In this document: positions 1 through 53,865 of the stretch, in pieces
Layout of the letters: each line of letters starts with the position of its first letter
Position numbering within the stretch: the first letter of the stretch is position 1
Virus record (IMG/VR): IMGVR_UViG_3300033513_000009
Span: 1 to 53,865 of that record
Direction: 5' to 3' (one strand)
Origin: a virus
Lineage: Duplodnaviria; Caudoviricetes
DNA: 53,865 nt
The notes under the pieces: generated by a model
Told to the model about the DNA's origin: nothing
What the model saw: only the letters and a program-made list of their open reading frames with translations
Databases searched by the model: none
Translations under genes and position numbers: made by a program

Positions 1-284
1 GCACCACTAAGTCCACCCGAGAACTCCATATGTGCACCTAATAGTGTGTTGGAAATGTTAGTTCCAAAAATGGTATAGCTGTAACTCTCCCCGACCACAT
101 TGAAGGAGGTATTCGTATTATCACCCTCCCATACTGGGAAACCAACCTTAGCTGATACACCCGTATTAGATACACCACCAACACCAAGTGTTGCGACACC
201 AACTGCTACTGTCGTAGCCATAGCATTTGTTGACAGAACTATCGCTGTTACAAGCGACATAACAAAAAACATTACTTTCCTCAT
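1..284 (-). CDS. Exported, possibly outer-membrane beta-barrel protein (partial, runs off window start)
   Basis: Manual translation from ATG 284: MRKVMFFVMSLVTAIVLSTNAMA-TTVAVGVATLGVGG... Sec signal peptide with A-x-A, then alternating beta-like sequence; own promoter upstream. Confidence 0.6.
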   Translation of the reverse strand, partial: MRKVMFFVMSLVTAIVLSTNAMATTVAVGVATLGVGGVSNTGVSAKVGFPVWEGDNTNTSFNVVGESYSYTIFGTNISNTLLGAHMEFSGGLSG

Positions 285-315
285 TTCATTTCTCTCTTAA
301 TTTTATTTCTCTACC

Positions 316-385
316 ATTGTAACATAAGAGAGGTAATTTGTCAAGCATATTTTTATTTGACAAATTATTATTGATAGGATATAAT
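316..385. promoter_or_regulatory. Divergent pair of sigma70-type promoters
   Basis: Minus: TTGACA(344-339)-17-TACAAT(321-316); plus: TTGACA(357-362)-17-TATAAT(380-385). Confidence 0.8.
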
Positions 386-410
386 AAAATAAAGTACAAC
401 TGGAGAGAAA

Positions 411-668
411 ATGTCTAATATCCTTAATTGCCTAGATATGGGTTTCTGCCCTAAGCTTTCTTACTACCAAAAACAAAAAGTGATGAAATTTTACCTAACA
501 AATATTCCAGAATTAAGCAAGGAGGATTTTCATAAAGATAGTCAGGAGAAATTAAAACAGCTAGGGATTAGGGCTTATTTCATTTCAACTTTTTCTTACT
601 GGGATTCCAGATTTGTGGTTGAAAAAAATGGAATTATTGTGAATCAGCTATATCTATGGGTTCATTGA
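411..668 (+). CDS. Hypothetical protein
   Basis: GGAGAG RBS and consensus promoter upstream. Confidence 0.6.
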   Translation: MSNILNCLDMGFCPKLSYYQKQKVMKFYLTNIPELSKEDFHKDSQEKLKQLGIRAYFISTFSYWDSRFVVEKNGIIVNQLYLWVH

Positions 669-676
669 GCATATTT

Positions 677-1105
677 TTAAGATTGGCTTGGGCGGTACAT
701 TGTTTCCATGAATTTATAGGTTTTGTTCTTGCCCTTATTCTCTATAAAATCAAATCGTTTATAGAATTCCTTTAATCTTGTTTTACTTCCTCCAAAATCA
801 GAAGAAGGAGAGAGCTTGACTGTATAGCCCATTTTGTCAGCATGTTCCACTAAATCTTCCATGAATTTAGTTCCAAGTCCCTTATTGCGTTCTTTCTTGG
901 GGATAATAATAGAGCTCAATGTAAGCATTTTGGTTGAATCATTTTGACCAATAAAAAAATCAATATTGGGATATTTGGCGGTAAGTATTTCATCAACCTG
1001 AGTTATATGGTCTTTACTAGCATTATCATTTCCTATCGGGGCTCCTTTTTGTAGTTCCGAAAGAGTATTAATTATTTTGTCAAGTTTTGCTATTAATAAT
1101 TCCAA
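677..1105 (-). CDS. GNAT-family acetyltransferase with shared leader
   Basis: Acetyl-CoA motif ERNKGLGTKFM and LKEFYKRFDF; N-terminus LDKIINTLSELQK-GAPIGNDNA. Confidence 0.8.
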   Translation of the reverse strand: MELLIAKLDKIINTLSELQKGAPIGNDNASKDHITQVDEILTAKYPNIDFFIGQNDSTKMLTLSSIIIPKKERNKGLGTKFMEDLVEHADKMGYTVKLSPSSDFGGSKTRLKEFYKRFDFIENKGKNKTYKFMETMYRPSQS

Positions 1106-1578
1106 AAAGATTTTCCACCGTCTGTACTGAATTTGATATTTTTAACTCCCAAATTTTCCAATACTTTTCTTTGACGATTCTTTAATTCATTTCTATCGCT
1201 TAATTCTGATGGTATGATACTTACCGCCCTTAAGCCATCAGAGGTTGCCCTAATAGAGAGATGCTGATATTTTCCCTTAAATTCGGAACTATTAGCTGTG
1301 AAATTAACCTCGTTTTCCCCATGTGTGCTGGATATTCCGCTTTTCCCTACATATACCGCATTGTGACCCATTAAACTAACAATAGTTGCTTTGTCAATAG
1401 GCTTCCCAATAATAGTACCTAATTTTTCTAGTGATTTTGAATCAATATTCTTGGTATTAACCACCTCACTTGCAATCACCGCTTCTTTCTTGGGATTTTT
1501 GCCACTACCAGCAGGATACCTGCCTGAACCTTCGCCGCCCTTTGCTAGTTCCAAATTATCTATTATTTTGTTTATCAT
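1093..1578 (-). CDS. Leader-bearing hypothetical (putative capsid cargo)
   Basis: MINKIIDNLELAK-GGEGSGRYPAGSG; overlaps neighbouring genes. Confidence 0.75.
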   Translation of the reverse strand: MINKIIDNLELAKGGEGSGRYPAGSGKNPKKEAVIASEVVNTKNIDSKSLEKLGTIIGKPIDKATIVSLMGHNAVYVGKSGISSTHGENEVNFTANSSEFKGKYQHLSIRATSDGLRAVSIIPSELSDRNELKNRQRKVLENLGVKNIKFSTDGGKSFWNY

Positions 1579-2318
1579 CTTGCTATCCCATAAAGTTCTT
1601 CTATCTTATCACTATCAACCCCATTTGCTTCGTAAAGCTGTTCAATCTCATCCCAGTTCTCATCCACATCATCCTGTAGTTCCGAATCGAATCTACACAT
1701 CCTAATTAATGTATCTATTTCTAGTTGCCCTGAAGCTATCTCATCTAACAAATCATCACCCGTATCAAATTTAGCAAGCATCCCAATTAATTTATTATTA
1801 GTTTCCTTGCGAGTATTATCATCCAAATTTTTGTTCTGCCATTTCAAAGCCTCAATTAGGTCTTTTTTGTCATTGGCATAGTTCTTTATTTTATCAAAAT
1901 TTCTATAAGTATCCCATTGTGTTAATAGGTCTTTTTTATCATTCCAGTCTTTTATATTTTTTAGTTTTGACTGAATATTATTGATTTCCTTGTTTACAAA
2001 TTCGGTAACATGTTTAATAGGGGCATTAGTGAATGCTAATTGCCCCATTTTTTTTGACCCATAGTTAGAAGCAAATGCTTGTTCTATTAATGAAGGTAAA
2101 CCACTTTGGTGAGCCATAACCCATTGATTACCATGGAAGGAATGACCCACTAAATCACCCTTATGAAGGAAGAAGATAATATCATCCAACTTCCTCATTT
2201 TGCGCGCTGAAGACAGGGCGATAGCGATAGCTTGCCTATGCGGATATTTTCCACTCCTCATAAGCTCTCTGATATTTTCAGAGATAACTTCCTTGCTACT
2301 ACCCTGTATCAACGGCAC
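1575..2318 (-). CDS. Putative head-associated protein with internal leader
   Basis: Phage-type N-terminus MPL..GSSKEVISENIRELM..QAIAIALS, then KLDDIIFFLHK-GDLVGHSFHGNQW. Confidence 0.7.
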   Translation of the reverse strand: MPLIQGSSKEVISENIRELMRSGKYPHRQAIAIALSSARKMRKLDDIIFFLHKGDLVGHSFHGNQWVMAHQSGLPSLIEQAFASNYGSKKMGQLAFTNAPIKHVTEFVNKEINNIQSKLKNIKDWNDKKDLLTQWDTYRNFDKIKNYANDKKDLIEALKWQNKNLDDNTRKETNNKLIGMLAKFDTGDDLLDEIASGQLEIDTLIRMCRFDSELQDDVDENWDEIEQLYEANGVDSDKIEELYGIAR

Positions 2319-3022
2319 TATCTAACGCGCCTAGCCCTTAGTATTCCAGCCCCGCCGATAGTACCAGCAGAGAACGCTGCACGACCAATCAGATATACTG
2401 TGGTTGTAGCCGCTAAACTCAATCTAACGGTTGGGGTATTCTGCGTGTAATTATCTGTATGGGTTGTCAATACAACAGGAATAGACATATATGTGTCCTG
2501 AGCCCCTAGTGTAGCAGTAGTTGTGGAAATACCAGCCGCCCAATCAGTTGTTGTCGCACCAGTGAGTACGAAATCAGCTATACCATCAACATCCCAGTCC
2601 CCCGCAGTCAGAGAAATGCTTGTTAAGTTAGCGGCAGTAGCTGTAGTTAGAGCTACTGGAGATGCTATCAGTACTTGAGCCGATACATACTCACCCAGCG
2701 TACCAGCAACGGCGTTATCATTAGTTCCCGTACCAACAATGAGTCCACTGGTTGAAGCTTCGGAACTAACAGAAGCACCATCACTAATAAGTCTAACTGT
2801 AGCGCCATTTGGAATAACTACCCCAGCGGCAGAAGCTGTTTTAACAGTAACAGTAAACCCACCTGCAACAACATTGTTTGTTACAAGAAATTCGTTAGGT
2901 ACTGATGGGACTATAACATTTATGTTAGCCGTTAAAACACCAGTAAACCTTAACCTATCATAAGCAAAATCACTTTCTGATACCGTGTAGCTTGTACCAG
3001 ACAAATAAATATTTGTATCCAT
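2318..3022 (-). CDS. Tail fibre-related structural protein
   Basis: Thr/Ala/Val-rich; LRFTGVLTANINVIVP module shared with the fibres at 7381-11254. Confidence 0.65.
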   Translation of the reverse strand: MDTNIYLSGTSYTVSESDFAYDRLRFTGVLTANINVIVPSVPNEFLVTNNVVAGGFTVTVKTASAAGVVIPNGATVRLISDGASVSSEASTSGLIVGTGTNDNAVAGTLGEYVSAQVLIASPVALTTATAANLTSISLTAGDWDVDGIADFVLTGATTTDWAAGISTTTATLGAQDTYMSIPVVLTTHTDNYTQNTPTVRLSLAATTTVYLIGRAAFSAGTIGGAGILRARRVR

Positions 3023-3069
3023 TTCTTTCCTTTTTTAATTTATCGTTCCTTCTTATTATAAGGGATAAA

Positions 3070-3774
3070 TTAGTCTTGAATAGATAAAATATGTTGTTGT
3101 GAAAATGATTTCTTGCAAAAATCGTAGGGGTAGATTACATGACATCCGTCGTATTCGCCTTTCTCATTTGGAAGATAGAATTTTGTGGCATTCCCAAAAC
3201 TATCATTCATTACGAATCCAACATCATTATAACCTATGACCCCATTAACATGTACAATAGTATCGCTTGTTCCGTTCGGACGTTTTCTGAAATAAAATCC
3301 AGCAGTAATGACAGGTATGTTCTTATCTATGCTTGCTTTGATTTGTTCAAAATTCACACCCTGAGTAAATGTGTCTTTAAGACCCAATTTTTCAAGATAC
3401 CATTTTAGCACAAAGGGATTATTCCTTGGTTTAATACAATCCTGCTGTAGTTTTTCATTTGTATTAAATGGAGCTAAGTACAGTGTCCACTTTTTCAAGT
3501 CATCATCCGATAGGGATTTGATTCTATTTGCCACTATACTATCAGGCATAGTTATGAAATGAGTATTCCACGCCTCTCGTGTAGCCAATTGCTGTGACAC
3601 ATAATCATCTAGCTGACCCACTCCATCCCATCCACAAAATTTATGAATATCTAATTTGAAATATTCACAAATCCATTGAATCACCATGGCTATTGTAGTC
3701 GCTTGACAAGTACCGAAAGGAGCGTCTTCGTTGTTCCTTTGATTATGCCATACTGCATTTAATGCTTTTTCCAT
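3070..3774 (-). CDS. C39-like cysteine peptidase, candidate endolysin
   Basis: TCQATTIAM (Cys), HVNGVIGY (His), NDSFG (Asp); next to holin-like genes. Confidence 0.7.
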   Translation of the reverse strand: MEKALNAVWHNQRNNEDAPFGTCQATTIAMVIQWICEYFKLDIHKFCGWDGVGQLDDYVSQQLATREAWNTHFITMPDSIVANRIKSLSDDDLKKWTLYLAPFNTNEKLQQDCIKPRNNPFVLKWYLEKLGLKDTFTQGVNFEQIKASIDKNIPVITAGFYFRKRPNGTSDTIVHVNGVIGYNDVGFVMNDSFGNATKFYLPNEKGEYDGCHVIYPYDFCKKSFSQQHILSIQD

Positions 3775-4247
3775 TATGCCTTATTAAATACTACTTTCTT
3801 CCCTTGAATTAAATCATCTAAATGAGACCTTATCTGATAATGGGGGTCATGGTAAACATCTTCAAGTTTTTCTTTATCTTTTTTCTCATCATAGCTCGTG
3901 CGGGTAAATCCCGGAGCTTCCGTTAGTCCTGCTCCCTCGTTGCCTAAATCAGTAGAGTACCTTAAATCACTGTTTGAACTATGTTGCTCCATAATATCTG
4001 CCATAATCTCATCATGGGATTTGCCCGATTCCATTGCTTCCTTAGCTTCTTGGATTCCTTCTGGGCTGAGTTGTAATTCAACTCTATTGCCGTATTCGTG
4101 AACAGAGGCATTGTTACTATTCCAGCTTTGAACTGGTTTGTCACCCCTTGCTTCTTTCTTTGGATTTTTGCCACTACCGGCGGGATAGCGACCCGAACCT
4201 ACTCCACCCTTTGCTAGTTCCAAATCAGCTATTATCTTGTTTATCAT
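3774..4247 (-). CDS. Leader-bearing hypothetical (putative capsid cargo)
   Basis: MINKIIADLELAK-GGVGSGRYPAGSGKNPKKEA, nearly identical to the first 33 aa of 1093-1578, with an unrelated C-terminus. Confidence 0.75.
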   Translation of the reverse strand: MINKIIADLELAKGGVGSGRYPAGSGKNPKKEARGDKPVQSWNSNNASVHEYGNRVELQLSPEGIQEAKEAMESGKSHDEIMADIMEQHSSNSDLRYSTDLGNEGAGLTEAPGFTRTSYDEKKDKEKLEDVYHDPHYQIRSHLDDLIQGKKVVFNKA

Positions 4248-4255
4248 CTTGTCCT

Positions 4256-4735
4256 CTATAAATTCGCCACATTATCTGTGTAATCAATTTCAACCTTAAA
4301 TATTACCAATCCCAAATCATTGTCTAAGCTATCACCCTGACTTTGCGCCACTATTTGAATATCATTACATAATTCATTTAGTCTTGGATAAGCATGTATA
4401 CATTGTGTTATATCTGCCGCTAAATTATTTACAAGTGTGGGCGATTGCCATCTTCTGTTATTGGTGTCAAATACCCCACTCCCGTGACCCCTTACGTAGC
4501 CATAAATTGTTTTCTGGTACTTGTTTCGCATAGCTCCGAAGTTGATAAAAACAGGTCTTTCAGGAGCAAACTCACTAAGAACCTGAATAGCTGGCAGGTT
4601 ATCTTCCGGTATTTGAAATAAACCATAACCGTCCCTAGTGGTAAATTTTATATCGGTCTTAAAGCCATTGGATATTCTTATAGTTCCAAGTATCCTTACC
4701 AACTCTAAATCAATTAGCTCTCTTTTTGCACTCAT
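4256..4735 (-). CDS. Putative tail terminator/completion protein
   Basis: KRELI..L.TIRISNGFKTD N-terminus and ..VEIDY C-terminus typical of tail terminators; 159 aa. Confidence 0.55.
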   Translation of the reverse strand: MSAKRELIDLELVRILGTIRISNGFKTDIKFTTRDGYGLFQIPEDNLPAIQVLSEFAPERPVFINFGAMRNKYQKTIYGYVRGHGSGVFDTNNRRWQSPTLVNNLAADITQCIHAYPRLNELCNDIQIVAQSQGDSLDNDLGLVIFKVEIDYTDNVANL

Positions 4736-5148
4736 TATTTATTGGTATAATCTGGCTGTACCACTGAATCTGCTGGAGGTACATCAGCTATTTTAAATAT
4801 CTTTTTAATGAGATTTCTAAACAATGCTTTTAATAGCTTCTCTTCTGGGTCAAGATTTATATAAATTGTATAAAGAACTACGACCATAAAACCCAGTACC
4901 CATCCACCATTATAACCATGATGTAGGTATTGCTGGGTGAAGAGATATACTCCCCCTTCCGCTAAAAGACCATTTATAATTAGTGCTATCAGTGTTAAAG
5001 CTGATTTGGGAAATTGCCTAATAAATGGAATTATTTTTAATGAATCCATTATTAATATTGTTGCGAAACCAGTCGAAAGCCCTATCCCCGCTATAGACCA
5101 AAATACTATATTATTAGTTAGTGTTACTATCGCTAAATTTAAATCCAT
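4735..5148 (-). CDS. Holin-like membrane protein
   Basis: Three hydrophobic segments and a basic C-terminal part; lysis context. Confidence 0.55.
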   Translation of the reverse strand: MDLNLAIVTLTNNIVFWSIAGIGLSTGFATILIMDSLKIIPFIRQFPKSALTLIALIINGLLAEGGVYLFTQQYLHHGYNGGWVLGFMVVVLYTIYINLDPEEKLLKALFRNLIKKIFKIADVPPADSVVQPDYTNK

Positions 5149-5150
5149 AA

Positions 5151-5573
5151 TTATTTCCCCTCGTGTTGTGTTGTTGTTTTATTATCTGTACCCCAATGCG
5201 TATAAACCTGTCCATATCCCCAAATCATTCCCCCAACTATAGCGACCCCTATTAAAGCCCATATGCCGTTAATCATTTTTTCGTAAAGAGGAAAGTATTT
5301 TGTTCTTTCATCAACCTTACCCGTCCTTTCCTCGACATCCTTGAGAGTTTTTTCCATCAGTAATTTTGTTTTTTCTGTTGATTCTAGCGATTCCAGTTTC
5401 TTAAAAACTCTTTCAAATGTATTGTGATGGTATTCTAATTGCCTCACTAAATCATGTTGGATTTTTGTCAGTTCCTGTAAATTTTGGGTTAAAATAGGGA
5501 GATTATCACTTATAGCATCAACTTTTTCCTCTATTTTGGCAACCTTAAGCTTTAACTCAAAACTATCATCCAT
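5151..5573 (-). CDS. Coiled-coil protein with C-terminal TM (holin/antiholin-like)
   Basis: Heptad-rich region followed by IWALIGVAIVGGMIWG. Confidence 0.55.
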   Translation of the reverse strand: MDDSFELKLKVAKIEEKVDAISDNLPILTQNLQELTKIQHDLVRQLEYHHNTFERVFKKLESLESTEKTKLLMEKTLKDVEERTGKVDERTKYFPLYEKMINGIWALIGVAIVGGMIWGYGQVYTHWGTDNKTTTQHEGK

Positions 5574-5660
5574 TCCTTCTCTCCAAAATTACTAATATTA
5601 TTATAACTAATAAATTGAACTTAAATCCAAAATCTTTAATTGTCAATAATGTACATCAAA

Positions 5661-6259
5661 TTACCAAATCACCGCCTGAATGCCAGCCACTGTCGTACAA
5701 GCATTCACTTGTGCAACCCTTGTAGCATAATTCATTCTTAATGCTTCTATTCTAATCCTGTTCGTTTCGCCTACTGCTTTAATTGTGTAGCGTTATGAGC
5801 AACATAAACCCACTTACTTGTACTGTCTAAGCACATTATATTAAATGTGCCAGCAGGATTATTTAATGCTCCAGTACATTGAACGTCAAGGTTAAATTGG
5901 TCAATAGGGAACTTAGAGGGATATGTGTAGTTAGTGCCCAACGCATTCGAGATGAAATCAGATTGGCACATAGCAGAGCAGGTACTGCCTAATTCTGAGA
6001 TTTTCTTCTGCCCCTCCTGAGCAAGCTGATACGCGTCTATCTCGGTTTGGGTGCCAGCCAGTGCAAACGATATAAGTATCATCCATGATGCTGATGGTGT
6101 CGGTATCGCCACAATGTCTTTAATTGCCTGCATAATGTACATCGTCAGTAGTATAGCGAATAGCATTACCAGTAGAACTACTCCCAGCATGTACGGGTTA
6201 TTTTGGCATATTGATATTAGTTCAATCATTTGAAGTCTTATCATTTCTCTTCTCTCCAA
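5661..6259 (-). pseudogene. Frameshifted DUF4376-like tail fibre assembly gene fused to a TM N-terminus
   Basis: GTQTEIDAYQL matches ATQAEIDAYQL of 6938-7381; after the stop at 5771 another frame continues VGETNR...VNACTTVAGIQAVIW* to 5661, like VNNATTILDVQKVVW. Confidence 0.7.
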
Positions 6260-6486
6260 GTTTATTTATTATCATAAAGTCAACCTAATAAATTATCATA
6301 GCGCATCCCGTTATTAGCATCCACACTTGCATTTAGCACCTCAATATTTTTGAATTATTTATCATTTATTAATTATATCATTTATCATGTGTTATAATAT
6401 TAACCTGATATGGATTTTCATAAATTAAAATCAGGGTACGAGATGAAGCGTACGTGTTTTGTAAACGCCCTTGATGCAATACTACA

Positions 6487-6918
6487 TCAGGGGTTTATTT
6501 TTGCAAACAAAATAATTAAAGGGTATAGCTTATCAAAAATCACATACCCTGCCGTACCGATAAATCCAATCGCAGCCCAGTGCCTCTTGATAAAAGCTAT
6601 AAACCCGTCTCTCTCCTTCCTATCCTGTAACACATCCCTGATTATTTTAGTATTCTCAGGGGTAAGCACGTTTGATAGTTTCTCCACAGCCTGTGCTAAT
6701 TTACTAATCGCCTCTTCCATACGATTATCGTTCTTGTGCATGGTGGCATGCTCTTCTTCATTTTTCCTATGCTTCTTTTCATTCTTTTGGACATACTCAA
6801 CTACCTCTTTTTCTGCGATATTGAAGCGACTTGTAATCTTGTTCATGTCGTTCCTAAGTGAAGATAACATAGGCTTAATATCCTCGTCAGCTATGTGCGA
6901 TGGCTGTAGTTCCGTCAT
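6487..6918 (-). CDS. Coiled-coil plus C-terminal TM protein (lysis-associated?)
   Basis: Heptads then WAAIGFIGTAGYVIF. Confidence 0.55.
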   Translation of the reverse strand: MTELQPSHIADEDIKPMLSSLRNDMNKITSRFNIAEKEVVEYVQKNEKKHRKNEEEHATMHKNDNRMEEAISKLAQAVEKLSNVLTPENTKIIRDVLQDRKERDGFIAFIKRHWAAIGFIGTAGYVIFDKLYPLIILFAKINP

Positions 6919-6937
6919 AATCGTCCTTGTTCATATT

Positions 6938-7381
6938 TTACCATACTACCTTTTGAACATCCAATATCGTAGTCGCATTATTCACAGCAGCCTTTTGAGT
7001 TTGCAGATGCTGAAACGCCGCAAAGAACTGCCCAGCACCAGTAGCAAGCAAATTTTGTAGGTCTACATAAGTCATAGGGATGGGATTGTTAAAGCTATCC
7101 GTCCAAAAGAAACCCGCTGGTAATGTAGTCGCCGTCCATGCGGCGAGGGTTGAGAGTAACCTTGCCCTACTCTCCTCATCGGCTTGGAATGTCGTGCCCT
7201 TAAAGGCTACTAGCCCGTAGGCTTGATTATTGAAACCCTGTTTAAGTAGTTCTATTTGTTCGGTCTTTGCTTTATCGAGTTGGTAGGCATCTATCTCGGC
7301 TTGAGTAGCTTCACGGTCGCCTACTTGCCCGCCATTTATACCTATATAAATTTGTCCATTTTTATCTATAAAATATTGCAT
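6938..7381 (-). CDS. DUF4376-like tail fibre assembly protein
   Basis: FQADEESR, FFWTDSFNNPIPMT and terminal W; directly downstream of a fibre gene. Confidence 0.75.
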   Translation of the reverse strand: MQYFIDKNGQIYIGINGGQVGDREATQAEIDAYQLDKAKTEQIELLKQGFNNQAYGLVAFKGTTFQADEESRARLLSTLAAWTATTLPAGFFWTDSFNNPIPMTYVDLQNLLATGAGQFFAAFQHLQTQKAAVNNATTILDVQKVVW

Positions 7382-8928
7382 TAGAAACCTCTATTTATCA
7401 TAAATTCCATGCCCCAATTAGCGACAGTAAAACCAGCGAGACTACTACTGTCTATTCGAACCACACCAATACCCCCATGAGTTCTGAATGAAGCAACATT
7501 ATTAGTTACGCCGGATGCTATGCCGTACCAGTTTGTTCCCGTTCCGGCGTTACCATCTTGTGTATCATATGCCCTCTGTCCAATAGTATAACCAAGTTCG
7601 GCCGTTTTGCAATATAGCCATTTGCGGGTGATGCAAAATTCAGGAGAAATGCCCATATTTGTATTAAGTGTATAGTTAGTATTAGCCGCTAATGTTGCTA
7701 TGTCGCCATAATACCTCCCCTGCAACGCATAAGCAACCGTGCTTGTTATTGTCGTAGCACCTGCGACGCATTCGCCAATTATAACATGATTTACAGCGGG
7801 AGCACTTGTGCCATTCCCTAAGAACATTGTCATTTGTTGAATATTGAACGTATATTGTCCATTCGTTACCGCAGGTGTGCCACCCCACTGATAGATTGGT
7901 GCTAAAGTTACAGGGGTTTGTGCTGTTAAAACCCCACCCAGAGCTACTGCAACAGGTAAGTAATTTGTACCACTTGAAGCCCCACATGTCCAAGAAAGGC
8001 TATTTGTTGTAGTTCTACCTATTACATCAGCACTTCGTTGAGATGCTGTCATCTCCAAGTAGTCTGTACCAGTCACGTTTTGAATTGTTAGCACTAATGA
8101 AGCTGAAGTTGCGGGAAGAAAGGTTGGTAAACCAGCAGTATCAACAGGACTATACAAAACAGTCTGTCGAACTGGTACTATAACCGCCTCTACATTGGTT
8201 GTATTAAGACCATCATCACTGGCAGTAATATTGACTCCCCTAAAATTCAAATTAGCACGAGATGGGAGTATAGTCGTTTCTTCCTGAATAATATGACCGC
8301 CGCCCCCCGCTCCTGAAGCCGTGACTGGTTCCACCAAAGTTCCTGTTGTATAAAGTATTACACGAGTTCCCTGACCCACCACAACCCCTGCTGTAGCATT
8401 GTGTTTTACTGTTATAGAGAAAGCACCAGTAGTTCCGTTATCAACTATAAATGTTTGAGGAATACCATCAGGAATAATCACATTAATGTTAGCAGTTAGC
8501 GTACCTGTTATATCAAAGGAATTATTGTTAAACTGATTGGTTGTTAAGACAATATCAGTCCCCCCTCCTACAAGGGCTAGATTGCCACGAGGTGCTTTTG
8601 AGGCTGTTGCATCTTCAAGATTGAAATTAGTACTATCATAATAAACTTGCTGTGCTCCAATAGAGGAAAGGGCAAAAGGGACTGTCCCCCTACCCATGAC
8701 TGAAACAGTAAATCCCCCAGTAGTTGCATTGTCTATAACAAAAGTATTACCTACTGCACTTGCGGGAAAATAAAGTGTAGTATTTCCCGTTAATGCTCCA
8801 GTGAGTTTCAGTAGGTGTTGCTTAACCTGAGTATCACTCAAAAATACGGAGCCCGACATCCCCGCAAGGTTTATCTCAATGGAACCACTCTGCTGAATAT
8901 CATCCAAATAATTAAATGGATTTGACAT
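7381..8928 (-). CDS. Tail fibre protein
   Basis: 515 aa, T/G/A-rich, two LTG.LT.N modules; followed by a chaperone. Confidence 0.75.
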   Translation of the reverse strand: MSNPFNYLDDIQQSGSIEINLAGMSGSVFLSDTQVKQHLLKLTGALTGNTTLYFPASAVGNTFVIDNATTGGFTVSVMGRGTVPFALSSIGAQQVYYDSTNFNLEDATASKAPRGNLALVGGGTDIVLTTNQFNNNSFDITGTLTANINVIIPDGIPQTFIVDNGTTGAFSITVKHNATAGVVVGQGTRVILYTTGTLVEPVTASGAGGGGHIIQEETTILPSRANLNFRGVNITASDDGLNTTNVEAVIVPVRQTVLYSPVDTAGLPTFLPATSASLVLTIQNVTGTDYLEMTASQRSADVIGRTTTNSLSWTCGASSGTNYLPVAVALGGVLTAQTPVTLAPIYQWGGTPAVTNGQYTFNIQQMTMFLGNGTSAPAVNHVIIGECVAGATTITSTVAYALQGRYYGDIATLAANTNYTLNTNMGISPEFCITRKWLYCKTAELGYTIGQRAYDTQDGNAGTGTNWYGIASGVTNNVASFRTHGGIGVVRIDSSSLAGFTVANWGMEFMINRGF

Positions 8929-9338
8929 TAATAGTCTCCACCGTATCCCGTTAGTGCTAAAGGAGCGGCTACGGTAGTTCCAATTGTGCAGTTCGCCTTA
9001 TATCCCGCTGGTAAATTCAGGTTAAGGGGAACTACCATATCTATCTGGGCGGCTACTTCAGTCAATGTAGCGGCTGGAACAGAATACTCCATAAATAGTG
9101 TGTTATTTGCTGGGGTAGCATTGGTTAGCCCATTGTTGATAAATATACGAAGCACTGTTGCCACCGAGGTTCCAGTGTGTCTTATTTTGATGCTATCAAT
9201 TCTTGAACCATTAACCCCTGCTGTGTAAACCGTTACAACAGTACCGGTACCATCTTTGGCAGTATTAGCAGTAGTTATAGTTTGCCCAGTTGTTACAACT
9301 GGTGTTAGTGCGAAAATAGGTGTAGTATTAGCTGGCAT
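8928..9338 (-). CDS. Tail-associated structural protein
   Basis: Beta-rich; translationally coupled between fibre genes. Confidence 0.6.
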   Translation of the reverse strand: MPANTTPIFALTPVVTTGQTITTANTAKDGTGTVVTVYTAGVNGSRIDSIKIRHTGTSVATVLRIFINNGLTNATPANNTLFMEYSVPAATLTEVAAQIDMVVPLNLNLPAGYKANCTIGTTVAAPLALTGYGGDY

Positions 9339-11254
9339 TAGAATCCTCCGAAGTTTTTATAAAAATAAATATTTTTTGAGCTTTGTAAATTTGTATAATC
9401 AGCATTTTGTGCGGTTGTCAAATGGTAGTACTCATTTACCGCTCCACCTTGTAAACCCGATAAAGCATTGTGGTCTGCCGGTGAAGATGTTACAATCATT
9501 GTAGTGAAAGCACTTGAAATATCCACAAAACTCAAGCCATTTCTCTGGATGATAACACGACCAACCAGCATACCGTGACTTGTAATTTCCGCTGGTAGTG
9601 TAGCTGGTAATGTAGAAGCTTGTGCTGCATTAAGTGTGGCATATACTGCCTGTCCGTAAACTACCACTATATGGTTATCAGTTGACGCATAGACCCAATG
9701 AACACCATACTGCCCCACAGGGACATTAGCAAGCGTACCAGTGCCGTCATCATAGTGCTGATTCTCTATTTGGGTTTGTCCCGATACGTCTGTCCACCCA
9801 CCTGTTCCATTGCGGTATGTGTAGAAGAATGTCCCACCAGTACTACTATCAAAAGCATTAGTAAGGATTGCATTATTCCCATACCAGAATTTACCCGCTG
9901 TTAAAGCAATATTCCTTGTTCCTGTAGCGGAAATCATTGCCCCAGAAGCGTGCATCCTTCCAAAAGTTTCTTCAAGAGCTTGTGATATTAGATGGGAACG
10001 ACCTGAAACTAAATCCCTGAAGGAGTTGTTTATATGTATAGTAGTTCCGTCCCTATAAACAGCCCCGATTAATAGATTGGTATTTAGGTCGGTAGGAGCA
10101 GTGGTTGATGATGTTACAATTGGAGTACCAGCATTATAAGAAATGTAAACATAGTTTATGACATTACCGCCAGCGCTATCTGTCATTAGAATACCAGAAG
10201 TTAAACCAATATCAATTGGGTAGACTGGGGAAGTATCATCATTCAGGGCGCGAATATATGCACTCCCCGCCGATATATCTATCTTGCCAGCGCCAGCAGG
10301 AGCATTTTCTGTTATGGTGAAGCCAGTTATCAAACCACCATCACCATTAATTGACATATAATCTTGTAGGGCTTTATAAGTAGGTCTAGGTTGACTTGCT
10401 AAAACAGGAAGCAGTATTCCTGTACTGATAGTTCCAATGATGTCAATTGTTGTACCATCACCATAAAGTAATACATGTCCAATTGGAATCAGTAGGGGGG
10501 CTCCTGCTGCATATTTTACACTTAGCCCGAAACCAGCACCTGTGGTTAGATTATCAATTGCAAATAATTGTGGAATAGTAGGGATAATCAAATTTCTATT
10601 TCCCGTTAAAGCACCCGAAACTACAAATTCAAAATTATGAAATTGTCCCGTAGTCAGCGTCACATCGGCAGTGGTAACAGTTACTGCTAATTTTGTGCGC
10701 GGTTGTTTTTCGTTAATAACATCGGACATTGCTGGCTTTGTATAACCAGCATAAACAGTACTAGCTATAGTATTAGCAAAATCTTCACCGCTAAAAAGGA
10801 AAACACGCAAGTCGGTGTAATTTGTGGTAAAAACTGTTCCACTCCATCCAATAGAATGAATGGTTGTTACCAATGCAGAGGTACTGATACTTGGAATACC
10901 AGAAGCCTGTACATAAATATAATATGTTCCTGCTGCTTGTCCTGCGAAATTCAAAACAGTAGAGCTGGCTGTTGTAACAAATGAATTTGTATTCATCGCA
11001 TAACCAGACCCAATAGTTATGGTTGTTCCACCTATAGTACCCCCCGTTGTTACAGAGTAACTATTTCTTCCAATAACGCCATTCCTATCGAATATTCGAA
11101 GTGGAAGAGTGGCATTAGCTCCTTGTTGAGCAGAGATAATGTCGGCTATTCGGTCGAACTCGGTTTTTATATTAAGGAAATTGGTGTCAATTTCGCTAAT
11201 ATAGGTTGTTCCCGTTTTGGTTATTGATGTTGTTAATACAATTGGTGAAGGCAT
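9338..11254 (-). CDS. Tail fibre/baseplate-attached protein
   Basis: 638 aa T/G-rich; C-terminal HNALSGLQGG..YYHLT fibre motif. Confidence 0.7.
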   Translation of the reverse strand: MPSPIVLTTSITKTGTTYISEIDTNFLNIKTEFDRIADIISAQQGANATLPLRIFDRNGVIGRNSYSVTTGGTIGGTTITIGSGYAMNTNSFVTTASSTVLNFAGQAAGTYYIYVQASGIPSISTSALVTTIHSIGWSGTVFTTNYTDLRVFLFSGEDFANTIASTVYAGYTKPAMSDVINEKQPRTKLAVTVTTADVTLTTGQFHNFEFVVSGALTGNRNLIIPTIPQLFAIDNLTTGAGFGLSVKYAAGAPLLIPIGHVLLYGDGTTIDIIGTISTGILLPVLASQPRPTYKALQDYMSINGDGGLITGFTITENAPAGAGKIDISAGSAYIRALNDDTSPVYPIDIGLTSGILMTDSAGGNVINYVYISYNAGTPIVTSSTTAPTDLNTNLLIGAVYRDGTTIHINNSFRDLVSGRSHLISQALEETFGRMHASGAMISATGTRNIALTAGKFWYGNNAILTNAFDSSTGGTFFYTYRNGTGGWTDVSGQTQIENQHYDDGTGTLANVPVGQYGVHWVYASTDNHIVVVYGQAVYATLNAAQASTLPATLPAEITSHGMLVGRVIIQRNGLSFVDISSAFTTMIVTSSPADHNALSGLQGGAVNEYYHLTTAQNADYTNLQSSKNIYFYKNFGGF

Positions 11255-11281
11255 AACTTAATTATAGATTAGAAACAGCAT

Positions 11282-11797
11282 TTAAATGTAAACCCTATTT
11301 CCGAATTTATCATAAATATAGTGAGCCCCCCAAACATCTGAGCCGTATTGGAATTGGTTGGCACCGCCCTGCGCATCCCAATTGGCTGGTACCGAAGTGA
11401 AACCCAGATTACCAGAGGAAATATAACTCCCCTTTCTGTAAACCTTGATAGTTCCATTCGCTACCACTGTATTGATAATGCCAGTTACCTCCCATCGCCC
11501 ACTTGCTACCTTCTCTACAATAACCGTTTCGTCCTTTCTGGCGTGCCATCTCATACTACTAAAATCGCGCAACGGAACATCTACAAGTATTTCATTGTTT
11601 GAGACTCCATTTATCTTAACATCTACCCCATAGTAATACAAAGATTGTGTATTGGTTGTTTGGCGGACTCCATTGGAATCAATGTATGTAGTCTGCGAAG
11701 ATGCCGCCGGATAAACCCTTTTGACATCACCTAGAATTTGCCCTATTTTTCGATTAGGGTTGACCTGAGTAGTTACTCCAACTGTAATGCTATTCAT
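11282..11797 (-). CDS. Tail tip protein (possible OB-fold)
   Basis: Position after the hub-like gene; beta-rich. Confidence 0.45.
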   Translation of the reverse strand: MNSITVGVTTQVNPNRKIGQILGDVKRVYPAASSQTTYIDSNGVRQTTNTQSLYYYGVDVKINGVSNNEILVDVPLRDFSSMRWHARKDETVIVEKVASGRWEVTGIINTVVANGTIKVYRKGSYISSGNLGFTSVPANWDAQGGANQFQYGSDVWGAHYIYDKFGNRVYI

Positions 11798-12398
11798 GTA
11801 ATCTTTTCAAAATATTCACAATTCGGTCTAATTTCCCGACAAGGGATTCAACCCTGTCAAAATTCAATCTGTCATCCACGATAAGATTTTTACCCCCAAA
11901 ACTCTTGCTACGCTCCGCCATGGGATAATGGTCAGAAACCCTTATTTTGTCTCCCGTCATTGGATTGGAATAATATTCACTGAAAATTCTGTAGGTAGGG
12001 TTCTCTTGCCCACCTTCTTTTCCATACCCCTTACTTTCCAGATAATCAATAATTGCTTTGCGTTTATATCCTGCTTGAAATATTTTATCGGGAGACTGAG
12101 TCTTAACTTCAGATGGGGGATTTTTTGTTTCCATCATATATTCACTGCGTCTCTCCCTTAAGTAAAGACTGCGTAAATGTGCGAATTTAGCTTCATCTGT
12201 TTTTAGTTCCAAATGATTATCTAAAGCATGTGGGTATCTCCCTCTTAACACATCATAAATATCCTTATTATGCGTGAGAGACATGTAGCGAATATCATCA
12301 GGCGTTGCTACCTGTAGTTTTTTCTCACTTGCCTCCTTTGCCCCTGCCACATGTGGATTTGTGGGGTTATCATGGTACCATCCTCTTCCTTTATTCAT
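11790..12398 (-). CDS. Inserted hypothetical with leader-like motifs
   Basis: N-terminal MNK-GRGWYHD and C-terminal KLDRIVNILK; own -10 box; charged composition unlike the flanking tail genes. Confidence 0.65.
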   Translation of the reverse strand: MNKGRGWYHDNPTNPHVAGAKEASEKKLQVATPDDIRYMSLTHNKDIYDVLRGRYPHALDNHLELKTDEAKFAHLRSLYLRERRSEYMMETKNPPSEVKTQSPDKIFQAGYKRKAIIDYLESKGYGKEGGQENPTYRIFSEYYSNPMTGDKIRVSDHYPMAERSKSFGGKNLIVDDRLNFDRVESLVGKLDRIVNILKRLHE

Positions 12399-12432
12399 AT
12401 TGTAATTATAATACTAAAACAAAAATTAAATC

Positions 12433-14430
12433 TTAATTTACCATAAAACAGTTAAGGGACATATTAGAAGAGACACCCCTTTCGAAATTATATTGGACGC
12501 TATTAACGACATATCGTCTTCCATCAACCAGTGTTATCATATCACATGGCTCTATCGCCAAATCATAAAGCATGGTGAGATTTCTAGGTTTTGCCTTAAC
12601 TAGTTCCCTAAAATACTCCCTTTCTGCTATCATATCTGCTTCTACTTGTGAATTTATCATCTGGTTATCTATTTGAAGAACCTTTTCTCTCCATAAAGGA
12701 ATCCCATCCTCAATAACCTCACTCCTTATTTCAGTATGGCAAAGCTCAAACAAATCACCAACTACAGTATAGGAAGGATTATATTGTTGAGAAAAGATGG
12801 TATTTACCGCAGCGTTGAATGCCGTTGCTAAAGGGGCTTCTCCAAGCCATGACCCCCCTCCTGTCACCACCGTCGAACCGCCTATAATTGCTATACCTGC
12901 TTGATAAATAGCATAAGCCGCAATTAGCTTCCCTATATTTTCATTAGCGTGGTCATTTTGGACGTATAATGTAGCCCCGAATTCTGTTGCGTTATTTAAT
13001 GTGGCATGTATCCATGTATCCCCTCCTCCGCTTACTGAAATATTTTTTGCCCTCTTTGTCCCATCAGGAGACCATTTTAGTGGTAGAGAATATTGTCCCT
13101 GAAATGCCGAGAAATGAACATCAGCAGTAGCGAGCACCACTTTAGGATGAATCACCTCCGTCAATAGGCTATCCAACCCCGTTACAATTATTCTATTAGA
13201 AGGATTATATGAAGAACCGGGTATGGAAACCGTTATCCACTGACTATCATCAGTGTATTCCCTATTAGAAGCCCTATTCACAATATTGAGGTCATATTCC
13301 CTTAAAATCCCATTACCCCGAAATTTAGGTATTTTATTTACAACTTCCAGACATTTTGAAAGAACAATTGTTGGGCTCTCGTCAATAAACTGCACTGGCA
13401 TTCCCAATACTTTTCCATTATCAAGAAATTCATATTCCCCTGTAGTCATCCCTAGATAAGTCCTTGCAAAATCATTCAAAACATCAACCATTCTGCTATT
13501 AGCTACATATTGTTTTGTGGAAAATTTAGCATTATTTAATACGAAAAGCCTATCCTGAAGATTTATTGCTACTTGGGGGATAGCTTCCCTAGTTTCGGTA
13601 TAACTAGGTTGTCCTGAAATATAACCAACAAATTTTCTCACCCACGACGTAGCCTTTATATCACTAATATCTATTGTCACCACTTGATAGTTTTGAAGAT
13701 ATTTTGAATTAGCCCCAAAATCAGGATGTAAAGAATAGGTATCATCTGTCAAGACGACAGAAGCCGAACTGGAAACTAGCCCCATATTATCAGAGATATT
13801 AACCCTTTTCACCATGCTCGTCACATCATATGGGGTTTGCAACGAAGTTCCCATAACTATTTCAGTTATGGTATCCGTTCTCGTTCTACTCAATAAAATA
13901 GTTCCCGTCGCTGAAGCCAGCGGCGCGGGAATAATATATGTAAATGAGGTAGAATTAGGAACTCCGTTAATTAAAAGATGCCCATTATATCCCGAAGGAG
14001 TTGCACCGCTAATATCAACATAATCACCACGCAGAAAACCATGTGCAGTAGTTGTTGTTACGGTTGCTATAGCACTTAGGGTAGCGGTTGTGATGGTCGC
14101 TGGAGTTGTGAGCCCTCCCACAACAGTATAGGTGAACTGAGTTGTGCTAGGTACCGATGTTATTTGCACATGCCCATTGTATCCTGAAGGGGTAACACCA
14201 GAAATATCAACATAATCACCAGTAGAAAAACCATGTGCCGCAACTGTGGTTAGAGTTGCAACAGTCGAGGTACTTACAAGGCTACTAATAGTATTTGTCG
14301 TGCTAACAATACCAGATACAGTCCTGCTAACAGTGTAATCATTGATGGCATCCCACATCCAAACCCTTAATGTGGGATTGCGCTCATTTGAGAGCATAAT
14401 TGCCTCTAAATCAGATGGAAGTGTAATCAT
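12433..14430 (-). CDS. Baseplate hub/Tal-like tail protein
   Basis: 665 aa; C-terminal DLAIEPCDMITL..YVVNSV hub-like motif; two AHGF..GDYVDISG.TPSGYNG repeats. Confidence 0.7.
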   Translation of the reverse strand: MITLPSDLEAIMLSNERNPTLRVWMWDAINDYTVSRTVSGIVSTTNTISSLVSTSTVATLTTVAAHGFSTGDYVDISGVTPSGYNGHVQITSVPSTTQFTYTVVGGLTTPATITTATLSAIATVTTTTAHGFLRGDYVDISGATPSGYNGHLLINGVPNSTSFTYIIPAPLASATGTILLSRTRTDTITEIVMGTSLQTPYDVTSMVKRVNISDNMGLVSSSASVVLTDDTYSLHPDFGANSKYLQNYQVVTIDISDIKATSWVRKFVGYISGQPSYTETREAIPQVAINLQDRLFVLNNAKFSTKQYVANSRMVDVLNDFARTYLGMTTGEYEFLDNGKVLGMPVQFIDESPTIVLSKCLEVVNKIPKFRGNGILREYDLNIVNRASNREYTDDSQWITVSIPGSSYNPSNRIIVTGLDSLLTEVIHPKVVLATADVHFSAFQGQYSLPLKWSPDGTKRAKNISVSGGGDTWIHATLNNATEFGATLYVQNDHANENIGKLIAAYAIYQAGIAIIGGSTVVTGGGSWLGEAPLATAFNAAVNTIFSQQYNPSYTVVGDLFELCHTEIRSEVIEDGIPLWREKVLQIDNQMINSQVEADMIAEREYFRELVKAKPRNLTMLYDLAIEPCDMITLVDGRRYVVNSVQYNFERGVSSNMSLNCFMVN

Positions 14431-15176
14431 TAATTTACTATCTTTAATTTCATTGTTAATGTAGCATCCTTTATAACCGTTCCTGCTGGATATGTATTAA
14501 TATTCAGCTCTTTACTACCCGTGCTCAAGTCAATTATTTTCACGTTATATACCGTAGCATTCTTATCGCGTGGCTCCCACTGAATATATTCCCCTGCCAC
14601 GGTTGGGGGATTTAGGTAATAATTATAAAGAGCCCTAAATAATTCAACAGTCGGATTCTGCCAAGTTTCGGTAATAATAATATCTGCTTTCACTTTGTTC
14701 CAAGAAAAAGTTGGATGTCCTCCATAAGTCTTTTCATGAGCATAATCTATCTGATATAATATGTCATTATCCAGATTAGTTGTTTTGTGGGGATTGGAGC
14801 TATATATATATGGGACTAGCATATTGTGGGGATATGACAATCTCCTGTATGCACCCACTGTTCCTACGGTATTTATTGGGTAAAGCCCGAAAGTAGACGT
14901 GAAACTAATAGGAGTAGGTGCTATACCCGAAGGTGCCTCTAATATCGAAATTCCAATGTCATACACCGTCGTTGTTGAAACATCAGGCGTTAATACCCCC
15001 GCTATCGTATAAGTAAAACTGGTTTCCGAAACTATAGAAGCTACTCTATAGTAACCATTATATCCTGTCGGATTTGCATTACTCACGACAATGGTACTAC
15101 CTACCGCTAACTCGTGGTGAGCTGAAGTTACGGCAGTGGCTGTAGTTCCGACCGAAGTTAAAGAGGTTATTCTCAT
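14430..15176 (-). CDS. Distal tail-like protein with decoration repeat
   Basis: Position downstream of the TMP; N-terminal AHHEL.VG..NPTGYNG..TSFTY repeat. Confidence 0.55.
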   Translation of the reverse strand: MRITSLTSVGTTATAVTSAHHELAVGSTIVVSNANPTGYNGYYRVASIVSETSFTYTIAGVLTPDVSTTTVYDIGISILEAPSGIAPTPISFTSTFGLYPINTVGTVGAYRRLSYPHNMLVPYIYSSNPHKTTNLDNDILYQIDYAHEKTYGGHPTFSWNKVKADIIITETWQNPTVELFRALYNYYLNPPTVAGEYIQWEPRDKNATVYNVKIIDLSTGSKELNINTYPAGTVIKDATLTMKLKIVN

Positions 15177-16213
15177 TGTGTATGTGTTATAGTTATGGTA
15201 TCAGGATTAACGGTAGTGGTACTACACAAATAAGTAAAATAAGCATAACCGTTTACATCTGTTATTAAACTCAATGTGGTATTTGTTTGTAATGCAATAT
15301 TTAAATTAGCTCCCAACTTAGAGAGTTCGCTTAAGGGGGAAATTGTTAGCAATCCATTAGGAGTTCCCCCCCCCGAAGCGGTTAGAACTACAGTCAGAGG
15401 CTTAAATGGCACCCCTACCCCACTAGTATCAGCTAATTGAACCGTTGCATTTGCCCCCCCACCCTGTAGTCGGGGTCTGTCCCATGCTAGATTTATGCTT
15501 GTTGCAACAGGGGTCGCGGGAACGAAATCATATACATCCCCATTTAAGGTGCTGCCGAATTGCCTATACACATTTCTATCTGTATCCCATGCAAACCATC
15601 TAACTGTGGTATTCTGATTCGCTGTAGATAGTGATTGTTGCGAAAGCTTTCCATAATATATGGGTCGATTAGTTGCTGAACCATCAAAAATAGCATAACT
15701 ATCAAAATCCTTAACATTCAAAGTCCAACCCGACTGATTAAGAGTTGCGTTCATGTCGTGGGATGGAAGAAAACTATAGGTCGATAATATAGCACCCGTC
15801 AAACCGTTTAACTTCACCAAAACGCTAGAATTATTATGCACATAAATCTCATTAGTCGCTTCATTTACGAAAAAATTACCACCCGTATTATAACTGGAAG
15901 AAGTTATGGAGTATATGGCACTGCCAGTAGGATAGAGAGAATAATCCCTTCTAAAAATCGACCAAACACCTCCAGATTGGGTTGCTAAGTACATTTGTTC
16001 AGCTCCGGTGGCTAGTTTGCCATATCCCAGATTACTGAGACCCGTTGGCATACCAGTTACTGAGGCAATTGTTCCACCGAGCGACATTAAATAGGCAGTA
16101 GTACCAGCAAACCATGTAAAGCTCTTCCTGTTTGGAATATACAAGAGGCTAACAAATAAAGGATTTGTTATGACCCCTGTATTGATTGGTGGATTTTGAA
16201 CTAATTGTAACAT
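15173..16213 (-). CDS. Tail protein with C-terminal Ig-like region
   Basis: Immediately follows the TMP; ATVQLAD..G.GV and ITDVNGYAYFTY Ig-like motifs. Confidence 0.55.
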   Translation of the reverse strand: MLQLVQNPPINTGVITNPLFVSLLYIPNRKSFTWFAGTTAYLMSLGGTIASVTGMPTGLSNLGYGKLATGAEQMYLATQSGGVWSIFRRDYSLYPTGSAIYSITSSSYNTGGNFFVNEATNEIYVHNNSSVLVKLNGLTGAILSTYSFLPSHDMNATLNQSGWTLNVKDFDSYAIFDGSATNRPIYYGKLSQQSLSTANQNTTVRWFAWDTDRNVYRQFGSTLNGDVYDFVPATPVATSINLAWDRPRLQGGGANATVQLADTSGVGVPFKPLTVVLTASGGGTPNGLLTISPLSELSKLGANLNIALQTNTTLSLITDVNGYAYFTYLCSTTTVNPDTITITHTQ

Positions 16214-19131
16214 TATCTATTCCCGTAAGCTTTAATATCATAACTTAATCTTGAAGTATTTTCGCGTATTTCACGTAGAATACTATTTGTCTCATGGAGC
16301 GCATCTTTCAAGGAAGCGCCTATTTGAGCTATAGGCACCTGAATATCACCCGCAACAATACCCCTCACTTGTTGAGTTGAGGTTATTGCACTTGGAACAT
16401 TTGCAAACCCAGTCTGTTGCCCTGTGGCAGGTGAAAGAATCGCATTTGCTAAACCCGACCCAATAAAATTCAAAGTATCTTGACTTATTCCCAATGTTTT
16501 GCTAAGATTAAAATCCTTCCCGAAAATCGCATCACCGATACCGCCTAATGTATTATCCCCCAATCCCTTAATCATTTTGGCAACATCATTGGAACTTTTT
16601 GCCATTCCCTCCGAGAAGCTTTGACTAGTAATTGCTCTCAGTGAATCGCCAAATGACTTAAAGAATTGCCCTCCCCTTAAGGAGTCAATCATCCCTTTCT
16701 GTATGCCTTCTGTGACAGTAGCGGACATTTTATTTTGTGCTATATCGTTCCAAGCTTTTTCCGCCTCTTCCATTGTCATGCCTTCCTGAACCCGTTGTCC
16801 AATAAAGCCCCATTTAGAAGCTTCTTTTTGGCGTATCATCATGTCGGTTTGTGTCATTCCAGCCATAGCAACTTTCTCTTCCAGTGCTAGTCTCGCTTCG
16901 GTAGTCGCGAAACTTTCTTTATCAAGCAATAACTGCTGTTGTTTGTCCCTTAATATCTTAGCATTTTCAATAGCCTCGTTACGTTTTTGTTCATTGACAA
17001 TATCTCCAGCCTTAATAATATCCGCCATGTAGTCTTTATCAATTTTTCGCATAACTGTCGTTATAGCATCTTCTTTTTCAAGACCAGCTAATTTATCTTT
17101 TGATAACTGAAGCAACTTATCATCAACAGAGGTGTACTTATCATCTATCATTTTTTTCTTGAGCTCGTATTCGGCGTCAATCAAATCCATCGCCTTGGTA
17201 GCTTCGGCGGTATTCATCTGCCCTTTTGCCACCATCTCGGTCATCTTGTTTAGTTTATCAGCTCGTTCATTTCCCAGAGAAACTATTTCCTTTTGATATT
17301 TTTCCTCTATGCCCAAAAGGTCATTTTTTTCCTTTAGTTTCATTAGTTCTTTTTCAAGGCTAGTAAGATAATTCTCTTTTAGTTTTGCTAATTGTTGAGC
17401 ATGTTTTGCGGCTTTGGCATTAGCGGTATCGGGGGTTTCGGCACCGCCTCCAGTTTGCTTATTTTTCAGTGCCTTAAGTGAGGCTAGTTTTGTTCTTGTT
17501 TTGAAATCAGCTATCTCGCCCTCTGTTCCCAGAAAATCAGCCATAACATTCCCAGCCTTCTTTTGGGCTTCCTCAAACTTAGCCAAATCCTCTCCCTTAT
17601 CCCATTTCATCTTAATGTCAATCATGGATTTCTTGCCGGATATGACATCAAGAACATCCCCAATGCGAGTTCCCATAAAGGTTATTCCCGCTGTAGCTTC
17701 GCTGAACATAGCTTTCAATAAATTAAGAGTATTTTTTATCCTAATTCCCCATGCCCCAATCGTTATTATGACATAATTAACAACTTTCCCAACAGTCTGC
17801 CCCCATTCCTTAATACCTTCACCGTTTCCCATGAAAGTTTTCATGAGTTCATCCAGTACAGGAATAACGGTTGCGCCTATTTGCGTAGAGAATCCCTGCA
17901 TTCTTTGTTGTAAATTGCTCATCAGGATATTATGTTGCTCAATAGCTTCCAACTGCCCCTTGGTTAATTGCAATCCAAATCTTTCTGCCGAAGCCGTGGC
18001 ACTATCCCAAGCATTTTTATTCATGGTTAGAACCTTACCCAGTGTAACACCACTACGTCCAAATAACTGTGTTAAAAGCCTTGTTCTCTCTAGTCCGGGC
18101 TCCATTTTTGAGAGCGCTTCCCTTGCTTCAGTAAAAACAGCATACGAGGATTTAATATGACCGTTGGCATCCTTAACTTCTACACCCAATTTTTTGAATG
18201 CCGCCGCTTGTTTTCCTGCACCAGTACCAGCTTGACTTACTGCATTGGAAAATGTTCTAAATGCAGGGGTTATCTGCCCTATATCCTTACCCTGAGTTCG
18301 GAAGGCATTTGCCAAATCCTGAGTTTGCTTTTCTGTGAATCCCGTCATTAACTGAACATTCTCAAGTTGATTCTGATACTTTTCCGCCTCCTCAACACCC
18401 TTCGCCGCCGCTGCCGTTACCGTTGTCAGAGCACCCGCTAATCCCATCAAAACCGGCCCTCCAACCCTCGATACTGCCATAAGTTTTTCCGCCATCGGAA
18501 TTTTGCCACTAATTTTAGCTCCCTCTTCAGCTAATTGCGGTACCGTAGTTTTCATTATCTTACGGCGTTCAGTAAGTATTTTGTTTTGAGCATGGTGCTC
18601 GGCAGAGATAGCCATGAGCTTCTCTTTGATATTTTGAAGCTCTCGTTCCTCTTTCTTTAATTCATCAACATTGACAATAAGTTGACTTCCGATAGATTTT
18701 ACTTTCGATTGTTGTTGGGCATAAAGAGAATATGTTCCCTTGACTTCAGCACGAAGGTTTTTAACGATAACGTCCTGTTGGACTACTTCATGGTTGATTT
18801 TCCCAATAGTTTCCTGTATTTCGGCATATTTATTTTTCAACCCCTGTGCACTCAGGACTTGTTTATTGGTAGCTTCTCCAACCAATGCTTTTGATTTTTC
18901 TGCTAACTGGGTAATAACGTCAAAAACCTCCCCCCTCCCTAGACTTTTGACAAAAGATTTTCCTTCGCCAGTAAGAGCCCTCATGGTTTTAAGTAGCCCT
19001 TCTGCCTGAACATGTTTGTCCATCTTGCCTTCATCTTGTAGCACTTTCATGATTTGTGCTACACTGGCAATAAACTGCTCTGAGTCTAGTGAGGCTTTGA
19101 CATTTAAGCCAACTTCTATGTTATTGTCCAT
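16213..19131 (-). CDS. Tape measure protein
   Basis: 972 aa helical, A/K/E-rich, FKKLGV..QLFGRSG TMP core; follows the chaperone. Confidence 0.9.
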   Translation of the reverse strand: MDNNIEVGLNVKASLDSEQFIASVAQIMKVLQDEGKMDKHVQAEGLLKTMRALTGEGKSFVKSLGRGEVFDVITQLAEKSKALVGEATNKQVLSAQGLKNKYAEIQETIGKINHEVVQQDVIVKNLRAEVKGTYSLYAQQQSKVKSIGSQLIVNVDELKKEERELQNIKEKLMAISAEHHAQNKILTERRKIMKTTVPQLAEEGAKISGKIPMAEKLMAVSRVGGPVLMGLAGALTTVTAAAAKGVEEAEKYQNQLENVQLMTGFTEKQTQDLANAFRTQGKDIGQITPAFRTFSNAVSQAGTGAGKQAAAFKKLGVEVKDANGHIKSSYAVFTEAREALSKMEPGLERTRLLTQLFGRSGVTLGKVLTMNKNAWDSATASAERFGLQLTKGQLEAIEQHNILMSNLQQRMQGFSTQIGATVIPVLDELMKTFMGNGEGIKEWGQTVGKVVNYVIITIGAWGIRIKNTLNLLKAMFSEATAGITFMGTRIGDVLDVISGKKSMIDIKMKWDKGEDLAKFEEAQKKAGNVMADFLGTEGEIADFKTRTKLASLKALKNKQTGGGAETPDTANAKAAKHAQQLAKLKENYLTSLEKELMKLKEKNDLLGIEEKYQKEIVSLGNERADKLNKMTEMVAKGQMNTAEATKAMDLIDAEYELKKKMIDDKYTSVDDKLLQLSKDKLAGLEKEDAITTVMRKIDKDYMADIIKAGDIVNEQKRNEAIENAKILRDKQQQLLLDKESFATTEARLALEEKVAMAGMTQTDMMIRQKEASKWGFIGQRVQEGMTMEEAEKAWNDIAQNKMSATVTEGIQKGMIDSLRGGQFFKSFGDSLRAITSQSFSEGMAKSSNDVAKMIKGLGDNTLGGIGDAIFGKDFNLSKTLGISQDTLNFIGSGLANAILSPATGQQTGFANVPSAITSTQQVRGIVAGDIQVPIAQIGASLKDALHETNSILREIRENTSRLSYDIKAYGNR

Positions 19132-19449
19132 CCTTTAGTAAATCTTCAATTAATTTATTTTTCTTTTCGTCTTTTTTAGCTTTATATTTAGCATGTACTT
19201 CATCAGCACTATCTTCAATCCCATTAGCCTGTCTCTCAACCCTCGCTAAACCATCTCCCACTGCCTGTAGCCAATCCAGAGGCTGATTAATTACATAATC
19301 AAGTGTCCAGCCCGTGATTTTACAGATACTTAAGAGTCCTGTGAGACTATCCCCGTCAGCTCCTTCTCCCTCAGTGACTGTATCAGGTTCTCCATCTCGT
19401 CGTAAGCCTCCTCCGTCATTCCCAGAGCCTTGATGTAGTATTTTTTTTT
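19121..19449 (-). CDS. Tail assembly chaperone -1 frameshift extension (gpGT-like)
   Basis: The -1 frame is open from the A9 run (19449-19441) to TAA 19123-19121: ..LSICKITGWTLDYVINQPLDWL.. Confidence 0.75.
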
Positions 19450-19758
19450 ATTGTCACCCATATTTAATGATTCCCTGCTCCTTGCAAGAATATCCATTGC
19501 GGTATCCCAATCCATCTTCTCGTACCATGATAGAATAGGGTCATTAAATATAATGCAAAATAATTGCCTCTGGTCTTCTTCCGACCATTCAACTATGTCC
19601 AGCGCTGAAGCATATTTCCCGCCAAGCCTGTTCCATCGCATAATTTGTTGAAATGTTAAGCTTGGTTTTAGTATTGGGGTAGCTATTACATTGCCTTCTT
19701 CGTCCTTTATTTCATAGGCGATTGGCTCTTTTGGTATAATTTTTTCTATTTCTGACAT
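19330..19758 (-). CDS. Tail assembly chaperone (gpG-like)
   Basis: Upstream of the TMP; contains slippery AAT AAA AAA AAA TAC. Confidence 0.8.
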   Translation of the reverse strand: MSEIEKIIPKEPIAYEIKDEEGNVIATPILKPSLTFQQIMRWNRLGGKYASALDIVEWSEEDQRQLFCIIFNDPILSWYEKMDWDTAMDILARSRESLNMGDNKKKYYIKALGMTEEAYDEMENLIQSLREKELTGIVSQDS

Positions 19759-19810
19759 ATAAATTCTCCTATTAGTATATTAACATAAAAACAGGAGTTA
19801 AATAATAAAA

Positions 19811-19832
19811 AAGCATCCAGTGAAGGATGCTT
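19811..19832 (-). terminator. Intrinsic terminator
   Basis: AAGCATCC/GGATGCTT stem followed by a T-tract on the minus strand. Confidence 0.7.
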
Positions 19833-20058
19833 ACCAAATAAATAAAGTTGCTATGATACCACCGATAATTGTCCATGTGGTATCCCATCCATCAAAAATA
19901 TGCCGCTTGGGATAGTGATAGTCATATAGTTCCTTCCCTAATCCGAGTAAAACAGCAGAAAGAAGCCCTATCTGTGGAGCTATCAGAAGCCCCACCAAAA
20001 GAGCGATTAAAAAACCAAATACAAAATGCCAGATTTTATCATATTGGAAGATTTTCAT
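19831..20058 (-). CDS. Small VanZ-like membrane protein
   Basis: DKIWHF, GKELYD, D..WT..GG pattern with TM segments. Confidence 0.6.
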   Translation of the reverse strand: MKIFQYDKIWHFVFGFLIALLVGLLIAPQIGLLSAVLLGLGKELYDYHYPKRHIFDGWDTTWTIIGGIIATLFIW

Positions 20059-20492
20059 TATTTTTCTGACCTAAGTTTTGTTGCCCAGTGCTGCATAACA
20101 TGACCATGAGCCTCCTTGAATTTGGGAGTTGTTATTCTGCCCTCATCGGCATTCTGAATAGTCTCCCTGATTGTATCAAGTTTTTTAGCGGCTTCCTCTG
20201 GGCTATTAGCTTCTTTTATTGCTTTTGAAGCATGTTCGTAGGCATTCATCATCCCATTATGTACTTCCTGCGCTTCTTTATAGCTTTGTTGCAAGGAATG
20301 AGGCACGTTCTCCTCTCCATGAGCGGCTATCATGCTTGAATTAAGTGCAGACATTGATGCTGAATGTCTTTGAGAATGTCTCTTTGTTTCCTTGGTTAAT
20401 TCTTCTTTTCTTATACCCCAGTGCATACCCTTCTTGCCATATTTAGCTATGACACTATTGGCGTGTTCCAGCCTCTTCATTAAATTGCTCAT
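20058..20492 (-). CDS. Leader-bearing hypothetical (putative capsid cargo)
   Basis: KRLEHANSVIAK-YGKKGMHWGIRK. Confidence 0.7.
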   Translation of the reverse strand: MSNLMKRLEHANSVIAKYGKKGMHWGIRKEELTKETKRHSQRHSASMSALNSSMIAAHGEENVPHSLQQSYKEAQEVHNGMMNAYEHASKAIKEANSPEEAAKKLDTIRETIQNADEGRITTPKFKEAHGHVMQHWATKLRSEK

Positions 20493-20986
20493 TTCAAGCC
20501 CCCGTCTATTAATAACAATGCTGTGTTACCATCAGCTATTTTACACCTATCAACCAATTCTCTTGCATAAGCCATTTCTTCGACCTGTTCACTAATATAC
20601 CATTCCAATAGTACCATTGTAGCATAATCTCCTACTGTTTTGGCATTATCGTATAGGAAATAAATGTTAGAGGTGATTTTGTTTTCATGGTCGTAAGAAG
20701 CCTGAACGGTATCCACTATAGTCTCGATTGTGACATCAAGCGGTGGAACATCAAAAGTCACCACTACATTTCTATCATTTAGATATTTATAAAATTTATC
20801 CGCATGGACTTTTTCTTCACCAGCCTTATCTTCATAATATTTTGCGAATCCAATAAAGCCTTTGTTCCTAGCCCAAGAAGCCATATACAAATAAATAAAT
20901 GCACTTTGTAGTTCCAGATTCATTTGAACATTCAAGTTCTCGAATAACGAGCTCGAATCCACTAGGGCGTTTTCTGCTTTCTTCAT
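20489..20986 (-). CDS. ftn: Ferritin (non-heme, Ftn type)
   Basis: Ferroxidase residues: QMNLELQS, EEKVHA, HENKIT, EQVEE; 165 aa. Confidence 0.9.
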   Translation of the reverse strand: MKKAENALVDSSSLFENLNVQMNLELQSAFIYLYMASWARNKGFIGFAKYYEDKAGEEKVHADKFYKYLNDRNVVVTFDVPPLDVTIETIVDTVQASYDHENKITSNIYFLYDNAKTVGDYATMVLLEWYISEQVEEMAYARELVDRCKIADGNTALLLIDGGLK

Positions 20987-21012
20987 TATATCATTCCTTA
21001 TAAAATTTGTAA

Positions 21013-21030
21013 AGCCCCAATTAAGGGGCT
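21013..21030 (-). terminator. Intrinsic terminator after tail tube
   Basis: AGCCCC/GGGGCT stem. Confidence 0.55.
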
Positions 21031-21035
21031 ATTAA

Positions 21036-22301
21036 TTAGACAACAGCGAATGAACTTGTATAAGTTCCCGACATAGCATTACCAGACAAATCAACAACAT
21101 CCCTTGTTACCACTATCCTATAAGTGCTTGTAGCTGTCAACGGAGAGGTTACAGGAGTTAATGTTAATACTCTTGTAGAGCTATTCCAACTTATTGTAAT
21201 AGGTACTTCAAGACCACTTGTTGTATTCACTAGGAATACGTGGTTGCTATTAGCAGTACCAGACAGGAGCTGTCTTGAGAATACAAGTGAAGGAATAACT
21301 GTTCCTGCAAGACCGGTTGTTGTTACTGGCTGATAAGACAGTGTACCCGAAGCCGCTGGAATCGAAGTTATTACGGTATAAGTAAATGTAGTTGTGCTTG
21401 GTACCGAAGCTATTGTAGCCATCGCATTAACTGCACCAGAAAGCTGAACTACATCACCTACTGCATGACCATGGGCAGTTGAAGTAGTAGCTACTCCTCC
21501 TGTCAAGCTTGCAACCACCACGCTTGGAACTATCACTGTATATGATACTGAGTTTAGTGCCGAAGCGGTAACGATTGCTACACCATTGTAAAGAGAAGGT
21601 GTTGCACCAGCTACTTTAATATAAGTACCTACTACGAGAGCGGCACCTGCATAAGTCGCTGTAGCTGTAGTTCCAGTAGCACTAAGTGCTGATACAGGAA
21701 CCGAAGTACCATAAACACCAGTGTCTAGTACTGGTACTGGCATAGCGCCACTAGTAGCTGCTACTCTTTCCGTTCTCTGAACAAGCTCACTACCAAGTGT
21801 CTGAGTTGTATCATAAAGAGCCTCTATTTTGAGATGCAAAGTAGGTTGCTGGTCACGACCAAGTGAACGGCTGATAGTATCTGTTGTTATAAGACATTTT
21901 GGTATCCAAATCACATGTATATTACCAGAAGGTGCCATAGTGTACAGATAACATGTTCTGTAATATGAAGCAAAATTATTTACACCTATCATTAGTGACT
22001 GTGTAGGTGAAGCACCTGTTACGTTCACAGGGTCAAGACCCATCGCAAGTCCTATTGATGTGAAATCATTTTCAAGTAGTTCCGCCTCTATGGTAAATGC
22101 TTGAGAAGCCTTATCTTTAGCAATAAGACCGCTGTTATATGAACCATGAGCTTCTACATATTTGAATGATGTATTTTCTTTTATTGAGCCTAGTTTCAAT
22201 TCGCCTACATCTACACATGTACTTTCGGCGGCACCATAAGCACCAATCCTAATATACGTAGGGGTATTGAATACGTTAAACGCTCCTCTTAATCCCGGCA
22301 T
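21036..22301 (-). CDS. Major tail tube protein with C-terminal decoration and Ig-like domains
   Basis: N-terminal ~180 aa tube-like region; two repeat modules; VLTLTP..PL...TYRIVV..DLSGN Ig-like (SbsA/Big_5-type) end. Confidence 0.75.
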   Translation of the reverse strand: MPGLRGAFNVFNTPTYIRIGAYGAAESTCVDVGELKLGSIKENTSFKYVEAHGSYNSGLIAKDKASQAFTIEAELLENDFTSIGLAMGLDPVNVTGASPTQSLMIGVNNFASYYRTCYLYTMAPSGNIHVIWIPKCLITTDTISRSLGRDQQPTLHLKIEALYDTTQTLGSELVQRTERVAATSGAMPVPVLDTGVYGTSVPVSALSATGTTATATYAGAALVVGTYIKVAGATPSLYNGVAIVTASALNSVSYTVIVPSVVVASLTGGVATTSTAHGHAVGDVVQLSGAVNAMATIASVPSTTTFTYTVITSIPAASGTLSYQPVTTTGLAGTVIPSLVFSRQLLSGTANSNHVFLVNTTSGLEVPITISWNSSTRVLTLTPVTSPLTATSTYRIVVTRDVVDLSGNAMSGTYTSSFAVV

Positions 22302-22303
22302 TT

Positions 22304-23146
22304 TTATCTCTCCTTAATTTTAACTTTTTTTGCTAGACCCTTTCTAATCATAGCAATAATGCTTTTTGCCATCTCTATATCGCTATCAGACATTGCCATA
22401 TCCTCACCGCCTTCAGTATCTATGGAATCACTGCCTTCGTAATCACCACCCTCTTCGACACCTACATCCACATCGCCAGCACCTTCCTCATCTTCTTTTT
22501 CGATTTTCTTCGGGTCTTTGAATATATCTTGTCCAACAACGTCATCACGTTTCTCGGTACCGCATTTTTCGCATTTACCAAAAACATCATTCTCATTATC
22601 ACCGACTTTTTCTGAAACAATTTTTACTTCACCATTCGGGTCATTATCCTTGTTTTCGAAAGAATCAAGATGAGAAGCCTGAAGAATAAAAGACTGAGCT
22701 TGCTCCAGAAGCTCCCTAATGGCTATTGATTCACCTTCTGACAGTTCTTCCTTTTTCTGATTAGCTATGAGTTGTGCTATATCCCTTAATAGGTCAGTGA
22801 ACATATACATTTCATATATTTCCATCCTTTGCTCAACTTCTGCTTCGTTAAATCCCTGTGGGAGATAATCAGCTTTTGCTAGTTCTGGTTTTCCACCGAT
22901 AACACTCTCCCATGCCTGAACAATCTTTGCCTTAATAGATTCAACATCACCAGCATTGTATTCTGCCGCATTTTTAGGCATATGGATATATGACCATGCT
23001 GCCCTGATATGTCCTTCGGTATCTATGGGATATTTTTTGTTACGGTCATCGGCAAATGTAACATCCCCGTATTTTTTTTGACCTTCTTTAGGATTAACGT
23101 CCTTGCGTTGTTTAATCCATTTTTTAATTTGTTCTATGTTGTTCAT
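22304..23146 (-). CDS. DUF6582-like head-associated protein with acidic C-terminus
   Basis: FAD..NKKYPIDTEGHIRAAWSYI motif; also PELAK-A and IRK-G motifs. Confidence 0.6.
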   Translation of the reverse strand: MNNIEQIKKWIKQRKDVNPKEGQKKYGDVTFADDRNKKYPIDTEGHIRAAWSYIHMPKNAAEYNAGDVESIKAKIVQAWESVIGGKPELAKADYLPQGFNEAEVEQRMEIYEMYMFTDLLRDIAQLIANQKKEELSEGESIAIRELLEQAQSFILQASHLDSFENKDNDPNGEVKIVSEKVGDNENDVFGKCEKCGTEKRDDVVGQDIFKDPKKIEKEDEEGAGDVDVGVEEGGDYEGSDSIDTEGGEDMAMSDSDIEMAKSIIAMIRKGLAKKVKIKER

Positions 23147-23158
23147 TTTTTTTCCGTT

Positions 23159-23656
23159 TTAAAACATTATGGCTCTCATGCTGTCCGCAAGGTGCCCAGT
23201 ATTAATTAAACCAGTATTCCCACTTAGCATACCCCTACTACTATACAAAAGTTCAACAGCATTTTTTCGAGCCCTACTAACAACAATATCTCCAACCCTT
23301 TTCATCTCTATATCCGTAATCTGTGCGGCTTGTTCGGGAGTTCCCGTAACTGCCATTGCCACAGTATTTGCTAAAATTTTCTTAACCTCTTCGACACTAT
23401 CTTGTACCGCAGGGTTCATAGTTGGTCTGGCAGGGATTTGGACACTTCTTTTCGTTACCCATCGTCCCCTATATTGGAACTTCAAATATGGTTGGTTTTT
23501 AGCCTCAATTAATGCCCCGTATTCATGGACTTTCATATACTTAAAATCAGAGGTTAAAATAACCTTTCTACCGTTTATCTCACCTACCAACATATTGGTA
23601 GTCTTGAGTAATCTTCCGATAGTATTTTCTAAGTCAGTATAATCTATTTTAACCAT
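23159..23656 (-). CDS. Virion morphogenesis/neck protein (HK97 gp10-like)
   Basis: VHEYGA..IPARP and NTGHLADS motifs. Confidence 0.7.
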   Translation of the reverse strand: MVKIDYTDLENTIGRLLKTTNMLVGEINGRKVILTSDFKYMKVHEYGALIEAKNQPYLKFQYRGRWVTKRSVQIPARPTMNPAVQDSVEEVKKILANTVAMAVTGTPEQAAQITDIEMKRVGDIVVSRARKNAVELLYSSRGMLSGNTGLINTGHLADSMRAIMF

Positions 23657-24215
23657 TTAACAATCCATAATCATTAGGTATGTAGGGTCTTTGGAAAATT
23701 TCAAGTATTTCTGTAATACGTACAGGAATCCTTTCTATCCTAGCAGAAGCTGTTTGTCCGCCACCCGTATTAACACTTTGTTGTCCTATCCTAGCTCTAT
23801 ACTTGTATGATTCAGCTATTAATTCATTTGTAGCCTGAATAATTGCATCGGGAATTGGACTGTAACCAACTTGATATGTTATTTCAATATTCCTTTTTCC
23901 TTCCGTAAAATAACTACTTGTGAGTTCTATTTTATAGCTATCAAAATAATATAAAGAAGGGTCTATCAATGCTCCGCTAATTTTGAGTGAGGCAACTGAA
24001 ATAATGGGAGCTCTTTTTACATAAAGAGTATCTTTACCACTCCCATGATATTTCTCTGTCACATTTACAGCTACTATGTCTTCCTGAACGTAATGGTCTA
24101 TCCAATCACTACTTTCATTAATAAGTTGTGTGAGGAGGGCATCACCACTAGTTTCAGCGGTAGCTATCCCCAACCACAGCTTAACGGAAGACAAGGTGGT
24201 TAGCTGTACTGACAT
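23649..24215 (-). CDS. Head-tail connector (gp6-like adaptor)
   Basis: LTTLSSVKLWLGI, ITYQVGYSPIPDAI. Confidence 0.8.
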   Translation of the reverse strand: MSVQLTTLSSVKLWLGIATAETSGDALLTQLINESSDWIDHYVQEDIVAVNVTEKYHGSGKDTLYVKRAPIISVASLKISGALIDPSLYYFDSYKIELTSSYFTEGKRNIEITYQVGYSPIPDAIIQATNELIAESYKYRARIGQQSVNTGGGQTASARIERIPVRITEILEIFQRPYIPNDYGLLNG

Positions 24216-24219
24216 TTAA

Positions 24220-24567
24220 TTATGCTCCTTTCTTTTTCTTTGCTACTGGAGCCTCAGCGGTAGCCTCTTCCTCAGCAGGTGCTTCAGCGGGAGCCTCGGT
24301 AGGTATTTCCGCAGGAGCTTCAGCAACAACCTCAACAGGTGTTTCAACCTCAGCAGGTATCTCAACAGGAGCTTCGACTGCCACTTCAACAGGGGCTTCT
24401 ACTTTTTCAATAGCTTTATCATATTCATCCAAAACAATAGCGGCAGGGTCTACCCTCATGAAAACAGCGAGTGCTTCTTCTGGCATTTCTATAATACCAT
24501 GGCGATTCTCAAAGTTTCTTCCGTACTGGTCTACATGACTTGTTATATTTGTTTTTACTTTTACCAT
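24220..24567 (-). CDS. Small head-associated protein with A/E/P/V repeats
   Basis: VEAP/AEAP tetrapeptide repeats and basic tail; directly after the MCP. Confidence 0.65.
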   Translation of the reverse strand: MVKVKTNITSHVDQYGRNFENRHGIIEMPEEALAVFMRVDPAAIVLDEYDKAIEKVEAPVEVAVEAPVEIPAEVETPVEVVAEAPAEIPTEAPAEAPAEEEATAEAPVAKKKKGA

Positions 24568-24584
24568 TTTAACCTCTAAAAAGA

Positions 24585-24602
24585 AGCGGGGTTTCCCCCG
24601 CT
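24585..24602 (-). terminator. Intrinsic terminator after MCP
   Basis: AGCGGGG/CCCCGCT stem followed by TCTTTTT on minus. Confidence 0.75.
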
Positions 24603-24610
24603 ATTATCAA

Positions 24611-26113
24611 CTATGCTCCGGGAGCTATGTTATAAATAACCATCATGCTAGGTGTGAAGTAGCAAGCTGGTGTAGCCTCTAACCTTATACCGAACTGGAA
24701 GGTAGGATTAACACGAGCATAATCTATCTCGTAGTACTCACGCCTTACTACCACTTCAATAGGATTAGCTAGGTCGGCAAGCTGGTAAGGAAGCCTTGTG
24801 CTGTAACCCAGAACTGTACCTTGTGGGATGTCAGGATGAACCTTGATGTCAATCTGCTGACCTGTCACAGGGTGAAGGACACCGATTACATAAGGAGAAC
24901 CAACGATACCAGCAGGATTAGCTTCAGTATTCTGACGAATAAGTGGGGCACCATTGTTTTTGATTATCAGGTTCCTGATTGTCTGAAGGTCAACTATGTT
25001 TACATAGATGCGGTCAACAGAGAGCTGATAGTTCTGATACATGGTAGCAAGAGCTGTATCTATTTCAGTGATACCGCCAGCACCGTTTGTTGTTAGTTTA
25101 GCTGCACCGTTGTTGCTAACATAAGAGTTAGAACCAGAAGCAAGAGCCTGATACAGAAGACCATCGTAACCATAAGCATTCTTGGAGTTATCAACAGTGA
25201 AGTTAGTAGCCGCCGCTTGTGTACCCGTAACTGGGTTAGCGAAAGTAGCTGTATTGTTTGAAGTAATACCATGTAGTACCTCGGAACCAGATGCACCAAT
25301 GAACCAAGCATAACCAGCAGCACCCTGTATAGCAGTTGTAGTAACTGTTACGCCGTGTATAGCGTCACCCGGAGTTACGGTACCAGCAGCAGATTTGATT
25401 GAAGAACCACCACCGTAGGTAAATGTATCACCCGGTTGACCACCTGTTAGAGCCTGTGGAACTACGTTAGCAGTTGTAGCAGGATAAACGTGACCATTTG
25501 TTGCACGAGCATTTGTCATACCTTGTGCTGTCAGAGCGACAACTATGCAAGACAGTGCTGATGCAGGGAATGTACCCGCCGTAGCCGCTGATGCAATAGT
25601 AGGAGTTACAGGAGTTCCGAGCGCTATTGTTGTAGCGTTACCAAAAACCACGTTCCTTTCCTCAATTTTCTTGAGCTGACCTATTGTAGCCAGTTTTGTT
25701 TTAGCAAGAACATCGTCAAAACCTGCGCCAGCGCTAACAGCTTCGAATGTTACGCTGTTGTCTACAGACAGTGTAGCGTAAGTGAAGGTTTTGCTATCTG
25801 ACTGGAATTGAAGGTCTGCGTTACGTTTACCCTCTGGAACACCACCTTGGTTAAAAGATGTGTCGTAGCTGGTTATCCTACGGATGGTTGTAGCAACACC
25901 CACCTGAGACCCGCCTGTACCAGCCATACGTCTTGGTAATTCGTTTATAACTGGGGTAACAACAGGAACAACGAGTTTAGCGCCTTCCTGAATGTCAACA
26001 CCGTAAAGACCAGCACTAGTACCAACCGATTTCTGGATGTCTGTTGAAGACTTAAACGCATTAATCGTGTCCTGTGTTACGTCTGATTGTAAAGTATAAA
26101 TACTATTTGTCAT
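24611..26113 (-). CDS. Major capsid protein
   Basis: 500 aa after the protease/scaffold; DIKVHPDIPQGT and YYEIDY C-terminal motifs; terminator downstream. Confidence 0.85.
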   Translation of the reverse strand: MTNSIYTLQSDVTQDTINAFKSSTDIQKSVGTSAGLYGVDIQEGAKLVVPVVTPVINELPRRMAGTGGSQVGVATTIRRITSYDTSFNQGGVPEGKRNADLQFQSDSKTFTYATLSVDNSVTFEAVSAGAGFDDVLAKTKLATIGQLKKIEERNVVFGNATTIALGTPVTPTIASAATAGTFPASALSCIVVALTAQGMTNARATNGHVYPATTANVVPQALTGGQPGDTFTYGGGSSIKSAAGTVTPGDAIHGVTVTTTAIQGAAGYAWFIGASGSEVLHGITSNNTATFANPVTGTQAAATNFTVDNSKNAYGYDGLLYQALASGSNSYVSNNGAAKLTTNGAGGITEIDTALATMYQNYQLSVDRIYVNIVDLQTIRNLIIKNNGAPLIRQNTEANPAGIVGSPYVIGVLHPVTGQQIDIKVHPDIPQGTVLGYSTRLPYQLADLANPIEVVVRREYYEIDYARVNPTFQFGIRLEATPACYFTPSMMVIYNIAPGA

Positions 26114-26125
26114 TTTTTCCTCTAA

Positions 26126-27631
26126 TTAATTTAAGCCTTTTGCAATTACATCCCTGAGCCTGAAACATTTCTCCCCAAGTTCCTGTTTGAGCATTGGATT
26201 TTGCTCCTTGTCAAACATCATCTTGGTGATTTCATATTCCTGCTCTACAGGAGATTTCTGCAATTCAACCATGCCACCATCCTTATCGAATGCCCTTGGA
26301 GCTGATTTAGCAACAGGGGAAGCAACGTTACTTTCGATTGCCTGTAGTCTTTTATTCATTTTCTCATCCAAATCCTTAACGAATTTAGCAAGGTCTATCG
26401 TAGCTTCAGCAACCTTGTTCACACTTTCCTGAACCTCTTCAGCCTTGGATACCGCCATTGCTGTCTTAGGTTTGATTACTGTACTTCCAGCAGAAGCCGC
26501 GTCCTGAGCAGCATTACTAACGCTTCTTTCTTTCCAAGCATTTATGCGCCCTTCACCAAAATACTTCTCCAGCTCTTCATCTGTCATATCCTCTTCGTCT
26601 TCAATTGGTTCAATATCCCTTGTTTCTTCGCCAGCTTTAAGATTTCTCTTAGCCCTGCCAGCGCCGAAAGATTTTGACATTTTGCCAGATTTGAGTTTGT
26701 ATTCGTTGCCCTCAACACCCATCTCGCCTTTTCTCATAGACTTAATAACAACAAAATCCTCGTCGTCCATAACGCCCATATCATCCTCATCCATATCATG
26801 ACCACCGCAATTAGCGCCCATGCCACATGCCTCATCGTGTATGATTTGGATTTTGTCAGCATAAGCTTTGGCAAGAGCATCACTCTTATGTACCAGTTCA
26901 CCATCTAGTCCCAGTGATTCTGATAGCGCTAGAAGGTAATCTACCTTAGTAACATCTTCATCCTCTGGTAAGCTAATATGACCAGCGGCAGTAGCAGCAC
27001 CAATTAACCCAAAAGCAGAGTTAATCAGGGGCTGTATATCACCTTTGGTTATATTTCCAGAGTCCATTCCTTCAGCAATAGCATCAAGGCTCTCAGCTAC
27101 TACTGCAAAGCTTTCAGCTTTTAGAATATCATCCATATTTTCCTCACCTGTATATAATTTAAAAATTGGTAATAGTGTAGCTTCAGGATTAGCACCCCTA
27201 TCAACTAACGATATTTCAGTTAGAAGTAGTTTTGTAATCGTGTTACCTACTTTCTCTAGTCTTTTACCGCCGATACTGTAGCCCGTAAACATGCCCATTT
27301 TGACCTTGTTTATAGCAGCGGGGTCAACGATAAAACTACCCACAAACAATCCCTTATCATCCATCAGCCATTTAATAGCTTTTCCAATTAAAGAAAACGG
27401 ATTGTGCATTTCTTTAATTGAAGGAGTTTTGATGTAGTCAGGAAGGGCATCCTCAATAGCTTTTTTTGCTACTTTTTCACCCTGCCTATCTAGTGTCTCG
27501 GTACTTGCATATCCTTCGACATACACCCCCTTAACACCATCAACCTCCATTTCCTTCCATACCTTCCCACCGTCAAATTTTCGTAGTTCTACGTCAAACT
27601 TAAACATAGCGGTATCCGCAAATTTCATCAT
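26126..27631 (-). CDS. Prohead protease (HK97-type) fused to scaffold
   Basis: VEGYAST..DRQGE, EMH, GYSIGG, EISLVDRGANPEA; acidic/helical C-terminal half. Confidence 0.9.
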   Translation of the reverse strand: MMKFADTAMFKFDVELRKFDGGKVWKEMEVDGVKGVYVEGYASTETLDRQGEKVAKKAIEDALPDYIKTPSIKEMHNPFSLIGKAIKWLMDDKGLFVGSFIVDPAAINKVKMGMFTGYSIGGKRLEKVGNTITKLLLTEISLVDRGANPEATLLPIFKLYTGEENMDDILKAESFAVVAESLDAIAEGMDSGNITKGDIQPLINSAFGLIGAATAAGHISLPEDEDVTKVDYLLALSESLGLDGELVHKSDALAKAYADKIQIIHDEACGMGANCGGHDMDEDDMGVMDDEDFVVIKSMRKGEMGVEGNEYKLKSGKMSKSFGAGRAKRNLKAGEETRDIEPIEDEEDMTDEELEKYFGEGRINAWKERSVSNAAQDAASAGSTVIKPKTAMAVSKAEEVQESVNKVAEATIDLAKFVKDLDEKMNKRLQAIESNVASPVAKSAPRAFDKDGGMVELQKSPVEQEYEITKMMFDKEQNPMLKQELGEKCFRLRDVIAKGLN

Positions 27632-28092
27632 TTTCTCACACCTCGTTTGGAAGCTTCTCCCATAAATTCCTTCTCGTGTCCGGTCTTTCCACCTTGATGA
27701 ACATGTGCCATACGAGCCCAGAATTGTCGTGACTTAGGTTTTTCCTTAGCCCACTTTCCAGTAGGATGTTTTTCCCTATGTAGAGCAGTAAGAGCAGCGA
27801 CAGTAGCTCCTATTTGTTTTTGAGCCTCCTTGTGTGCTGTTCCCTTTTCTTCTCTTGACAATCTATCTAGGTTGATTAATCGCTTAAGATGCTCCCTAAG
27901 AGCTCTTTCACCCCTGCGCTTTAATGCCTCATGAACCTGTTGGCGTTTCATACCAGTCATCTTAGTATGACCACCACCCGGCGCACTTCCACCCCAATGT
28001 CCCGGAACTCCAGCATGACCGTAATTTCCAGAAGAAGCCGTCCCTATTTTGAAAAGATTTTTCACCTCGTTCTCCATATGACTTCGTATCAT
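27628..28092 (-). CDS. Leader-bearing basic protein (putative capsid cargo)
   Basis: EVKNLFK-IGTASSGNYGHAGVPGHWGGSAPGG; between portal and protease. Confidence 0.7.
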   Translation of the reverse strand: MIRSHMENEVKNLFKIGTASSGNYGHAGVPGHWGGSAPGGGHTKMTGMKRQQVHEALKRRGERALREHLKRLINLDRLSREEKGTAHKEAQKQIGATVAALTALHREKHPTGKWAKEKPKSRQFWARMAHVHQGGKTGHEKEFMGEASKRGVRK

Positions 28093-28158
28093 ATTGTAAT
28101 ACAGAAACTACACTTAAATAATAAATATGTTATAATATTAAAGTTGAGGGAATGAATA

Positions 28159-28359
28159 TTGTTTATTTTAGAAATGATTGATGGTCAAAATACCGTTACG
28201 GATATAGTTTTGAGTGATAGTTATGCTAATGCCAGTAAGGTTTTTACAGAAAGGGCAATAGAAAAATGGCAAAAAGGAGATAAGGCAACTGGACGCTTAT
28301 TCCAAGTACGGGAGGGAAGGACGAAAGAAGTAGTTTTAGCTACTCCTTACCCTTTGTAG
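28159..28359 (+). CDS. Small hypothetical moron
   Basis: Opposite strand; TGTTATAAT and GAGGG upstream. Confidence 0.45.
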   Translation: MFILEMIDGQNTVTDIVLSDSYANASKVFTERAIEKWQKGDKATGRLFQVREGRTKEVVLATPYPL

Positions 28360-28501
28360 TTCCGAACTTCTCATCATAATAATCATTTTTGTTTTTATCA
28401 ATACTAGACCATGCTCGGTCTAGTATTTCTTCGTCCTTATTATTAAGCTGTATGCTCTCATCATAATTTTTGTTTTCTTTGATTTTTAGATTTTTGTACA
28501 T
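28340..28501 (-). CDS. 53-aa protein coupled to the GNAT-like gene (not in ORF track)
   Basis: MYKNLKIKENKNYDESIQLNNKDEEILDRAWSSID...; starts 2 nt after the upstream stop. Confidence 0.55.
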   Translation of the reverse strand: MYKNLKIKENKNYDESIQLNNKDEEILDRAWSSIDKNKNDYYDEKFGTTKGKE

Positions 28502-28502
28502 A

Positions 28503-29231
28503 TTACCCCACGTAAAACTTTTTCTCTCTTAGATAATTCTTCAAAACTTGAAGTGATTTTGAACCCTCATTCAAATCAAACTTCCCCTCAAAATCGGAGC
28601 CGTTTTTCTTCCACCAGTCACGCCCTTCTTTTGATGACATGATTTCATGAATATCATTCTTTCCTTCAAAACCCTTGGCACCTTCCTTATATGTAGGAAG
28701 TTTTTCAACATTATTATAACCAAGCCTAGCCCACGTATAATAACCATTGGCATCAGCACCCCTTCCTGCCATTGTGACTATCCTATCTACACCCATTTTC
28801 TTAGCATTAAGTACCTGATTAGCAAATACCCTTGTTCCGAATCCTTCTGGAGCACTATTATCTTTATAGAAAGATTTATTCTCAAGAACAATTTTTCCAT
28901 CTATCTTATACAATAACCTCTGTTGCACACCATCAAAATAAGGATGAGTAGCAACAAAACCTATTACCCCGCGAGAGCCCTCTAGTTTAATGGTAGTTCC
29001 TGAAGGAGCACCAATAAGACCAGCTATTTCCTCTTTATTTGGTTTCCTGCCAAATATCTCGTTCATAGCGTCTTCAACACCCTTCGCTTCTTCACTTGGT
29101 ATTTGTAGCTTTATGTTGCGATTATCAAAGAGCTCATGACCTGCATTATCGGTGTACTGATTACCATGAAAAGGATGACCTTCGAAGTCACCCTTTGCTA
29201 GTTCCAAGTTAAGTATTATTCTATCTATCAA
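28503..29231 (-). CDS. Leader-bearing GNAT-like protein
   Basis: MIDRIILNLELAK-GDFEGHPFHGNQY; GFGTRVF and NGYYTWARLGY GNAT-like motifs. Confidence 0.7.
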   Translation of the reverse strand: MIDRIILNLELAKGDFEGHPFHGNQYTDNAGHELFDNRNIKLQIPSEEAKGVEDAMNEIFGRKPNKEEIAGLIGAPSGTTIKLEGSRGVIGFVATHPYFDGVQQRLLYKIDGKIVLENKSFYKDNSAPEGFGTRVFANQVLNAKKMGVDRIVTMAGRGADANGYYTWARLGYNNVEKLPTYKEGAKGFEGKNDIHEIMSSKEGRDWWKKNGSDFEGKFDLNEGSKSLQVLKNYLREKKFYVG

Positions 29232-30663
29232 GACTAGCTATCACTCCATCTAAAACTTCCCACATTTCTTTTGATTTCCAAACTTTTTCAACCTGACCCT
29301 GTACTTCATCGGAAGGACTCTCTACCGTCTGTGGATTGGTTTTCTTTTTAGGACGAGGAGGATTACTCTTATCTGTCTCAGAACTACTTGAAGGAACCCC
29401 ACCAGCTTCCTCAGTAGGAGGAGTTGCGGTTTCTGGAAGTGGGTCTAAACCCTCTTCTGCCCTGATTTCATCAATGGTGAATACACCTGCCTGTAGATAC
29501 TGCATATTTTTTGAAACATAATTAGGGTCTTGAAGGTCTTTGCTAATCACCCAATCAAATTCAATATCATCATAACCAAAATCTTCCAGCACGATACCAT
29601 CAATTAAATCCTTTATTAGTTGTTTGTCTGTTTCCAGCCCTGCACCCGTAGCCTCTAAGTGTATCTGTTCAGCTACTGCCCTATTTGTATTAACAAGCGC
29701 CGTAGGAGAAACATAGAAAACAGCACATAATTGTTTAATCAATGTCTCCATCTGATTTAGGTCAAAAGTAGCGGGAGAAATCTGCTGAAAGCTCTTAAAG
29801 AAGTCTGGTAGGGGGATGAGTTGTCCAATTCTCTGGAAATCACCTTTATTCGTCTTATTATAGGCTTCAAGGAATCTAGCTAACTGGACAGGGTTGGTTC
29901 CCTGATTGGTGAACAAGAATCCACCCGGTATATTACCGTTGGTATAAATATTTATAGCGTGCATTTCCTGACGAATAAGCAGGTTTATATTAAAGGAAGC
30001 AATCTCGACAGGTGATTTGCCATACATGGAATCGGGTTGCGGATTCGAAACTATGTAAATCATCTCATCTCTTGTATACTGAGACTGAACTTGCCCCTGT
30101 ATTACTTGCTGGTAGGCTGGGTCTGGAGCTTCAGGAATGGTGAATAAGTCTGTTCCCAATATTTTAATAGTGGAGCCACTTACTACCCTTAGTCTATTCA
30201 GTTTATTTGCTATTGTTTTTTCTTTATAAAGATAGCTCGCATCATAGACCAGAATATCTTCCATAATACGAGATAACCAGTTATCCCATCTTGTATCTTT
30301 ATCGGGTCTTTTGAAAAATGCCGTCAATTCCTCGATTCGTTTTTCATCATTTGAATTGGGATTTTTTTTGTCTTTAGTTCTGAATTGCCATTGAAGAGCC
30401 TTTATATTATATTTACGATTAGAAATAAGAAGAGAGGTGATTGGCTCGGTTGACAGAAACTTTAATTGCTGGAAACTTGAGAGGACTTCCTTGCCCGATT
30501 TTCTCTGAGTAATATTGAAGTTATACCCAGTTGTAAAATCAGCACCACGAGGCTGTATATTATCATAAGTAGGCTTGAGTGGAAGACCAACACGGGGTAT
30601 CCCTCGTTGCTCAAACGCACTCATTTCCTCCAGTGATAATGGAACTATTCTTTCGTTAGACAA
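29221..30663 (-). CDS. Portal protein
   Basis: YGKSPVE, NGNIPGG, VFTIDEIRAEEGLDPL (HK97-type portal). Confidence 0.92.
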   Translation of the reverse strand: MSNERIVPLSLEEMSAFEQRGIPRVGLPLKPTYDNIQPRGADFTTGYNFNITQRKSGKEVLSSFQQLKFLSTEPITSLLISNRKYNIKALQWQFRTKDKKNPNSNDEKRIEELTAFFKRPDKDTRWDNWLSRIMEDILVYDASYLYKEKTIANKLNRLRVVSGSTIKILGTDLFTIPEAPDPAYQQVIQGQVQSQYTRDEMIYIVSNPQPDSMYGKSPVEIASFNINLLIRQEMHAINIYTNGNIPGGFLFTNQGTNPVQLARFLEAYNKTNKGDFQRIGQLIPLPDFFKSFQQISPATFDLNQMETLIKQLCAVFYVSPTALVNTNRAVAEQIHLEATGAGLETDKQLIKDLIDGIVLEDFGYDDIEFDWVISKDLQDPNYVSKNMQYLQAGVFTIDEIRAEEGLDPLPETATPPTEEAGGVPSSSSETDKSNPPRPKKKTNPQTVESPSDEVQGQVEKVWKSKEMWEVLDGVIASLDR

Positions 30664-30664
30664 T

Positions 30665-30919
30665 CTATCCTCCTATTTTTCTTATACATGCTTCAATCAA
30701 TAAATATACCTTGCGATAGGCTTCGGCTTCAATTTGCGCATTCTCTATCTGTTTCCCAAGGAATTCTGTAGGAACCGCACTATATTTATTCATTAAATTT
30801 TCTTCTCTTTTTTCGACACTATCCAGCATTCGATTAATTTCTTTCAGGAGGTACATTAGTGCCCCTAAATCTTCTTTGTTACTATAATCAAACTCAAGAA
30901 AGTCTTGCAATATTTTCAT
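30665..30919 (-). CDS. Hypothetical protein
   Basis: Helical 84-aa ORF between TerL and portal. Confidence 0.55.
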   Translation of the reverse strand: MKILQDFLEFDYSNKEDLGALMYLLKEINRMLDSVEKREENLMNKYSAVPTEFLGKQIENAQIEAEAYRKVYLLIEACIRKIGG

Positions 30920-30940
30920 ATTATATCCTATAAATTAAAC

Positions 30941-33900
30941 TTAAATCTTAGCCTCTTCATTATTTTCCCTTTCTGCCTCTTTTTGGGTATTATAGAAGGT
31001 TGACCACATGCGAACACTGCCTAGATTAAAGAAATTTAAGGCTTGTGATAGGGAATCACAGTTGGAAACTAGTATATTATTGGCGAAATACACATGCTCT
31101 TTATCTACTGTTAGATTGTACACGTTTTCTCCAGTTTGCCCAATTGAACTTAGCGGTACAAGATTTGCTACAGGTTCGTTTTGTTTGCTTGGGATTTTCC
31201 TTCCGTATGGTTTTGAAGGTTGTCCCGCAATATTCACATTGTAATTCGATGTCATACATTCCCGTAGATTCCCTGTGCTTTCTCCCACATTGTGGTCGGC
31301 AATATTTGGGATTGTAATAGGAAGCCAAGAATTCTTTTTTACACCACAGGCATTCATGTTTCGATTGTTCTCGTTTTCCAAAGGAATGATTTTTGGCATG
31401 TTGGCGATGCCATTCCTTTCCTGCTTCTGATTTATGCCATTCCTTTGCGTCTTCCCTAATTTTTGCCAAATGCTCAATTTGTTTTTCTTTATCCTTAACA
31501 GGATGTTGCCTACGGTGTTCCCTAACTGATATACATTCCAGATTAGAGAAGTCGTTATTAAACCAATCCCCATCCTTATGGTGAATGTGATAGCCTTTTG
31601 GAACTGCTTGCCCTGCATAAAATTCCCAAATTGCAACATGAAGTCCTTTAGCACATCTTCTTCCTGCATTGGTTTTTGACTGGCTAAGATAATATCTTCC
31701 CGCCCCCATGAGGGTATATTTTGTTCCATTGAATATAATATTTTTCTGTATTTCCATCTCAAAAGCTCTCCCCAATTTAATTGTTTTGTTTCTTCAATTG
31801 TTACCTTTCCTAAATCCCTAAAACCATCCTTCGTGAAAACTGGATGATTTGGGGTTCCTGTTAATCCAATATTCGAAACTACATTATGTTTTCCCGTATA
31901 ACCACAAGTTAATACTCTACAAATTCCCGAAGGAGTGATAACCCAATCGTTTTTTGTGATTTCCTCGATAGGTTTGTTTCCGAACAATGTAGCTATTTGG
32001 GTTCCAGCCACGAAACAAATATCATCATTCTTATGTGTTCCCGCTGGCGAAAAGGCTAAGTGTTCCTCAATAATATCCACTGTCCACGCCTTGTCAGAAG
32101 GTACGTAGACCTGAGAGCCCCTGTAATAGCCGATTACTGTACTCACCCTATAGAGTTTATCAGGAGCTCCCTTAAATCCCCCTCCCTCTGCCTGAATATT
32201 GGTTGCCATTGGAATAGAAAGACCCGATTCTCGTAATTCCTGAATAAGCTGATGTCCACTTGACCTATCCTCTATAATAATATTAGTAGGCTGGTATTTA
32301 GCATTAAGGAGCAAGAGATTTTGTTTTAATTCATGGTATTGAACCTTCTCTCTGAACATATCCACGACATAATAATGACCCTTTGCTGTTAATCCCATTA
32401 CGAGGAGCACGCTATAATCATTATGCTGACCCGTTTTTACCGCCGTGTCGCATGAGATTATCAAGTCATCAAAGGCAGGGGTCTCGGAACTATCATAAAA
32501 CTGAAAATCATCCCTGTTAAATACCGCTCCATCAAGAGGGTTGGGAACCTGCATATACTGAGCGGCAAATCCAAAAGCCATATTTCTTTTAATGCGTTCA
32601 ACCTCTTCGGCAGGAAACCTTTCACCCCAGAATAAATCACCATCTTTTGCATATCCCTCAATCACTACCCCTTCTGGTAATTTGACTATACGTTCATCGT
32701 AAGTTATAGGAAGGACAATACCGTCATATTGGTCTTTTATTTGAGCTATGATGTCATCTTCATGGAGCCTCTGCATTATCAACCAACGACTTCCAATAGT
32801 TTGCGAGTTAAGACGAGAATAAAGAGTTACATTAAACCATTCATTAGCTGAATTTAGTTTCGTTATACTACTAGCATCTTGAGGTTTGAGGTAGTCGTCG
32901 ATTATTATGCAATTGTGGACGAGTATTTCATTTGCAAAGAAGTTGTGATTTCCTTCCACTTGGATGTCATAGACCCTGACCCCTCTATCGCGTATTGGGA
33001 CAACCATTTGTACGGTGTCTCCATCGAATGATGATGAATTGTATGACATATTAAGCAAATTGCCACCAAGTTCTCCGCCACATTGTTCTTCGGATTTTCG
33101 TCTATATGGTGAATTATCATATTGGAATGTCTCATCTTTCCATACCTGTTCCTTTTTATCGAAAAGGTTTGAGGTTTGTGACAAACTACACAGGCTTCCT
33201 TCTCCCTTTCCAATATCAAGGGGCGCATCTCGTAAAACCATTTGGAGTAACTTCTTCCCTCCTTGTAATGAGAATTCCCAGTTCCAATCATTCTCTTTGA
33301 ATGAGCCTTGTTTTTGCATATCATCGAGCAATACATACTTCTTGTACTCTTCCCCATAAATTCTTTTTGACAAAAGTGACAATTGATTTGCTTCAATTTT
33401 TTCCTGCTCTTGGGCGATTTCAGACGACATTCTATCGAACAAAATCTCATCGTCTTTTTGGGTACCATACTCGAACATATCTCGCATTTTCGACGATTTT
33501 TGAAAGAATGATGTTTTTCCGAGCATGTTGCGGAGCAATAAAAATCCTTTCGTCCCTTCTTTATTGATTTTTCCACATTGAACTTGCTTCTCCTGAATTC
33601 CTTGTGACACAGGGAGCATTCCAGTACGAATACAATCTTCCTCGCTTTTTGATAACATGTCCAACATATTGTTCTGCCTTCCGATTTTTTCCCCTGACAT
33701 ATTGGGCACCCCTCCGTTGCTGATAATAAGCTTATCTCCGTTCCCAAGAAGTTGTGCTTGTGTATATCCAAATCCTGTTGTGTATATACGATGTTTTCCC
33801 GTAGCCCTGATATAACGCCCTTTATTTGTGGTGATTTCATGAATATCATTGCTAACTGAAACCTTCGTTGCAACAATATTTCTCCATTCTGTTTGTTCTG

Positions 33901-34501
33901 TCTCATGATTATATGATAATACTCTTGGCATTTCCTTTAAATTTACTATCTCCTCAATAGTCATATTTCCCCATTCAGTAGCAATCATTGTCTCCCCCAC
34001 CAGACAATCAGCACCTGAGCCGGTTATTGCCGCAGCAGTCGAGGTAGCGATACGTTCTCCACCCTGATTGTTGAAGAACTTAACCTTTTCGTTCTGAGCG
34101 CCGTGTAGTTGGTAAATCTCCCCAAACCATCTCTGGTATTTCTCACTCTGGATAATAACCCTAGATTTGACCGAAAGCTCGTTTGCTAGTGTATCGGTGT
34201 GAGAGGCTACAATGAATTTCAAATATGGATAATGTACCCACGCCCATCCAACCGACATGATTGAAAATATATAAGATTTCATACAACGGGGAGGGATATT
34301 CACATAATGGTCGCGGGTTTTTGGTAGTCTCTGCCCAACCCTGAGAATATCTTTTTGAAATTCATCGCATAGGACTTTGATATGCCAGTTATCCGAAAGA
34401 GGTGTACCCGGTTCCAGTACTTCCCAAAATTCCTTTATAAAATGATAATAACTGCGACGAGCTCTTTCACGTCGTACCAACTCATTAGGCGGTATAAACA
34501 T
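30941..34501 (-). CDS. terL: Terminase large subunit with two inteins (about 502 aa after splicing)
   Basis: NIPPRCMKS Walker A; spliced GAD-CIIIDD Walker B; MQRLHEDD; SCDTA, IEDRSSG and DDI-CDS nuclease motifs. Confidence 0.95.
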   Translation of the reverse strand: MFIPPNELVRRERARRSYYHFIKEFWEVLEPGTPLSDNWHIKVLCDEFQKDILRVGQRLPKTRDHYVNIPPRCMKSYIFSIMSVGWAWVHYPYLKFIVASHTDTLANELSVKSRVIIQSEKYQRWFGEIYQLHGAQNEKVKFFNNQGGERIATSTAAAITGSGADCLVGETMIATEWGNMTIEEIVNLKEMPRVLSYNHETEQTEWRNIVATKVSVSNDIHEITTNKGRYIRATGKHRIYTTGFGYTQAQLLGNGDKLIISNGGVPNMSGEKIGRQNNMLDMLSKSEEDCIRTGMLPVSQGIQEKQVQCGKINKEGTKGFLLLRNMLGKTSFFQKSSKMRDMFEYGTQKDDEILFDRMSSEIAQEQEKIEANQLSLLSKRIYGEEYKKYVLLDDMQKQGSFKENDWNWEFSLQGGKKLLQMVLRDAPLDIGKGEGSLCSLSQTSNLFDKKEQVWKDETFQYDNSPYRRKSEEQCGGELGGNLLNMSYNSSSFDGDTVQMVVPIRDRGVRVYDIQVEGNHNFFANEILVHNCIIIDDYLKPQDASSITKLNSANEWFNVTLYSRLNSQTIGSRWLIMQRLHEDDIIAQIKDQYDGIVLPITYDERIVKLPEGVVIEGYAKDGDLFWGERFPAEEVERIKRNMAFGFAAQYMQVPNPLDGAVFNRDDFQFYDSSETPAFDDLIISCDTAVKTGQHNDYSVLLVMGLTAKGHYYVVDMFREKVQYHELKQNLLLLNAKYQPTNIIIEDRSSGHQLIQELRESGLSIPMATNIQAEGGGFKGAPDKLYRVSTVIGYYRGSQVYVPSDKAWTVDIIEEHLAFSPAGTHKNDDICFVAGTQIATLFGNKPIEEITKNDWVITPSGICRVLTCGYTGKHNVVSNIGLTGTPNHPVFTKDGFRDLGKVTIEETKQLNWGELLRWKYRKILYSMEQNIPSWGREDIILASQKPMQEEDVLKDFMLQFGNFMQGKQFQKAITFTIRMGIGLITTSLIWNVYQLGNTVGNILLRIKKNKLSIWQKLGKTQRNGINQKQERNGIANMPKIIPLENENNRNMNACGVKKNSWLPITIPNIADHNVGESTGNLRECMTSNYNVNIAGQPSKPYGRKIPSKQNEPVANLVPLSSIGQTGENVYNLTVDKEHVYFANNILVSNCDSLSQALNFFNLGSVRMWSTFYNTQKEAERENNEEAKI
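31061..32017 (-). mobile_element. Intein 2 in the TerL nuclease domain (319 aa)
   Basis: Starts CFVAGTQIAT, block B TPNHPVF, ends YNLTV..HVYFANNILVSN|C. Confidence 0.9.
31101..31757 (-). CDS. HNH homing endonuclease in an alternate frame inside intein 2
   Basis: LHVAIWE..HIHHKDGDWFNNDFSNLECI..H plus CxxC fingers; GGGGAGAG RBS 8 nt before ATG 31757. Confidence 0.85.
   Translation of the reverse strand: MEIQKNIIFNGTKYTLMGAGRYYLSQSKTNAGRRCAKGLHVAIWEFYAGQAVPKGYHIHHKDGDWFNNDFSNLECISVREHRRQHPVKDKEKQIEHLAKIREDAKEWHKSEAGKEWHRQHAKNHSFGKREQSKHECLWCKKEFLASYYNPKYCRPQCGRKHRESTGMYDIELQCEYCGTTFKTIRKENPKQTKRTCSKSCTAKFNWANWRKRVQSNSR
32905..33906 (-). CDS. Zinc-finger HNH homing endonuclease in an alternate frame inside intein 1 (start uncertain)
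   Basis: Multiple CxxC/YCSxxC repeats then CVVC..IHHIDENPKNNVAENLVAICLICH. Confidence 0.85.
   Translation of the reverse strand: MRQNKQNGEILLQRRFQLAMIFMKSPQIKGVISGLRENIVYTQQDLDIHKHNFLGTEISLLSATEGCPICQGKKSEGRTICWTCYQKARKIVFVLECSLCHKEFRRSKFNVEKSIKKGRKDFYCSATCSEKHHSFKNRRKCEICSSMVPKKTMRFCSIECRLKSPKSRKKLKQINCHFCQKEFMGKSTRSMYCSMICKNKAHSKRMIGTGNSHYKEGRSYSKWFYEMRPLILEREKEACVVCHKPQTFSIKRNRYGKMRHSNMIIHHIDENPKNNVAENLVAICLICHTIHHHSMETPYKWLSQYAIEGSGSMTSKWKEITTSLQMKYSSTIA
32912..34006 (-). mobile_element. Intein 1 at the TerL Walker B (365 aa)
   Basis: Starts CLVGETMIAT, block B ATGKHRIYT, ends VYDIQVEGNHNFFANEILVHN|C. Confidence 0.93.
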
Positions 34502-34670
34502 AGTATCTCCCCTTAGACCCGCATGTATCGGTTGGTTTTATACCTAGATTCAATATCGCCACCTTATCCTCTCTTTCTTCGGTACATTTATGTATTTCAC
34601 CTTTTATCCTTATGCAATACTCTATCTCTCCGATTTTGTCACAATGTTTGCAATTATTACACTGTTGCAT
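34485..34670 (-). CDS. Small Cys-rich protein
   Basis: CNNCKHC..C..C..CG; overlaps the TerL start. Confidence 0.55.
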   Translation of the reverse strand: MQQCNNCKHCDKIGEIEYCIRIKGEIHKCTEEREDKVAILNLGIKPTDTCGSKGRYYVYTA

Positions 34671-34920
34671 ATTTCCTCTTCATAGAAGCTTTATATGCTG
34701 GACGACAGTGCCTATGAACAACCGTTTTTTCGTCAGTAATATCAACATCAAGGGCATCTCCACAATGCTTGCACAATTTTGCCACTTCTTCGGAATCCCA
34801 TTTAGCCCATAATTTACGAGAACAATCATCACAACGACTATTAGCCATGGCAAGAATATCAACCCATTCACCACAACTGCATTGACCTAGCACCGTTTTC
34901 CTCACTATGCGGTAATTCAC
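34657..34920 (-). CDS. Small zinc-ribbon protein
   Basis: CSCG, CDDC, CKHC, HRHC. Confidence 0.55.
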   Translation of the reverse strand: MNYRIVRKTVLGQCSCGEWVDILAMANSRCDDCSRKLWAKWDSEEVAKLCKHCGDALDVDITDEKTVVHRHCRPAYKASMKRKYATV

Positions 34921-35348
34921 TATCTCTGTAGACCATTGAAAACTTTACGTATATCACCCTTTTTAGTGACTGCCCACTTTTTGCCTTCTGATTTGAGCCA
35001 CAGGTAATTAACCTGAAAATCACTAAAGCTATCGTTGTCTATAACTATTTCCCAATCCAAAATCCTATCCCCGATTACATACCCGCTATCCAAAGCTTCG
35101 GTTTTAGTGATAACATCTATTTGTAGTTTCGGGTAGTCATAGATAATCCTATCACTCCCGTCTTTCAATGTTACCCTGAATGGGTTGGGGTCTATCTTCC
35201 CCTCCGTTACAGCATGGTACATAATGAGGCAAACGCCATCTTTTTTGCGATACTCATTCACCATTTCGACTTTTGGGAGTCTTGTTTTATTTACCATTAA
35301 TTCCTCCATGATGAAATAATTATAAAGGCACCTCTGTGTCACAGTCAA
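34920..35348 (-). CDS. Hypothetical protein
   Basis: Coupled ORF; true start possibly at MVNK after GGAGG. Confidence 0.55.
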   Translation of the reverse strand: MTVTQRCLYNYFIMEELMVNKTRLPKVEMVNEYRKKDGVCLIMYHAVTEGKIDPNPFRVTLKDGSDRIIYDYPKLQIDVITKTEALDSGYVIGDRILDWEIVIDNDSFSDFQVNYLWLKSEGKKWAVTKKGDIRKVFNGLQR

Positions 35349-35668
35349 CCCCCCTCCGTAAAAATTTCCCCTCTCACACTCTCCCTATATATAAACTACA
35401 GTAATACAAATATTCTTATACTCTTATAATAACTACTATTATAATACATATATACGCGCGCGCATGAGATTTTGAAGAACAAGGCTGTGACTGGATTTGA
35501 TGCAAATGCAATGCAAAAGTTCCAAATTTGCACGAAATCATATCGGTTTCGTGCAAAAAGTGATTTTTTGCATCAAAAATTTGTGATTTTACGTCACAAA
35601 TAGCGTATTTACCTTAAATTGTCAATATTCTTGGCTTGGAACTAAAATCATGTGGTATAATATCTGGG

Positions 35669-36133
35669 ATGAAAAAAATAATACTAATAACAATGATGGT
35701 TGTTTTTTCTGGTTTGGTTTGCGATAAAATAGAAGCTGGGGGTATGGGCAATTATGAAAAAAGTACCGCCGTCGTTATTTATCAGATTACTGGTAAGTAT
35801 ATGCCTGATGTCGCTAATGCAATTAATGAGGTATGTGAGAAATATCCAGAAATTGATAAAAAGGAATTTCTGGCAGTTGCATTTCAGGAAAGCTCATTTA
35901 ACAAAAATCTCATCAAAAATGGGGATTATGGTCTTTTCCAAGTACATTTGACATTTTGGCAAGATAAGTATGACCTTGATAGGCATAATGTTATGGATGT
36001 ACGAGTAAATACATATGTAGCGGCTGAGATTTGGCTTTGGGCTAATGAGGATTATGGCAGATATTGCGGAACAAAAAAGAATGTTAAATATTATCGTAAA
36101 AAACTTGCTGTCATAAAGAGGTTAATGGCATAA
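35669..36133 (+). CDS. Lytic transglycosylase (SLT) with N-terminal signal/anchor
   Basis: AVAFQESSF catalytic Glu, DYGLFQV motif; MKKIILIT hydrophobic start. Confidence 0.85.
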   Translation: MKKIILITMMVVFSGLVCDKIEAGGMGNYEKSTAVVIYQITGKYMPDVANAINEVCEKYPEIDKKEFLAVAFQESSFNKNLIKNGDYGLFQVHLTFWQDKYDLDRHNVMDVRVNTYVAAEIWLWANEDYGRYCGTKKNVKYYRKKLAVIKRLMA

Positions 36134-36281
36134 TGAAGGTTGTTGAAGTTAAAGTTATTGAAGAGTACAAGAAAAGAAAGGAGGTAAGCGCCTCCTTTTT
36201 GGACAAAGATAATGAGGAGTATATTGCACTAATGAGGGAAATTGCCCTATTAGACATGCTTCTTTTGTATGGGGTAGACGC

Positions 36282-36329
36282 TTGACATCCTAGTTCCGAA
36301 ATGTTATAATCTGTTTATAGCATTTCGGA
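36282..36329 (+). promoter_or_regulatory. Consensus promoter with inverted repeat
   Basis: TTGACA(36282)-17-TATAAT(36305) with TG extension; TCCGAAATG/CATTTCGGA arms. Confidence 0.8.
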
Positions 36330-36335
36330 GATAAT

Positions 36336-37288
36336 ATGAAAATCACAGCATTGGGTGTCAACTCAGCTTTCGCCATTGGTAGTTCCAAAAATGGTCTTTA
36401 CGACCCTAAATTCCAGAGTAATTTCCTAATTGAATTCCCTCAAGAAAATGGGGATACCTATAAATTCGTACTAGATTTTGGAGGAGATATTCGTCATTCA
36501 TTGGCAATGGCGGGGCTTAAGGTGGGTGATATTGATGGCTGGTACTCCTCACACCCACATGCTGACCATATAGGGGGCGTGGAGGCAATAGCACTATCAA
36601 CTATCTTTAATCCATATTATCATAAGGTTACAACAGAAATCAGCTTAAATAAATCCCTTAACGGAATCAATAATACAACAAGCCCTGATAAAAAACTTTA
36701 TTGGGCGAGAAGTCTATTGTTGAATTCCTGAATGAGGGGAATGATTTTGAGCCTTCAATGAAGCCCGACCTTTTTGGGCATCCCGAAGTTCTAAAGAAGT
36801 TATGGAAATCAGCGGAAGCAGGGCTAGATACGATTCAGGGTGTCCACAAGCCGACATTATCAACATTCTTTCACGTAATAAGAATGGAGGCTGGAGCAAA
36901 AAAGATATTCATGGAAATTAAAGATAGGAAGAGAAGAGTGTGGGCTTTCCATACGATTGAGAGCGTACATGTTATTGCTGGTTATCGCCACATGCCTTCT
37001 TATGGCTTATTTTTCGAAGCAGATGATGGAACTAAGATTTATTTTCCAACAGATACTCTTTATATGTCTCCTCCTACCATGGAAACTTTTTACAGGAAGG
37101 CTAATGTAATCTATCAGGACTGCGAAACAGGCATTAAGTCGGGCGTCCATAGTCACATAGATGATATAAAGAAAAGCGACCCCTCAATTAAGCGTAAATG
37201 TTATCTTTATCACTATAATGAGGAGCCGATTGTTGAGGAAGGTGAATTCGCAGGAATTCTAAGAAGGGGTGATGTGCATGAGTGGTAA
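36336..37288 (+). CDS. MBL-fold hydrolase (Apyc1/RNase Z-like), split by a 1-nt frameshift
   Basis: LGVNSAF, DFGGD, SHPHADHIGG, HV, TD, DC..SGVH, YHY; one extra A in the A6 run at 36690-36695 joins the two ORFs. Confidence 0.8.
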
Positions 37289-37289
37289 A

Positions 37290-37634
37290 TTATTCCACAT
37301 AGTGCCAGTCAGTTACTTCATCAATTGTGTTTAGAATAAGACGGCAGATATTTTCCAATATCTCAACCCCTTCTTTTTCGGAATAGGTTGGTGTTTGGCA
37401 ACTGCCGACAAATATACTAAACTTATCAGGACTATTATTTATCTCGAATTGAATAAGATATTTATAGTCTTGATTTGTTAGAGGGACACTTCTTTTTAGT
37501 AGTTCCGAGTGAATAGCCATTTCTACTTCAACCCTTGTTCTACCCTGTACTGTTGTATGCCCTAATGCCGATAGAATACAGTTTTGGCAAAGCACACCCT
37601 CTACAGTAGGTTTTCCACATTTAAGACATTGCAT
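37290..37634 (-). CDS. Hypothetical with N-terminal Zn ribbon
   Basis: CLKC..CQNC. Confidence 0.55.
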   Translation of the reverse strand: MQCLKCGKPTVEGVLCQNCILSALGHTTVQGRTRVEVEMAIHSELLKRSVPLTNQDYKYLIQFEINNSPDKFSIFVGSCQTPTYSEKEGVEILENICRLILNTIDEVTDWHYVE

Positions 37635-37842
37635 ACGGGAGCTCCTTCAGCTTGTTTTCTAAAAAATCAACCTTATTCCTGTAGTCAATAATATTGTTCT
37701 GGATACATTCTATAAAAGAACGATGGTCGTTTACCAGTACGGTATTACTTATCTCCCCCACAATCTCTACAAATCTTCTTGCAACCTCCAACTCTTCTTC
37801 CTCTAATGTATAATTAGGGAACTGTTTTTGAATTTTTAACAT
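37621..37842 (-). CDS. Hypothetical protein
   Basis: AGGAGG RBS and consensus promoter. Confidence 0.65.
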   Translation of the reverse strand: MLKIQKQFPNYTLEEEELEVARRFVEIVGEISNTVLVNDHRSFIECIQNNIIDYRNKVDFLENKLKELPYAMS

Positions 37843-37844
37843 AA

Positions 37845-37888
37845 AAGCCTCCTATGAATATTATATCATAAGAGGCTTAATTTGTCAA
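37845..37888 (-). promoter_or_regulatory. Consensus promoter with inverted repeat
   Basis: TTGACA(37888-37883)-17-TATAAT(37865-37860); AAGCCTC/GAGGCTT arms. Confidence 0.8.
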
Positions 37889-38571
37889 ATCCCACCAAGT
37901 AGTTTTTCCAGTGTTCTTGAGTTTTCTATTTCGTCACCTATTAGCTGTCCTTTATCAATTAGACGTGCCAAAACTTGCGCCAAACTATCGAGAGGTATAC
38001 TATAACCCTTCTTTAGGTATTTCCCTACCCTTATAAGCGACCCAGCGGGTTCTTCCTCCCTGATTGGTCTAGTATAAATCAATCTTTTCGCAGAAAGGTC
38101 TATATAGAATCTTTCAGAACAAAGAGATTGCCAATGATTGTCCTGATAATAGATAACTGCTTGGCAGAGAGAAAAATCAAAATCATTGATGACCTTTTCG
38201 GCAGTATCATACTTCCATCTTTTGACAATCTGTATTGGATAACGAAGGGTTCTAATGGTATAGGCATTTATAGTTTCATATGCTTCGGTTGCAAGAAATT
38301 CGGATACTAATAAATTAGCATCTTGTGTGAATAGGTCTATATCATTAATTTTTTCATTTGCAATAACAGCCCGAATAAATCCACCAGCAAGGAAGATTTT
38401 CCCCTGCCATTCATCTTTTTGCATTACCTTAATAAGGTCGTAAGGTATTCTCTTTACGACCTTATTAACATCGTAATTATCCAACGACCTCATCGGTATC
38501 CTTTTTAATATCAGTTTCTTTTTTAATATCGGTTTCTTTAATACTGAAAACACTACCATCATCAGCTTCAA
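37885..38571 (-). CDS. Nucleotidyltransferase (Pol-beta/CCA head-like, short)
   Basis: LAGGFIR..NDIDLF, FDFSLCQA, R..KY..KGY. Confidence 0.75.
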   Translation of the reverse strand: MKLMMVVFSVLKKPILKKKLILKRIPMRSLDNYDVNKVVKRIPYDLIKVMQKDEWQGKIFLAGGFIRAVIANEKINDIDLFTQDANLLVSEFLATEAYETINAYTIRTLRYPIQIVKRWKYDTAEKVINDFDFSLCQAVIYYQDNHWQSLCSERFYIDLSAKRLIYTRPIREEEPAGSLIRVGKYLKKGYSIPLDSLAQVLARLIDKGQLIGDEIENSRTLEKLLGGI

Positions 38572-38630
38572 TCAGGAGGGGAAAGTTCTTACTGAATTTA
38601 TCGTTAATCACCTTTCCTTCCCTGCCGTCA

Positions 38631-38918
38631 TTAGTTTTTATTGTTTTTCCTATCATTATTTTTTCTCCAAAGTTTAGCGACCAACTTCCCTAATTCCATT
38701 TTCCAGTACTTAACGGAGCCTTTTGGGGTAGGAATATTCCCATCCTTTACTTCTCTGGTGTTTTTGCTTTCCATTGCGTCAATGGTATCAATAGCATCTG
38801 TTCCTTCTATTCTAGGTAGGTCTGGTGTCGGAACTACAACCTTCACCTTGCTTTGAATATCTACCCCTGACAGCCCTGCACTAGTTCCGACTTCTTTTTT
38901 GATTTCTTTTTTATTCAT
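38631..38918 (-). CDS. Small protein with a copy of the MCP N-terminal arm
   Basis: VGTSAGLSGVDIQSKVKVVVP vs MCP VGTSAGLYGVDIQEGAKLVVP. Confidence 0.7.
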   Translation of the reverse strand: MNKKEIKKEVGTSAGLSGVDIQSKVKVVVPTPDLPRIEGTDAIDTIDAMESKNTREVKDGNIPTPKGSVKYWKMELGKLVAKLWRKNNDRKNNKN

Positions 38919-39102
38919 GGTCGCATTGTCCGCAACATTCTGATTTTGCAAAATGCAAAACATGTTTATCTGCTTCCGCATAAATAGAGACTAACTCATA
39001 ACCCTCATCTTCTAATTCCTTGATAGCACTATTGAGGACTAACTCAGTACTAGTGCTCCCTTCATAACCGCCCACTACCTTGATTTTTGATTTTATTTTC
39101 AT
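38911..39102 (-). CDS. Hypothetical protein
   Basis: Coupled small ORF. Confidence 0.5.
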   Translation of the reverse strand: MKIKSKIKVVGGYEGSTSTELVLNSAIKELEDEGYELVSIYAEADKHVLHFAKSECCGQCDHE

Positions 39103-39350
39103 GCGTTCCCCTTTAATCCATATCCCAAATCATACCCATCCTTGATTAGGCGATAAACAATTTCTTCTGGAGATGTTTTCCTGAAGGAATCCAGCATTCT
39201 TTCATCACCCCTTATTATGAGAGGATTTGGTGAAGGACTTAAAAAAATACTTAAATGACTAATAATGATTATGTACTCCTCCCCTGACTGCATAATGGTA
39301 TATGCGAATTGGTCAAAAGCGGTTCCCTTTTCAATTATTTGCATAAACAT
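39099..39350 (-). CDS. Hypothetical protein
   Basis: Coupled small ORF. Confidence 0.5.
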   Translation of the reverse strand: MFMQIIEKGTAFDQFAYTIMQSGEEYIIIISHLSIFLSPSPNPLIIRGDERMLDSFRKTSPEEIVYRLIKDGYDLGYGLKGNA

Positions 39351-39362
39351 ATTTTATCAATA

Positions 39363-40454
39363 TTACTCCATAATGTCAAGAGCTATTTTCAGACCCTGTT
39401 CCTTGGTGGAAAACTCTTCATCAAACTGCCTGTTCAGCAATTCTTTCAAGAGTCTACCCATGTGTGGAGAAGGTGTTACTCCTATCGAAATAAGGTCATC
39501 ACCATTAACTACAGGTGCAAGACTATTTTTTACTTCCTCGTATATTGAGCGGAGCCCTTCAGTCTCATAACCTTTCGCTTTATAGAACTTGATAAGCTTC
39601 GGTACGTCCACCTTATTTGCAAGTTGTCTTACAGAAGGTCTGGTAAGGTTGAACTCATACGGAATAAGCAAGCTTTTAACGCTCTCCAGCAATTTTGTTT
39701 CATTCGAAAGCCCATTAGTTCCTCCAAGAAGAGCGAACATTACATCAAGCTCTCGACTCTCTACATTGTCGATGAATCTGTAGTCATATGAAGGAAAAAT
39801 CACCTCAAGGATTCCGTTTTCCTCCATCCATTCAAATGCTATTGATGGTTTTTTACCCTTCAATAGTATTTTTTCAAATTCACCCAATATTCTCTCCCTT
39901 GAAAGAGATGGGAGTTCTGGTATGAGTTCCCTGCAAAGCTTTGTAGTTTCGGGGTCGATACCGAATTCAAAACGGGAAGCGAATTGAGCCACCCTAAGTA
40001 CCCTCAGTGGGTCTTCAGCAAAAGTATCTCTGTTGACATACCTGATAAGTTTTTTCTGAATATCTTTCACACCATTAAATGGGTCGATTATCTCTCCGCT
40101 TAGTGGGCACATCAATATAGCATTAATAGTTAAATCCCTGCGTGAGCAAGCTTCCTCAAATGACATGAAGGGGTCAGCGCTAATAGCAAATTGCGTATGT
40201 CCTACCCCTATTTTGCGTTCCCTGCGGGGGATTGAAATATCCATATCCCCCAATTTATAAATGCCGAAGGACTGACCTACCAAATTAGGTTCACCAAATT
40301 CTCGCAAAACCTCCAATAGCTGTGGTTCCGTCAAGCCATAGACCTCTATGTCTATATCCTTGTTTGGGAGACCCATTAGGGTATCACGCACGATTCCCCC
40401 AACGAGGAATGCCCTTCCTCCTTTCTCCCTAATTTGTTGCGCTATTTGTTTCAT
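39363..40454 (-). CDS. cca: CCA tRNA nucleotidyltransferase (class II)
   Basis: VGGIVRD, DIDIE, RRDLTINA, EDPLRVLR, SRERI..E, VNGDDL. Confidence 0.88.
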   Translation of the reverse strand: MKQIAQQIREKGGRAFLVGGIVRDTLMGLPNKDIDIEVYGLTEPQLLEVLREFGEPNLVGQSFGIYKLGDMDISIPRRERKIGVGHTQFAISADPFMSFEEACSRRDLTINAILMCPLSGEIIDPFNGVKDIQKKLIRYVNRDTFAEDPLRVLRVAQFASRFEFGIDPETTKLCRELIPELPSLSRERILGEFEKILLKGKKPSIAFEWMEENGILEVIFPSYDYRFIDNVESRELDVMFALLGGTNGLSNETKLLESVKSLLIPYEFNLTRPSVRQLANKVDVPKLIKFYKAKGYETEGLRSIYEEVKNSLAPVVNGDDLISIGVTPSPHMGRLLKELLNRQFDEEFSTKEQGLKIALDIME

Positions 40455-40524
40455 AACTTTATTATATCATAATACATTTAATTTGTCAATTATTCAGTGT
40501 CACAACATATGCTATAATTTTCAA
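40455..40524. promoter_or_regulatory. Divergent leaderless promoters for cca and acb1
   Basis: Minus TTGACA(40489-84)-17-TATAAT(40466-61), 6 nt to ATG; plus TGCTATAAT(40510-18), 6 nt to ATG 40525. Confidence 0.75.
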
Positions 40525-41025
40525 ATGAAGAAAATAGAAGAACTCGTAAATTTCATTAAATCGTTCACAAAGGGCACTTATGCTGGAGTGAGATTTGATG
40601 AGCAAACTCAAAATATATTGTTTCAATATGCAATAGATAATAAAATCCCTAATCCTGTTAGCAAGGAGGATTACCATACAACGCTTTTGTATAGTCGCAA
40701 ATACCTTCCTAATTATAAGGGGGCAGGAAAAATAGATATGTATGGAACTCCAGCGAAATTAGAGATTTGGAAAAACAGCAATGCCTTGATTAAAACTTCT
40801 GTTTTGGTACTTCGCTTTGAAAGTTCCGAACTTTCCAAGAGGCATAATTTTTTGATGGGGGAACATCATGCTACCTATGATTTCCCAACCTATATTCCTC
40901 ACATCACATTAAGTTATAATGTTGGTGATTTAGATATTTCGACATTACCAAAAGTTCCCTTAACAGAAATACATATGGTTGAAGAGTATAGCTCCGATTT
41001 AAATGAGGAAAAAATTAAAAAATAA
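40525..41025 (+). CDS. acb1: Anti-CBASS 2H phosphodiesterase, Acb1 (T4 57B-like)
   Basis: Two HxT motifs YHTTLLYSR and YIPHITLSYNVG; PNPV, LEIWK, LVL..S..L..RH, ATYDF match T4 57B as recalled. Confidence 0.85.
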   Translation: MKKIEELVNFIKSFTKGTYAGVRFDEQTQNILFQYAIDNKIPNPVSKEDYHTTLLYSRKYLPNYKGAGKIDMYGTPAKLEIWKNSNALIKTSVLVLRFESSELSKRHNFLMGEHHATYDFPTYIPHITLSYNVGDLDISTLPKVPLTEIHMVEEYSSDLNEEKIKK

Positions 41026-41186
41026 TGGAAGAGAAAGCAGTGGCACAAATTCAAAAAGAACTAGACAAATTGGGGCTCAGATATGAAGATAAAGATAAGC
41101 CAGACTTCCCTATCGGAAAGGTGTGGGAGGCTGGAATAGACCTTTCTAGCGCTCAGGTTGAAGGACAAACCGTCTTTTTGGACTAA
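41025..41186 (+). CDS. 53-aa hypothetical (not in ORF track)
   Basis: MEEKAVAQIQKELDKLG...; TAATG coupling at both ends. Confidence 0.6.
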   Translation: MEEKAVAQIQKELDKLGLRYEDKDKPDFPIGKVWEAGIDLSSAQVEGQTVFLD

Positions 41187-42019
41187 TGGATAGGGTTAAA
41201 GAATTACAATCAATTGTAAAATCGTTTTTCGGACATGAGGGACGGGAGGGATTAGTAGGTGGAAGCTCTCCTCGAAACTTATTCAAAAATGAAGAAGAAG
41301 CGATTACGCATTTCAAAAATATGGGTATTGGTCTCGAATTTAAGTATGGCGACCGTCAGACTAAACTAAATAGAATTGAAATAGAGCAATTGAATGATGT
41401 TGCAAAAAGTGTCGCGCATATTACTTCAAAATATCCCCTAAAAAACAAGCATATGTTCGAGAATATAGTAATTGATAACACAATGCAGGAGAATCATAGG
41501 GGAATGTGGTCTGGTTCCTTCTATCCAAGTAGTCCCATGGATTCACATGGAAATATTCTTTTGAATATGAAAGCATTAATGGATTATAAGACAGGGGCTA
41601 ATATCGCAACCTCCCTCAAGGAAACCCTTATCCATGAATATGGTCATGCCCTACATCACGAATATGAGGCATTTAATTGGGATAATTTTGCTAATCGCCT
41701 ACCACTAGAGGGGCTCAAACCAGTATCATCTAAAACAGGAGCATTAATGTCGGATTTATATGATTTAAGGGAGACTATTAGTAAGGGAATACGGGGTGAT
41801 GATGAGTTTCAAAATCTTACTTCTGCCGACCTTCATTATTTCAAAGACCTGAAGCAATATGCACCTTCGGTTTATGCGCTAAATAATATCCATGAATACG
41901 TTGCAGAAAGCTTTTTGGCTAGGGAGAAAGGGCAGGAACTATCACCATTTAGTCAGAAAGTCCTAAAGGAAATTATAGACAGTAAACCTGATTGGAAAAT
42001 AAAGAGAGCGCTTTTTTAG
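41186..42019 (+). CDS. Leader-bearing zincin metallopeptidase
   Basis: VKELQSIVK-SFFGHEGREGLVGGSSPR; HEYGH; PSVYA..EYVAESF. Confidence 0.8.
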   Translation: MDRVKELQSIVKSFFGHEGREGLVGGSSPRNLFKNEEEAITHFKNMGIGLEFKYGDRQTKLNRIEIEQLNDVAKSVAHITSKYPLKNKHMFENIVIDNTMQENHRGMWSGSFYPSSPMDSHGNILLNMKALMDYKTGANIATSLKETLIHEYGHALHHEYEAFNWDNFANRLPLEGLKPVSSKTGALMSDLYDLRETISKGIRGDDEFQNLTSADLHYFKDLKQYAPSVYALNNIHEYVAESFLAREKGQELSPFSQKVLKEIIDSKPDWKIKRALF

Positions 42020-42030
42020 GGCGCTCTTTT
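42005..42030. terminator. Probable bidirectional terminator
   Basis: AGAGCGC/GCGCTCT stem between convergent genes, flanked by A/T tracts. Confidence 0.65.
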
Positions 42031-42034
42031 GGTT

Positions 42035-42973
42035 CTATGTTAGTTTGTCGGGGAAGAATTTCACTGATTTTGCATCCTTATTCCAGAAGCATACATCTCC
42101 TTGCTGAAACCAAGACTCACCATTCACGTCATCGACGGGTATCGAAGCTAGTTTTGGCGGTTTCCTAAAGTTGATAGCATCTCTTACTGTTTTGCATTTA
42201 GGGTCAACTTCCTCTACGTGGTATACATGAATTGAAGGGTTCTTCATTTTTAGATATACGGGATAAGTGTTATTTACCTTGATACCGAATTTCAGAAGTT
42301 CATACTCATGACCATTAAAGGCATCCTTGTTCAACACTTCCGCCCCCAAATCAACAAGCATTTTCTCTATACCGATTTTGCGAACTATCTCCCTACGTAT
42401 CTCTACGTTTTTCTCTTCTGTTATCTTAGAGGAAGGTATCTGTTCAGCAGGGGTCATAACGAGCCATTCAGGAACATGTACTCCATTAAGTACGTAGAAA
42501 CCGAAACCGTCCGCATACTCAATTGCCTTACCTGTCTCAGAATGGAGCTGATTTTCCGCATTCACTTCGAACCTGATAGGTTTCTGTGACATAATGCAGT
42601 AGTCATCAAATGGATAGATAACGTCAACAGCAGTCAAATCCCACAGCAGTTCATACTCAGTTTTCTGTGCTGGTGTGAATTTCTCTACCTCTTTATTGTA
42701 TTCAGCAAATGCGAGATAAGGTGTCCACCAGTGTCCATCAAGATAAGGCCATTGGAAATCAAATTTCTCTCCAAGCCTTTTCTGTATTTCATCCCACGCC
42801 GCTTTAGGTGAAGGATAAACACTGACGGGAACTGTTTTTTGTTTACAGACAACCTCGTACAGCCTATCGGTTAGCTTCTGTGCTTCTTCATTTGTGACAC
42901 CCTTGCCACTACCCTTCTCTTTTAGTTTGAAAGTTAGGTACTGTGGTAGTGTCATATCATACATATTTGTCAT
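42035..42973 (-). CDS. DUF6745-like protein
   Basis: LHSETGKAIEYADGFGFYVLNGVHVP, NVEIRR, MKNPS. Confidence 0.7.
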   Translation of the reverse strand: MTNMYDMTLPQYLTFKLKEKGSGKGVTNEEAQKLTDRLYEVVCKQKTVPVSVYPSPKAAWDEIQKRLGEKFDFQWPYLDGHWWTPYLAFAEYNKEVEKFTPAQKTEYELLWDLTAVDVIYPFDDYCIMSQKPIRFEVNAENQLHSETGKAIEYADGFGFYVLNGVHVPEWLVMTPAEQIPSSKITEEKNVEIRREIVRKIGIEKMLVDLGAEVLNKDAFNGHEYELLKFGIKVNNTYPVYLKMKNPSIHVYHVEEVDPKCKTVRDAINFRKPPKLASIPVDDVNGESWFQQGDVCFWNKDAKSVKFFPDKLT

Positions 42974-42990
42974 TGAGCTTCCTTCCTCTT

Positions 42991-43260
42991 TTAATCTCTT
43001 ACTTTCCTAGCTTCCTCAGCAAAACTATCATATTCACGAATCTGGTCAGATGCGAAAATGATACCTTTTGTTAGGGCAATAGGTTTGTGCTCTTCATGAG
43101 TCACTTTTACGTCTTTTGTTTCTCCGCATACATAACGCAGACCATCCTGTCCTAGATAAACCTCATCGGTACACCTATGAGCGTGACCCGTTACTTCACC
43201 ATGCGCGAAAACACCCTTATCAACTCCGTCGAGTTTTTTCATATCCTCATGCCATTTCAT
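42991..43260 (-). CDS. Small His-rich partner of the DUF6745-like protein
   Basis: HGEVTGHAH, HEEHKPI, QIREY. Confidence 0.7.
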   Translation of the reverse strand: MKWHEDMKKLDGVDKGVFAHGEVTGHAHRCTDEVYLGQDGLRYVCGETKDVKVTHEEHKPIALTKGIIFASDQIREYDSFAEEARKVRD

Positions 43261-43368
43261 TTGGATTTCTCCTTCTTGTAATATTACGAAAGCTCTAGTA
43301 TTATATGTTTTTTTTTTAGGCTTGTCAAGTCTATTGACTTATAAAGTAGGATATGCTATAATAGAACA

Positions 43369-43581
43369 ATGAAATACATAAAAACGCAAAATAATGAGAT
43401 AGTACTATTTCCCGAAACTTTGACCCACTCGCAGTTTCGACACCTTCTGCCTATTTCCGCTGGCTTTGTTAGTGGATTATTTTCGGGGGAGCCAACTTGT
43501 TTTGGCTCCAGTATTTCACTTGGACTTTCTTCCGCTGAGGAGGATAGTGAGATACTGAGAAAACAAATTAGGGGTTATTAA
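43369..43581 (+). CDS. Hypothetical (leaderless transcript)
   Basis: TTGACT(43334)-17-TATAAT(43357), ATG 6 nt later. Confidence 0.7.
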   Translation: MKYIKTQNNEIVLFPETLTHSQFRHLLPISAGFVSGLFSGEPTCFGSSISLGLSSAEEDSEILRKQIRGY

Positions 43582-43864
43582 TGATTTTTTGTAACTTTTC
43601 TATTTTGGTACTATTAATATCATAATATGCAAGAGTTTGTCTTGCCCATGCCCATTGACCGCGTAAAAGTGAGCGCAATGCAGGTGATACCGTTGCATAT
43701 AGTATAAGGTTATCTATAGGAACTTCGTTACCCCCAATAAGCATGGGAAATGTTTCCACTATTCTATCTAAATATGCTCTTAGTTTTGATTCATCTATAG
43801 GCTCATTTTTCCTATTGAAATAGAGTATTCCTAATTCTCGTCCGATTTTATTACTATAGTCCAC
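43568..43864 (-). CDS. Small protein coupled downstream of a zincin gene
   Basis: Overlaps the stop of 43854-45377. Confidence 0.55.
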   Translation of the reverse strand: MDYSNKIGRELGILYFNRKNEPIDESKLRAYLDRIVETFPMLIGGNEVPIDNLILYATVSPALRSLLRGQWAWARQTLAYYDINSTKIEKLQKIINNP

Positions 43865-45377
43865 TGTATTCTCCTAGAAATTCTTTTTGATAGTCTGTTA
43901 ATTTTTTATTAGTAAGGTGTGCCTGAACAAAACTTTCAGCAAAAAATTCATACTTATTAGTCATTCCGAACTTGCTTGGAATATCGTTCTGAACTTTTTC
44001 GTAACCAAAACCAAGCAAGGAGCCACCCGCCTTATTACTAATGGATTGCGCAAAGGCATCAAATCCCCTGTCATCTTTTCTCAAGTCCCTATAACTATAA
44101 GCATGACCCATTTCATGAGCGATAACATGTTGCATTGGTGCTGAATCTGTTTTTATCAAGTCAGACATTCCTAATCCACCCATCTGGTCATAAACAAAAG
44201 CTCTTTTATTAAAGATAATCTTTGCTGTCCCATCGGCATAGGGTTGGTAAATTGCCCCCGCATCACTTTTACCACCCAAGTCCTTTGTTGTAATATGAGT
44301 TAGTCCTTTTGGCATTCCGAATTTATCATGGAGGGCAAACAATGTTTCATTTATTTGATGTACCTGCTCCAATGTGGGAATATCCCCATAGTTCACCTTT
44401 ATGCCTAGCTTTTTTGTCGCCATCTTGCTTGCTTCGGCAACAGTAGTAGCTTCCCTTGGTAAACTCCCACCTCTTTCCCCCTGACGTCCCTTATGACCCT
44501 TGAAGGATTTTGCTAGTTCCAAATCAGATATTATTTTGTTTATTCCATAATCATGGTGGTCTAAATGATATTTGGTTTTATCAACAACAGGAATGCCCTT
44601 CTTATCGGCTTCAGCTTTTAGCTCTTTATAGGTCTCGTCATCAACTATTTTTCGGTCAACTTGAATATTCTTGATGTACTTATCGGCATTTTCCAGACCA
44701 TTATTGCCACCAATTTTAAGCTCCTCTTCGCCAGCAAATGTTCCAAGAAATTTATCTCCCACCTTGACTTTATGACCGTCTTCTTTTATTTTGCCCAAAT
44801 CTAAGTCAATACGCACACCTTTATCAGCGAAGGTATAAGGCTTGTTGCCCTCTCCGTACCACTGAACAGTTGCTATATCTGGGTGGTCAAAATCGGGATT
44901 AGTTGTTGTCGATAATCCAGATACCTCACCCTCCCCATAAAGTTGATTTTCCTGTAAAATATTAATTGCAGAAGAAGGGTCAGTAAAGTGATATGTTTTG
45001 GGGGCATTTTCGTCACCTCCCATAGCAAAGGGGTTGGGTTGTTTATTAAGAATCTCTAAATTACGGGATAATTCTTTAAATGATTTATCATCCCTAGCGT
45101 GAAGTTCGTTAAATCTGGTTGTCAGTTCTTCTTCAGAGATTTTGTCTCGTTCCGCTTTTAATTTATCCCAACCTTCCGATGATTTGATGTCATGGGCTTG
45201 TTTTAAAGCGCCCCTAAGTCGAAGAATATCTTGTGGTTTTAGGGTGCCACCATCTTTAACATAATCCATGTATTTTTGATGATTTTCCATGGTGATTCCT
45301 TTTGTCCACTGGTTTCCGTGAAATTCGTGACCTTCCTTGTCACCCTTCCTTAAGTTGTAAATTATTTTATCGAGCAT
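43854..45377 (-). CDS. Two-module leader polyprotein: ART-like domain plus zincin
   Basis: LDKIIYNLRK-GDKEGHEFHGNQW; YHFT/LSTT/GEEE; internal INKIISDLELAK-SFKGHKGR; HEMGH, EFFAESF. Confidence 0.75.
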   Translation of the reverse strand: MLDKIIYNLRKGDKEGHEFHGNQWTKGITMENHQKYMDYVKDGGTLKPQDILRLRGALKQAHDIKSSEGWDKLKAERDKISEEELTTRFNELHARDDKSFKELSRNLEILNKQPNPFAMGGDENAPKTYHFTDPSSAINILQENQLYGEGEVSGLSTTTNPDFDHPDIATVQWYGEGNKPYTFADKGVRIDLDLGKIKEDGHKVKVGDKFLGTFAGEEELKIGGNNGLENADKYIKNIQVDRKIVDDETYKELKAEADKKGIPVVDKTKYHLDHHDYGINKIISDLELAKSFKGHKGRQGERGGSLPREATTVAEASKMATKKLGIKVNYGDIPTLEQVHQINETLFALHDKFGMPKGLTHITTKDLGGKSDAGAIYQPYADGTAKIIFNKRAFVYDQMGGLGMSDLIKTDSAPMQHVIAHEMGHAYSYRDLRKDDRGFDAFAQSISNKAGGSLLGFGYEKVQNDIPSKFGMTNKYEFFAESFVQAHLTNKKLTDYQKEFLGEYSGL

Positions 45378-45579
45378 ATTCTTGTAGATACGAGGAAAAT
45401 TTAACACCCTTTCTTATGAGGTTTTTGATTATACGCCCATATTTAACTGGGTCAATAGATACTCGAATAGTCAGCAACTCTTCTATGCCATAACCATTTC
45501 TATAGTTCTGATAAAGACCCTCAATCATATCTTGTTCCGACATTTCATCATCTATTAATATGTATTCCATTATTTCCAT
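45367..45579 (-). CDS. Small protein coupled downstream of a zincin gene
   Basis: 70 aa with acidic N-terminus; overlaps both neighbours. Confidence 0.55.
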   Translation of the reverse strand: MEIMEYILIDDEMSEQDMIEGLYQNYRNGYGIEELLTIRVSIDPVKYGRIIKNLIRKGVKFSSYLQEYAR

Positions 45580-46349
45580 TTGGTTATCCTTTCCAACATT
45601 GTTTTTTGAAGTTCGCTGATTTTCATTCCGGTATGAGCTTGCACAAATGATTCAGCGACAAATTCATCGGAATCTTGCATTGCATATATGCTTGGAACAT
45701 CTGCTCTTTTTTTATATACTTGTGGTGTGAGTTCACCCTCTTCATTTTCAAGCCTATCCCTAAAAGCCCAAAAGTCATGATGATTAGGGTCATTATAATA
45801 GATACGTGTATTCCCTTCTTTATCCTTCCTCTGCCCAAAATGCTCTAGTCGATAATTGAAATCATAAGCATGTCCCAATTCATGAAGTGTAGAGACCTTG
45901 ACTTGACTAGCCCCAAGGGGCATTACCGTCATGTCCCCGAATATTTTATCCATTTGCTCAAAGGTTGAATTTCTTTCTATGCACTTTGAATTAATGACCA
46001 CTTTCCCCAAAAATGGAACACCTTTTGTTACTGCCTCAAGGGGATTACTCCTAAAAGCTCCTTGTACCCCAAAATCCATTTCCTCTACAACAAATTCTTT
46101 CAGACCATCAGGCTTCCCATATTTTGAAAAAATGTCTGACATAGTTCCTATTGCATGATTCAATCCTTCTATATTTGTTTTATTAGGGATGGTTGCTTTC
46201 ATCCCTAATTTCTTTTCAATAAATACGCGGGCTTCCTTTACATTTTTGGCTCCAGTAAAACCACTGATGTATTGATTGCCATGGAATGGATGACCCTTGA
46301 AATCACCCTTCCTTAAGTTGTAAATTATTTTATCTAGTTTTATTAGCAT
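45570..46349 (-). CDS. Leader-bearing zincin metallopeptidase
   Basis: KLDKIIYNLRK-GDFKGHPFHGNQY; HELGH; PSIYA..EFVAESF. Confidence 0.8.
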   Translation of the reverse strand: MLIKLDKIIYNLRKGDFKGHPFHGNQYISGFTGAKNVKEARVFIEKKLGMKATIPNKTNIEGLNHAIGTMSDIFSKYGKPDGLKEFVVEEMDFGVQGAFRSNPLEAVTKGVPFLGKVVINSKCIERNSTFEQMDKIFGDMTVMPLGASQVKVSTLHELGHAYDFNYRLEHFGQRKDKEGNTRIYYNDPNHHDFWAFRDRLENEEGELTPQVYKKRADVPSIYAMQDSDEFVAESFVQAHTGMKISELQKTMLERITKWK

Positions 46350-46418
46350 TATTTCTTGATTATAGCACGAATATTAGATTCAAATTTTTAATTGTAGTAA
46401 TCATGGTATCATTAGGGA

Positions 46419-46862
46419 ATGATAAACAAAATTATAGACATGTTGAAGCAGTCTACTCCTTTCTATTCCGATGAAACAAGAGGATATGATGATAATATTC
46501 GAAACATTGTCCGTAGTCCTGAATATAAAAAGGCACAAAAATTACTCATGAGTTACAAAAGTGATGTTATTGATGTTATGAATGGGCTTAGAGCCAATAT
46601 CGAAAACAAAGATAAAATCATGGAATATTACAAGGAGCTAAAAGCAATTGATGACTCCGATGTACGAGAAGCAATTGACAGGGTAGCTACCGTCTATGAT
46701 GGACATGGGATAGGTAGTAAAGCCCGTTCGAAACTACAAGATGATTTACAGCGTATTAAGAACCATGCTTTTGCTATTGCTGACGAAATTAAAGGTAAGA
46801 AGATTCAGCGTAACTACACAAGCGGAATTATAGTAGTGCCTAGTAGTGAAAACCATTCTTAA
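46419..46862 (+). CDS. Leader-bearing hypothetical
   Basis: MINKIIDMLK start; TGGTATCAT 6 nt upstream. Confidence 0.65.
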   Translation: MINKIIDMLKQSTPFYSDETRGYDDNIRNIVRSPEYKKAQKLLMSYKSDVIDVMNGLRANIENKDKIMEYYKELKAIDDSDVREAIDRVATVYDGHGIGSKARSKLQDDLQRIKNHAFAIADEIKGKKIQRNYTSGIIVVPSSENHS

Positions 46863-47129
46863 TATATTGAACATGCCTGTAAGCATAGTTAATTATTTCT
46901 TCAGGTAGTTCCTTTTTCCATTTCTCCCGTACTTCTTCTATAGGAGGTAGTTCACCTCGGCAGTATCCTGAAACAAATTTATTGAGTGGTTCAAGATAGT
47001 CTTTACTAATTATTCCTTCCAAGTACTTCCTTCATCAAATTTTTATTGTCAAAAAAGTGACGTATCCCAATCATCTTTGGTATTTTATAAACATAATTAT
47101 AAAAAGCCATGTAATTATAAGACAGGGCA

Positions 47130-47399
47130 TTAATCTTCTTCATATATTGTTAGTTTCAAATCCTTTATGTTTTTTACAGTTTCTATTGAATTTAGATTAA
47201 ATTTATTATCAGCTTCACTTAACAGAAAGAGTAAGAGTGAAATCTCTTCTTTGGGCAAACAAAACGCCTGAGTTGAGAAGTCAACAAGTATAACACCTGT
47301 CTCCAGCAGACTTATATTGATACACTTTCCCTCACCCTCAAACTTCAGTGCTTTGGTGATTTTAACAGTCTCGTTACCTATTTGTGCTTCCCCTACCAT
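47130..47399 (-). CDS. Hypothetical protein
   Basis: AGGAGG RBS; TTGACT(47446-41)-17-TATAAT(47423-18). Confidence 0.65.
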   Translation of the reverse strand: MVGEAQIGNETVKITKALKFEGEGKCINISLLETGVILVDFSTQAFCLPKEEISLLLFLLSEADNKFNLNSIETVKNIKDLKLTIYEED

Positions 47400-47480
47400 A
47401 CTTCCTCCTAAAACTATATTATACCATTATGGGAAGAAGAAGTCAAGATTTAATTGTAATATCAAATGTACCAACAATAG

Positions 47481-47921
47481 TTATGCCTCATAATCACCAT
47501 CATATCTATGACCTTGTTGATTAGCAGTATCCTTTAATTGACTATGGAGAGGAGTACCGTGATAAGCATCAATAAATTTATCAACATTCCTGCTTAATGT
47601 ATGCTTGAATTGATTTCCATCCCTACCTTCCTTGTATTTAATAACCATATCCTTAATAGCCTCATGTGGAGTCGCGTCCCCCATTTTAACTTCATTAGCT
47701 GTTTTTTCGGCATAGGTATGACCAGCCTCCGTTTCCAATGAAGCATTGTATGTAGTTGGTCTTAGGTCTTCATTCTTAAGTCTATTAGATACCGTTGCTC
47801 TCTTCTCCCCAAAATGCGCACTAAGTGAATGAGCTATTTGCCTATATTGATTCCCGTGAAACTCATGACCTTCTTTGTCACCTTTTGCTAGTTCTAATTT
47901 ATCTATTATTTTATTTATCAT
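47481..47921 (-). CDS. Leader-bearing hypothetical (putative capsid cargo)
   Basis: MINKIIDKLELAK-GDKEGHEFHGNQY; own TTGACA(47963-58)-17-TATAAT(47940-35). Confidence 0.75.
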   Translation of the reverse strand: MINKIIDKLELAKGDKEGHEFHGNQYRQIAHSLSAHFGEKRATVSNRLKNEDLRPTTYNASLETEAGHTYAEKTANEVKMGDATPHEAIKDMVIKYKEGRDGNQFKHTLSRNVDKFIDAYHGTPLHSQLKDTANQQGHRYDGDYEA

Positions 47922-47966
47922 TTTACTATCCTTTATTATACCATATTTATCTTGATTTGTCAAAAA

Positions 47967-48440
47967 CTATTTGCCCTGTTCGATTTGTTCTGTTACCCTT
48001 TCTAACACTTCTAATTCGGCATCACTCAAATTAGCAAGTATTTCCTGAGCTTCTTCCTTACTAACACCTATATGGAGATTAACACCTCTTTGCTCGACTT
48101 CAATCTTCTCCGCATATCCACGTTTTTTACCTAGTGTTTTTGCCGCGAATATGATGGCAGTTGTATCCCCTGCTTGTATTTTTTTGAATAAGGCGCTCTC
48201 TACGAAGTCTAGTTTAATTTCAGATATATTCTCGACAGCCTCTCTATAGCTCTCATCTTCTTTGAGCCAGTTATAGTGTGTTTGACGAGTAATCCCGACT
48301 TTTTCTGTAGCTGTTTGAACTATCCCCAACGTACTTTTAAGTGCGGCTACCATAGCCTTCTTCTGCGGGTGTTTAGTATATAGAGCTACAGGATGTCGCC
48401 CTATTTTTGAAAGATTTTTTCCCATATTCTCACCAACCAA
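47967..48440 (-). CDS. terS: Probable terminase small subunit (HTH)
   Basis: VGITRQTHYNWLKED HTH; ESALFKKI..GDTTAIIF..KT.GKKRGY typical of phage TerS-like proteins. Confidence 0.7.
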   Translation of the reverse strand: MVGENMGKNLSKIGRHPVALYTKHPQKKAMVAALKSTLGIVQTATEKVGITRQTHYNWLKEDESYREAVENISEIKLDFVESALFKKIQAGDTTAIIFAAKTLGKKRGYAEKIEVEQRGVNLHIGVSKEEAQEILANLSDAELEVLERVTEQIEQGK

Positions 48441-48679
48441 TTTTTCTTATTTAATTCTTTGATAGCTTCCCTATACATATCAAATTCACCTTTATAGTAA
48501 GAGGATTCTTGAGGACGGGTATAAGCTTTCATGCGTTCCCTTGCCTCAACAGCCCTTGTTTGTAGTTCCGACTGAGTGGCACCATCCTGCATTATTCTGA
48601 TAGCCGCTATACGCCCCTTACTATAGGTATCCATTCTTTTACTAGCTTTTCTTAGTTCTCTTTTTAGATAGGATTTCAT
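48401..48679 (-). CDS. Hypothetical protein
   Basis: GGAGGT RBS; in frame with the upstream ORF across a TAG. Confidence 0.55.
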   Translation of the reverse strand: MKSYLKRELRKASKRMDTYSKGRIAAIRIMQDGATQSELQTRAVEARERMKAYTRPQESSYYKGEFDMYREAIKELNKKNWLVRIWEKIFQK

Positions 48680-48703
48680 TCGTCCATCACCTCCCCCGCT
48701 TTC

Positions 48704-49222
48704 CTATAGGTGTGCATCATGGTTCGATAATACTCCCTTTGTAGCTAGATTGCCAATATGTTCTATGGAAGCTTCTTTATCTATGAAATAATTTGATTTA
48801 TGTGTTCCCCATTTCATTCCACCCCTTCTCATTCCCCAGTGCATTCCCTCGACACCATATTTGCGTATATTTGATGCTATTTTGTCTAATTTATCCATTT
48901 GTGTGTAATCCATATTCTCAATATTATCTATGTGTTCATTTAGGGTATCAATATAAGACCTAGCAAAATCATCATCGCCTACGTCTTTTGTTGCTTCGGC
49001 TAGTTTATCTTGTAGTTCTTGGTGATTAGTGGAATCATGGGCGTGCATTAGTACTGTCTCATGGGCTTCCGCCTCCCCCAAAGCCTTTTGTTTGTCGGCA
49101 CCCTCTGAATTATCCGCTAGTTCACGGGCTTTGTATTGTAGTTCCGAAACTTTTCCCTGCCCGTCGGTATTTTTGTAATTGGTGATACCCCATCGCATCC
49201 CCTTCACCCCATACTTTCTCAT
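48704..49222 (-). CDS. Leader-repeat hypothetical
   Basis: MRK-YGVKGMRWG and internal KLDKIASNIRK-YGVEGMHWG. Confidence 0.7.
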   Translation of the reverse strand: MRKYGVKGMRWGITNYKNTDGQGKVSELQYKARELADNSEGADKQKALGEAEAHETVLMHAHDSTNHQELQDKLAEATKDVGDDDFARSYIDTLNEHIDNIENMDYTQMDKLDKIASNIRKYGVEGMHWGMRRGGMKWGTHKSNYFIDKEASIEHIGNLATKGVLSNHDAHL

Positions 49223-49488
49223 CTTGACCTCAAATTTTGTATTATACGTTCCAGCTTTTTATCAAATGATTGATTCATATCTTCACTATGCTTTAGGATT
49301 GTTTTCTTAAAATCCTCGTCACCATCGAGTACATCATAGAGACTGTTTTGAAGTTCCTCGTGGCTGTTGGCTTCTTTGGCAAACATGAGGACTGTTTTGT
49401 GTGCCTCTGCTTCACTTGGATTATGGGATTTTCGAATAAGCTCAACTAATTGAACCCTTCCTTCCTTACAGAGATAGTTTTTTATCAT
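49219..49488 (-). CDS. Paralog of the 48704-49222 core with C-terminal leader helix
   Basis: EAEAHKTVLM..SHEELQ vs EAEAHETVLM..NHQELQ; ends KLERIIQNLRSR. Confidence 0.65.
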   Translation of the reverse strand: MIKNYLCKEGRVQLVELIRKSHNPSEAEAHKTVLMFAKEANSHEELQNSLYDVLDGDEDFKKTILKHSEDMNQSFDKKLERIIQNLRSR

Positions 49489-49627
49489 AATTTTCGTTCC
49501 TTTAGTTTTTCAACCGATTCTTTTAGTTCGGAGACATAGTTGTTTAGTTTTTTAATTTCGTCAGTAAGAAAAACGAAATCACCCTTATTAGGGGTGTTTT
49601 TCTTAATTATCTTCCTTACCGCTGCCA

Positions 49628-50200
49628 TTACTGTATCTCTGAAAGCCTATCCAATCCTTCTTGGTCAAATAGTCTAGTTATACCTTTGTGCTCTTTTAGA
49701 ACGGCTTTATATTCCCTCATGGCTTCTTTGTTGGGACGACCATAATCATCATATTTGTCGTGGTTATAGTTCTCGGCATAATCCTCGAAAGAACCGGGGT
49801 CAGAAACAGACATAGATATTGAGCTCAAAATGTCATAAGTCGAAGGTTTCTCTCCCTTATTGGTAGCATTTATACTATTTCCCCAGTTAAAAGAATAGGA
49901 ATCTCCATCTTTGTTTTTTAGGGTAACTTTATACACATCTCTAGTGACACCCTTCTTCTTATCACTCGGAAAGTGTGACTTATTGCCCATGTGCAAGACA
50001 TGGAGAGAAGCTCCTGTATCATTCAGGAATCGTTGTGCATGTGTGTGATATTCATTTGAAGGGTCATGTTTTAATTCAACTTTTCCTCCACCATTTCCAG
50101 TGTATTGATTGCCCCTGAATGGATGTCCCTTTCTCTCACCGGAGCCAGCTCCGCCTTTTAGTATTTCGATAACTCTATTTAGTTTTTGTAATTTGTTCAT
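49628..50200 (-). CDS. Leader-bearing hypothetical (putative capsid cargo)
   Basis: KLNRVIEILK-GGAGSGERKGHPFRGNQY; GAGG RBS before ATG 50200. Confidence 0.75.
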   Translation of the reverse strand: MNKLQKLNRVIEILKGGAGSGERKGHPFRGNQYTGNGGGKVELKHDPSNEYHTHAQRFLNDTGASLHVLHMGNKSHFPSDKKKGVTRDVYKVTLKNKDGDSYSFNWGNSINATNKGEKPSTYDILSSISMSVSDPGSFEDYAENYNHDKYDDYGRPNKEAMREYKAVLKEHKGITRLFDQEGLDRLSEIQ

Positions 50201-50298
50201 ATTTTCCTCGTTTTTTATATTATACAATAAAAACTAGACTTGAAAATTTGACAGGCAAAATAAAAAATGTTAAAATGGTTCAAATTCAGAGAAAAAAA

Positions 50299-51338
50299 AT
50301 GTATATCAGCTCAAATAACTGCTTCTTTCATAGTGCGGGGGTAATGCAAACAATTGATACCCTCCCACCCAAAACTTTTGTCGTACAGTTTGACGGGATG
50401 AAAAATGAATATTACCCAGAAGTGGTTGAGAGTTCTTCCTTTTCAACCAAAATCTATGGGGATACTACCAAGATAGCTGAACGTATCCTCAATACTTTCA
50501 GGGGTCGTCCCGCAACAACTGGGGTACTACTCGCTGGAGAAAAAGATACTGGTAAAACAATGCTTGCTAAACTCCTGTCAGTAACAGGCGGAAAGGAGGG
50601 TTATCCAACCATCCTAATTAATGCCCCTCATCAGGGAGACGTTTTTAATAAATTCATTCAAAAAATAACACAACCCGCAATTATTATTTTGATGAATTCG
50701 AAAAGGTGTACGACAAGGAAGGTCAGGAGAGTATACTTACACTACTTGATGGCGTATTCCCTAGCAAGAAGCTAGTTATACTAACTTGTAACAACATTTA
50801 TAGGATAGATAGTCACCTCAAGAACAGACCGGGTCGTATTTATTACATGCTGGAATACAAGGGTCGGGAAGAGGATTTTATCAGGGATTATTGCGAGGAT
50901 AACCTAAAAGCGAAGAATCATATCCCCGCTGTTTGCGGTATCTCAAGGGTTTTCGAAGAATTTAACTTCGATATGTTGAGGGCATTGGTTGAAGAAATGA
51001 ATAGATACAAGGAATCTCCTGACGAAGCCCTGAAAATGCTCAATATTAAAATAGGAGACCCATATTCTGCTAATAGATATGCTACAGAGGTCTTTGTAAA
51101 TGGCAGAAAAAAGCGAGTAGACTACCCTGAGTTTGTTGAGGGCTCCCCATTGTCAATGAGGCAGATAGAGATTTGTTTTGGCAATAAAACTATCTTCCTA
51201 GCTCCAACAGACATATTACTAAAAGAATCAAACAAAGAGACTTTTGTGTATGAAAAAGATGGGACGAAAATTATCTTCAGGAAGCAGGAAAGACAAAATC
51301 TGTTGGGTGATTTTGCACAAGGGTTGTTGACAAGTTAG
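50299..51338 (+). CDS. AAA+ ATPase split by a 1-nt frameshift at Walker B
   Basis: GEKDTGKT; adding one T at 50687-50690 gives IIIFDEFEK; LLDG, TCN, RPGRI; promoter TTGACA(50248)-17-TAAAAT. Confidence 0.8.
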
Positions 51339-51376
51339 GGTTGGCATGATATAATGTAGAAAATTCGGAGAAAAAT

Positions 51377-51778
51377 ATGTCTACAAGGTCAGTAATAATC
51401 AGGAAAACAAGAAGGGGTTATGAGGGTGTTTATTGTCATAGCGACGGCTATCCAGAGTATAATGGGTTCTGTCTTGCTAATTTCTACAAATCAGCAGCAA
51501 GGGTTAAGGAGCTCATTTCACTAGGAGACCTATCTAGTATTAATAAGAGGGTCGAGACCAAGAAACCCCATAGCTTCAATAACCGAGCAAAGGGAGTGGT
51601 AGTTGCCTACCACAGGGATAGGGGCGAGAAAAAGCATATGGTTTCTGGAACTATCAAGGACATCCTGTCGGCATATGGCGGAATAGAGTATGTCTATATT
51701 TTTGAAAAGGGAAAATGGAGTGCTTTCGATGACGACATGCGCCCTGTTGCCATTCCCGAAACTTCGAGGTACTTTTAA
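51377..51778 (+). CDS. Conserved-type phage hypothetical
   Basis: MSTRS..YCHSDGYP..G pattern; promoter TTGACA(51327)-17-TATAAT(51350) and GGAG RBS. Confidence 0.75.
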   Translation: MSTRSVIIRKTRRGYEGVYCHSDGYPEYNGFCLANFYKSAARVKELISLGDLSSINKRVETKKPHSFNNRAKGVVVAYHRDRGEKKHMVSGTIKDILSAYGGIEYVYIFEKGKWSAFDDDMRPVAIPETSRYF

Positions 51779-51999
51779 TGCAGGTAATAGTTTGTGAGTG
51801 CCACACTCCCGAACATCATATTTTGTTTGAGTATGAGGATGGACAGGTTTGTATTCAAGTCCATCTTAATAATCTATCGTTTTGGGAAAGGCTTAAATAT
51901 TTGTTTGGTTTCAAGACTAAATATGGGGAGTACGATACAATTCTCCTAAAGAAAGAAGATGTTGAAAAAATACTAAAAGCATTTGAGGAGAAAGAGTGA
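51778..51999 (+). CDS. Hypothetical protein
   Basis: CECH..EH, FWERLKYLFG; coupled. Confidence 0.65.
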   Translation: MQVIVCECHTPEHHILFEYEDGQVCIQVHLNNLSFWERLKYLFGFKTKYGEYDTILLKKEDVEKILKAFEEKE

Positions 52000-52193
52000 T
52001 TTACCTAAAAATCTATTTAATATCATGGTTACTAACATTTGCATGGGGTCTTGTACTTGTCTATGGGAATCCCGTAATCTTTATTACCTATAGTGAATGG
52101 GCTAAACTACAGGCTTCGGTTATATGGGGATTAGTAGCAGGAACGGTCATTGGGTCGGTAATTTCACTATTGGCATTTATTTGGAAACTATAA
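51996..52193 (+). CDS. Small two-TM membrane protein
   Basis: Two hydrophobic segments; GTGA overlap. Confidence 0.55.
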   Translation: MIYLKIYLISWLLTFAWGLVLVYGNPVIFITYSEWAKLQASVIWGLVAGTVIGSVISLLAFIWKL

Positions 52194-52606
52194 AATCAGC
52201 ATTTACTTCTGCTAAAAGTCGAGATGTTTTCGGGGCGCATAGAACACCTATTGGCAAGGGAGGAATGAAGATAATGTATCTCGTTCATGCACCTCCGATA
52301 TTGAGGGAGGTGTCTCGTATTCAGACAATGATAGGATGGTATATAAGTGATTAAAAAAGCAATATTTCCAAAACTATTAAGTATCAATCGCCCTCCATTG
52401 CCAGTATTTGTAACACCCGCCCCACAATATTGGGCTTGGAGAATTAAGTATGAAATTGATTCAACTAGATAAAATGACGAGAATACGATTCGAGGTAGAC
52501 TTTCCGATACACGAGGCTTCATTCAATCCGCAACTAATGAGACCACCAGAATCAATTCTTCCTGCTTGGTATAGGGATATAAAAAAAATAATACAAGGAA
52601 TAAATA

Positions 52607-52975
52607 ATGAGAAAAGCTGATTTTTTTAAGAATATCGAAAAACAGGATGATTGTCTGATATGGACGGGTGCTACAGCCAATATAGGTAATAAGGAATATC
52701 CTATTTATAAGGGAATATATGCCCACAGGCTAATGTTCCAGCTCTATAGGGGTATAATCAAGGGAACTATTCGTCGTTTATGTGGAGATAGCCTTTGTGT
52801 TAATCCAAAACATTTGGCATATACGGGTGAAGCCCCTTGTACTATGTGCGGAGAGAATGAAAGAGCCATTAATAGGAAAACTGGTAAATTATATGGTGAA
52901 TGCCTTGTGTGTAGGAGAAAACGTGATGCCAAGTATTATAAGAAAAAACGTGCCACCAAAATCAAGGCAAGGTAA
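52607..52975 (+). CDS. HNH-like (zinc-binding loop) endonuclease, possibly degenerate
   Basis: CLIWTGA, AHRL, LCGDSLCVNPKHL, CTMC, CLVC. Confidence 0.7.
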   Translation: MRKADFFKNIEKQDDCLIWTGATANIGNKEYPIYKGIYAHRLMFQLYRGIIKGTIRRLCGDSLCVNPKHLAYTGEAPCTMCGENERAINRKTGKLYGECLVCRRKRDAKYYKKKRATKIKAR

Positions 52976-53115
52976 GATAGATTATCTCGGTAGGGCTCTA
53001 CGCCCCGTCAATAGAAGAAGCAAAAAAACAAGAGGGAGGAGCCTTAAAAAACAGGGTCTCCCTCGTCGTTTTGATGAGGCTTTTATGAATATACGCCTAT
53101 TTTTATGGCGTAATC

Positions 53116-53316
53116 TCAAGTCCTAGTTTGAGCATATCCTGAAGTGACAGTAATGGGATAGTTTGGGAAATCAGTATAAGTTTTAGTGGCGGGATATGTC
53201 CAAGTAGTATTACTGAAAAGATTATTCAGCTCCCTTTGGAGTTGTTTTGCTTCCACATCCGTTAGCTCTATTTCTTTTTTGCCAACAGTGATTTTTATTG
53301 TAGTTTCGATTTTCAT
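53116..53316 (-). CDS. Hypothetical (leaderless transcript)
   Basis: TGATATAAT 6 nt before ATG. Confidence 0.55.
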   Translation of the reverse strand: MKIETTIKITVGKKEIELTDVEAKQLQRELNNLFSNTTWTYPATKTYTDFPNYPITVTSGYAQTRT

Positions 53317-53637
53317 TCTTTAATTATATCATAGGAAAGGGATTCTAAAATATTTGGAACCTCCCTAGCTGGAGACCATCGCATATTTATCAGAAGGGGT
53401 CTCCTGTAGATTGCGTCTCTCAGCTTCTTGATTTTATACTGGTGTAATAGCCTTCGTCCTTCTTTATTCATAACATCCATCCTTAACAAGCTTTTTTGCT
53501 AGATAATATGTAGGAGGGCATAATGCTATTATTTTAAATCCCCCCAAGAATGTACATGCCTTCTCAAGCTTCTTTCGTCCATCTTGCCATTTCTTAAATC
53601 TTCCAAAGTTTCTTCTAATAAATTCTTCTCTATACAT

Positions 53638-53666
53638 TTGACAAATTCCGATAAATATGTTATAAT
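53638..53666 (+). promoter_or_regulatory. Consensus sigma70 promoter
   Basis: TTGACA(53638)-17-TATAAT(53661) with TG extension. Confidence 0.8.
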
Positions 53667-53865
53667 ATTAAAAATTCAAGAGGGAATATGACACCTTTTA
53701 TTCAGTATCTCATAGGGCTGATAATTTTCTGGATAGCATGTATCGTGGTTGTTATTGTGGTCAAAAATTAACCGTCATTTCGACGGTTTTTTATTGCTTC
53801 TTCAACTAGAAAACTATTATTGGGTATATTGGTCTCTAGGACTGACTCAACAAAGAGGTTGTCCA

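What the first reader, a model, noticed from the sequence alone, without database searches (positions are those of the whole stretch)
677..50200. Dispersed family of ~15 unrelated effectors sharing a leader: candidate modular capsid-loading system
Seen: genes at 677, 1093, 1575, 3774, 20058, 27628, 28503, 40525, 41186, 43854 (twice), 45570, 46419, 47481, 48704 and 49628 start with, or contain, an amphipathic helix (consensus [LI][DN][KR]II..L) ending in hydrophobic-x-K (LELAK, NLRK, ELQK, FLHK, EILK, SIVK, NFIK, VIAK, NIRK). Most then have a Gly/His peptide, followed by different bodies: 2 GNATs, 3 zincins, an ART-like domain, Acb1 and unknowns. They lie on both strands, inside the head, tail and lysis operons and in the accessory region. 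Established: T4 internal proteins use a short N-terminal capsid-targeting sequence removed by the prohead protease and are ejected with the DNA. Inference: this leader is a portable packaging tag that lets the phage load and inject an interchangeable set of anti-defence or host-takeover enzymes.
Basis: partly seen in the sequence, partly recalled or inferred. Interest (0 to 1): 0.95.

Follow-up and report, generated by a model that had tools for sequence, protein, structure and literature searches.

The report
Shared address tag on phage cargo
About ten otherwise unrelated genes of this uncultured phage start with the same short helix followed by a glycine/histidine motif, and that motif marks module boundaries in head-associated proteins of thousands of other phages, so it is probably an address and processing label for proteins loaded into the capsid.

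Summary
Nine leaders in eight genes (1093, 1575, 3774, 28503, 43854 twice, 45570, 47481, 49628) are supported statistically. 41186 and 27628 join through a variant Gly/His motif. 677 and 46419 carry only part of the helix. 20058 and 48704 carry a different motif (Pfam DUF7211), and Acb1 (40525) is not supported. Apart from three zincin paralogues, the bodies are unrelated.

The helix is private to this phage lineage. The widely conserved part is the Gly/His peptide, hydrophobic-x-K-G-D-x-x-G-H-x-F-x-G-N-Q-[Y/W]. A profile of it hits 2,577 protein clusters. It lies just behind the start of small genes, or repeats up to nine times inside giant polyvalent proteins. It also sits exactly at the junction after MuF, portal and prohead-protease domains. 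Genes next to motif genes are enriched in portal, MuF, protease and terminase.

Best reading (about 0.5): a two-part capsid-cargo tag, a lineage-specific helix plus a universal junction, cut after the Lys by the HK97-type prohead protease. HK97 itself cuts after F-N-K. Packaging and cleavage are inferred, not shown. My literature searches found no description of the motif.

The parts
1483..1578 (-). Gene 1093-1578: N-terminal helix (1540-1578) plus the G-G-x-G-S-G type junction (1483-1539); body of unknown family
2121..2192 (-). Gene 1575-2318: internal helix (2160-2192) plus type A junction G-D-x-x-G-H-x-F-x-G-N-Q-W (2121-2159). A phrog_2423 mini-domain (aa 1-43) precedes it.
4152..4247 (-). 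Gene 3774-4247: helix (4209-4247) plus G-G-x-G-S-G type junction (4152-4208), nearly identical to that of gene 1093; the body is different
29154..29231 (-). Gene 28503-29231, directly after the portal gene: helix (29193-29231) plus type A junction (29154-29192); GNAT-like body
45306..45377 (-). Gene 43854-45407, N-terminal tag: helix (45345-45377) plus type A junction (45306-45344)
44463..44543 (-). Gene 43854-45407, internal tag between domain 1 and the zincin: helix (44508-44543) plus type C junction G-H-x-G-R-x-G-x-x-G-G-S (44463-44507)
46269..46349 (-). Gene 45570-46349 (zincin): helix (46308-46349) plus type A junction (46269-46307). AF2 models the tag as flexible: helix 5-13, pLDDT below 50 for residues 10-30.
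47844..47921 (-). Gene 47481-47921: helix (47883-47921) plus type A junction (47844-47882); a perfect sigma-70-like promoter lies at 47963-47935
50102..50200 (-). Gene 49628-50200: helix (50156-50200) plus G-G-x-G-S-G and type A junction (50102-50155); the body matches phrog_4273
41186..41266 (+). Gene 41186-42019 (zincin): weaker helix (41186-41221) plus type C junction (41222-41266)
27985..28032 (-). Gene 27628-28092, just upstream of the protease gene: type C junction near the N-terminus; helix not demonstrable
1046..1105 (-). Gene 677-1105 (GNAT-like): partial leader ending in E-L-Q-K-G, with no Gly/His motif
46419..46448 (+). Gene 46419-46862: its first 7 residues are identical to the leader start of three other genes; no K-G end and no junction
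26126..27631 (-). Prohead protease (Peptidase_S78, aa 34-152) fused to a scaffold-like region; the candidate processing enzyme. It carries hydrophobic-x-K-G-D at aa 193-198 and E-L-Q-K-S at aa 456-460.
29221..30663 (-). Portal protein (PF04860, E 6.3e-22)
24611..26113 (-). Major capsid protein. No Pfam hit. It is 35% identical over 96% of its length to a Brevundimonas phage protein annotated as hypothetical; a more distant Alicyclobacillus phage hit is annotated as major head protein.
20058..20492 (-). DUF7211-type (G-M-x-W-G) protein; not shown to belong to the leader family
48704..49222 (-). Protein with three G-M-x-W-G motifs (PF23847, 30.2 bits); not shown to belong to the leader family

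Best explanation
These genes encode cargo proteins of the phage head interior, made as precursors with a detachable two-part N-terminal tag. Part 1 is a 10-15 residue amphipathic helix that is specific to this phage lineage and ends in hydrophobic-x-Lys. Part 2 is a Gly/His junction peptide, mainly G-D-x-x-G-H-x-F-x-G-N-Q-[Y/W], with two variants: G-G-x-G-S-G... and G-H-x-G-R-x-G-x-x-G-G-S. Proposed mechanism, all inferred: the tag brings the protein into the assembling procapsid. There the S78 (HK97 gp4-type) prohead protease cuts after the Lys and frees the enzyme, so that it can leave with the DNA. In many other phages the same junction separates the anchor domains (MuF, portal, protease) and the successive effector domains of polyvalent proteins. 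This phage therefore carries a 'split polyvalent protein': about ten separately encoded cargo modules, each with its own short anchor. What is shown: the shared module, its wide distribution, its position at module boundaries and its head-gene context. What is inferred: packaging, the cleavage site, the enzyme and ejection.
For: (1) The module is shared by unrelated bodies. (2) A junction profile hits 2,577 clusters at E <= 1e-3, 541 at E <= 1e-10 and 111 at E <= 1e-30, with up to 9 copies per protein. (3) In 197 distinct motif ORFs from 120 viral loci, 44 carry 2-7 copies, with a median spacing of 247 aa. In 63 ORFs (plus 21 ambiguous) the first motif lies within about 45 aa of the start, behind short leaders that recur within a contig. 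(4) Pfam census of 103 of the 197 motif ORFs: MuF 6, XkdF protease 5, Mu-like protease 1, S78 1, DUF2213 1, portal 1, plus ART, Zeta toxin, NUDIX, kinase and GNAT domains. (5) The motif lies directly behind the MuF domain and in front of divergent C-termini, behind Portal_Mu, behind protease domains and behind DUF6496. (6) Among 123 same-strand neighbours: Portal_Mu 9, MuF 9, Phage_portal 7, P23-45 portal barrel 6, XkdF 4, terminase 4, Mu-like protease 2. (7) In 10 of 10 aligned XkdF-type proteases the last conserved residue is a Lys; in 4 of the 10 the junction follows it directly, and in the other 6 the sequences diverge there. (8) Four ORFs start exactly at M-G-D-x-x-G-H, which places a natural N-terminus at the proposed K|G boundary. 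(9) The position given in passages of PMC12749128 for the HK97 capsid-protein cut puts it after F-N-K, in front of S. HK97 gp4 is the archetype of the window's protease family. (10) AF2 models the tag of 45570 as a flexible extension (pLDDT below 50 for residues 10-30) on a confident body (pLDDT 82-90). (11) Precedents seen in passages of PMC9024508: the T4 IPIII capsid-targeting sequence, and the 30 N-terminal residues of P1 DarB. A 2,811-aa polyvalent protein was detected in phi24B virions (passage of 10.64898/2026.04.10.717836).
Against: There is no virion, proteomic or cleavage data for this phage or for any motif-bearing phage that I could find. Among cultured phages, the one tblastn search turned up only Xanthomonas phage Rb1. 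About fifteen conserved residues is far more than known prohead-protease sites need. The motif also occurs in phages with different protease families. The window's own protease-scaffold and capsid protein lack the Gly/His motif, and so do 119 of the 119 closest protease homologues. Six ORFs end 1-5 residues after the motif (a seventh runs off its locus), and four ORFs start at it. That fits an autonomous docking peptide better than a mere cut site. In the Portal_Mu fusions the K-G-D part is missing. Several leader genes lie in an accessory region with perfect sigma-70-type promoter matches, so they may be expressed early. The hydrophobic-x-K-[GS] sites outside the leaders number 7, which is what chance gives (6.9 +/- 2.8 overall).
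Confidence: 0.5

Rival explanations
1. Docking peptide without cleavage. The G-H-x-F-x-G-N-Q core is itself the capsid-interior address. It binds a conserved site on the HK97-fold shell, the scaffold or the protease, much as encapsulin cargo-loading peptides or the C-terminal tail of the HK97 protease do. It stays on the cargo, and multiple copies tether polyvalent proteins.
For: The core is invariant (G, H, F, G, N and Q are invariant in 146 of 146 aligned sites, though these sites were selected by matching that pattern) and includes aromatic, His, Asn and Gln residues of the kind seen in binding motifs. It is independent of position: N-terminal, internal, or at the very C-terminus in 6 ORFs, and 4 ORFs begin with it. 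It occurs without K-G-D in portal fusions. It is present in phages with several portal and protease families.
Against: It is redundant in proteins that are already capsid-bound (MuF, portal). Its position exactly at domain boundaries, with the sequence diverging right after the conserved Lys, suggests processing. No binding partner was identified.
Confidence: 0.2
2. The junctions are cut by the phage's own zincin metallopeptidases (three tagged paralogues here), inside the capsid or after injection, as Iyer et al. proposed in general terms for the metallopeptidase domains of polyvalent proteins.
For: Three HExxH proteins with a downstream conserved Glu are encoded here. Their fold matches to zincins are weak but consistent (E about 0.02, TM 0.33-0.43). 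Section 8 of PMC5512222 proposes autoproteolytic release of domains.
Against: No zincin family appears among the 23 families listed for the 103 motif ORFs, or among the first 25 of 44 families shown for the 123 neighbours; undetected zincins like those in the window are possible. AF2 does not place the tag on the zincin body. Protease-scaffold fusions that have the motif carry no zincin.
Confidence: 0.1
3. The proteins are not packaged. They act in the cytoplasm, and the tag serves another shared purpose, such as binding a common hub, timed degradation or activation.
For: Perfect or near-perfect sigma-70-like promoter matches lie directly upstream of 47481 and 43854, and -10-like sequences are visible upstream of 45570 and 49628, in an accessory region. 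T4 Acb1 is, from my recall, a cytoplasmic enzyme. No direct evidence for packaging exists.
Against: The motif is fused to MuF, portal and prohead protease and is flanked by head genes in other phages. One tagged gene occupies the post-portal slot (28503), and several sit inside the tail and lysis operons.
Confidence: 0.12
4. The shared 5' ends are only the footprint of recent duplication or gene conversion: a cassette-exchange site like the pre-toxin motifs of polymorphic toxins, with no role at the protein level.
For: Identical codons are used for the last five helix residues in five copies, and a block of about 30 identical bases is shared by 45570 and the N-terminal tag of 43854. P0054 and P0057 have nearly identical MuF parts and diverge right after the motif.
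Against: The six window copies of the core use different synonymous codons. The peptide is conserved across 2,577 clusters that are less than 50% identical to each other. Recombination and a protein-level function are not mutually exclusive.
Confidence: 0.05
5. A double-glycine-type export leader: an amphipathic helix plus G-G, cut by a C39-type peptidase.
For: Three window tags and several tags in other loci end in K-G-G followed by x-G-S-G.
Against: In 87% of sites the residue after G is Asp, not Gly, Ala or Ser. No C39 or ABC transporter family appeared in any Pfam output. The context is head genes.
Confidence: 0.03

Closest known systems
T4 capsid-targeting sequence of internal proteins (IPI-III, Alt) and the N-terminal packaging signal of P1 DarB
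   Same: A short N-terminal peptide of 10-30 residues on anti-defence or host-takeover enzymes. In T4 the prohead protease removes it. It is portable to foreign cargo (passages of PMC9024508).
   Different: There is no sequence likeness. The T4 site, as I recall it, is L/I-x-E, whereas here the helix ends in hydrophobic-x-K. Here a second, strongly conserved Gly/His motif follows, and that motif is shared by thousands of unrelated phages and also occurs internally and in multiple copies.
Polyvalent proteins of phages and conjugative elements (Iyer et al. 2017, PMC5512222)
   Same: The same domain repertoire (zincin, GNAT, ART, NUDIX, kinases, ParB, MuF) and the same link to portal-terminase packaging. 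The GNAT of 677 matches positions 2689-2795 of the 3,925-position profile phrog_10691. The junction motif repeats inside such giant proteins.
   Different: Here the domains are encoded as about ten separate genes, each with its own tag; only 43854 has two domains. My term searches of the paper and my reading of section 8 found no linker or junction motif described.
MuF polymorphic toxins (Jamet et al. 2017, PMC5576092)
   Same: A conserved N-terminal head-associated part, then a variable C-terminal effector. The junction motif sits exactly at that boundary in MuF proteins P0054, P0057 and P0063.
   Different: There is no MuF domain in the window. A term search of the paper found no mention of a conserved motif, linker or cleavage.
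Maturation sites of assemblin-like prohead proteases (the HK97 gp4 cut in gp5; herpesvirus R and M sites)
   Same: Hydrophobic-x-K in front of a small residue, as in HK97 F-N-K|S. In XkdF- and Mu-type protease-scaffold fusions the motif lies right behind the protease domain and again near the C-terminus. From my recall, this matches the placement of the R and M sites.
   Different: Known sites span 3-4 residues. Here about 15 residues are conserved, and the window's own protease-scaffold lacks the Gly/His core.
Encapsulin cargo-loading peptides
   Same: Short, Gly-rich, conserved peptides at a terminus or in linkers that direct unrelated enzymes into an HK97-fold shell (from my recall).
   Different: No sequence likeness was tested or claimed. 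Here the shell is a phage capsid and the cargo must be released.
Pfam DUF7211 (PF23847)
   Same: A 25-position Gly/Trp motif family. 48704 passes the cut-off (30.2 against 27 bits).
   Different: It is a different motif. It does not occur in any of 197 motif ORFs or 203 motif proteins. No papers mention it.

Membership tests
T4-type capsid-targeting sequence / internal proteins | A short N-terminal peptide that is sufficient to load a foreign protein into the prohead | not testable with these tools
   Needs a tag-reporter packaging assay.
T4-type capsid-targeting sequence / internal proteins | The peptide ends in the T4 gp21 site L/I-x-E (recalled consensus) | tested here: not met
   All nine robust leaders end in hydrophobic-x-K.
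T4-type capsid-targeting sequence / internal proteins | A prohead protease is encoded by the phage | tested here: met
   Peptidase_S78, E 1.5e-5, 25.7 bits (cut-off 21), aa 34-152 of ORF 26126-27631; 202 homologues at E <= 1e-5.
T4-type capsid-targeting sequence / internal proteins | The protein is present in the virion and ejected with the DNA | not testable with these tools
   No isolate and no proteome.
Polyvalent proteins (Iyer et al. 2017) | Two or more effector domains in one polypeptide | tested here: not met
   Only 43854-45407 has two domains. The other tagged genes have a single domain, so the set works like a split polyvalent protein but is not one.
Polyvalent proteins (Iyer et al. 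2017) | Domains drawn from the polyvalent repertoire (zincin metallopeptidase, GNAT, ART and others) | tested here: inconclusive
   Zincin: HExxH plus Glu, with weak fold hits. GNAT: sub-threshold Pfam hit and phrog_10691 at E 3.9e-24. ART: a weak lead only.
Polyvalent proteins (Iyer et al. 2017) | Encoded with a portal-terminase packaging system | tested here: met
   TerL, TerS, portal, protease and capsid genes are in the window.
MuF polymorphic toxins | An N-terminal MuF (PF04233) domain | tested here: not met
   0 matches at E <= 1 in the record. The record is about 46% complete, but the post-portal slot holds a tagged GNAT-like gene.
Gly/His junction motif family (defined here from 230 non-window sites) | The core G-H-x-[FY]-x-G-N-Q preceded by G-[DE]-x-x | tested here: met
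   5 of the 6 window type A sites have G-D-x-x-G-H; 49628 has the G-G-x-G-S-G spacer instead. Two window proteins were retrieved by the profile, at E 4.3e-6 and 1.3e-5 (P0061 and P0065).
Pfam DUF7211 (PF23847) | Score over the gathering cut-off of 27 bits | tested here: met
   48704-49222 scores 30.2 bits; 20058-20492 scores 16.9 bits, below the cut-off.
Double-glycine leader / C39 system | G-G, G-A or G-S at positions -2 and -1, and a C39 peptidase or ABC exporter | tested here: not met
   Asp follows the Gly in 87% of 230 sites. No C39 or ABC family appeared in any Pfam output; not every window ORF was scanned.

The most novel reading that the evidence does not exclude
The peptide hydrophobic-x-K-G-D-x-x-G-H-x-F-x-G-N-Q-[Y/W] is a near-universal address label for capsid-interior cargo in tailed phages, readable from sequence alone. 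It would be a docking and processing signal recognised by a conserved feature of the HK97-fold procapsid or its protease, comparable to encapsulin targeting peptides. It would let anyone read the injected proteome of thousands of uncultured phages directly from their genomes, and would offer a general handle for loading foreign proteins into phage heads. The lineage-specific helices in front of it (at least three recurrent families) would then be a second address layer that co-evolves with each phage's scaffold.
Probability: 0.35. Interest if true: 0.9.

Novelty: new variant of a known kind. Interest (0 to 1): 0.78.

Why it matters
Which phage proteins travel inside the capsid and enter the cell with the DNA is known for only a handful of model phages (T4, P1, P22, N4, jumbo phages). 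It cannot currently be predicted from sequence. If this junction motif is the label for such cargo, packaged anti-defence and host-takeover enzymes become identifiable in metagenomes: 2,577 clusters already match. The long-predicted processing of polyvalent proteins would also gain a concrete candidate site, and a compact portable tag would be available for protein delivery by phages. The window is a useful natural case because the cargo set is split into single-domain genes. Each of these could be tested on its own.

Tried and rejected
Close relatives. Megablast of the head module against cultured phages found nothing. tblastn of the capsid protein gave at best 35% identity. tblastn of the zincin 45570 gave nothing. 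The search for related loci with the capsid protein found no relative. The word-indexed homologue search for 45570 returned only the protein itself.

Family searches for the bodies. NCBIfam gave nothing above chance for 10 tagged proteins. A PDB sequence search with 45570 gave nothing below E 0.29.

Complex prediction. The protease-scaffold (alignment A4) with the 44-residue junction peptide (alignment A2) scored 0.00 in two runs, the controls were not run, and the verdict was 'no answer'. I use it neither for nor against binding.

AF2 of an XkdF-type protease with its junction (A6, 10 rows) had a mean pLDDT of 57.3 and a junction below 50, so it is uninformative.

Helix HMM against other phages: no hit of 6 bits or more among 19,371 ORF segments. 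By eye, the window's helix resembles one of the recurrent leader families, but that likeness is not supported statistically and I do not claim it.

Leader-like C-termini of the portal, the scaffold and ORF 11790-12398 score at noise level (2.3 bits or not listed). I rejected them as evidence.

Hydrophobic-x-K-[GS] sites in the scaffold (aa 193, 456) and the capsid protein (aa 25) are suggestive by position, but their number equals the chance expectation.

The bacterial-genome scan gave 100 hits, of which only 19 have the in-frame G-[DE]-x-x-G-H context. My own estimate of chance hits for this pattern in 596 Gb is about 70, so most of these hits are noise.

Literature. There were no papers with the motif strings (6 strings) and none with DUF7211. 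Term searches inside PMC5512222 and PMC5576092 found no linker or junction motif. Keyword searches found no description either.

Full report
WHAT THE WINDOW IS. The window is an entire IMG/VR virus record of 53,865 bases, classed as linear, with a CheckV completeness estimate of 46%. GC content is about 0.39, and nearly all genes lie on the minus strand. It has no close cultured relative: megablast of the head module found nothing, and the capsid protein is at best 35% identical to a protein of a Brevundimonas phage.

Pfam and PHROGs give the following late-gene map:
- small terminase, 47967-48440
- large terminase with intein-like insertions, 30941-34501
- portal, 29221-30663
- S78 prohead protease fused to a scaffold-like region, 26126-27631
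- capsid protein, 24611-26113
- major tail protein, 21036-22301
- tape measure protein, 16213-19131
- tail fibre proteins
- endolysin, 3070-3774

The genes in the finding are scattered through this map and through an accessory region at 39-50 kb.

- The peptide G-H-x-[FY]-x-G-N-Q occurs six times in the six-frame translation. Each time it lies inside a listed ORF, just behind the helix.
- The back-translated DNA pattern hits 0 forward and 6 reverse; the reversed control pattern hits nothing.
- The six copies use different synonymous codons, so selection acts on the protein.
- A helix-only HMM built from these six picks out the two genes that have a different junction (1093 at 13.6 bits, 3774 at 8.8 bits). 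All noise scores 4.5 bits or less.
- With eight training helices, the internal copy in 43854 reaches 8.8 bits, against best scores of 2.8-8.6 in 20 shuffles.
- 41186 and 27628 carry a second junction type, G-H-x-G-x-x-G-x-x-G-G-S. In the alignment of the three zincin paralogues, this type lines up with the main type.
- 677 and 46419 share only the first 6-7 helix residues and are partial at best.
- 20058 and 48704 carry the separate Pfam DUF7211 motif. That motif never co-occurs with the main junction elsewhere: 0 of 197 ORFs and 0 of 203 proteins.
- Acb1 (40525) is a true Acb1 (E 6.5e-33), but I cannot show that its N-terminus is a leader.
- The bodies are unrelated apart from the three HExxH proteins.
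- Strong ribosome-binding sites and ATG starts place the helix at the very N-terminus in 3774, 47481 and 49628.

THE CONSERVED PART IS THE GLY/HIS PEPTIDE, NOT THE HELIX. Translation gave 304 sites in 197 distinct ORFs.

The logo of 230 distinct non-window sites reads as follows: aliphatic residue (71%), x, K (68%), G (93%), D (87%), hydrophobic, x, G, H, P/E, F, R/H, G, N, Q, Y/W/H, T, x, G, x, G. Nothing further upstream is conserved.

The window's helix HMM finds nothing in those 120 loci. A profile of the junction hits 2,577 representative clusters at E <= 1e-3 among 1.84 billion proteins. The hits include proteins of up to 3,461 residues with up to nine copies.

The same DNA pattern in 596 Gb of bacterial genomes gave 100 hits, and only 19 of them are in the right peptide context. 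Among cultured phages I found only Xanthomonas phage Rb1. The motif therefore belongs mainly to uncultured phages. The variant G-G-x-G-S-G-N-[FH]-G-H-x-G-R-P-G-x-x-G-G-S occurs alongside the main motif in 1 of 197 ORFs and 6 of 203 proteins (one of the six is the window's own 43854, P0061).

WHERE THE MOTIF SITS.
- 63 of 197 ORFs (plus 21 ambiguous) have it within about 45 residues of the start. It follows short leaders that recur among paralogous genes of one contig and fall into a few families across contigs. 113 ORFs have it internally.
- 44 ORFs have 2-7 copies, with a median spacing of 247 residues.
- Of 103 ORFs scanned with Pfam, 6 contain MuF, 8 contain a prohead-protease family (XkdF 5, Mu-like 1, S78 1, DUF2213 1) and 1 contains a portal. 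The others carry ART, Zeta toxin, NUDIX, kinase and GNAT domains, or no known domain. The profile search gave the same picture.
- In ten proteins examined residue by residue, the motif lies directly behind the MuF domain and in front of divergent C-termini. P0054 and P0057 share nearly the same MuF part and then differ completely. The motif also lies behind the Portal_Mu domain, behind the XkdF and Mu-like protease domains, and behind a DUF6496 mini-domain. The window's gene 1575 has that last arrangement (phrog_2423).
- Same-strand neighbours of motif ORFs (123 scanned) are rich in portal (Portal_Mu 9, Phage_portal 7, P23-45 barrel 6, T4-type 1), MuF (9), proteases (XkdF 4, Mu-like 2, DUF2213 1) and terminase (4).

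This is the main support for a link to the head interior.

HOW IT MAY WORK. I favour a two-part tag. The helix is a lineage-specific anchor, and the junction is the universal recognition element, with a cut between the Lys and the Gly.

Evidence for a cut:
- The motif marks module boundaries.
- In an alignment of ten XkdF-type proteases the Lys is invariant and is the last conserved residue. The junction follows it in four of them, and the other six diverge there.
- Four ORFs begin exactly at M-G-D-x-x-G-H.
- Passages of PMC12749128 describe a 102-residue scaffold domain on the HK97 capsid protein. That places the HK97 maturation cut after residue 103, and the sequence there reads F-N-K before S. 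This is the same hydrophobic-x-K pattern, and HK97 gp4 is the archetype of the window's S78 protease. The exact HK97 site is partly from my recall. A passage of PMC9024508 speaks of 104 residues.
- AF2 models the tag of 45570 as a short helix and a disordered stretch on a confident body, as expected for an accessible propeptide.

Evidence against a mere cut site:
- About fifteen residues are conserved.
- Six ORFs end 1-5 residues after the motif.
- The Portal_Mu fusions lack K-G-D.
- Neither the window's protease-scaffold and capsid protein nor any of 119 protease homologues carries the Gly/His core.

These points favour the rival reading, in which the core is a docking peptide. A combined model, with the core docking and the Lys-Gly bond being cut, fits everything, but it is inference. 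The one complex prediction that I was allowed gave no verdict.

WHAT SPEAKS AGAINST PACKAGING. There are no virion data. The region from 39 to 54 kb holds five perfect and five 11-of-12 sigma-70-type promoter matches. One lies just upstream of 47481 and one upstream of 43854. The total count of promoter-like sites, however, is not above shuffles (52 against 48.1 +/- 6.4). These genes may therefore be transcribed early. The small terminase gene lies in the same region, so this point is not decisive.

COMPARISON WITH WHAT IS KNOWN. N-terminal capsid-targeting signals on anti-defence proteins are established for T4 IPIII and P1 DarB (passages of PMC9024508). Polyvalent proteins and their predicted processing are described in PMC5512222 (section 8 read in full). 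A polyvalent protein was found in phi24B virions (passage). MuF toxins are described in PMC5576092; I saw the search listing and ran a term search with no hits.

My searches found no description of the junction motif: six motif strings gave 0 papers, and the term searches of the two key papers are. I therefore class the finding as a new variant of a known kind: a split polyvalent cargo set with a two-part tag whose second part is a widespread, apparently undescribed motif.

VERDICT. My confidence that the tag marks capsid-interior cargo is about 0.6-0.7, summed over the cleavage and docking readings. My confidence in the specific model of cleavage after the Lys by the prohead protease is 0.5. 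Interest is 0.78.

Noticed in passing
window 30941-34501 (-): The large terminase ORF is 1,186 aa long and appears to carry two intein-like insertions: Intein_splicing at aa 179-530 (E 2.2e-20) and a Hint_2 start at aa 828-863. The RNaseH-like terminase domain lies between them at aa 684-827.
   Followed up: no
window 20489-20986 (-); other loci in alignment A3: A ferritin-like gene (phrog_16594, E 1.5e-21) sits between the major tail gene and the DUF7211 gene, with overlapping stop and start codons. Ferritin (PF00210) is also found in 4 of 123 neighbours of motif genes in other phage contigs. It may be another head cargo, reminiscent of encapsulin ferritin cargo.
   Followed up: no
window 40525-41025 (+), 39363-40454 (-), 37885-38571 (-): An Acb1 anti-CBASS gene (PF23474, E 6.5e-33) lies next to a tagged zincin. 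A CCA-adding tRNA nucleotidyltransferase (phrog_2244, E 1.2e-60) and a second nucleotidyltransferase-like gene are nearby.
   Followed up: partly
window 47967-48440 (-) versus 30941-34501 (-): The small terminase gene (phrog_309, E 4.3e-13) is separated from the large terminase gene by about 13 kb of accessory genes, many of them tagged.
   Followed up: no
window 39000-53865: Five perfect (12 of 12) and five 11-of-12 sigma-70-type promoter matches, most with an extended -10 TG, several as divergent pairs around 43.3 kb and 50.2 kb. This suggests a host with canonical sigma-70 promoters and many independent transcription units.
   Followed up: partly
window 1540-1554, 4209-4223, 29193-29207, 44508-44522, 47883-47897; 45345-45377 versus 46308-46340: The last five helix codons are identical or nearly identical at the DNA level in five copies. 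A block of about 30 identical bases is shared by the leaders of 45570 and of the N-terminal tag of 43854. This points to recent duplication or gene conversion among leaders, whereas the Gly/His core codons differ.
   Followed up: partly
window 1575-2318 (-), aa 1-43; P0028, P0031, L014, L054, L079: A small conserved mini-domain (phrog_2423, E 8.2e-16; called DUF6496 by Pfam in P0028 and P0031) lies directly in front of the junction motif in this gene, and likewise in XkdF-type protease-scaffold fusions of other phages. Its function is unknown.
   Followed up: partly
window 29221-29260 (-), 26126-26170 (-), 11790-11830 (-): The C-termini of the portal, the protease-scaffold and ORF 11790-12398 look like the leader helix by eye, but they score at noise level. 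If the likeness is real, the leaders might mimic a scaffold or portal tail.
   Followed up: partly
window 26126-27631 (-), aa 193-198 and 456-460; 24611-26113 (-), aa 25-29; 22304-23146 (-), aa 258-262: Sites of the form hydrophobic-x-K-[GS] lie at positions where maturation cuts would make sense: behind the protease domain, 41 residues from the scaffold's C-terminus, and near the capsid protein's N-terminus. Their number equals the chance expectation.
   Followed up: partly
window 28503-29231 and 43854-45407: The ESM Atlas holds these proteins starting at my residue 9 and residue 11. Automatic gene callers therefore place the start inside or behind the leader for some of these genes, which would hide the leader from protein databases.
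   Followed up: no
L026, L082, L097, L037, L070, L084, L075 (viral contigs): Other phages carry tandem arrays of 3-5 small genes, each with the same short leader plus junction. At least three recurrent leader families exist, and more than one family can occur in a single contig.
   Followed up: partly

What the first reader, a model, noticed from the sequence alone, without database searches (positions are those of the whole stretch)
1093..50200. Small vocabulary of interchangeable Gly/His-rich peptides after the putative cleavage site
Seen: after the K come GDxxGHxFHGNQ[YW] (1575, 28503, 43854, 45570, 47481), GGxGSGR (1093, 3774), a hybrid GGAGSGERKGHPFRGNQY (49628), GHxGxxGxxGGS (27628, 41186, internal 43854), YGxxGMxWG (20058, 48704 twice), GAPIGNDNA (677) and GRGWY (11790). 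Helix type and peptide type are shuffled: LELAK pairs with three peptides, and GDKEGHEFHGNQ occurs with both LELAK and NLRK. Inference: a second signal exposed as a new N-terminus after processing, for example for DNA/metal binding or ejection.
Basis: partly seen in the sequence, partly recalled or inferred. Interest (0 to 1): 0.7.

Follow-up and report, generated by a model that had tools for sequence, protein, structure and literature searches.

The report
Junction tags of phage cargo proteins
Fourteen small proteins of this phage carry short glycine/histidine-rich peptides behind a shared leader helix, and the commonest of these peptides is a widespread, unnamed tag that marks the start of each enzyme module in the multi-enzyme proteins that phages carry in their heads; what the tag binds is still unknown.

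Summary
The window is an incomplete 53.9-kb phage contig. Fourteen of its proteins carry 16 sites where a short leader, usually an amphipathic helix ending in Lys, is followed by one of a few Gly/His-rich "words". The coordinates given are the stop ends of minus-strand ORFs; the motifs sit at N-termini or domain joints.

A profile built only from other phages finds exactly six copies of the GHxF[HR]GNQ[YW] word here (26-48 bits). The next hit scores 8.6 and 40 shuffles reach at most 7.9.

That word is common elsewhere. At least 185 viral-contig stretches and 2,029 protein clusters carry it, with up to 9 copies per protein about 210 residues apart. It separates ART, NUDIX, kinase, GNAT and zincin modules, and follows portal, MuF and prohead-protease domains. 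The residues before it, which were not searched for, read K-G-D (126, 157 and 148 of 169). YGxxGMxWG is Pfam DUF7211. GAPIGNDNA and GRGWY found no counterpart in the sequences scanned.

Best reading: these are junction tags of head-packaged "polyvalent" cargo, encoded here as separate genes. The lineage-specific helix would be the address and the universal word a signal read in trans. Cleavage after Lys is plausible but unshown. No name or paper for the word was found.

The parts
47844..47921 (-). ORF 47481-47963 module: MINKIIDKLELAK + GDKEGHEFHGNQY (A word)
   Evidence: helix profile 25.6 bits; 44.4 bits with outside-only profile; AF2 of the module: helix, coil (the word), helix
46269..46349 (-). 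ORF 45570-46349 module: LDKIIYNLRK + GDFKGHPFHGNQY, in front of an LF-like zincin domain
   Evidence: 39.6 bits; residues 1-30 pLDDT under 50 in the model
45306..45377 (-). ORF 43854-45407 N-terminal module: MLDKIIYNLRK + GDKEGHEFHGNQW
   Evidence: 31.5 bits
44463..44543 (-). ORF 43854-45407 internal module: INKIISDLELAK + SFKGHKGRQGERGGS (B word), at the joint before the zincin half
   Evidence: (22.3 bits)
29154..29231 (-). ORF 28503-29231 module: (M/L)IDRIILNLELAK + GDFEGHPFHGNQY; the gene directly follows the portal gene; body looks GNAT-like (lead only)
   Evidence: (48.3 bits)
2121..2192 (-). ORF 1575-2318 internal module (about residue 43-66): KLDDIIFFLHK + GDLVGHSFHGNQW, behind a 43-residue N-terminal domain (phrog_2423)
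   Evidence: 26.1 bits
50102..50200 (-). ORF 49628-50227 module: MNKLQKLNRVIEILK + hybrid GGAGSGERKGHPFRGNQY
   Evidence: 33.4 bits; the same hybrid form in other phages
1486..1578 (-). ORF 1093-1578 module: MINKIIDNLELAK + GGEGSGRYPAGSGKNPKK
   Evidence: (28.0 bits)
4155..4247 (-). ORF 3774-4247 module: MINKIIADLELAK + GGVGSGRYPAGSGKNPKK
   Evidence: 26.8 bits; 30/33 identical to ORF 1093, bodies unrelated
27985..28092 (-). ORF 27628-28092 N-terminus with B word GHAGVPGHWGGS; small basic protein just upstream of the protease-scaffold gene
41186..41266 (+). ORF 41186-42019 (+ strand) module: MDRVKELQSIVK + SFFGHEGREGLVGGS, in front of a zincin paralogue
20415..20492 (-). ORF 20058-20492 N-terminus: ...ANSVIAK + YGKKGMHWG (C word, DUF7211-like)
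   Evidence: (16.9 bits, below the cut-off of 27)
49187..49222 (-). ORF 48704-49222 start: MRK + YGVKGMRWG (C word). The upstream ORF 49219-49488 ends with the helix ...KKLERIIQNLRSR and overlaps by 4 bases
   Evidence: (DUF7211 30.2 bits, cut-off 27)
48806..48898 (-). ORF 48704-49222 internal module: MDKLDKIASNIRK + YGVEGMHWG, then GMKWG
1019..1105 (-). ORF 677-1105 (GNAT) leader LDKIINTLSELQK + GAPIGNDNA (singleton peptide)
   Evidence: GNAT part matches positions 2689-2795 of the 3925-position phrog_10691; 9.3 bits; no counterpart found
12375..12398 (-). ORF 11790-12398 start MNK + GRGWY (singleton, unsupported); the same protein ends with a leader-like helix ...KLDRIVNILKRLHE
46419..46448 (+). 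ORF 46419-46862 (+ strand) begins with the leader MINKIIDMLK but has no Gly/His word behind it
   Evidence: (7.8 bits)
45570..46250 (-). LF-like (M34-type) zincin domain of ORF 45570 (HELGH; conserved Glu in ...EFVAESF). Paralogues at 41270-42019 (+) and 43854-44460 (-)
   Evidence: 28-32% identity; Z 12.3, rmsd 3.3, 169 aligned, to the lethal-factor catalytic domain
26126..27631 (-). S78 (HK97-type) prohead protease fused to a scaffold-like tail that ends ...RLRDVIAKGLN; one candidate for the enzyme that processes head proteins

Best explanation
The peptides are junction tags of head-packaged cargo proteins. Many phages fuse several unrelated enzymes into one giant 'polyvalent' protein that hangs on the portal, on MuF or on the prohead protease. 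In those proteins each enzyme module is preceded by a short unit: a helix, a Lys, a Gly/His-rich word and a Gly-rich linker. This phage encodes the modules as separate small genes, and each has kept the unit at its start.

**How the unit is built.** The unit has two parts. The helix differs between phage lineages, so it most likely fits a lineage-specific partner inside the procapsid and acts as the address. The T4 capsid targeting sequence works this way. The word is the same across very different phages, so it most likely meets something universal.

**Most likely mechanism.** My preferred reading is that the word is the recognition and hand-over signal for proteolytic release. A head-associated protease would cut at or beside the Lys-Gly. 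This would be either the S78 prohead protease or one of the three lethal-factor-like zincins that themselves carry the tag. Each enzyme would then be left with a flexible tail that begins with the word.

**Shown versus inferred.** Shown: the tag and where it occurs. Inferred: packaging, cleavage and the identity of the protease.

**How sure.** That these are junction tags of polyvalent-type cargo modules I hold at about 0.85. The confidence of 0.5 given for this explanation is for the whole address-plus-cleavage mechanism.
For: **1. The tag is real and portable.** Six A words are found by an outside-only profile. Similarity between carriers ends after 26-33 residues. The copies differ at synonymous sites, so the peptide is under selection, not the DNA.

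**2. The same word marks module boundaries elsewhere.**
- 169 distinct copies were both N-terminal and internal.
- 2,029 protein clusters score at E <= 1e-3, with up to 9 copies per protein.
- In 142 multi-copy proteins there are 531 copies at a median spacing of 210 residues. The first copy lies within 40 residues of the start in 69 of 142.

**3. Its neighbours are head and cargo domains.**
- Of the 50 longest ORFs carrying the word, 19 had a Pfam family and 31 had none.
- Head domains: Portal_Mu (3), Phage_portal_3, Mu-like_Pro, Peptidase_S78_2 and DUF2213.
- Cargo domains: ART-PolyVal, ADPrib_exo_Tox, PBECR3, NUDIX, Zeta_toxin and a HipA-like kinase.
- MuF, DarA_N+InPase and GNAT appear.
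- In P0053 the word lies between an HK97-type protease and its scaffold part. In P0048 and P0055 it lies between MuF and an ART.

**4. The flanks are conserved although they were not searched for.**
- K at -5 in 126, G at -4 in 157 and D at -3 in 148 of 169 copies.
- A hydrophobic residue at -7 in 126 of 169.
- Gly at the third residue after the final Tyr in 100 of 169.

**5. The words are interchangeable.**
- Three zincin paralogues of this phage carry the A word or the B word in the same alignment columns, sharing K..F.GH.
- P0015, P0081, P0089 and P0194 mix GG.GSGN.GH.GRPG..GGS with GNQ[YW] words in one protein.
- The GG.GSG...GH.F.GNQY hybrid recurs in other phages.

**6. Helix and word can be separated at the Lys.** ORF 49219 ends with the helix and the overlapping ORF 48704 starts MRK + word. 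This mimics the products expected from a cut there.

**7. The word is unstructured.** pLDDT is under 50 in front of the zincin domain. It is coil between two helices when folded alone.

**8. Candidate proteases are present.** These are the S78 protease-scaffold and three HExxH zincins with a lethal-factor-like fold. Iyer et al. 2017 (PMC5512222; passages seen) predict that such zincins process polyvalent proteins.
Against: - No cleavage, packaging or ejection datum exists for any carrier of these words.
- Lys is not invariant: 43 of 169 outside copies have another residue at -5. ORF 27628 also lacks it.
- One protease would have to accept Gly, Tyr or Ser after the Lys.
- A motif with 7 invariant positions is far longer than known prohead-protease sites. 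T4 gp21 uses I/LxE (PMC12991175, passages seen).
- The word also ends some ORFs (L006, L007) and starts others directly behind the start codon (L119).
- The 119 closest relatives of this phage's protease contain no word. Neither do 80 loci (1.09 Mb) around such proteases. The word is therefore not tied to this protease lineage.
- None of the 31 top multi-copy proteins has a Pfam MPTase domain.
- Two carriers (ORFs 41186 and 46419) lie on the + strand, outside the late minus-strand block. ORF 41186 lies next to RNA-repair genes.
- No MuF domain was detected in the window.
- The contig is estimated at 46% complete, so part of the picture is missing.
Confidence: 0.5

Rival explanations
1. Uncleaved docking motif. 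The word (with or without the helix) is a short linear motif that stays on the protein. It tethers each cargo module to a universal component inside the head. The packaged DNA is the most obvious universal partner; portal or capsid interior are others. Modules would then be loaded, held and released in order.
For: - The word works at N-terminal, internal and C-terminal positions, as binding motifs do.
- It has 7 invariant positions plus conserved flanks, more than a scissile site needs.
- It is unstructured and flanked by a Gly-rich linker.
- It occurs with at least three portal families and four protease families, which argues for a partner common to all.
- Lys is dispensable in a quarter of copies.
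Against: - No partner was identified.
- Portal-, MuF- and protease-fused proteins are already tethered yet still carry a word before every module. This fits release better than tethering.
- Three or four quite different words would need either one tolerant partner or several partners.
- No solved structure contains the motif.
Confidence: 0.25
2. Signal used during or after delivery. The word is a threading leader for passage through portal and tail. Alternatively it binds a conserved host factor or the membrane once the cargo is in the cell. On this reading it has no role in head assembly.
For: - Conservation across phages carried in MAG contigs of at least six bacterial phyla fits a very conserved target.
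- The word sits on a flexible leash ahead of each enzyme.
Against: - The word also lies between protease and scaffold parts (P0053, L001, L065). These are head-assembly proteins and are not thought to be delivered.
- No host-factor motif is known to me that resembles it (recalled, not tested).
Confidence: 0.12
3. Passive joint. The words are tolerated linker sequences inherited by duplication, or recombination joints that make module exchange easy. They would have no recognition function of their own.
For: - The leaders of the adjacent genes ORF 45570 and ORF 43854 are nearly identical in DNA.
- ORFs 1093 and 3774 share 83% nucleotide identity over the module only.
- This shows that cassettes do move or convert within the genome.
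Against: - Seven positions are invariant across 141 copies from unrelated contigs.
- Synonymous sites vary freely among the window's copies.
- A passive linker would not keep His, Phe, Asn, Gln and Tyr/Trp fixed across 2,029 clusters.
Confidence: 0.05
4. Double-glycine-type leader. The LELAKGG leaders are cut behind Gly-Gly by the C39-like peptidase encoded next to ORF 3774, as in bacteriocin export.
For: - A Peptidase_C39_2 domain (E 1.4e-7) lies in ORF 3070-3774, directly downstream of ORF 3774.
- Three leaders end in KGG.
Against: - Only 3 of 16 sites have Gly-Gly.
- The C39-like protein also matches an endolysin PHROG.
- It is the only lysin candidate found, and it lies near membrane-protein genes.
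- No transporter gene was seen.
Confidence: 0.03

Closest known systems
Capsid targeting sequence (CTS) of phage T4 internal proteins with the gp21 prohead protease (reviews in the search listing; the I/LxE site from PMC12991175, passages seen)
   Same: A short amphipathic N-terminal leader shared by otherwise unrelated small proteins encoded among head genes. The leader is expected to load them into the procapsid and to end at a protease site.
   Different: T4 has no conserved peptide behind the cut, and its site is 3 residues long. Here a 14-16 residue word follows the leader, recurs inside giant proteins, and is shared by phages with different portal and protease families. Neither loading nor cutting has been shown here.
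Phage-type polyvalent proteins and their zincin-like MPTase (Iyer, Burroughs, Anand, de Souza, Aravind 2017, PMC5512222; passages seen)
   Same: The same domain repertoire surrounds the word: ART-PolyVal, PBECR, NUDIX, InPase, DarA-N, MuF, portal and assemblin-like protease. The paper predicts that such proteins are cut into units by zincin peptidases. This phage has three zincins with a lethal-factor-like fold.
   Different: A term search of that paper found no 'linker', 'GNQ' or 'glycine-rich', so the joint motif is not described there as far as I could see. Its supplementary alignments were not seen. In this window the modules are separate genes, not one polypeptide. Pfam's own models did not detect the window's zincins.
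Pfam PF23847, DUF7211 (25-position family of unknown function)
   Same: The YG..GM.WG word of ORF 48704 passes the family's cut-off (30.2 against 27 bits).
   Different: It is only a DUF: no function is given and no paper mentions it. It covers one of the four words. The copy in ORF 20058 scores 16.9 bits, below the cut-off.
MuF polymorphic toxins of temperate phages (Jamet et al. 2017, PMC5576092; term search only)
   Same: A MuF head domain is followed by a variable effector. In P0048 and P0055 the GNQ[YW] word sits exactly at that joint.
   Different: The terms linker, conserved motif, junction, cleav- and glycine do not occur in that paper. The window has no detectable MuF domain.
Propeptides of ejection proteins in giant phages, cut by the prohead protease (SPN3US; PMC10052503 and PMC7411985, abstracts seen)
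   Same: Many head-internal proteins are processed by one prohead protease at a short shared motif.
   Different: It is a different protease lineage with a different, short site. No long conserved word is involved.

Membership tests
Pfam PF23847 DUF7211 | Score at or above the curated cut-off of 27 bits | tested here: met
   ORF 48704-49222 scores 30.2 bits. ORF 20058-20492 scores only 16.9 bits. In the six-frame search all four sites stay below the cut-off.
T4-type capsid targeting sequence | Short amphipathic N-terminal leader shared by unrelated proteins of the head gene region | tested here: met
   A helix profile finds 10 leaders in front of words. AF2 predicts a helix for residues 4-17 of the module. 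The bodies are unrelated.
T4-type capsid targeting sequence | Leader removed by the prohead protease at a defined site | not testable with these tools
   No proteomic data exist for this phage or for any carrier that I could find. No cultured phage with the word was found.
T4-type capsid targeting sequence | Leader sufficient to bring a protein into the procapsid | not testable with these tools
   This needs an encapsidation assay.
Phage-type polyvalent protein (Iyer et al. 2017) | Two or more unrelated effector domains in one polypeptide | tested here: not met
   The window's carriers are 142-517 residues long, with one recognisable body each. ORF 43854 has two units. Proteins elsewhere with the same word do meet this feature.
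Phage-type polyvalent protein (Iyer et al. 2017) | Head-associated header domain (MuF, portal) in the same protein or next to it | tested here: inconclusive
   No MuF hit in Pfam or PHROGs for any window ORF scanned. ORF 28503 directly follows the portal gene but looks GNAT-like (lead only). Structural look-alikes of ORF 43854 include minor-capsid/MuF clusters at TM 0.30-0.41, too weak to count.
Zincin-like MPTase / M34 (lethal-factor-like) metallopeptidase, for ORFs 45570, 41186 and the C-terminal half of 43854 | HExxH helix plus a downstream helix with a conserved Glu | tested here: met
   HELGH, HEYGH and HEMGH are present. H156, E157, H160 and E233 of ORF 45570 are invariant in the three-way alignment.
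Zincin-like MPTase / M34 (lethal-factor-like) metallopeptidase, for ORFs 45570, 41186 and the C-terminal half of 43854 | Fold like the lethal-factor catalytic domain | tested here: met
   VIA-align Z 12.3, rmsd 3.3 A, 169 aligned, 17% identity to residues 561-774. PPEP/Zmp1 follow at Z about 8. Foldseek alone was weak, E 0.04. The model has pLDDT 72.7 from a 3-row alignment.
Zincin-like MPTase / M34 (lethal-factor-like) metallopeptidase, for ORFs 45570, 41186 and the C-terminal half of 43854 | Match to a curated family model | tested here: not met
   No Pfam, PHROGs or NCBIfam family at the thresholds used. No PDB sequence match.
Double-glycine leader peptide (C39 substrates) | Gly-Gly (or Gly-Ala/Ser) at the end of the leader in all substrates | tested here: not met
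   Only 3 of 16 sites read KGG. The others read KGD, KSF or KYG.

The most novel reading that the evidence does not exclude
The words form a general 'cargo code' of tailed phages. Any enzyme placed behind a word becomes a unit that the head machinery can load, cut free and deliver. The different words (GNQ[YW], GGS, GM.WG, GG.GSG) would sort cargo into classes, for instance by which protease releases them or in which order they leave the capsid. Three word classes and three tag-bearing zincin paralogues in one phage would fit one protease per class. If so, a few short profiles would pick out the injected proteome of uncultured phages from sequence alone.
Probability: 0.15. Interest if true: 0.85.

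Novelty: new variant of a known kind. Interest (0 to 1): 0.62.

Why it matters
How phages choose which proteins go into the capsid is known for only a few model phages. The same is true for how giant multi-enzyme proteins are cut up and handed to the host.

This short tag precedes each module in more than 2,000 protein clusters, and no family name or paper for it turned up in my searches. It gives a direct handle on these questions in two ways:
- **Prediction.** It marks candidate injected enzymes in metagenomes. These include ADP-ribosyltransferases, kinases, NUDIX hydrolases, acetyltransferases and zincins.
- **Experiment.** It offers a small portable sequence whose deletion or transfer to a reporter can test loading, processing and delivery.

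This window is a good test bed because the modules are separate small genes and can be handled one at a time.

Tried and rejected
**Binding prediction**
- Complex prediction of the protease-scaffold (alignment A3) with the module (A2) gave no answer, score 0.00. This is evidence neither way.

**Searches for relatives, names and structures**
- A profile of the word against all PDB sequences gave 0 matches at E <= 10. The zincin alignment against PDB sequences gave nothing useful.
- NCBIfam has no family for any carrier.
- Cultured phages gave no match to window DNA, to ORF 47481 or to its 35-residue module.
- A 1,113-residue multi-word protein matched three records, two of them the same phage, through its domains only.
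- The MuF-word-ART protein P0055 matched 607 phage records. Two of these MuF-protease fusions were read through (Streptomyces phage Maih gp11 and Gordonia phage Jollymon gp42), and neither contains a word. No carrier with virion proteomics was found.
- The capsid protein alone found no relative in viral contigs.
- ORF 45570 found no homologue in the word-indexed search.
- Cluster look-up of ten NCBI-sourced carriers gave no names.

**Tests of particular ideas**
- Link to the protease lineage rejected: 0 words in 119 protease homologues and 0 in 80 loci around such proteases.
- Singleton peptides GAPIGNDNA and GRGWY gave only noise in the sequences at hand.
- Recombination joint rejected because synonymous sites vary.
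- The C39 double-glycine idea is kept only as a minor rival.

**Literature**
- Eight searches and term look-ups in PMC5512222 and PMC5576092 found no description of the words. The supplementary files of these papers were not seen.

**Earlier scan notes**
- Nothing on this genome or these sequences. Analogous leader-tag findings on other phages were listed.

- The spread of the GGS, GM.WG and GG.GSG words outside this window is therefore known only from proteins that were fetched for the GNQ[YW] word.

Full report
**What the window is.** The window is the whole record held for this genome. It is a linear viral contig of 53,865 bases that CheckV rates 46% complete. Most genes run on the minus strand.

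Recognisable genes:
- a large terminase with intein-like insertions (30941-34501)
- a portal (29221-30663)
- an S78 prohead protease fused to a scaffold-like tail (26126-27631)
- the capsid protein (24611-26113)
- head-tail adaptors, a major tail protein with an Ig-like domain (21036-22301) and a tape measure (16213-19131)
- tail fibres and a C39-like probable lysin (3070-3774)

No close relative exists among deposited phages.

**The observation.** The finding's coordinates are the stop ends of minus-strand ORFs. The peptides themselves sit at the other end of each gene. Fourteen proteins carry 16 sites built alike. A leader comes first, and in ten sites it is a recognisable amphipathic helix such as MINKIIDNLELAK or LDKIIYNLRK. 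The leader usually ends in Lys and is followed by a Gly/His-rich peptide.

I call the peptides words:
- **A**, GD..GH.F[HR]GNQ[YW]: six copies.
- **B**, GH.G..G..GGS: three copies.
- **C**, YG..GM.WG: three copies and a partial one.
- **D**, GG.GSG: three copies, one of them fused to an A word in ORF 49628.
- GAPIGNDNA and GRGWY occur once each.

LELAK stands before A, B and D words. The same A word follows both LELAK and NLRK.

Several results show the pattern is not chance:
- A profile made only from other phages' A words scores the six window copies at 26.1-48.3 bits. The next hit scores 8.6, and 40 shuffles never pass 7.9.
- Proteins that share a module share nothing else. ORFs 1093 and 3774 are 30/33 identical at the start and then unalignable. 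ORFs 47481 and 28503 are 20/26 identical and then unalignable.
- The copies differ at synonymous positions, so the peptide is conserved and not the DNA. The exception is the leader of the neighbouring genes 45570 and 43854, which is nearly identical in DNA.

**The same word elsewhere.** Reading the 169 distinct copies in frame gave several results:
- The five residues in front, which were not part of the search, are K (126/169), G (157/169), D (148/169), then a hydrophobic residue and a variable one.
- Position -7 is V, I or L in 126/169.
- The third residue after the final Tyr is Gly in 100/169, and a Gly/Ser-rich linker follows.
- Some copies lie 20-60 residues from the start of an ORF, behind leaders that differ from this phage's but recur among themselves. 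Others lie deep inside long ORFs.
- A few end an ORF (L006, L007), and one starts an ORF directly (L119).

A full HMMER pass over 1.84 billion representative proteins found 2,029 clusters at E <= 1e-3 and 68 at E <= 1e-30. Proteins of up to 3,461 residues hold up to 9 copies. In the 142 best of these there are 531 copies at a median spacing of 210 residues. The first copy lies within 40 residues of the N-terminus in 69 of 142.

In one genome per species of bacteria and archaea the exact word is rare. It gave 18 stretches and 9 loci, all but one on MAG contigs, from at least six phyla.

**What lies between the words.**
- Of the 50 longest ORFs with the word, 19 had a Pfam family.
  - Head and assembly domains: Portal_Mu (3), Phage_portal_3, Mu-like_Pro, Peptidase_S78_2, DUF2213 and Phage_Mu_F (just under its cut-off).
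  - Enzyme modules: ART-PolyVal, ADPrib_exo_Tox, PBECR3, NUDIX (2), Zeta_toxin, 2',5' RNA ligase, a HipA-like kinase and SprT-like.
  - Uncharacterised: DUF6582 and DUF5872.
- Of 31 top multi-copy proteins, 18 had families of the same kinds, plus pentapeptide repeats, InPase, topoisomerase IB and MuF.
- In P0048 and P0055 the word sits between MuF and an ART. In P0053 it sits between an HK97-type protease and its scaffold part. In P0027 it follows a Mu-type portal.

This is the repertoire of the phage-type polyvalent proteins of Iyer et al. 2017 (PMC5512222; passages seen). The window links to it directly. The GNAT body of ORF 677 matches positions 2689-2795 of a 3,925-position PHROG profile.

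**Interchangeability.** Three window proteins (ORF 45570, ORF 41186 on the + strand, and the C-terminal half of ORF 43854) are paralogues at 28-32% identity. They share HExGHA and ...E[FY][FV]AESF motifs. In front of the same domain, one carries an A word and two carry a B word. The alignment puts K, F, G and H of both words in the same columns, so A and B may be diverged forms of one element.

Outside this phage:
- P0015, P0081, P0089 and P0194 carry a GG.GSGN.GH.GRPG..GGS unit among GNQ[YW] units.
- The GG.GSG...GH.F.GNQY hybrid of ORF 49628 recurs in many contigs.
- The C word is Pfam DUF7211 (30.2 bits in ORF 48704, cut-off 27). No paper mentions that family.
- The two singleton peptides found no counterpart in the sequences at hand.

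**Structure.**
- In an AlphaFold model of ORF 45570 (pLDDT 72.7) residues 1-30, the module, are below 50.
- The module folded alone, with 141 aligned copies, gives helix, coil (the word), helix at pLDDT about 69.
- The word therefore behaves as a short linear motif and not as part of a domain.
- The body of ORF 45570 matches the catalytic domain of anthrax lethal factor (Z 12.3, rmsd 3.3 A, 169 aligned). PPEP/Zmp1 peptidases follow at Z about 8. Foldseek alone was weak.
- Together with HExxH and the conserved Glu, this makes the three paralogues M34-like zincins. This is the kind of peptidase Iyer et al. proposed as the processing enzyme of polyvalent proteins.

**Mechanism.** The tag's existence, its position at module boundaries and its company of head and cargo domains are shown. 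The rest is inference.

The leader varies by lineage while the word is universal. This suggests two partners: a lineage-specific one for the helix (address) and a universal one for the word.

Arguments for cleavage at the Lys:
- The Lys is the one feature common to nearly all sites in this phage.
- Every module of already tethered portal, MuF and protease fusions still carries a word.
- The word stands between protease and scaffold parts.
- In this genome a gene boundary falls exactly there. ORF 49219 ends with a leader-like helix, and the overlapping ORF 48704 begins MRK + C word.

Arguments against:
- Lys is missing in a quarter of outside copies.
- The residue after it varies.
- The word is much longer than known prohead-protease sites.
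- The word can be C-terminal.
- The closest relatives of this protease, and 1.09 Mb around them, have no words.
- Two carriers lie on the + strand, away from the late block.

I put about 0.5 on the address-plus-processing reading, counting either the S78 protease or a zincin as the enzyme. I put 0.25 on an uncleaved docking motif, and the remainder on action during or after delivery, a passive joint, or a double-glycine leader.

**Novelty.** One word has a DUF number. For the commonest one I found no Pfam, NCBIfam or named PHROG family, no solved structure and no paper in eight searches and two targeted look-ups. The supplementary alignments of the polyvalent-protein paper could hold it, and I could not see them.

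Earlier notes of this scan describe analogous shared leaders on head cargo in other phages, with other motifs. None concern this sequence.

I rate it a new variant of a known kind, namely capsid-targeting and processing signals. It is of above-average interest because it is so widespread and so easy to test.

Noticed in passing
window 30941-34501 (-): The large terminase gene encodes 1,186 residues and has intein-type insertions. Pfam Intein_splicing covers residues 179-530. A Hint_2 match starts at residue 828, right after the RNaseH-like nuclease domain.
   Followed up: no
window 20489-20986 (-): A ferritin-like protein (Pfam Ferritin, E 2.3e-31) is encoded in the tail module. It lies between the major tail protein gene and ORF 20058, which carries a C word.
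   Followed up: no
window 22304-23146 (-): A DUF6582 protein with an acidic middle part ends in a leader-like helix plus Lys-Gly (...AKSIIAMIRKGLAKK...). In many relatives DUF6582 is fused to the S78 protease. The protease-scaffold protein itself ends ...RLRDVIAKGLN.
   Followed up: partly
window 50248-50775 and 50706-51338 (+): Two overlapping ORFs match consecutive parts (positions 2-131 and 140-286) of one ATPase family, phrog_2376. This could be a split gene, a frameshift or a sequencing error.
   Followed up: no
window 39363-40454 (-) and 40348-41025 (+): A tRNA nucleotidyltransferase and an RNA ligase lie next to each other on opposite strands. They are beside the tag-bearing zincin gene 41186-42019, and may form an RNA-repair set.
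   Followed up: no
window 43568-43864 (-), 11790-12398 (-), 29221-30663 (-): Leader-like helices also stand at the C-terminal ends of proteins...KLQKIINNP...KLDRIVNILKRLHE and the portal's ...VLDGVIASLDR.
   Followed up: partly
window 1575-2318 (-), residues 1-43: The first 43 residues of this protein match a 52-position PHROG of unknown function (phrog_2423, E 8e-16). This small domain stands in front of the helix-plus-word module.
   Followed up: no
L006 and L007 (one IMG/VR contig): Two ORFs end one and four residues after a GNQY word. One of them is only about 50 residues long, so it is little more than a leader plus the word.
   Followed up: no

Follow-up and report, generated by a model that had tools for sequence, protein, structure and literature searches.

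A candidate lysine-coded cleavage motif common to the scaffold, capsid N-terminus and leader-bearing proteins of a tailed phage

Introduction

Internal proteins of phage T4 carry short N-terminal capsid-targeting leaders, which are found on scattered genes and end in the motif of the prohead protease gp21. The prohead proteases of phiKZ and SPN3US cut at A/S/G-x-E sites, and S78 (HK97-type) prohead proteases are very common among tailed phages. That HK97 cuts after lysine, as stated in a sequence-only reading of the present DNA, agrees with the structure: the mature PDB chain begins at S104, preceded by F-N-K103, and the delta domain holds three further aliphatic-x-K|S/A sites. HK97 is not known to have cargo leaders. 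The mature pb8 chain of T5 implies a cut at K159|A160. T4 gp21 prefers I/LxE (PMC12991175). For S78 prohead proteases, the literature within our search (subscription journals and supplements lay outside it) describes single sites only (HK97, P1 and TLS) and no consensus motif.

Packaged proteins can also be much larger. Polyvalent proteins, like the P1 Dar head proteins, consist of many modules in one giant chain; their presumed course is packaging in the head, delivery together with the DNA and processing into units, and embedded metallopeptidase domains have been proposed as the processing enzymes of polyvalent proteins (Iyer et al., 2017, PMC5512222). The string ‘GNQ’ is absent from the main text of that source, and none of the matches listed in a literature search for GNQ junction strings concerned phages. 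No leader common to the P1 Dar head proteins was found in the literature consulted.

Here, we analyse a window (the whole 53,865-nucleotide stretch of DNA under study) in which an S78 protease is fused to a scaffold. We propose, with a probability of about 0.72, that this fusion protein cuts aliphatic-x-K|small sites in its scaffold tail, in the capsid N-terminus and at the ends of nine leaders, as a counterpart of T4 gp21. The sequence-only reading had suggested such a site and the clipping of leaders at it, and four mutually independent lines of sequence comparison now support both. What the sequences show is the counts of the motif, their conservation and their covariation across phages; we infer that the bond after Lys would be the one cut, that the S78 domain would be the cutter and that the leader proteins are probably packaged in the head.

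The likeness to T4 lies in a three-residue code with aliphatic P3, in sites crowded in scaffold/core proteins with one near the capsid N-terminus, and in short N-terminal leaders of several scattered genes that end in the protease motif; the two systems would work alike and are not homologous. P1, however, is Lys here and Glu in T4, the protease is of the S78 (HK97) type and not of the T4 family, it is fused to the scaffold, and conserved Gly-rich modules (GHxFxGNQ, GGxGSG), which T4 lacks, come after the leaders. HK97 gp4 belongs to one Pfam family with the window protease and cleaves between a Lys and a Ser (F-N-K103|S104), whereas its scaffold is gp5's own 102-residue delta domain and not a part of the protease, the proposed capsid propeptide of the window having 28 aa. 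The nearest relatives of the protease domain in cultured phages include T5-like proteases (pb11), with 34% identity, but T5 has His at P3, Leu at P2 and a 159-aa delta domain. In phiKZ and SPN3US many head and ejection proteins are cut at one short motif, as would hold here; protease lineage, P1 residue and P3 preference differ. Unlike polyvalent proteins, the leader proteins of the window do not have many effector domains per polypeptide, and they share only the junction motif with the giant proteins. The new part would be a three-position Lys code common to scaffold, capsid propeptide and cargo leaders, resembling the known T4 system with a different code.

Results

A prohead protease fused to a scaffold-like extension

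The coordinates previously assigned to the protease/scaffold and capsid genes are correct, and the protease/scaffold protein is made up as follows.

26126-27631, minus strand: protease/scaffold ORF, 501 aa, with Peptidase_S78 at residues 34-152
27176..27559, minus strand: S78 prohead serine protease domain (residues 25-152)
27404-27406, minus strand: His76 of the S78 domain, presumed catalytic
27275-27277, minus strand: Ser119 of the S78 domain, presumed catalytic
26126..27169, minus strand: scaffold-like C-terminal extension, residues 155-501 and stop, mostly helical

The protein passes the curated S78 cut-off at residues 34-152 (PF04586, 25.7 bits versus 21, E 1.5e-5) and matches phrog_21715 as well as phrog_80, ‘head maturation protease’ (2.6e-12). 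H76 and S119 are invariant among 40 homologues, and H76 aligns with the His preceding K66 in HK97 gp4, which we take to be the catalytic His65; from HK97 work, H76 and S119 are presumably the catalytic pair. Portal (29221-30663), protease (26126-27631) and capsid (24611-26113) genes all lie on the minus strand with the protease between the other two, an order kept in 58 of 80 related loci. These loci were collected through capsid alignment; a search with the single protease/scaffold sequence as query found no loci. Among cultured phages there are no close relatives, protease domain identity being at most 35%. The AlphaFold2 (AF2) model is confident at residues 25-143 and places scaffold helices at 166-191, 196-215, 229-239, 245-269, 290-303, 351-380, 391-435 and 461-500, at low confidence for the scaffold model (pLDDT 67.7, pTM 0.35).

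A lysine-specific motif excess in the protease/scaffold and its homologues

The first line of evidence is a Lys-specific excess confined to the protease/scaffold and common to its homologues. We defined the strict motif as [ILVM]xK[AGS] and a loose one as [ILVMFA]xK[AGSYF]. All 13 sites quoted in the sequence-only reading are present (K171, K196, K249, K255, K297, K301, K320, K356, K396, K416, K442, K459 and K498), while its total of ‘about 20’ depends on the definition, with 12 strict and 18 loose sites. I, L, V or M stands at P3 for 29 of the 52 Lys, an aliphatic fraction of 0.56 versus a background of 0.25 (Arg 0.14, Glu 0.24, Asp 0.36, Gln 0.20). The whole 501 aa contain 12 strict motifs versus 3.09 expected, a count of at least 12 being reached in 2 of 100,000 shuffles, and residues 155-501 contain 11 versus 1.96, reached in 0 of 100,000. 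For this protein the enrichment over shuffled sequence is real. Among the 60 window ORFs tested, just one other (52607-52975, 3 versus 0.56) had p<=0.05; the helical tape-measure protein, used as a control, has no excess (7 versus 6.07). The extension also holds 20 [ILVM]xK sites, and computed cutting at every such site leaves no fragment of the whole protein longer than 42 aa.

The signal recurs in homologues. When 119 homologues are taken together, their C-terminal extensions contain 2,932 Lys, for which P3 is hydrophobic at 0.44 versus a background of 0.205 and P1' is small at 0.42 versus 0.28, while R, E, D and Q are at background, making the signal Lys-specific. Strict motifs in 120 homologues number 645 versus 166.9 expected, with 115 of the 120 proteins above expectation, and 65 representatives at 40% identity give 408 versus 100.1 (64 of 65 above). 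In a second set, made up of 48 extensions taken from IMG/VR loci, 0.256 of Lys combine the two features versus 0.057 expected, as compared with 0.078 versus 0.062 in 732 control ORFs from the same loci. These homologues are mutually related and clustering shrinks the number of separate groups: single-linkage clustering of 171 extensions leaves eight, with a signal of 26 versus 10.1 and three of the eight individually significant.

A conserved site behind the variable capsid N-terminus

The second line comes from the capsid protein, where I/L-x-K|S/A/T is conserved behind a variable N-terminal piece and the mature body is depleted of the motif.

24611-26113, minus strand: HK97-fold capsid protein ORF, 500 aa
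26030..26113, minus strand: proposed propeptide, residues 1-28, ending I-Q-K28, then Ser29
24611..26029, minus strand: proposed mature major capsid protein, residues 29-500 and stop, HK97 fold

The AF2 model (pLDDT 78.9) has the HK97 fold, with Foldseek matches to SU10 (7z46, 1e-12), SPO1 (9vel) and HK97 (1ohg, 2.8e-7). The protein matches phrog_13692 at 1e-85; no PDB chain was matched by sequence when the capsid profile was used as query, and the best match in cultured phages is just 35% (Brevundimonas phages). Both N-terminal sites previously named, A-F-K|S (K21) and I-Q-K|S (K28), exist, but at K21 the F is at P2 and not P3, leaving it as a weaker site upstream of K28. By count alone the capsid protein is not enriched (1 versus 0.88 expected). 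In an alignment of 120 homologues, P3 is I/L/V/M in 114, P1 is K in 113 and P1' is S/A/T in 114, behind an N-terminal piece of 0-77 aa (median 25). The mature parts of the same homologues contain 57 strict motifs versus 119.7 +/- 10.3 expected, about half, with kin counted as independent. In the AF2 model pLDDT is low at residues 1-12 and 24-45, with a helix at 14-23.

Leaders of scattered genes and junctions of metagenomic polyproteins

Nine window proteins from scattered genes have leaders of 11-15 aa ending in L/I-x-K, one of them internal.

28503..29231, minus strand: leader protein adjoining the portal gene; 13-aa leader 29193-29231 ends L-A-K, then GDxxGHxFHGNQY
27628..28092, minus strand: leader protein just upstream of the protease; 15-aa leader 28048-28092 ends L-F-K
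1093..1578, minus strand: leader protein; leader 1540-1578 ends L-A-K, then GGxGSG
3774..4247, minus strand: leader protein; leader 4209-4247 ends L-A-K, then GGxGSG
1575..2318, minus strand: protein with internal leader; leader 2160-2198 ends L-H-K, then GDxxGHxFHGNQW
43854..45377, minus strand: leader protein, start taken as Met at 45377; leader 45345-45377 ends L-R-K, then GDxxGHxFHGNQW
45570..46349, minus strand: leader protein; leader 46308-46349 ends L-R-K, then GDxxGHxFHGNQY
47481..47921, minus strand: leader protein, start taken as Met at 47921; leader 47883-47921 ends L-A-K, then GDxxGHxFHGNQY
49628..50200, minus strand: leader protein, start taken as Met at 50200; leader 50156-50200 ends I-L-K, then GGxGSG and GHxFRGNQY

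From the adopted start codons these proteins have 146-507 aa, and none has a Pfam domain at E<=0.001. The product of 28503..29231 matches no Pfam or PHROG family; the first 43 residues of the 1575..2318 product match phrog_2423, and residues 57-198 of the 49628..50200 product match phrog_4273. In 27628..28092 the leader is followed by a degenerate Gly-rich module, GNYGHAGVPGxWGGS, comparable with the polyprotein junctions GSGNFGHxGRPGxVGGS, and its P1' is Ile, an exception to the small P1'.

The third line of evidence is that the junction of these leaders recurs in giant polyproteins and in S78 protease/scaffold ORFs, with a P1 that is constant within a protein. A profile of the window leaders retrieved 839 metagenomic proteins; in 125 of the best 150 there are at least three junctions, the junction recurring 3-9 times each. 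P1 is K at 333 of 551 sites. Pairs of sites within one protein share P1 at 0.815 versus 0.42 when shuffled (maximum 0.476 in 1000 shuffles), so that P1 is constant inside a polyprotein and varies between polyproteins. GGxGSG-type junctions follow the P1 class of the other junctions in their own protein, and 10 of 13 S78 ORFs in junction-bearing loci contain a junction themselves. The junction family is nearly absent from the 80 loci whose capsid proteins are most closely related, with one GNQ site (L040, within its protease/scaffold), so the cargo link rests on more distant phages.

Joint change of P1 in scaffold, junction and capsid

The fourth line is one locus, L128, in which scaffold, junction and capsid sites are jointly N and not K. 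Its S78 ORF aligns with the window protease at an hhalign probability of 98.7%, with His and Ser aligned, and contains nine [IV]xN[AGS] sites versus 1.1 expected, the Lys motif being at 1 versus 1.8. Its junction reads I-Q-N|GD, and its capsid V-Q-N|A aligns exactly with the I-Q-K|S of the window. The putative cleavage sites of all three contexts thus have N where the window has K, which points to an evolving specificity that is tracked by all substrates. An hxN-rich ORF at L185 was considered as an S78 homologue and rejected (hhalign probability 0.35%).

The junctions encountered belong to classes K, N, D, E, L/A after R/K, and F. Among 111 junction loci, many of them short fragments and with spurious ORFs included, agreement by class was weak: the matched motif was top-scoring at 28 of the 75 K loci, 3 of the 6 N loci and one of the 6 D loci, and the remaining classes gave 1/10 (R-x-L/A), 1/10 (h-x-L), 0/2 (F), 0/1 (E) and 0/1 (R). 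For the R-x-L/A, h-x-L, F and E classes the matching scaffold signal is at chance, and the support is limited to K, N and one D locus; strong mismatched signals occur at L085, L140 and L141. S78 presence is not significantly associated with the K class (12 of 75 versus 2 of 36, Fisher p=0.14). When whole contigs were searched with an alignment, S78 relatives turned up in two of five contigs of the K class and in none of five others (just two of these contigs were complete), and the Pfam S78 model, too insensitive for this use, gave 0 of 5 and one weak match in 5. In the E-class locus L083 the polyprotein has junctions and an hxE[AGS] excess (13 versus 5.4), while hxE is altogether missing from the 241-aa ORF that precedes the capsid gene.

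Discussion

Alternative explanations

The cargo junctions could be cut by a host protease, by another phage peptidase or through self-cleavage by the conserved Gly-rich GHxFxGNQ module, with the S78 protease cutting scaffold and capsid only. In staphylococcal phage 80alpha, leaders of this kind are processed by a protease of the host. All P1 classes, including those without a matching scaffold signal, have a conserved sequence past the cut (G-D/G...GHxFxGNQ), and a scan of 8 ORFs in the E-class L083 recognised no protease. We nevertheless regard a separate cutter as improbable: within one phage, P3 and P1 stay the same over different junction types, they agree with the sites of scaffold and capsid in the window as well as in L128, and junctions lie inside the S78 protease/scaffold ORFs themselves (10/13).

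Alternatively, aliphatic-x-Lys-small may be a structural or assembly feature, either of a helix surface or of Lys contacting the capsid interior or DNA, with the capsid I-x-K as part of an N-arm. The pattern is, however, specific to Lys and not seen for Arg or Glu, and it is missing from the helical tape-measure protein and the 732 control ORFs. Six of the 11 strict scaffold sites fall within AF2-predicted helices, which, with the low confidence of that model, leaves room for a structural cause; the scaffolds are homologous and may have inherited common motifs, and the capsid residues immediately past K28 are conserved too in the 120 homologues. Against this, the identical triplet ends unrelated leaders and polyprotein junctions, the three contexts in L128 change jointly to Asn, and the motif is depleted in the mature capsid body, which together make a purely structural origin quite unlikely. 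Chance or composition, favoured just by the shortness and degeneracy of the motif, is wholly implausible given the shuffles (2/100,000 for the whole protein, 0/100,000 for the scaffold part) and replication in two further sequence sets.

Proposed mechanism and implications

Under protease cutting by the S78 fusion, recognition would require an aliphatic P3, any P2, Lys at P1 and a small P1' (S/A/G; T in capsid homologues). In the prohead, the protease would cleave the scaffold tail to which it is fused at some 11-20 sites, yielding short peptides able to exit the shell, and would remove capsid residues 1-28 to give a mature N-terminus at Ser29. It would also clip the 11-15-aa leaders off the nine proteins of scattered genes, leaving Gly-rich N-termini (GDxxGHxFxGNQ, GGxGSG). 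The whole system would then be a Lys-coded counterpart of T4 gp21 with its I/L-x-E sites and capsid-targeting leaders.

More tentatively, and at somewhat under even odds in our judgement, tailed phages may use a general junction code, P3-x-P1|G-(D/G) followed by a Gly-rich module (GHxFxGNQ/GGxGSG), that divides packaged proteins and polyproteins, with P3 and P1 co-evolving with the phage's own prohead protease and the same code in scaffold and capsid propeptide. If so, a genome would reveal protease specificity, mature ends and which cargo is packaged, and a leader could serve to load foreign proteins into capsids. The three-position code of scaffold, capsid propeptide and cargo leaders would itself let mature ends and head-packaged proteins be predicted from metagenomic phage genomes, would supply a portable tag for capsid loading and would explain the splitting of giant polyvalent proteins into working units. 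It could also predict which phage proteases might trip protease-sensing host defences (CBASS work, PMC12991175). The K-to-N switch of L128 would offer a clean system for studies of enzyme-substrate co-evolution.

A further acidic protein with the motif

One more ORF had been noted for its Lys sites.

22304..23146, minus strand: acidic DUF6582 protein (PF20223 at 4e-28), with strict sites K91, K261 and K269

The L-A-K|A (K91) and I-R-K|G (K269) sites named earlier are there, together with M-A-K|S (K261), but the excess in this ORF is not significant (3 versus 1.42, p=0.15). Fusions of DUF6582 with S78 or Mu-like_Pro proteases occur in other phages. The Lys signature is absent where the fusion partner is the unrelated Mu-like protease (0.060 versus 0.052), whereas S78-fused DUF6582 proteins carry it (0.090 versus 0.050), and the product of 22304-23146 is possibly an extra component of the prohead core.

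Late genes and identity of the head proteins

The late genes of the 53,865-base record lie on the minus strand and include the two head proteins on which the analysis centers.

Late genes of the window, in order
30941-34501, minus: large terminase with inteins
29221-30663, minus: portal (PF04860)
28503-29231 and 27628-28092, minus: two small ORFs between portal and protease/scaffold
26126-27631, minus: protease/scaffold, 501 aa, Peptidase_S78 at residues 34-152
24611-26113, minus: capsid protein, 500 aa, HK97-type fold
After the capsid gene, minus: connector, tail and tape-measure genes

The labels protease/scaffold and major capsid protein, assigned by the sequence-only reading, are right, as the Peptidase_S78 match in the 501-aa protein and the HK97-type fold of the 500-aa protein indicate. 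In the protease/scaffold, His76, the alignment partner of the His of HK97 gp4, and Ser119 are unchanged across 40 homologues. Its AF2 model (overall pLDDT 67.7) is confident for residues 25-143, and the protease domain is predicted to be followed by a disordered linker and then a mainly helical tail. The capsid protein matched no Pfam family and was modelled with an HK97-type capsid fold (pLDDT 78.9; matches to SU10 at 1e-12 and to HK97 at 3e-7). Typical mature HK97-fold capsid proteins have 280-350 aa; in the model, the spine helix and the A-domain are separated by a large additional beta-rich region (residues ~172-300), which accounts for the length of about 500 aa.

Several neighboring genes were also recorded. 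Intein_splicing matches the terminase (1186 aa) at residues 179-530 (E 2e-20), and from residue 828 there is a further Hint match, a weak one; nested in the second-intein region, on the same strand and in a different frame, is a 224-aa ORF (31101-31775, minus) whose HNH_3 endonuclease domain matches at E 3.5e-13. Just downstream of the capsid gene, a 115-aa ORF without a family match (24220-24567, minus) has a long repetitive tail rich in Ala/Pro/Glu/Val, ends in KKKKGA and is a possible decoration protein or linker. Amid the structural module lies a ferritin-like gene (20489-20986, minus; PF00210, E 2e-31), with a Big_5-domain protein on one side and, on the other, a small ORF that weakly matches DUF7211.

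A Lys motif enriched in the protease/scaffold family

All 13 protease/scaffold sites quoted in the sequence-only reading were found in the sequence. The strict motif [ILVM]-x-K-[AGS], with Lys at P1 of the proposed cut, occurs 12 times in this protein against 3.09 expected from composition (12 or more in 2 of 100,000 shuffles), and 11 times against 1.96 in its C-terminal extension, residues 155-501 (11 or more in 0 of 100,000 shuffles). This excess is far beyond chance and confirms the observation for the protease/scaffold. The helical tape-measure protein (972 aa), taken as control, has 7 motifs against 6.07, and among 60 window ORFs just one further, 52607-52975, reached p<=0.05 (3 vs 0.56). 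The sites quoted for the capsid protein and for the DUF6582 protein at 22304-23146 are likewise present, but enrichment by count is absent in the former (1 vs 0.88) and not significant in the latter (3 vs 1.42, p=0.15). Two residues before Lys, I, L, V or M is found in 29 of 52 cases in the protease/scaffold (0.56; background 0.25). The same fraction is 0.14 for Arg, 0.24 for Glu, 0.36 for Asp and 0.20 for Gln, which argues against a general amphipathic-helix effect as the source.

To judge from its relatives, the Lys signature is a property of the whole protease/scaffold family. The best 120 of 203 database matches have the protease domain alone in common with the query (23-67% query coverage). 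Across the C-terminal extensions of 119 homologues, P3 is aliphatic for 0.44 of 2,932 Lys (background 0.205) and P1' is small for 0.42 (background 0.28), with Arg, Glu, Asp and Gln at background for this pattern. The strict motif was counted 645 times in the 120 proteins including the window's own, against 166.9 expected; 115 of the 120 exceed expectation, 71 of them individually significantly. A second set, 80 IMG/VR loci reached through the capsid protein, yielded 48 non-identical extensions in which aliphatic P3 and small P1' are combined at 0.256 of Lys (0.057 expected), compared with 0.078 (0.062 expected) in 732 control ORFs of at least 250 aa from the same loci. Redundancy among the homologues matters for the strength of this signal: 65 representatives from greedy clustering at 40% identity gave 408 motifs vs 100.1 (64 of 65 above expectation), and single-linkage clustering at 30% left just 8 groups, with 26 vs 10.1.

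A conserved boundary site in the capsid protein

The capsid protein was compared with 120 homologues of 34-41% identity. The column of I26 holds I/L/V/M in 114 of the 120, that of K28 holds K in 113 and that of S29 holds S/A/T in 114; several exceptions are alignment slips with a Lys close by. The sequence before the site (0-77 residues) is poorly conserved and the strongly conserved block starts exactly at the site; the AF2 model forms a short helix over residues 14-23 and is of low confidence over 24-45. Counted over related rather than independent sequences, the mature parts of the homologues contain 57 strict motifs against 119.7 +/- 10.3 expected (as low in 0 of 200 shuffles). The overall picture is that of a single conserved boundary site with the motif avoided elsewhere, the pattern expected of a substrate whose mature part has to withstand the protease.

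Precedents for Lys at P1 exist. HK97 gp5 (translated from NC_002167) has F-N-K103 followed by S104, and the mature PDB chains comprise residues 104-385, so cleavage after Lys, as stated in the sequence-only reading, holds; its delta domain has further I-Q-K|A, L-T-K|S and L-I-K|S. The mature T5 chain of 299 residues implies a cut at H-L-K159 | Ala. The literature searched gave no published consensus for S78 enzymes.

Leaders and polyprotein junctions

Eight window proteins carry a related leader of 11-15 aa at their start or, in one case, inside. The leaders end in L-A-K (four), L-R-K (two), I-L-K or L-H-K (one each), always followed by Gly and then GDxxGHxFHGNQ(Y/W) or GGxGSG. In a ninth, encoded at 27628-28092, L-F-K precedes a Gly-rich module that is degenerate. 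No Pfam domain was found in any of the nine at E<=0.001. The ORF at 1575-2318 (minus) matches phrog_2423, a 52-aa family, over its first 43 residues (E 8e-16), and its leader and junction come later without a change of frame; either the cargo protein has a small protein joined to its front, or translation really begins at the internal Met, position 2198.

Searching 1.84 billion representatives with the leader profile gave 839 matches. Among the best 150, giant proteins predominate (up to 3,461 aa), each matched in 2-9 places. At 551 junction sites, K precedes Gly in 333 and V/L/I stands two before that residue in 343. In the 125 proteins with at least three sites, P1 is near-constant inside each protein and differs among proteins (K 83, L 23, A 9, F 5, E 2, R 2, S 1), the L class having two sub-patterns, mixed L/A after R/K at P3 and L after aliphatic P3. 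P1 is the same in 0.815 of within-protein site pairs vs 0.42 when shuffled (maximum 0.476 in 1000 shuffles), and P2 and positions further upstream vary freely. GGxGSG-type junctions follow the class of the other junctions in the same protein, suggesting that class is an attribute of the phage and not of one repeated linker.

Junction class and the protease

A DNA-pattern scan of viral contigs for junctions returned 120 stretches, with 111 loci classifiable. Our own profile detected an S78 ORF in 14 of the 111, with junction P1 being K in 12, R in one and N in one. In 10 of 13 S78 ORFs from junction loci, the protease/scaffold ORF itself contains a junction; Lys-motif enrichment reached p<=0.053 in 9 of 11 K-class S78 ORFs, and two more strongly Lys-enriched ORFs from K-class loci carry Peptidase_S78_2. 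At two loci (L086:5974-9975, minus, and G006:C1:24732-25202), a 1333-1337-aa ORF opens with the S78 domain and runs on into polyprotein sequence divided by V-x-K|GD junctions, so a giant cargo protein can have the head protease as its leading module.

The clearest case linking junction class to protease is the locus L128. The S78 ORF there is truly homologous to the window protease (hhalign probability 98.7%, His and Ser aligned) and has nine [IV]-x-N-[AGS] sites vs 1.1 expected, with no excess of the Lys motif (1 vs 1.8); one x-N site is directly past the protease domain, near the Lys position of the K-type consensus. The junction reads I-Q-N, then GD, and in the downstream capsid protein (27.5% identical to the window's) V-Q-N|A aligns exactly with I-Q-K|S. 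Three kinds of substrate would thus have changed P1 along with one enzyme.

A proposed Lys-type cleavage code

The sequence-only reading had proposed hydrophobic-x-K| as the protease's site, cargo leaders included. Comparison of scaffold, capsid and junction sequences favors this proposal; the reading with the best support, at a probability of roughly 0.7, is a Lys-type code common to scaffold, capsid propeptide and cargo leaders. That the cargo junctions are cut by an agent other than the S78 enzyme is unlikely. Several results did not fit the Lys-type code. Outside the K and N classes the matched-versus-mismatched motif scan gave weak results, and it produced three strong mismatched signals; S78 presence was not significantly associated with junction class (p=0.14); underpowered whole-contig searches found S78 relatives in 2 of 5 K-class and 0 of 5 non-K contigs, most IMG/VR contigs being 37-69% complete; and the junction family is nearly missing from the closest capsid relatives. 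No recognisable protease was seen among the 8 ORFs scanned at the E-class locus L083, where V/L-x-E precedes GD junctions in a MuF-adjoining 291-aa protein and a 1038-aa polyprotein (L083:1535-6557; hxE[AGS] in the polyprotein 13 vs 5.4 expected). Less likely still is a purely structural motif: 6 of 11 strict scaffold sites lie within AF2-predicted helices, which sits badly with cleavage, but the pattern is Lys-specific, unlike a general amphipathic-helix pattern.

PMC12991175 gives the preference of T4 gp21 as I/L-x-E. The window's system would work like gp21 and its capsid-targeting-sequence system, but with an S78 enzyme and another P1 residue. The junction data suggest that phage polyproteins more widely may use a class-coded system of junctions, of which the literature searched gave no description.

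DUF6582, free-standing in the window (22304-23146, minus), is fused to S78 in 19 and to Mu-like_Pro (PF10123) in 14 of 118 homologues (P0392-P0508). The Lys signature is present when it is fused to S78 (0.090 vs 0.050) and absent when it is fused to the unrelated Mu-like protease (0.060 vs 0.052). Given fusion to two unrelated prohead protease families, DUF6582 seems to be a module of the prohead core or one associated with the scaffold.

Follow-up and report, generated by a model that had tools for sequence, protein, structure and literature searches.

The gene for the large terminase subunit (TerL) of this tailed phage very likely contains a class-1 intein, intein 1, that hosts an HNH endonuclease gene of the free-standing type, HNH1, in its +1 reading frame, with the endonuclease made separately from the terminase and homing together with the intein. 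The window, meaning the whole stretch of DNA that was analysed, is 53,865 nucleotides long and comes from a virus of the Caudoviricetes (Duplodnaviria; IMG/VR record IMGVR_UViG_3300033513_000009). The same TerL gene harbors a second pair, intein 2 and HNH2, that is unrelated to the first. The features of both pairs are listed in Table 1.

Table 1. Features of the TerL gene, its two inteins and the endonuclease ORFs nested in them (window coordinates).
Feature	Position	Strand	Basis
TerL ORF, 1186 aa, spanning both inteins	30941..34501	-	ORF list, PHROG, Pfam Terminase_6C
Intein 1, class 1, 365 aa (TerL aa 166-530)	32912..34006	-	Pfam Intein_splicing
N-terminal splicing half of intein 1, residues 1-97	33716..34006	-	AF2 pLDDT ~90; TerL-frame conservation
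In-frame centre of intein 1, residues 98-328, stop-free shadow of the HNH gene	33023..33715	-	pLDDT <30; 0 stops
C-terminal splicing half of intein 1, residues 329-365, ending in HN followed by the +1 Cys	32912..33022	-	pLDDT ~89
HNH1 ORF, +1 frame, 333 codons from ATG 33906	32905..33906	-	PHROG 1271, AF2
Zinc-ribbon (CxxC...CxxxC) repeats of HNH1, presumed DNA-binding part	33316..33708	-	Cys pairs, alignment A1
HNH catalytic core of HNH1 (CxxC, HH, N, N, CxxCH, H)	33031..33192	-	Alignment A1; HNH_3 match 33061-33144
Intein 2, 319 aa (CFVAGT...ILVSN/C)	31061..32017	-	Pfam Hint_2 N-terminal match
HNH2 ORF, +2 frame, 218 codons from conserved ATG 31757	31101..31757	-	HNH_3, PHROG 15471
GGGGAG, Shine-Dalgarno-like, 10 nt 5' of the HNH2 ATG	31768..31773	-	Sequence view

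In a profile search the complete ORF was matched by PHROG terminase families (best 2.2e-74), and intein 1 interrupts it at GAD/CIIIDD (the slash marks the insertion point), immediately upstream of the Walker-B-like IIIDD. An initial annotation of the window had described a 365-aa intein with intact splicing blocks and a centre that lacks a nuclease motif and reads like off-frame text, and both points are borne out. In the translation Cys1 lies in CLVGET, the TxxH block is TGKH, and the terminal LVHN precedes a +1 Cys (LVHN/CIIIDD), which supplies the N-terminal Cys, TxxH block B, C-terminal HN and +1 Cys of a class-1 intein. The Pfam family Intein_splicing (PF14890) matches with 73.5 bits (cut-off 35.8), and with 62.8 bits in a separate run, and the C-terminal block VYDIQVEGNHNFFAN..LVHN is kept in all relatives. 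A profile search of the in-frame centre found no matching Pfam family. When intein 1 was modelled with AF2 the beta-rich HINT halves reached a pLDDT of about 90 and residues 98-328 stayed below 30, with the same 3-sequence alignment; the centre is accordingly predicted to be an unstructured tether joining the two HINT halves. Given the intact splicing blocks and the fact that TerL is essential, intein 1 would be expected to splice and yield an active terminase. The intein frame is continuous in the window, not divided as in a split intein or fractured gene, so TerL would be made as a single chain and spliced in cis.

The +1 frame has 343 consecutive sense codons between its stops at codons 188 and 532, and the HNH1 stop codon falls in the first extein codons. 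In the rest of the TerL gene the same frame has 67 stops, about one per 13 codons, in a genome of 39% GC. The HNH1 product matches PHROG 1271 at 3.6e-18, and Pfam HNH_3 is borderline with 24.6 bits for the full ORF and 25.0 for a trimmed one at a cut-off of 24.8; among 10 family members PF01844 and HNH_3 each match 7. These matches agree with the earlier reading of a 333-codon +1 frame encoding zinc fingers and an HNH motif. Ten columns are invariant in alignment A1 (10 sequences), namely C179, C182, H206, H207, N215, N219, C224, C227, H228 and H232, and HNH1 of the window retains every invariant catalytic and zinc residue. The Cys pairs of the zinc ribbons are invariant or nearly so in this alignment, and the region weakly matches a MYM-type zinc finger (E 0.016). 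The AF2 model of residues 61-333 has a mean pLDDT of 80.7. A Foldseek search with this model found no PDB match at E <0.01, and HNH domains were weakly matched with probability up to 0.98 and E >=0.013. With its profile match, catalytic His and Asn residues and CxxC...CxxC site, HNH1 can be classed as a putative HNH (beta-beta-alpha-metal) endonuclease.

Stop codons are absent from the intein frame where they would be expected. When the 273 codons of the HNH1 core were resampled synonymously, the intein frame contained a mean of 26.9 stops and a minimum of 12; the actual sequence has 0, and none of 20,000 resamples was stop-free. The control off-frame has 18 stops, with 16.8 expected. Under a stricter null for the relatives, in which each locus's own synonymous codons are permuted, no intein-frame stop occurs in any of the 28 contiguous loci, where the permutation means are 1.3-16.7, and their other off-frame has 4-17 stops. 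Within the centre, nucleotide identity at HNH codon positions 1/2/3 is 0.52/0.57/0.36, and the codon-position conservation of the flanking splicing domains and exteins tracks the TerL frame. The initial annotation had proposed an overprinted homing endonuclease with a stop-free shadow frame, to be abandoned if conservation followed the intein frame or if the HNH frame were disrupted in homologues. The stop counts support the proposal, across the centre the HNH frame has an amino-acid identity of 0.39 and the intein frame one of 0.21, and the HNH frame is intact in 28/28 contiguous relatives, all with the +1 layout. Between the closest pair of relatives (L072/L074) there are 52 synonymous and 25 non-synonymous codon changes in the HNH frame versus 4 synonymous and 75 non-synonymous in the intein frame, and 10/10 pairs examined go in the same direction. 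As judged from these substitution patterns, the HNH frame is shown to be under purifying protein-level selection across the family, and the intein frame in the centre to be selected only against stop codons. Stop avoidance, conservation of the HNH frame and a fold predicted for the +1 product but not for the in-frame centre together argue for real dual coding. TerL and HNH1 are a putative overprinted pair, two long ORFs on the same strand over one stretch of DNA to an extent beyond chance, and the TerL frame would need to be read through the centre for the gene to work.

The arrangement recurs. The offset was +1 in 5/5 of the first loci examined, and a survey of 41 loci whose match spans 150 aa or more found 25 nested at +1, 3 with split inteins and 13 weaker ones without an intein. 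In six of seven database homologues the C-terminus lies in the +1 shadow of the last splicing block of the intein, and the tail of the seventh (P0004) has diverged. Phages Clown and Tb and loci L004 and L005 share the insertion site with the window and carry both intein 1 and HNH1 there, whereas the related TerL of phiCDHM19 is without them. Intein 2 and HNH2 show the converse pattern, phiCDHM19 having the intein and Clown and Tb lacking it. Such sporadic presence and absence at one conserved site in homologous TerL genes is the distribution of a homing gene.

Intein 2 has C1, TPNH and LVSN/C as splicing residues, the penultimate residue being Ser, not His, and homologous inteins occupy its site in phiCDHM19, Highwayman, TJE1 and LS06. 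HNH2 matches Pfam HNH_3 with 49.4 bits and PHROG 15471 at 1.1e-25. Synonymous resampling of HNH2 predicts 5.4 stops in the intein frame, and there are 0 (P=0.0012). Of 58 unique nested relatives, 53 have an ATG close to residue 1 and 56 have a stop no more than 30 codons upstream. One viral collection contains 553 stretches matching this +2 type, and among the best 80 of the 553 the layout is nested in 76, which suggests that it is common in TerL rather than rare.

As the initial annotation noted and inspection of the window confirms, no clear ribosome binding site or ATG lies near the first zinc finger of HNH1. There is no Shine-Dalgarno sequence before ATG 33906 or before any start near this finger, while at least 23 of the 55 crude ORF starts of the window, TerL included, have GGAG or GAGG in front of them; the ATG that comes after a GGAGG at 33711-33715 belongs to the intein frame and not to that of HNH1. 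Start positions of HNH1 are not conserved across contiguous relatives. The earlier suggestion that an upstream ATG may be needed gains some support from four low-GC contiguous loci whose +1 frame is open for 76-95 codons 5' of the first finger (P=0.025, 0.0018, 0.0072 and 0.0044), an argument formed post hoc from loci that share ancestry; each has an ATG 1-13 codons past the last +1-frame stop. ATG 33906, which has no Shine-Dalgarno sequence, is the best candidate start.

The absence of a convincing start signal for HNH1 in the window would also fit a programmed +1 frameshift in the N-terminal intein half, giving an N-extein/N-intein/HNH fusion with no start of its own, an explanation we consider unlikely. 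Two relatives (L027 and L077) have no ATG, GTG or TTG within 30 codons of the first CxxC, and a shift site would equally require the open leader of the low-GC loci. In the window only, GGAGGGG followed by CCC-A adjoins the first finger, an arrangement that may resemble known +1 shift sites; a shift at CCC-A would, however, drop the first Cys of the conserved CxxC. The junction is poorly conserved in length and sequence among the relatives, and inspection revealed no conserved slippery or pausing motif in it. In Tb any shift would have to fall within 7 codons because of a +1-frame stop, and a start (AAGGAG-n3-GTG) sits there. The split-intein relatives express the same HNH from an ATG of its own, which precedes the first CxxC by 5-11 codons and has AAGG or GAGG upstream of it, and the HNH2 family is clearly start-bounded. 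If the frameshift did occur, the dose of endonuclease would be set by its efficiency.

Very unlikely, in our view, is that HNH1 of this phage is a silent relic, inherited with the intein, untranslated and decaying toward a mini-intein. The absence of a recognisable ribosome binding site would be expected of such a relic, and database searches found no relative with >48% identity in the HNH by which recent constraint could be gauged. In the available text of a recent preprint, out-of-frame ORFs are expected to decay once homing stops (10.1101/2025.01.02.630785). Against decay stand the 333 intact codons at 39% GC in a frame that otherwise stops about every 13 codons, the full set of invariant catalytic and zinc residues, purifying selection across the family and an upstream leader that has been kept open.

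HNH genes are common in phage introns, and the GenBank note on Tb gp08 reads 'intron-encoded'. It is nonetheless extremely improbable that a group I or group II intron bearing an HNH ORF makes up the centre and is excised from the mRNA before its in-frame text can be translated. An intron has no need of a stop-free host frame, yet 28/28 loci have 0 stops where up to 16.7 are expected, and the HINT halves flank the centre exactly at the usual position of an intein endonuclease. No intron RNA core structure was recognised: at the gathering score Rfam had no hit in the window, and a search of 30800-34700 that admitted E up to 1 was also empty. The brucellaphage paper, in the text available, likewise reports finding no signatures of an intron (PMC4422536). 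Two compensating sequencing or assembly frameshifts in what is a metagenome-assembled viral contig are scarcely credible as the cause of the offset, since it recurs in isolates (Clown, Tb and 40 more brucellaphage records) and 25 other loci and errors cannot produce stop avoidance in a read-through frame; a search of proteins of 479-2000 aa that turned up no homologue fused in frame adds weakly to this.

We therefore favor the nested, separately made endonuclease. In this reading a free-standing-type HNH gene, with N-terminal zinc ribbons and a C-terminal HNH, stands in the place of the endonuclease domain of intein 1. Ribosomes translating TerL would traverse the centre, and intein 1 would then splice out to leave active terminase. 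HNH1 would be made separately from the same mRNA by internal initiation, likeliest at ATG 33906 in the N-terminal splicing half, and its cleavage of intein-less TerL alleles would lead to the joint copying of intein and HNH into them. The layout probably arose by a free-standing HNH gene invading an intein. Three relatives (L031, L034 and L035) have a split intein whose two parts are separated by an HNH of this family, likewise in +1 register, and may represent an alternative outcome of such an invasion.

Out-of-frame intein endonucleases have already been described in other phages, as the initial annotation had suspected, in a brucellaphage element in 2015 and a preprint in 2025. According to the available text of the 2015 report, every brucellaphage has in its TerL gene an intein-encoded HNH that is out of frame (PMC4422536). 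In Tb, Pr and their relatives the TerL intein has an overlapping ORF8, 'putative HNH endonuclease', and is an element homologous to ours, with the site ..AD/C..HN/C.IIDD and the +1 offset in common; the HNH is 32.9% identical to HNH1 over 69% of the query. Unlike HNH1, the Tb HNH lacks the first zinc knuckles and is tightly bounded by an upstream stop and its AAGGAG-GTG start, and Tb has no second intein. By analogy with a speculation of the brucellaphage authors, the nested HNH may double as a terminase-associated HNH packaging cofactor. Canonical inteins are different in that the nuclease belongs to the intein polypeptide and not to a separate reading frame; Dalgaard et al. reportedly described in 1997 such inteins, in which the HNH domain is in frame and flanked by the N- and C-terminal splicing blocks.

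The preprint of Gosselin, Arsenault and Gogarten, as far as its available text goes, surveys actinobacteriophage inteins with out-of-frame or antisense endonucleases, many of them in TerL and with an in-frame centre predicted to be unstructured (10.1101/2025.01.02.630785). As in the window, the endonuclease frame differs from that of the exteins and splicing domains. Its authors propose that a free-standing endonuclease gene invades an intein, and they call the architecture rare. The enzyme described there is endonuclease-VII-like and in 'frame 3', which fits the +2 HNH2 type (e.g. Tetrasphaera phage TJE1) and not the +1 zinc-ribbon HNH1; in this text Clown is given only as the longest class-1 intein, 385 aa. 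The window, unlike that set, is not an actinophage record and combines +1 and +2 types in one gene.

A 'hidden HNH' in mycobacteriophage ShiLan lies out of frame in a DNA methylase gene with a stop-free host frame; its ribosome binding site is undetectable, and the available text discusses Shine-Dalgarno-independent or leaderless translation (PMC11855218). HNH1 is likewise out of frame in a stop-free host gene with no detectable ribosome binding site. The ShiLan gene is without splicing domains in this account, so the insert stays in the host protein, whereas the complete HINT domain in the window would remove it. Fractured genes, in which a free-standing endonuclease gene lies between the halves of a split intein, were reported by Dassa et al. 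in 2009, who predicted that genes could be fractured by HNH genes and that this route could supply inteins with endonucleases (PMC2677866). The cases in the available part of that paper have GIY-YIG or Vsr-like enzymes, not HNH, and differ from the continuous frame of the window; the three split-intein relatives of HNH1 share exactly their layout.

A selfish nuclease gene can thus ride in a self-splicing protein element without joining that protein, one stretch of DNA serving two readers of which one needs only the absence of stops. Contiguous out-of-frame inteins, split inteins with the same HNH and register, and free-standing relatives are three comparable forms, and along this series ideas on how inteins acquire endonucleases and where split inteins come from can be tested. 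For annotation, gene callers usually give TerL alone and the nuclease is missed, and the shadow frame may spawn spurious 'unknown' protein families such as phrog_35162, a family that matches the in-frame centre of intein 2.

The large terminase gene (TerL) of this linear viral contig (53.9 kb, 39% GC, estimated completeness 46%) contains two inteins, and each of them overlaps an HNH endonuclease ORF read in a frame other than that of TerL. The TerL frame, which is also the intein frame, has no internal stops, and intein 1 has the splicing residues Cys1, a TGKH block, and LVHN followed by Cys. Over the same gene the +1 frame carries 67 stops and the +2 frame 87, with none across codons 189-531 and 903-1132, respectively. 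The initial annotation had placed an HNH endonuclease of intein 1 in the +1 frame, and the stop-free gap there is an ORF matching HNH families (HNH1, with a zinc ribbon); since the ORFs in both the +1 and the +2 gap have such matches, that observation was correct. An out-of-frame HNH thus occurs twice in one TerL, and because the second (HNH2, within intein 2) lies in the other alternative frame, the gene uses all three forward frames.

Coordinates of TerL, its inteins and nested endonuclease ORFs, and of relatives with a split intein
Feature	Coordinates	Strand, frame	Size, matches and remarks
TerL	30941..34501	minus	single 1186-aa ORF; PHROG terminase families to 2.2e-74; Pfam Terminase_6C
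Intein 1	32912..34006	minus	365 aa, TerL aa 166-530; Pfam Intein_splicing 73.5 bits (cut-off 35.8)
HNH1 ORF	32905..33906	minus, +1	333 codons from ATG; PHROG 1271 3.6e-18; Pfam HNH_3 at threshold
Intein 2	31061..32017	minus	319 aa, TerL aa 829-1147
HNH2 ORF	31101..31775 (from conserved ATG: 31101-31757)	minus, +2	HNH_3 type, 49.4 bits; PHROG 15471 1.1e-25
Split-intein TerL relatives	L031:2233-3400; L034:2221-3400; L035:408-1580		31-36% GC

The intein frame had also been claimed to be kept free of stops as a shadow of the endonuclease, and synonymous resampling bears this out. When the HNH protein was fixed and its codons were redrawn from the codon usage of the window (20,000 draws), the intein frame over HNH1 was expected to contain 26.9 stops and never had fewer than 12, against none observed; over HNH2, none were observed against 5.4 expected (P=0.0012). 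The remaining off-frames were ordinary, with 18 stops against 16.8 expected for HNH1 and 22 against 25.9 for HNH2. Under a stricter null, in which only the synonymous codons already present at each locus were permuted, the window had no intein-frame stops against 16.0 expected, and the same absence was found in all 28 contiguous relatives, those whose intein frame is open throughout (means 1.3-16.7). Just 1.3-3.5 intein-frame stops are expected in high-GC hosts, so the layout is cheap there and costly at 39% GC. An intron was rejected as an alternative because Rfam gave no match and a stop-free host frame would be needless for an intron.

Close relatives of the window phage, as a formal dN/dS analysis would need, were not found: whole-TerL patterns gave none among viral contigs, blastn against phages returned short pieces only, and the best identity in the HNH1 protein search was 48%. 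The analysis therefore turned to identity by codon position and to the closest pairs that the family offers. Among five HNH1 loci (the window, Gordonia phage Clown, Brucella phage Tb and two viral contigs), identity over the centre of the element was 0.52, 0.57 and 0.36 at HNH codon positions 1, 2 and 3, lowest at the third, and amino acid identity was 0.39 in the HNH frame versus 0.21 in the intein frame. As a control, conservation in both splicing halves and both exteins was lowest at third positions of the TerL frame. The closest pair available, two Streptomyces contigs (L072 and L074), differed at 19, 11 and 64 nucleotides on HNH positions 1, 2 and 3; read by codon, the changes split 52:25 (synonymous to non-synonymous) in the HNH frame and 4:75 in the intein frame, a direction repeated in all 10 pairs examined. 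HNH2 behaved likewise over six loci, with position identities of 0.51, 0.55 and 0.385 and amino acid identities of 0.37 versus 0.22. Conservation by frame, the check named in the initial annotation, thus follows the HNH frame and not the intein frame, by codon positions and closest pairs alike.

Predicted structures agree with selection acting on the HNH frame. The +1 product (273 aa, AlphaFold2 with an alignment of 10) was modelled at a mean pLDDT of 80.7, and in-frame intein 1 (alignment of 3) at about 90 for residues 1-97 and 329-365 and below 30 for residues 98-328; these alignments are unequal in depth, and the splicing (HINT) halves nonetheless fold confidently from the shallower one. 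Searched by fold against the PDB, the HNH1 model had no match at E <=0.001, only weak rows for HNH domains and multi-zinc-finger proteins, and a profile search of PDB sequences with HNH1 returned a single zinc-finger match (E 0.016). Forms of HNH1 fused in frame were sought among proteins of 479-2000 aa and none scored, which is weak evidence. All invariant HNH and zinc residues are present, so HNH1 is not visibly decaying. Stop avoidance, codon positions and pLDDT together support the proposed interpretation of an overprinted endonuclease with the intein frame as its stop-free shadow.

The layout is not confined to the window. A tblastn search of named phages with HNH1 matched 45 records, 41 of them brucellaphages and two Clown records also among them; the matches sit under TerL, and in the Tb record the TerL entry reads 'intein present' and a 'putative HNH endonuclease' overlaps it. 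The frame offset was +1 in all five HNH1 loci and +2 in all six HNH2 loci, the latter being the window, viral contig L005, C. difficile phage phiCDHM19, Acinetobacter phage Highwayman, Tetrasphaera phage TJE1 and a Rhodobacteraceae phage. L005 has both elements, as in the window. An assembly artefact was rejected because isolate genomes repeat the layout and its offsets. A profile-guided survey found 124 loci with an HNH1-like match, of which 41 were kept and 83 left out because the match was shorter than 150 residues. In 25 of the 41 an open ORF spans the HNH, with the HNH at +1, and tblastn located both intein halves, in the frame of that ORF, in 23 of these nested loci and the C-terminal half only in two. 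Three others have both intein halves in the same register with many stops between them, and the last 13 match more weakly and lack an intein. Among the hosts given in the survey records are Streptomyces, Sulfobacillus, Chloracidobacterium and Polaromonas. All seven database homologues close to HNH1 in length also look nested, and in six of the seven the end of the protein is the +1 shadow of the intein C-terminal block. HNH2 matched 553 viral stretches; of the best 80, 76 have the HNH nested at +2, 75 of them with intein matches, and four do not. In match sequence, 18 of the 80 are duplicates. A free-standing relative lies between terL and the portal gene in Pseudomonas phage PAE1.

In three TerL relatives the intein is split. 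The TerL frame stops directly after the N-terminal splicing half and picks up again at a Met some 35 residues ahead of HN|C. Between the halves lies an HNH1-family gene in the same +1 register as at the contiguous loci, with an ATG of its own that precedes the first CxxC of the zinc ribbon by 5-11 codons. This is the 'fractured gene' layout of Dassa et al. 2009 (PMC2677866), here with an HNH. An HNH with its own ATG between split halves implies that some relatives, at least, express it as a separate gene, and these forms link the contiguous and split states.

How the nested genes are started appears to differ. A GGAG/GAGG motif precedes at least 23 of 55 crude ORF starts in the window, that of TerL included. 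HNH2 looks like a normal gene: its conserved ATG at 31757 has a Shine-Dalgarno (SD)-like GGGGAG 10 nt upstream and stops just before it, and in a set of 58 unique nested relatives 53 carry an ATG close to residue 1 and 56 a stop no more than 30 codons upstream. For HNH1 the initial annotation had seen no clear RBS or ATG near the first finger, and rightly so, as the only canonical starts within 30 codons are TTG 33747 and TTG 33771, neither with an SD sequence; the GGAGG at 33711-33715 precedes an ATG of the intein frame. At the four low-GC contiguous loci, one being the window, the +1 frame has no stop in the 76-95 codons ahead of the first finger, a leader that covers most of the N-terminal splicing half and is longer than under synonymous resampling of intein codons (P=0.025, 0.0018, 0.0072 and 0.0044, the loci being non-independent). 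All +1 stops there fall within the first 80 nt of the intein, and from the last of them it is 1-13 codons to the first ATG, whose position is +100 nt in the window (33906) and +91, +61 or +85 at the remaining loci. Conserved S-Y-[ND]-H-[ED] codons give rise to an ATG between +85 and +100 in 10 of 26 contiguous loci. The context of ATG 33906 is 72% A+U and nearly unstructured (MFE -2.1 kcal/mol over 60 nt). Among sequencing runs with this stretch no RNA run was listed, and one DNA run, possibly that of the source sample, contains it. A promoter scan gave 17 sigma-70-like sites versus 11.2 +/- 3.1 in shuffles, and the one at 33941-33913, which ends 6 nt before ATG 33906, was given no weight. We infer, in a reading formed after the data had been seen, that ATG 33906 is most likely the HNH1 start. 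HNH1 would be made from it without an SD sequence and at a low level, which would suit a nuclease. That a +1 frameshift yields HNH1 instead of an internal start seems unlikely.

The initial annotation had suspected that similar cases might already be reported, and they have been: the window element belongs to a kind already described. A 2025 preprint surveying actinophage inteins (bioRxiv 10.1101/2025.01.02.630785) describes unstructured in-frame centres and an endonuclease-VII-like enzyme in frame 3, calls the architecture rare, and proposes invasion by a free-standing HEG; its length of 385 aa for the Clown intein agrees with the boundaries found here. The ShiLan paper (PMC11855218) treats an HNH hidden in a methylase, with splicing domains absent, and discusses SD-independent translation, and Kelley et al. 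2016 place one class of mycobacteriophage TerL inteins in the Walker B motif. Literature searches on the wider subject showed, among the papers listed, no report of a gene with an out-of-frame nuclease in each of its two alternative frames and none of split-intein relatives with an HNH. Possibly new are the use of both alternative frames in one TerL, the series of contiguous, split and free-standing relatives, the stop-free leader over the splicing half, and the abundance of the layout in viral contigs.

Several smaller features accompany these loci. Clown 3436-3520 and window 32894-32978 (minus strand; nt 1524-1608 of the TerL gene as query) share 83.5% DNA identity over 85 nt spanning the intein C-terminal block and the extein junction, despite GC contents of 65% in this actinophage and 39% in the contig; the stretch is shared by the intein block, the tail of the HNH and the homing site. 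At locus L004 (4157-4662) TerL breaks off at 4157 and apparently continues in the same frame near 4662, and the interruption may be another insertion downstream of intein 1. In Clostridium phage phiCD119 (L014, 201-2595) TerL is annotated as three CDS (ter1, ter2, ORF3) with an HNH2 homologue under 'hypothetical protein'; the probable cause is a problem of annotation or of sequence frame where TerL contains an intein, as it does in phiCDHM19. The in-frame shadow text of intein 2 (31000-31700, TerL aa 945-1151) is matched at 4.7e-20 by phrog_35162, a family of 'unknown function' that was probably built from read-through or shadow translations and not from a real protein. Directly upstream of TerL lie two small Cys-rich ORFs of 61 and 87 aa with several CxxC pairs (34485-34920, minus). 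A third ORF, small (122 aa) and free-standing (52607-52975, plus), matches HNH_3 below threshold at 52718-52819 (18.8 bits, E 8.4e-5).
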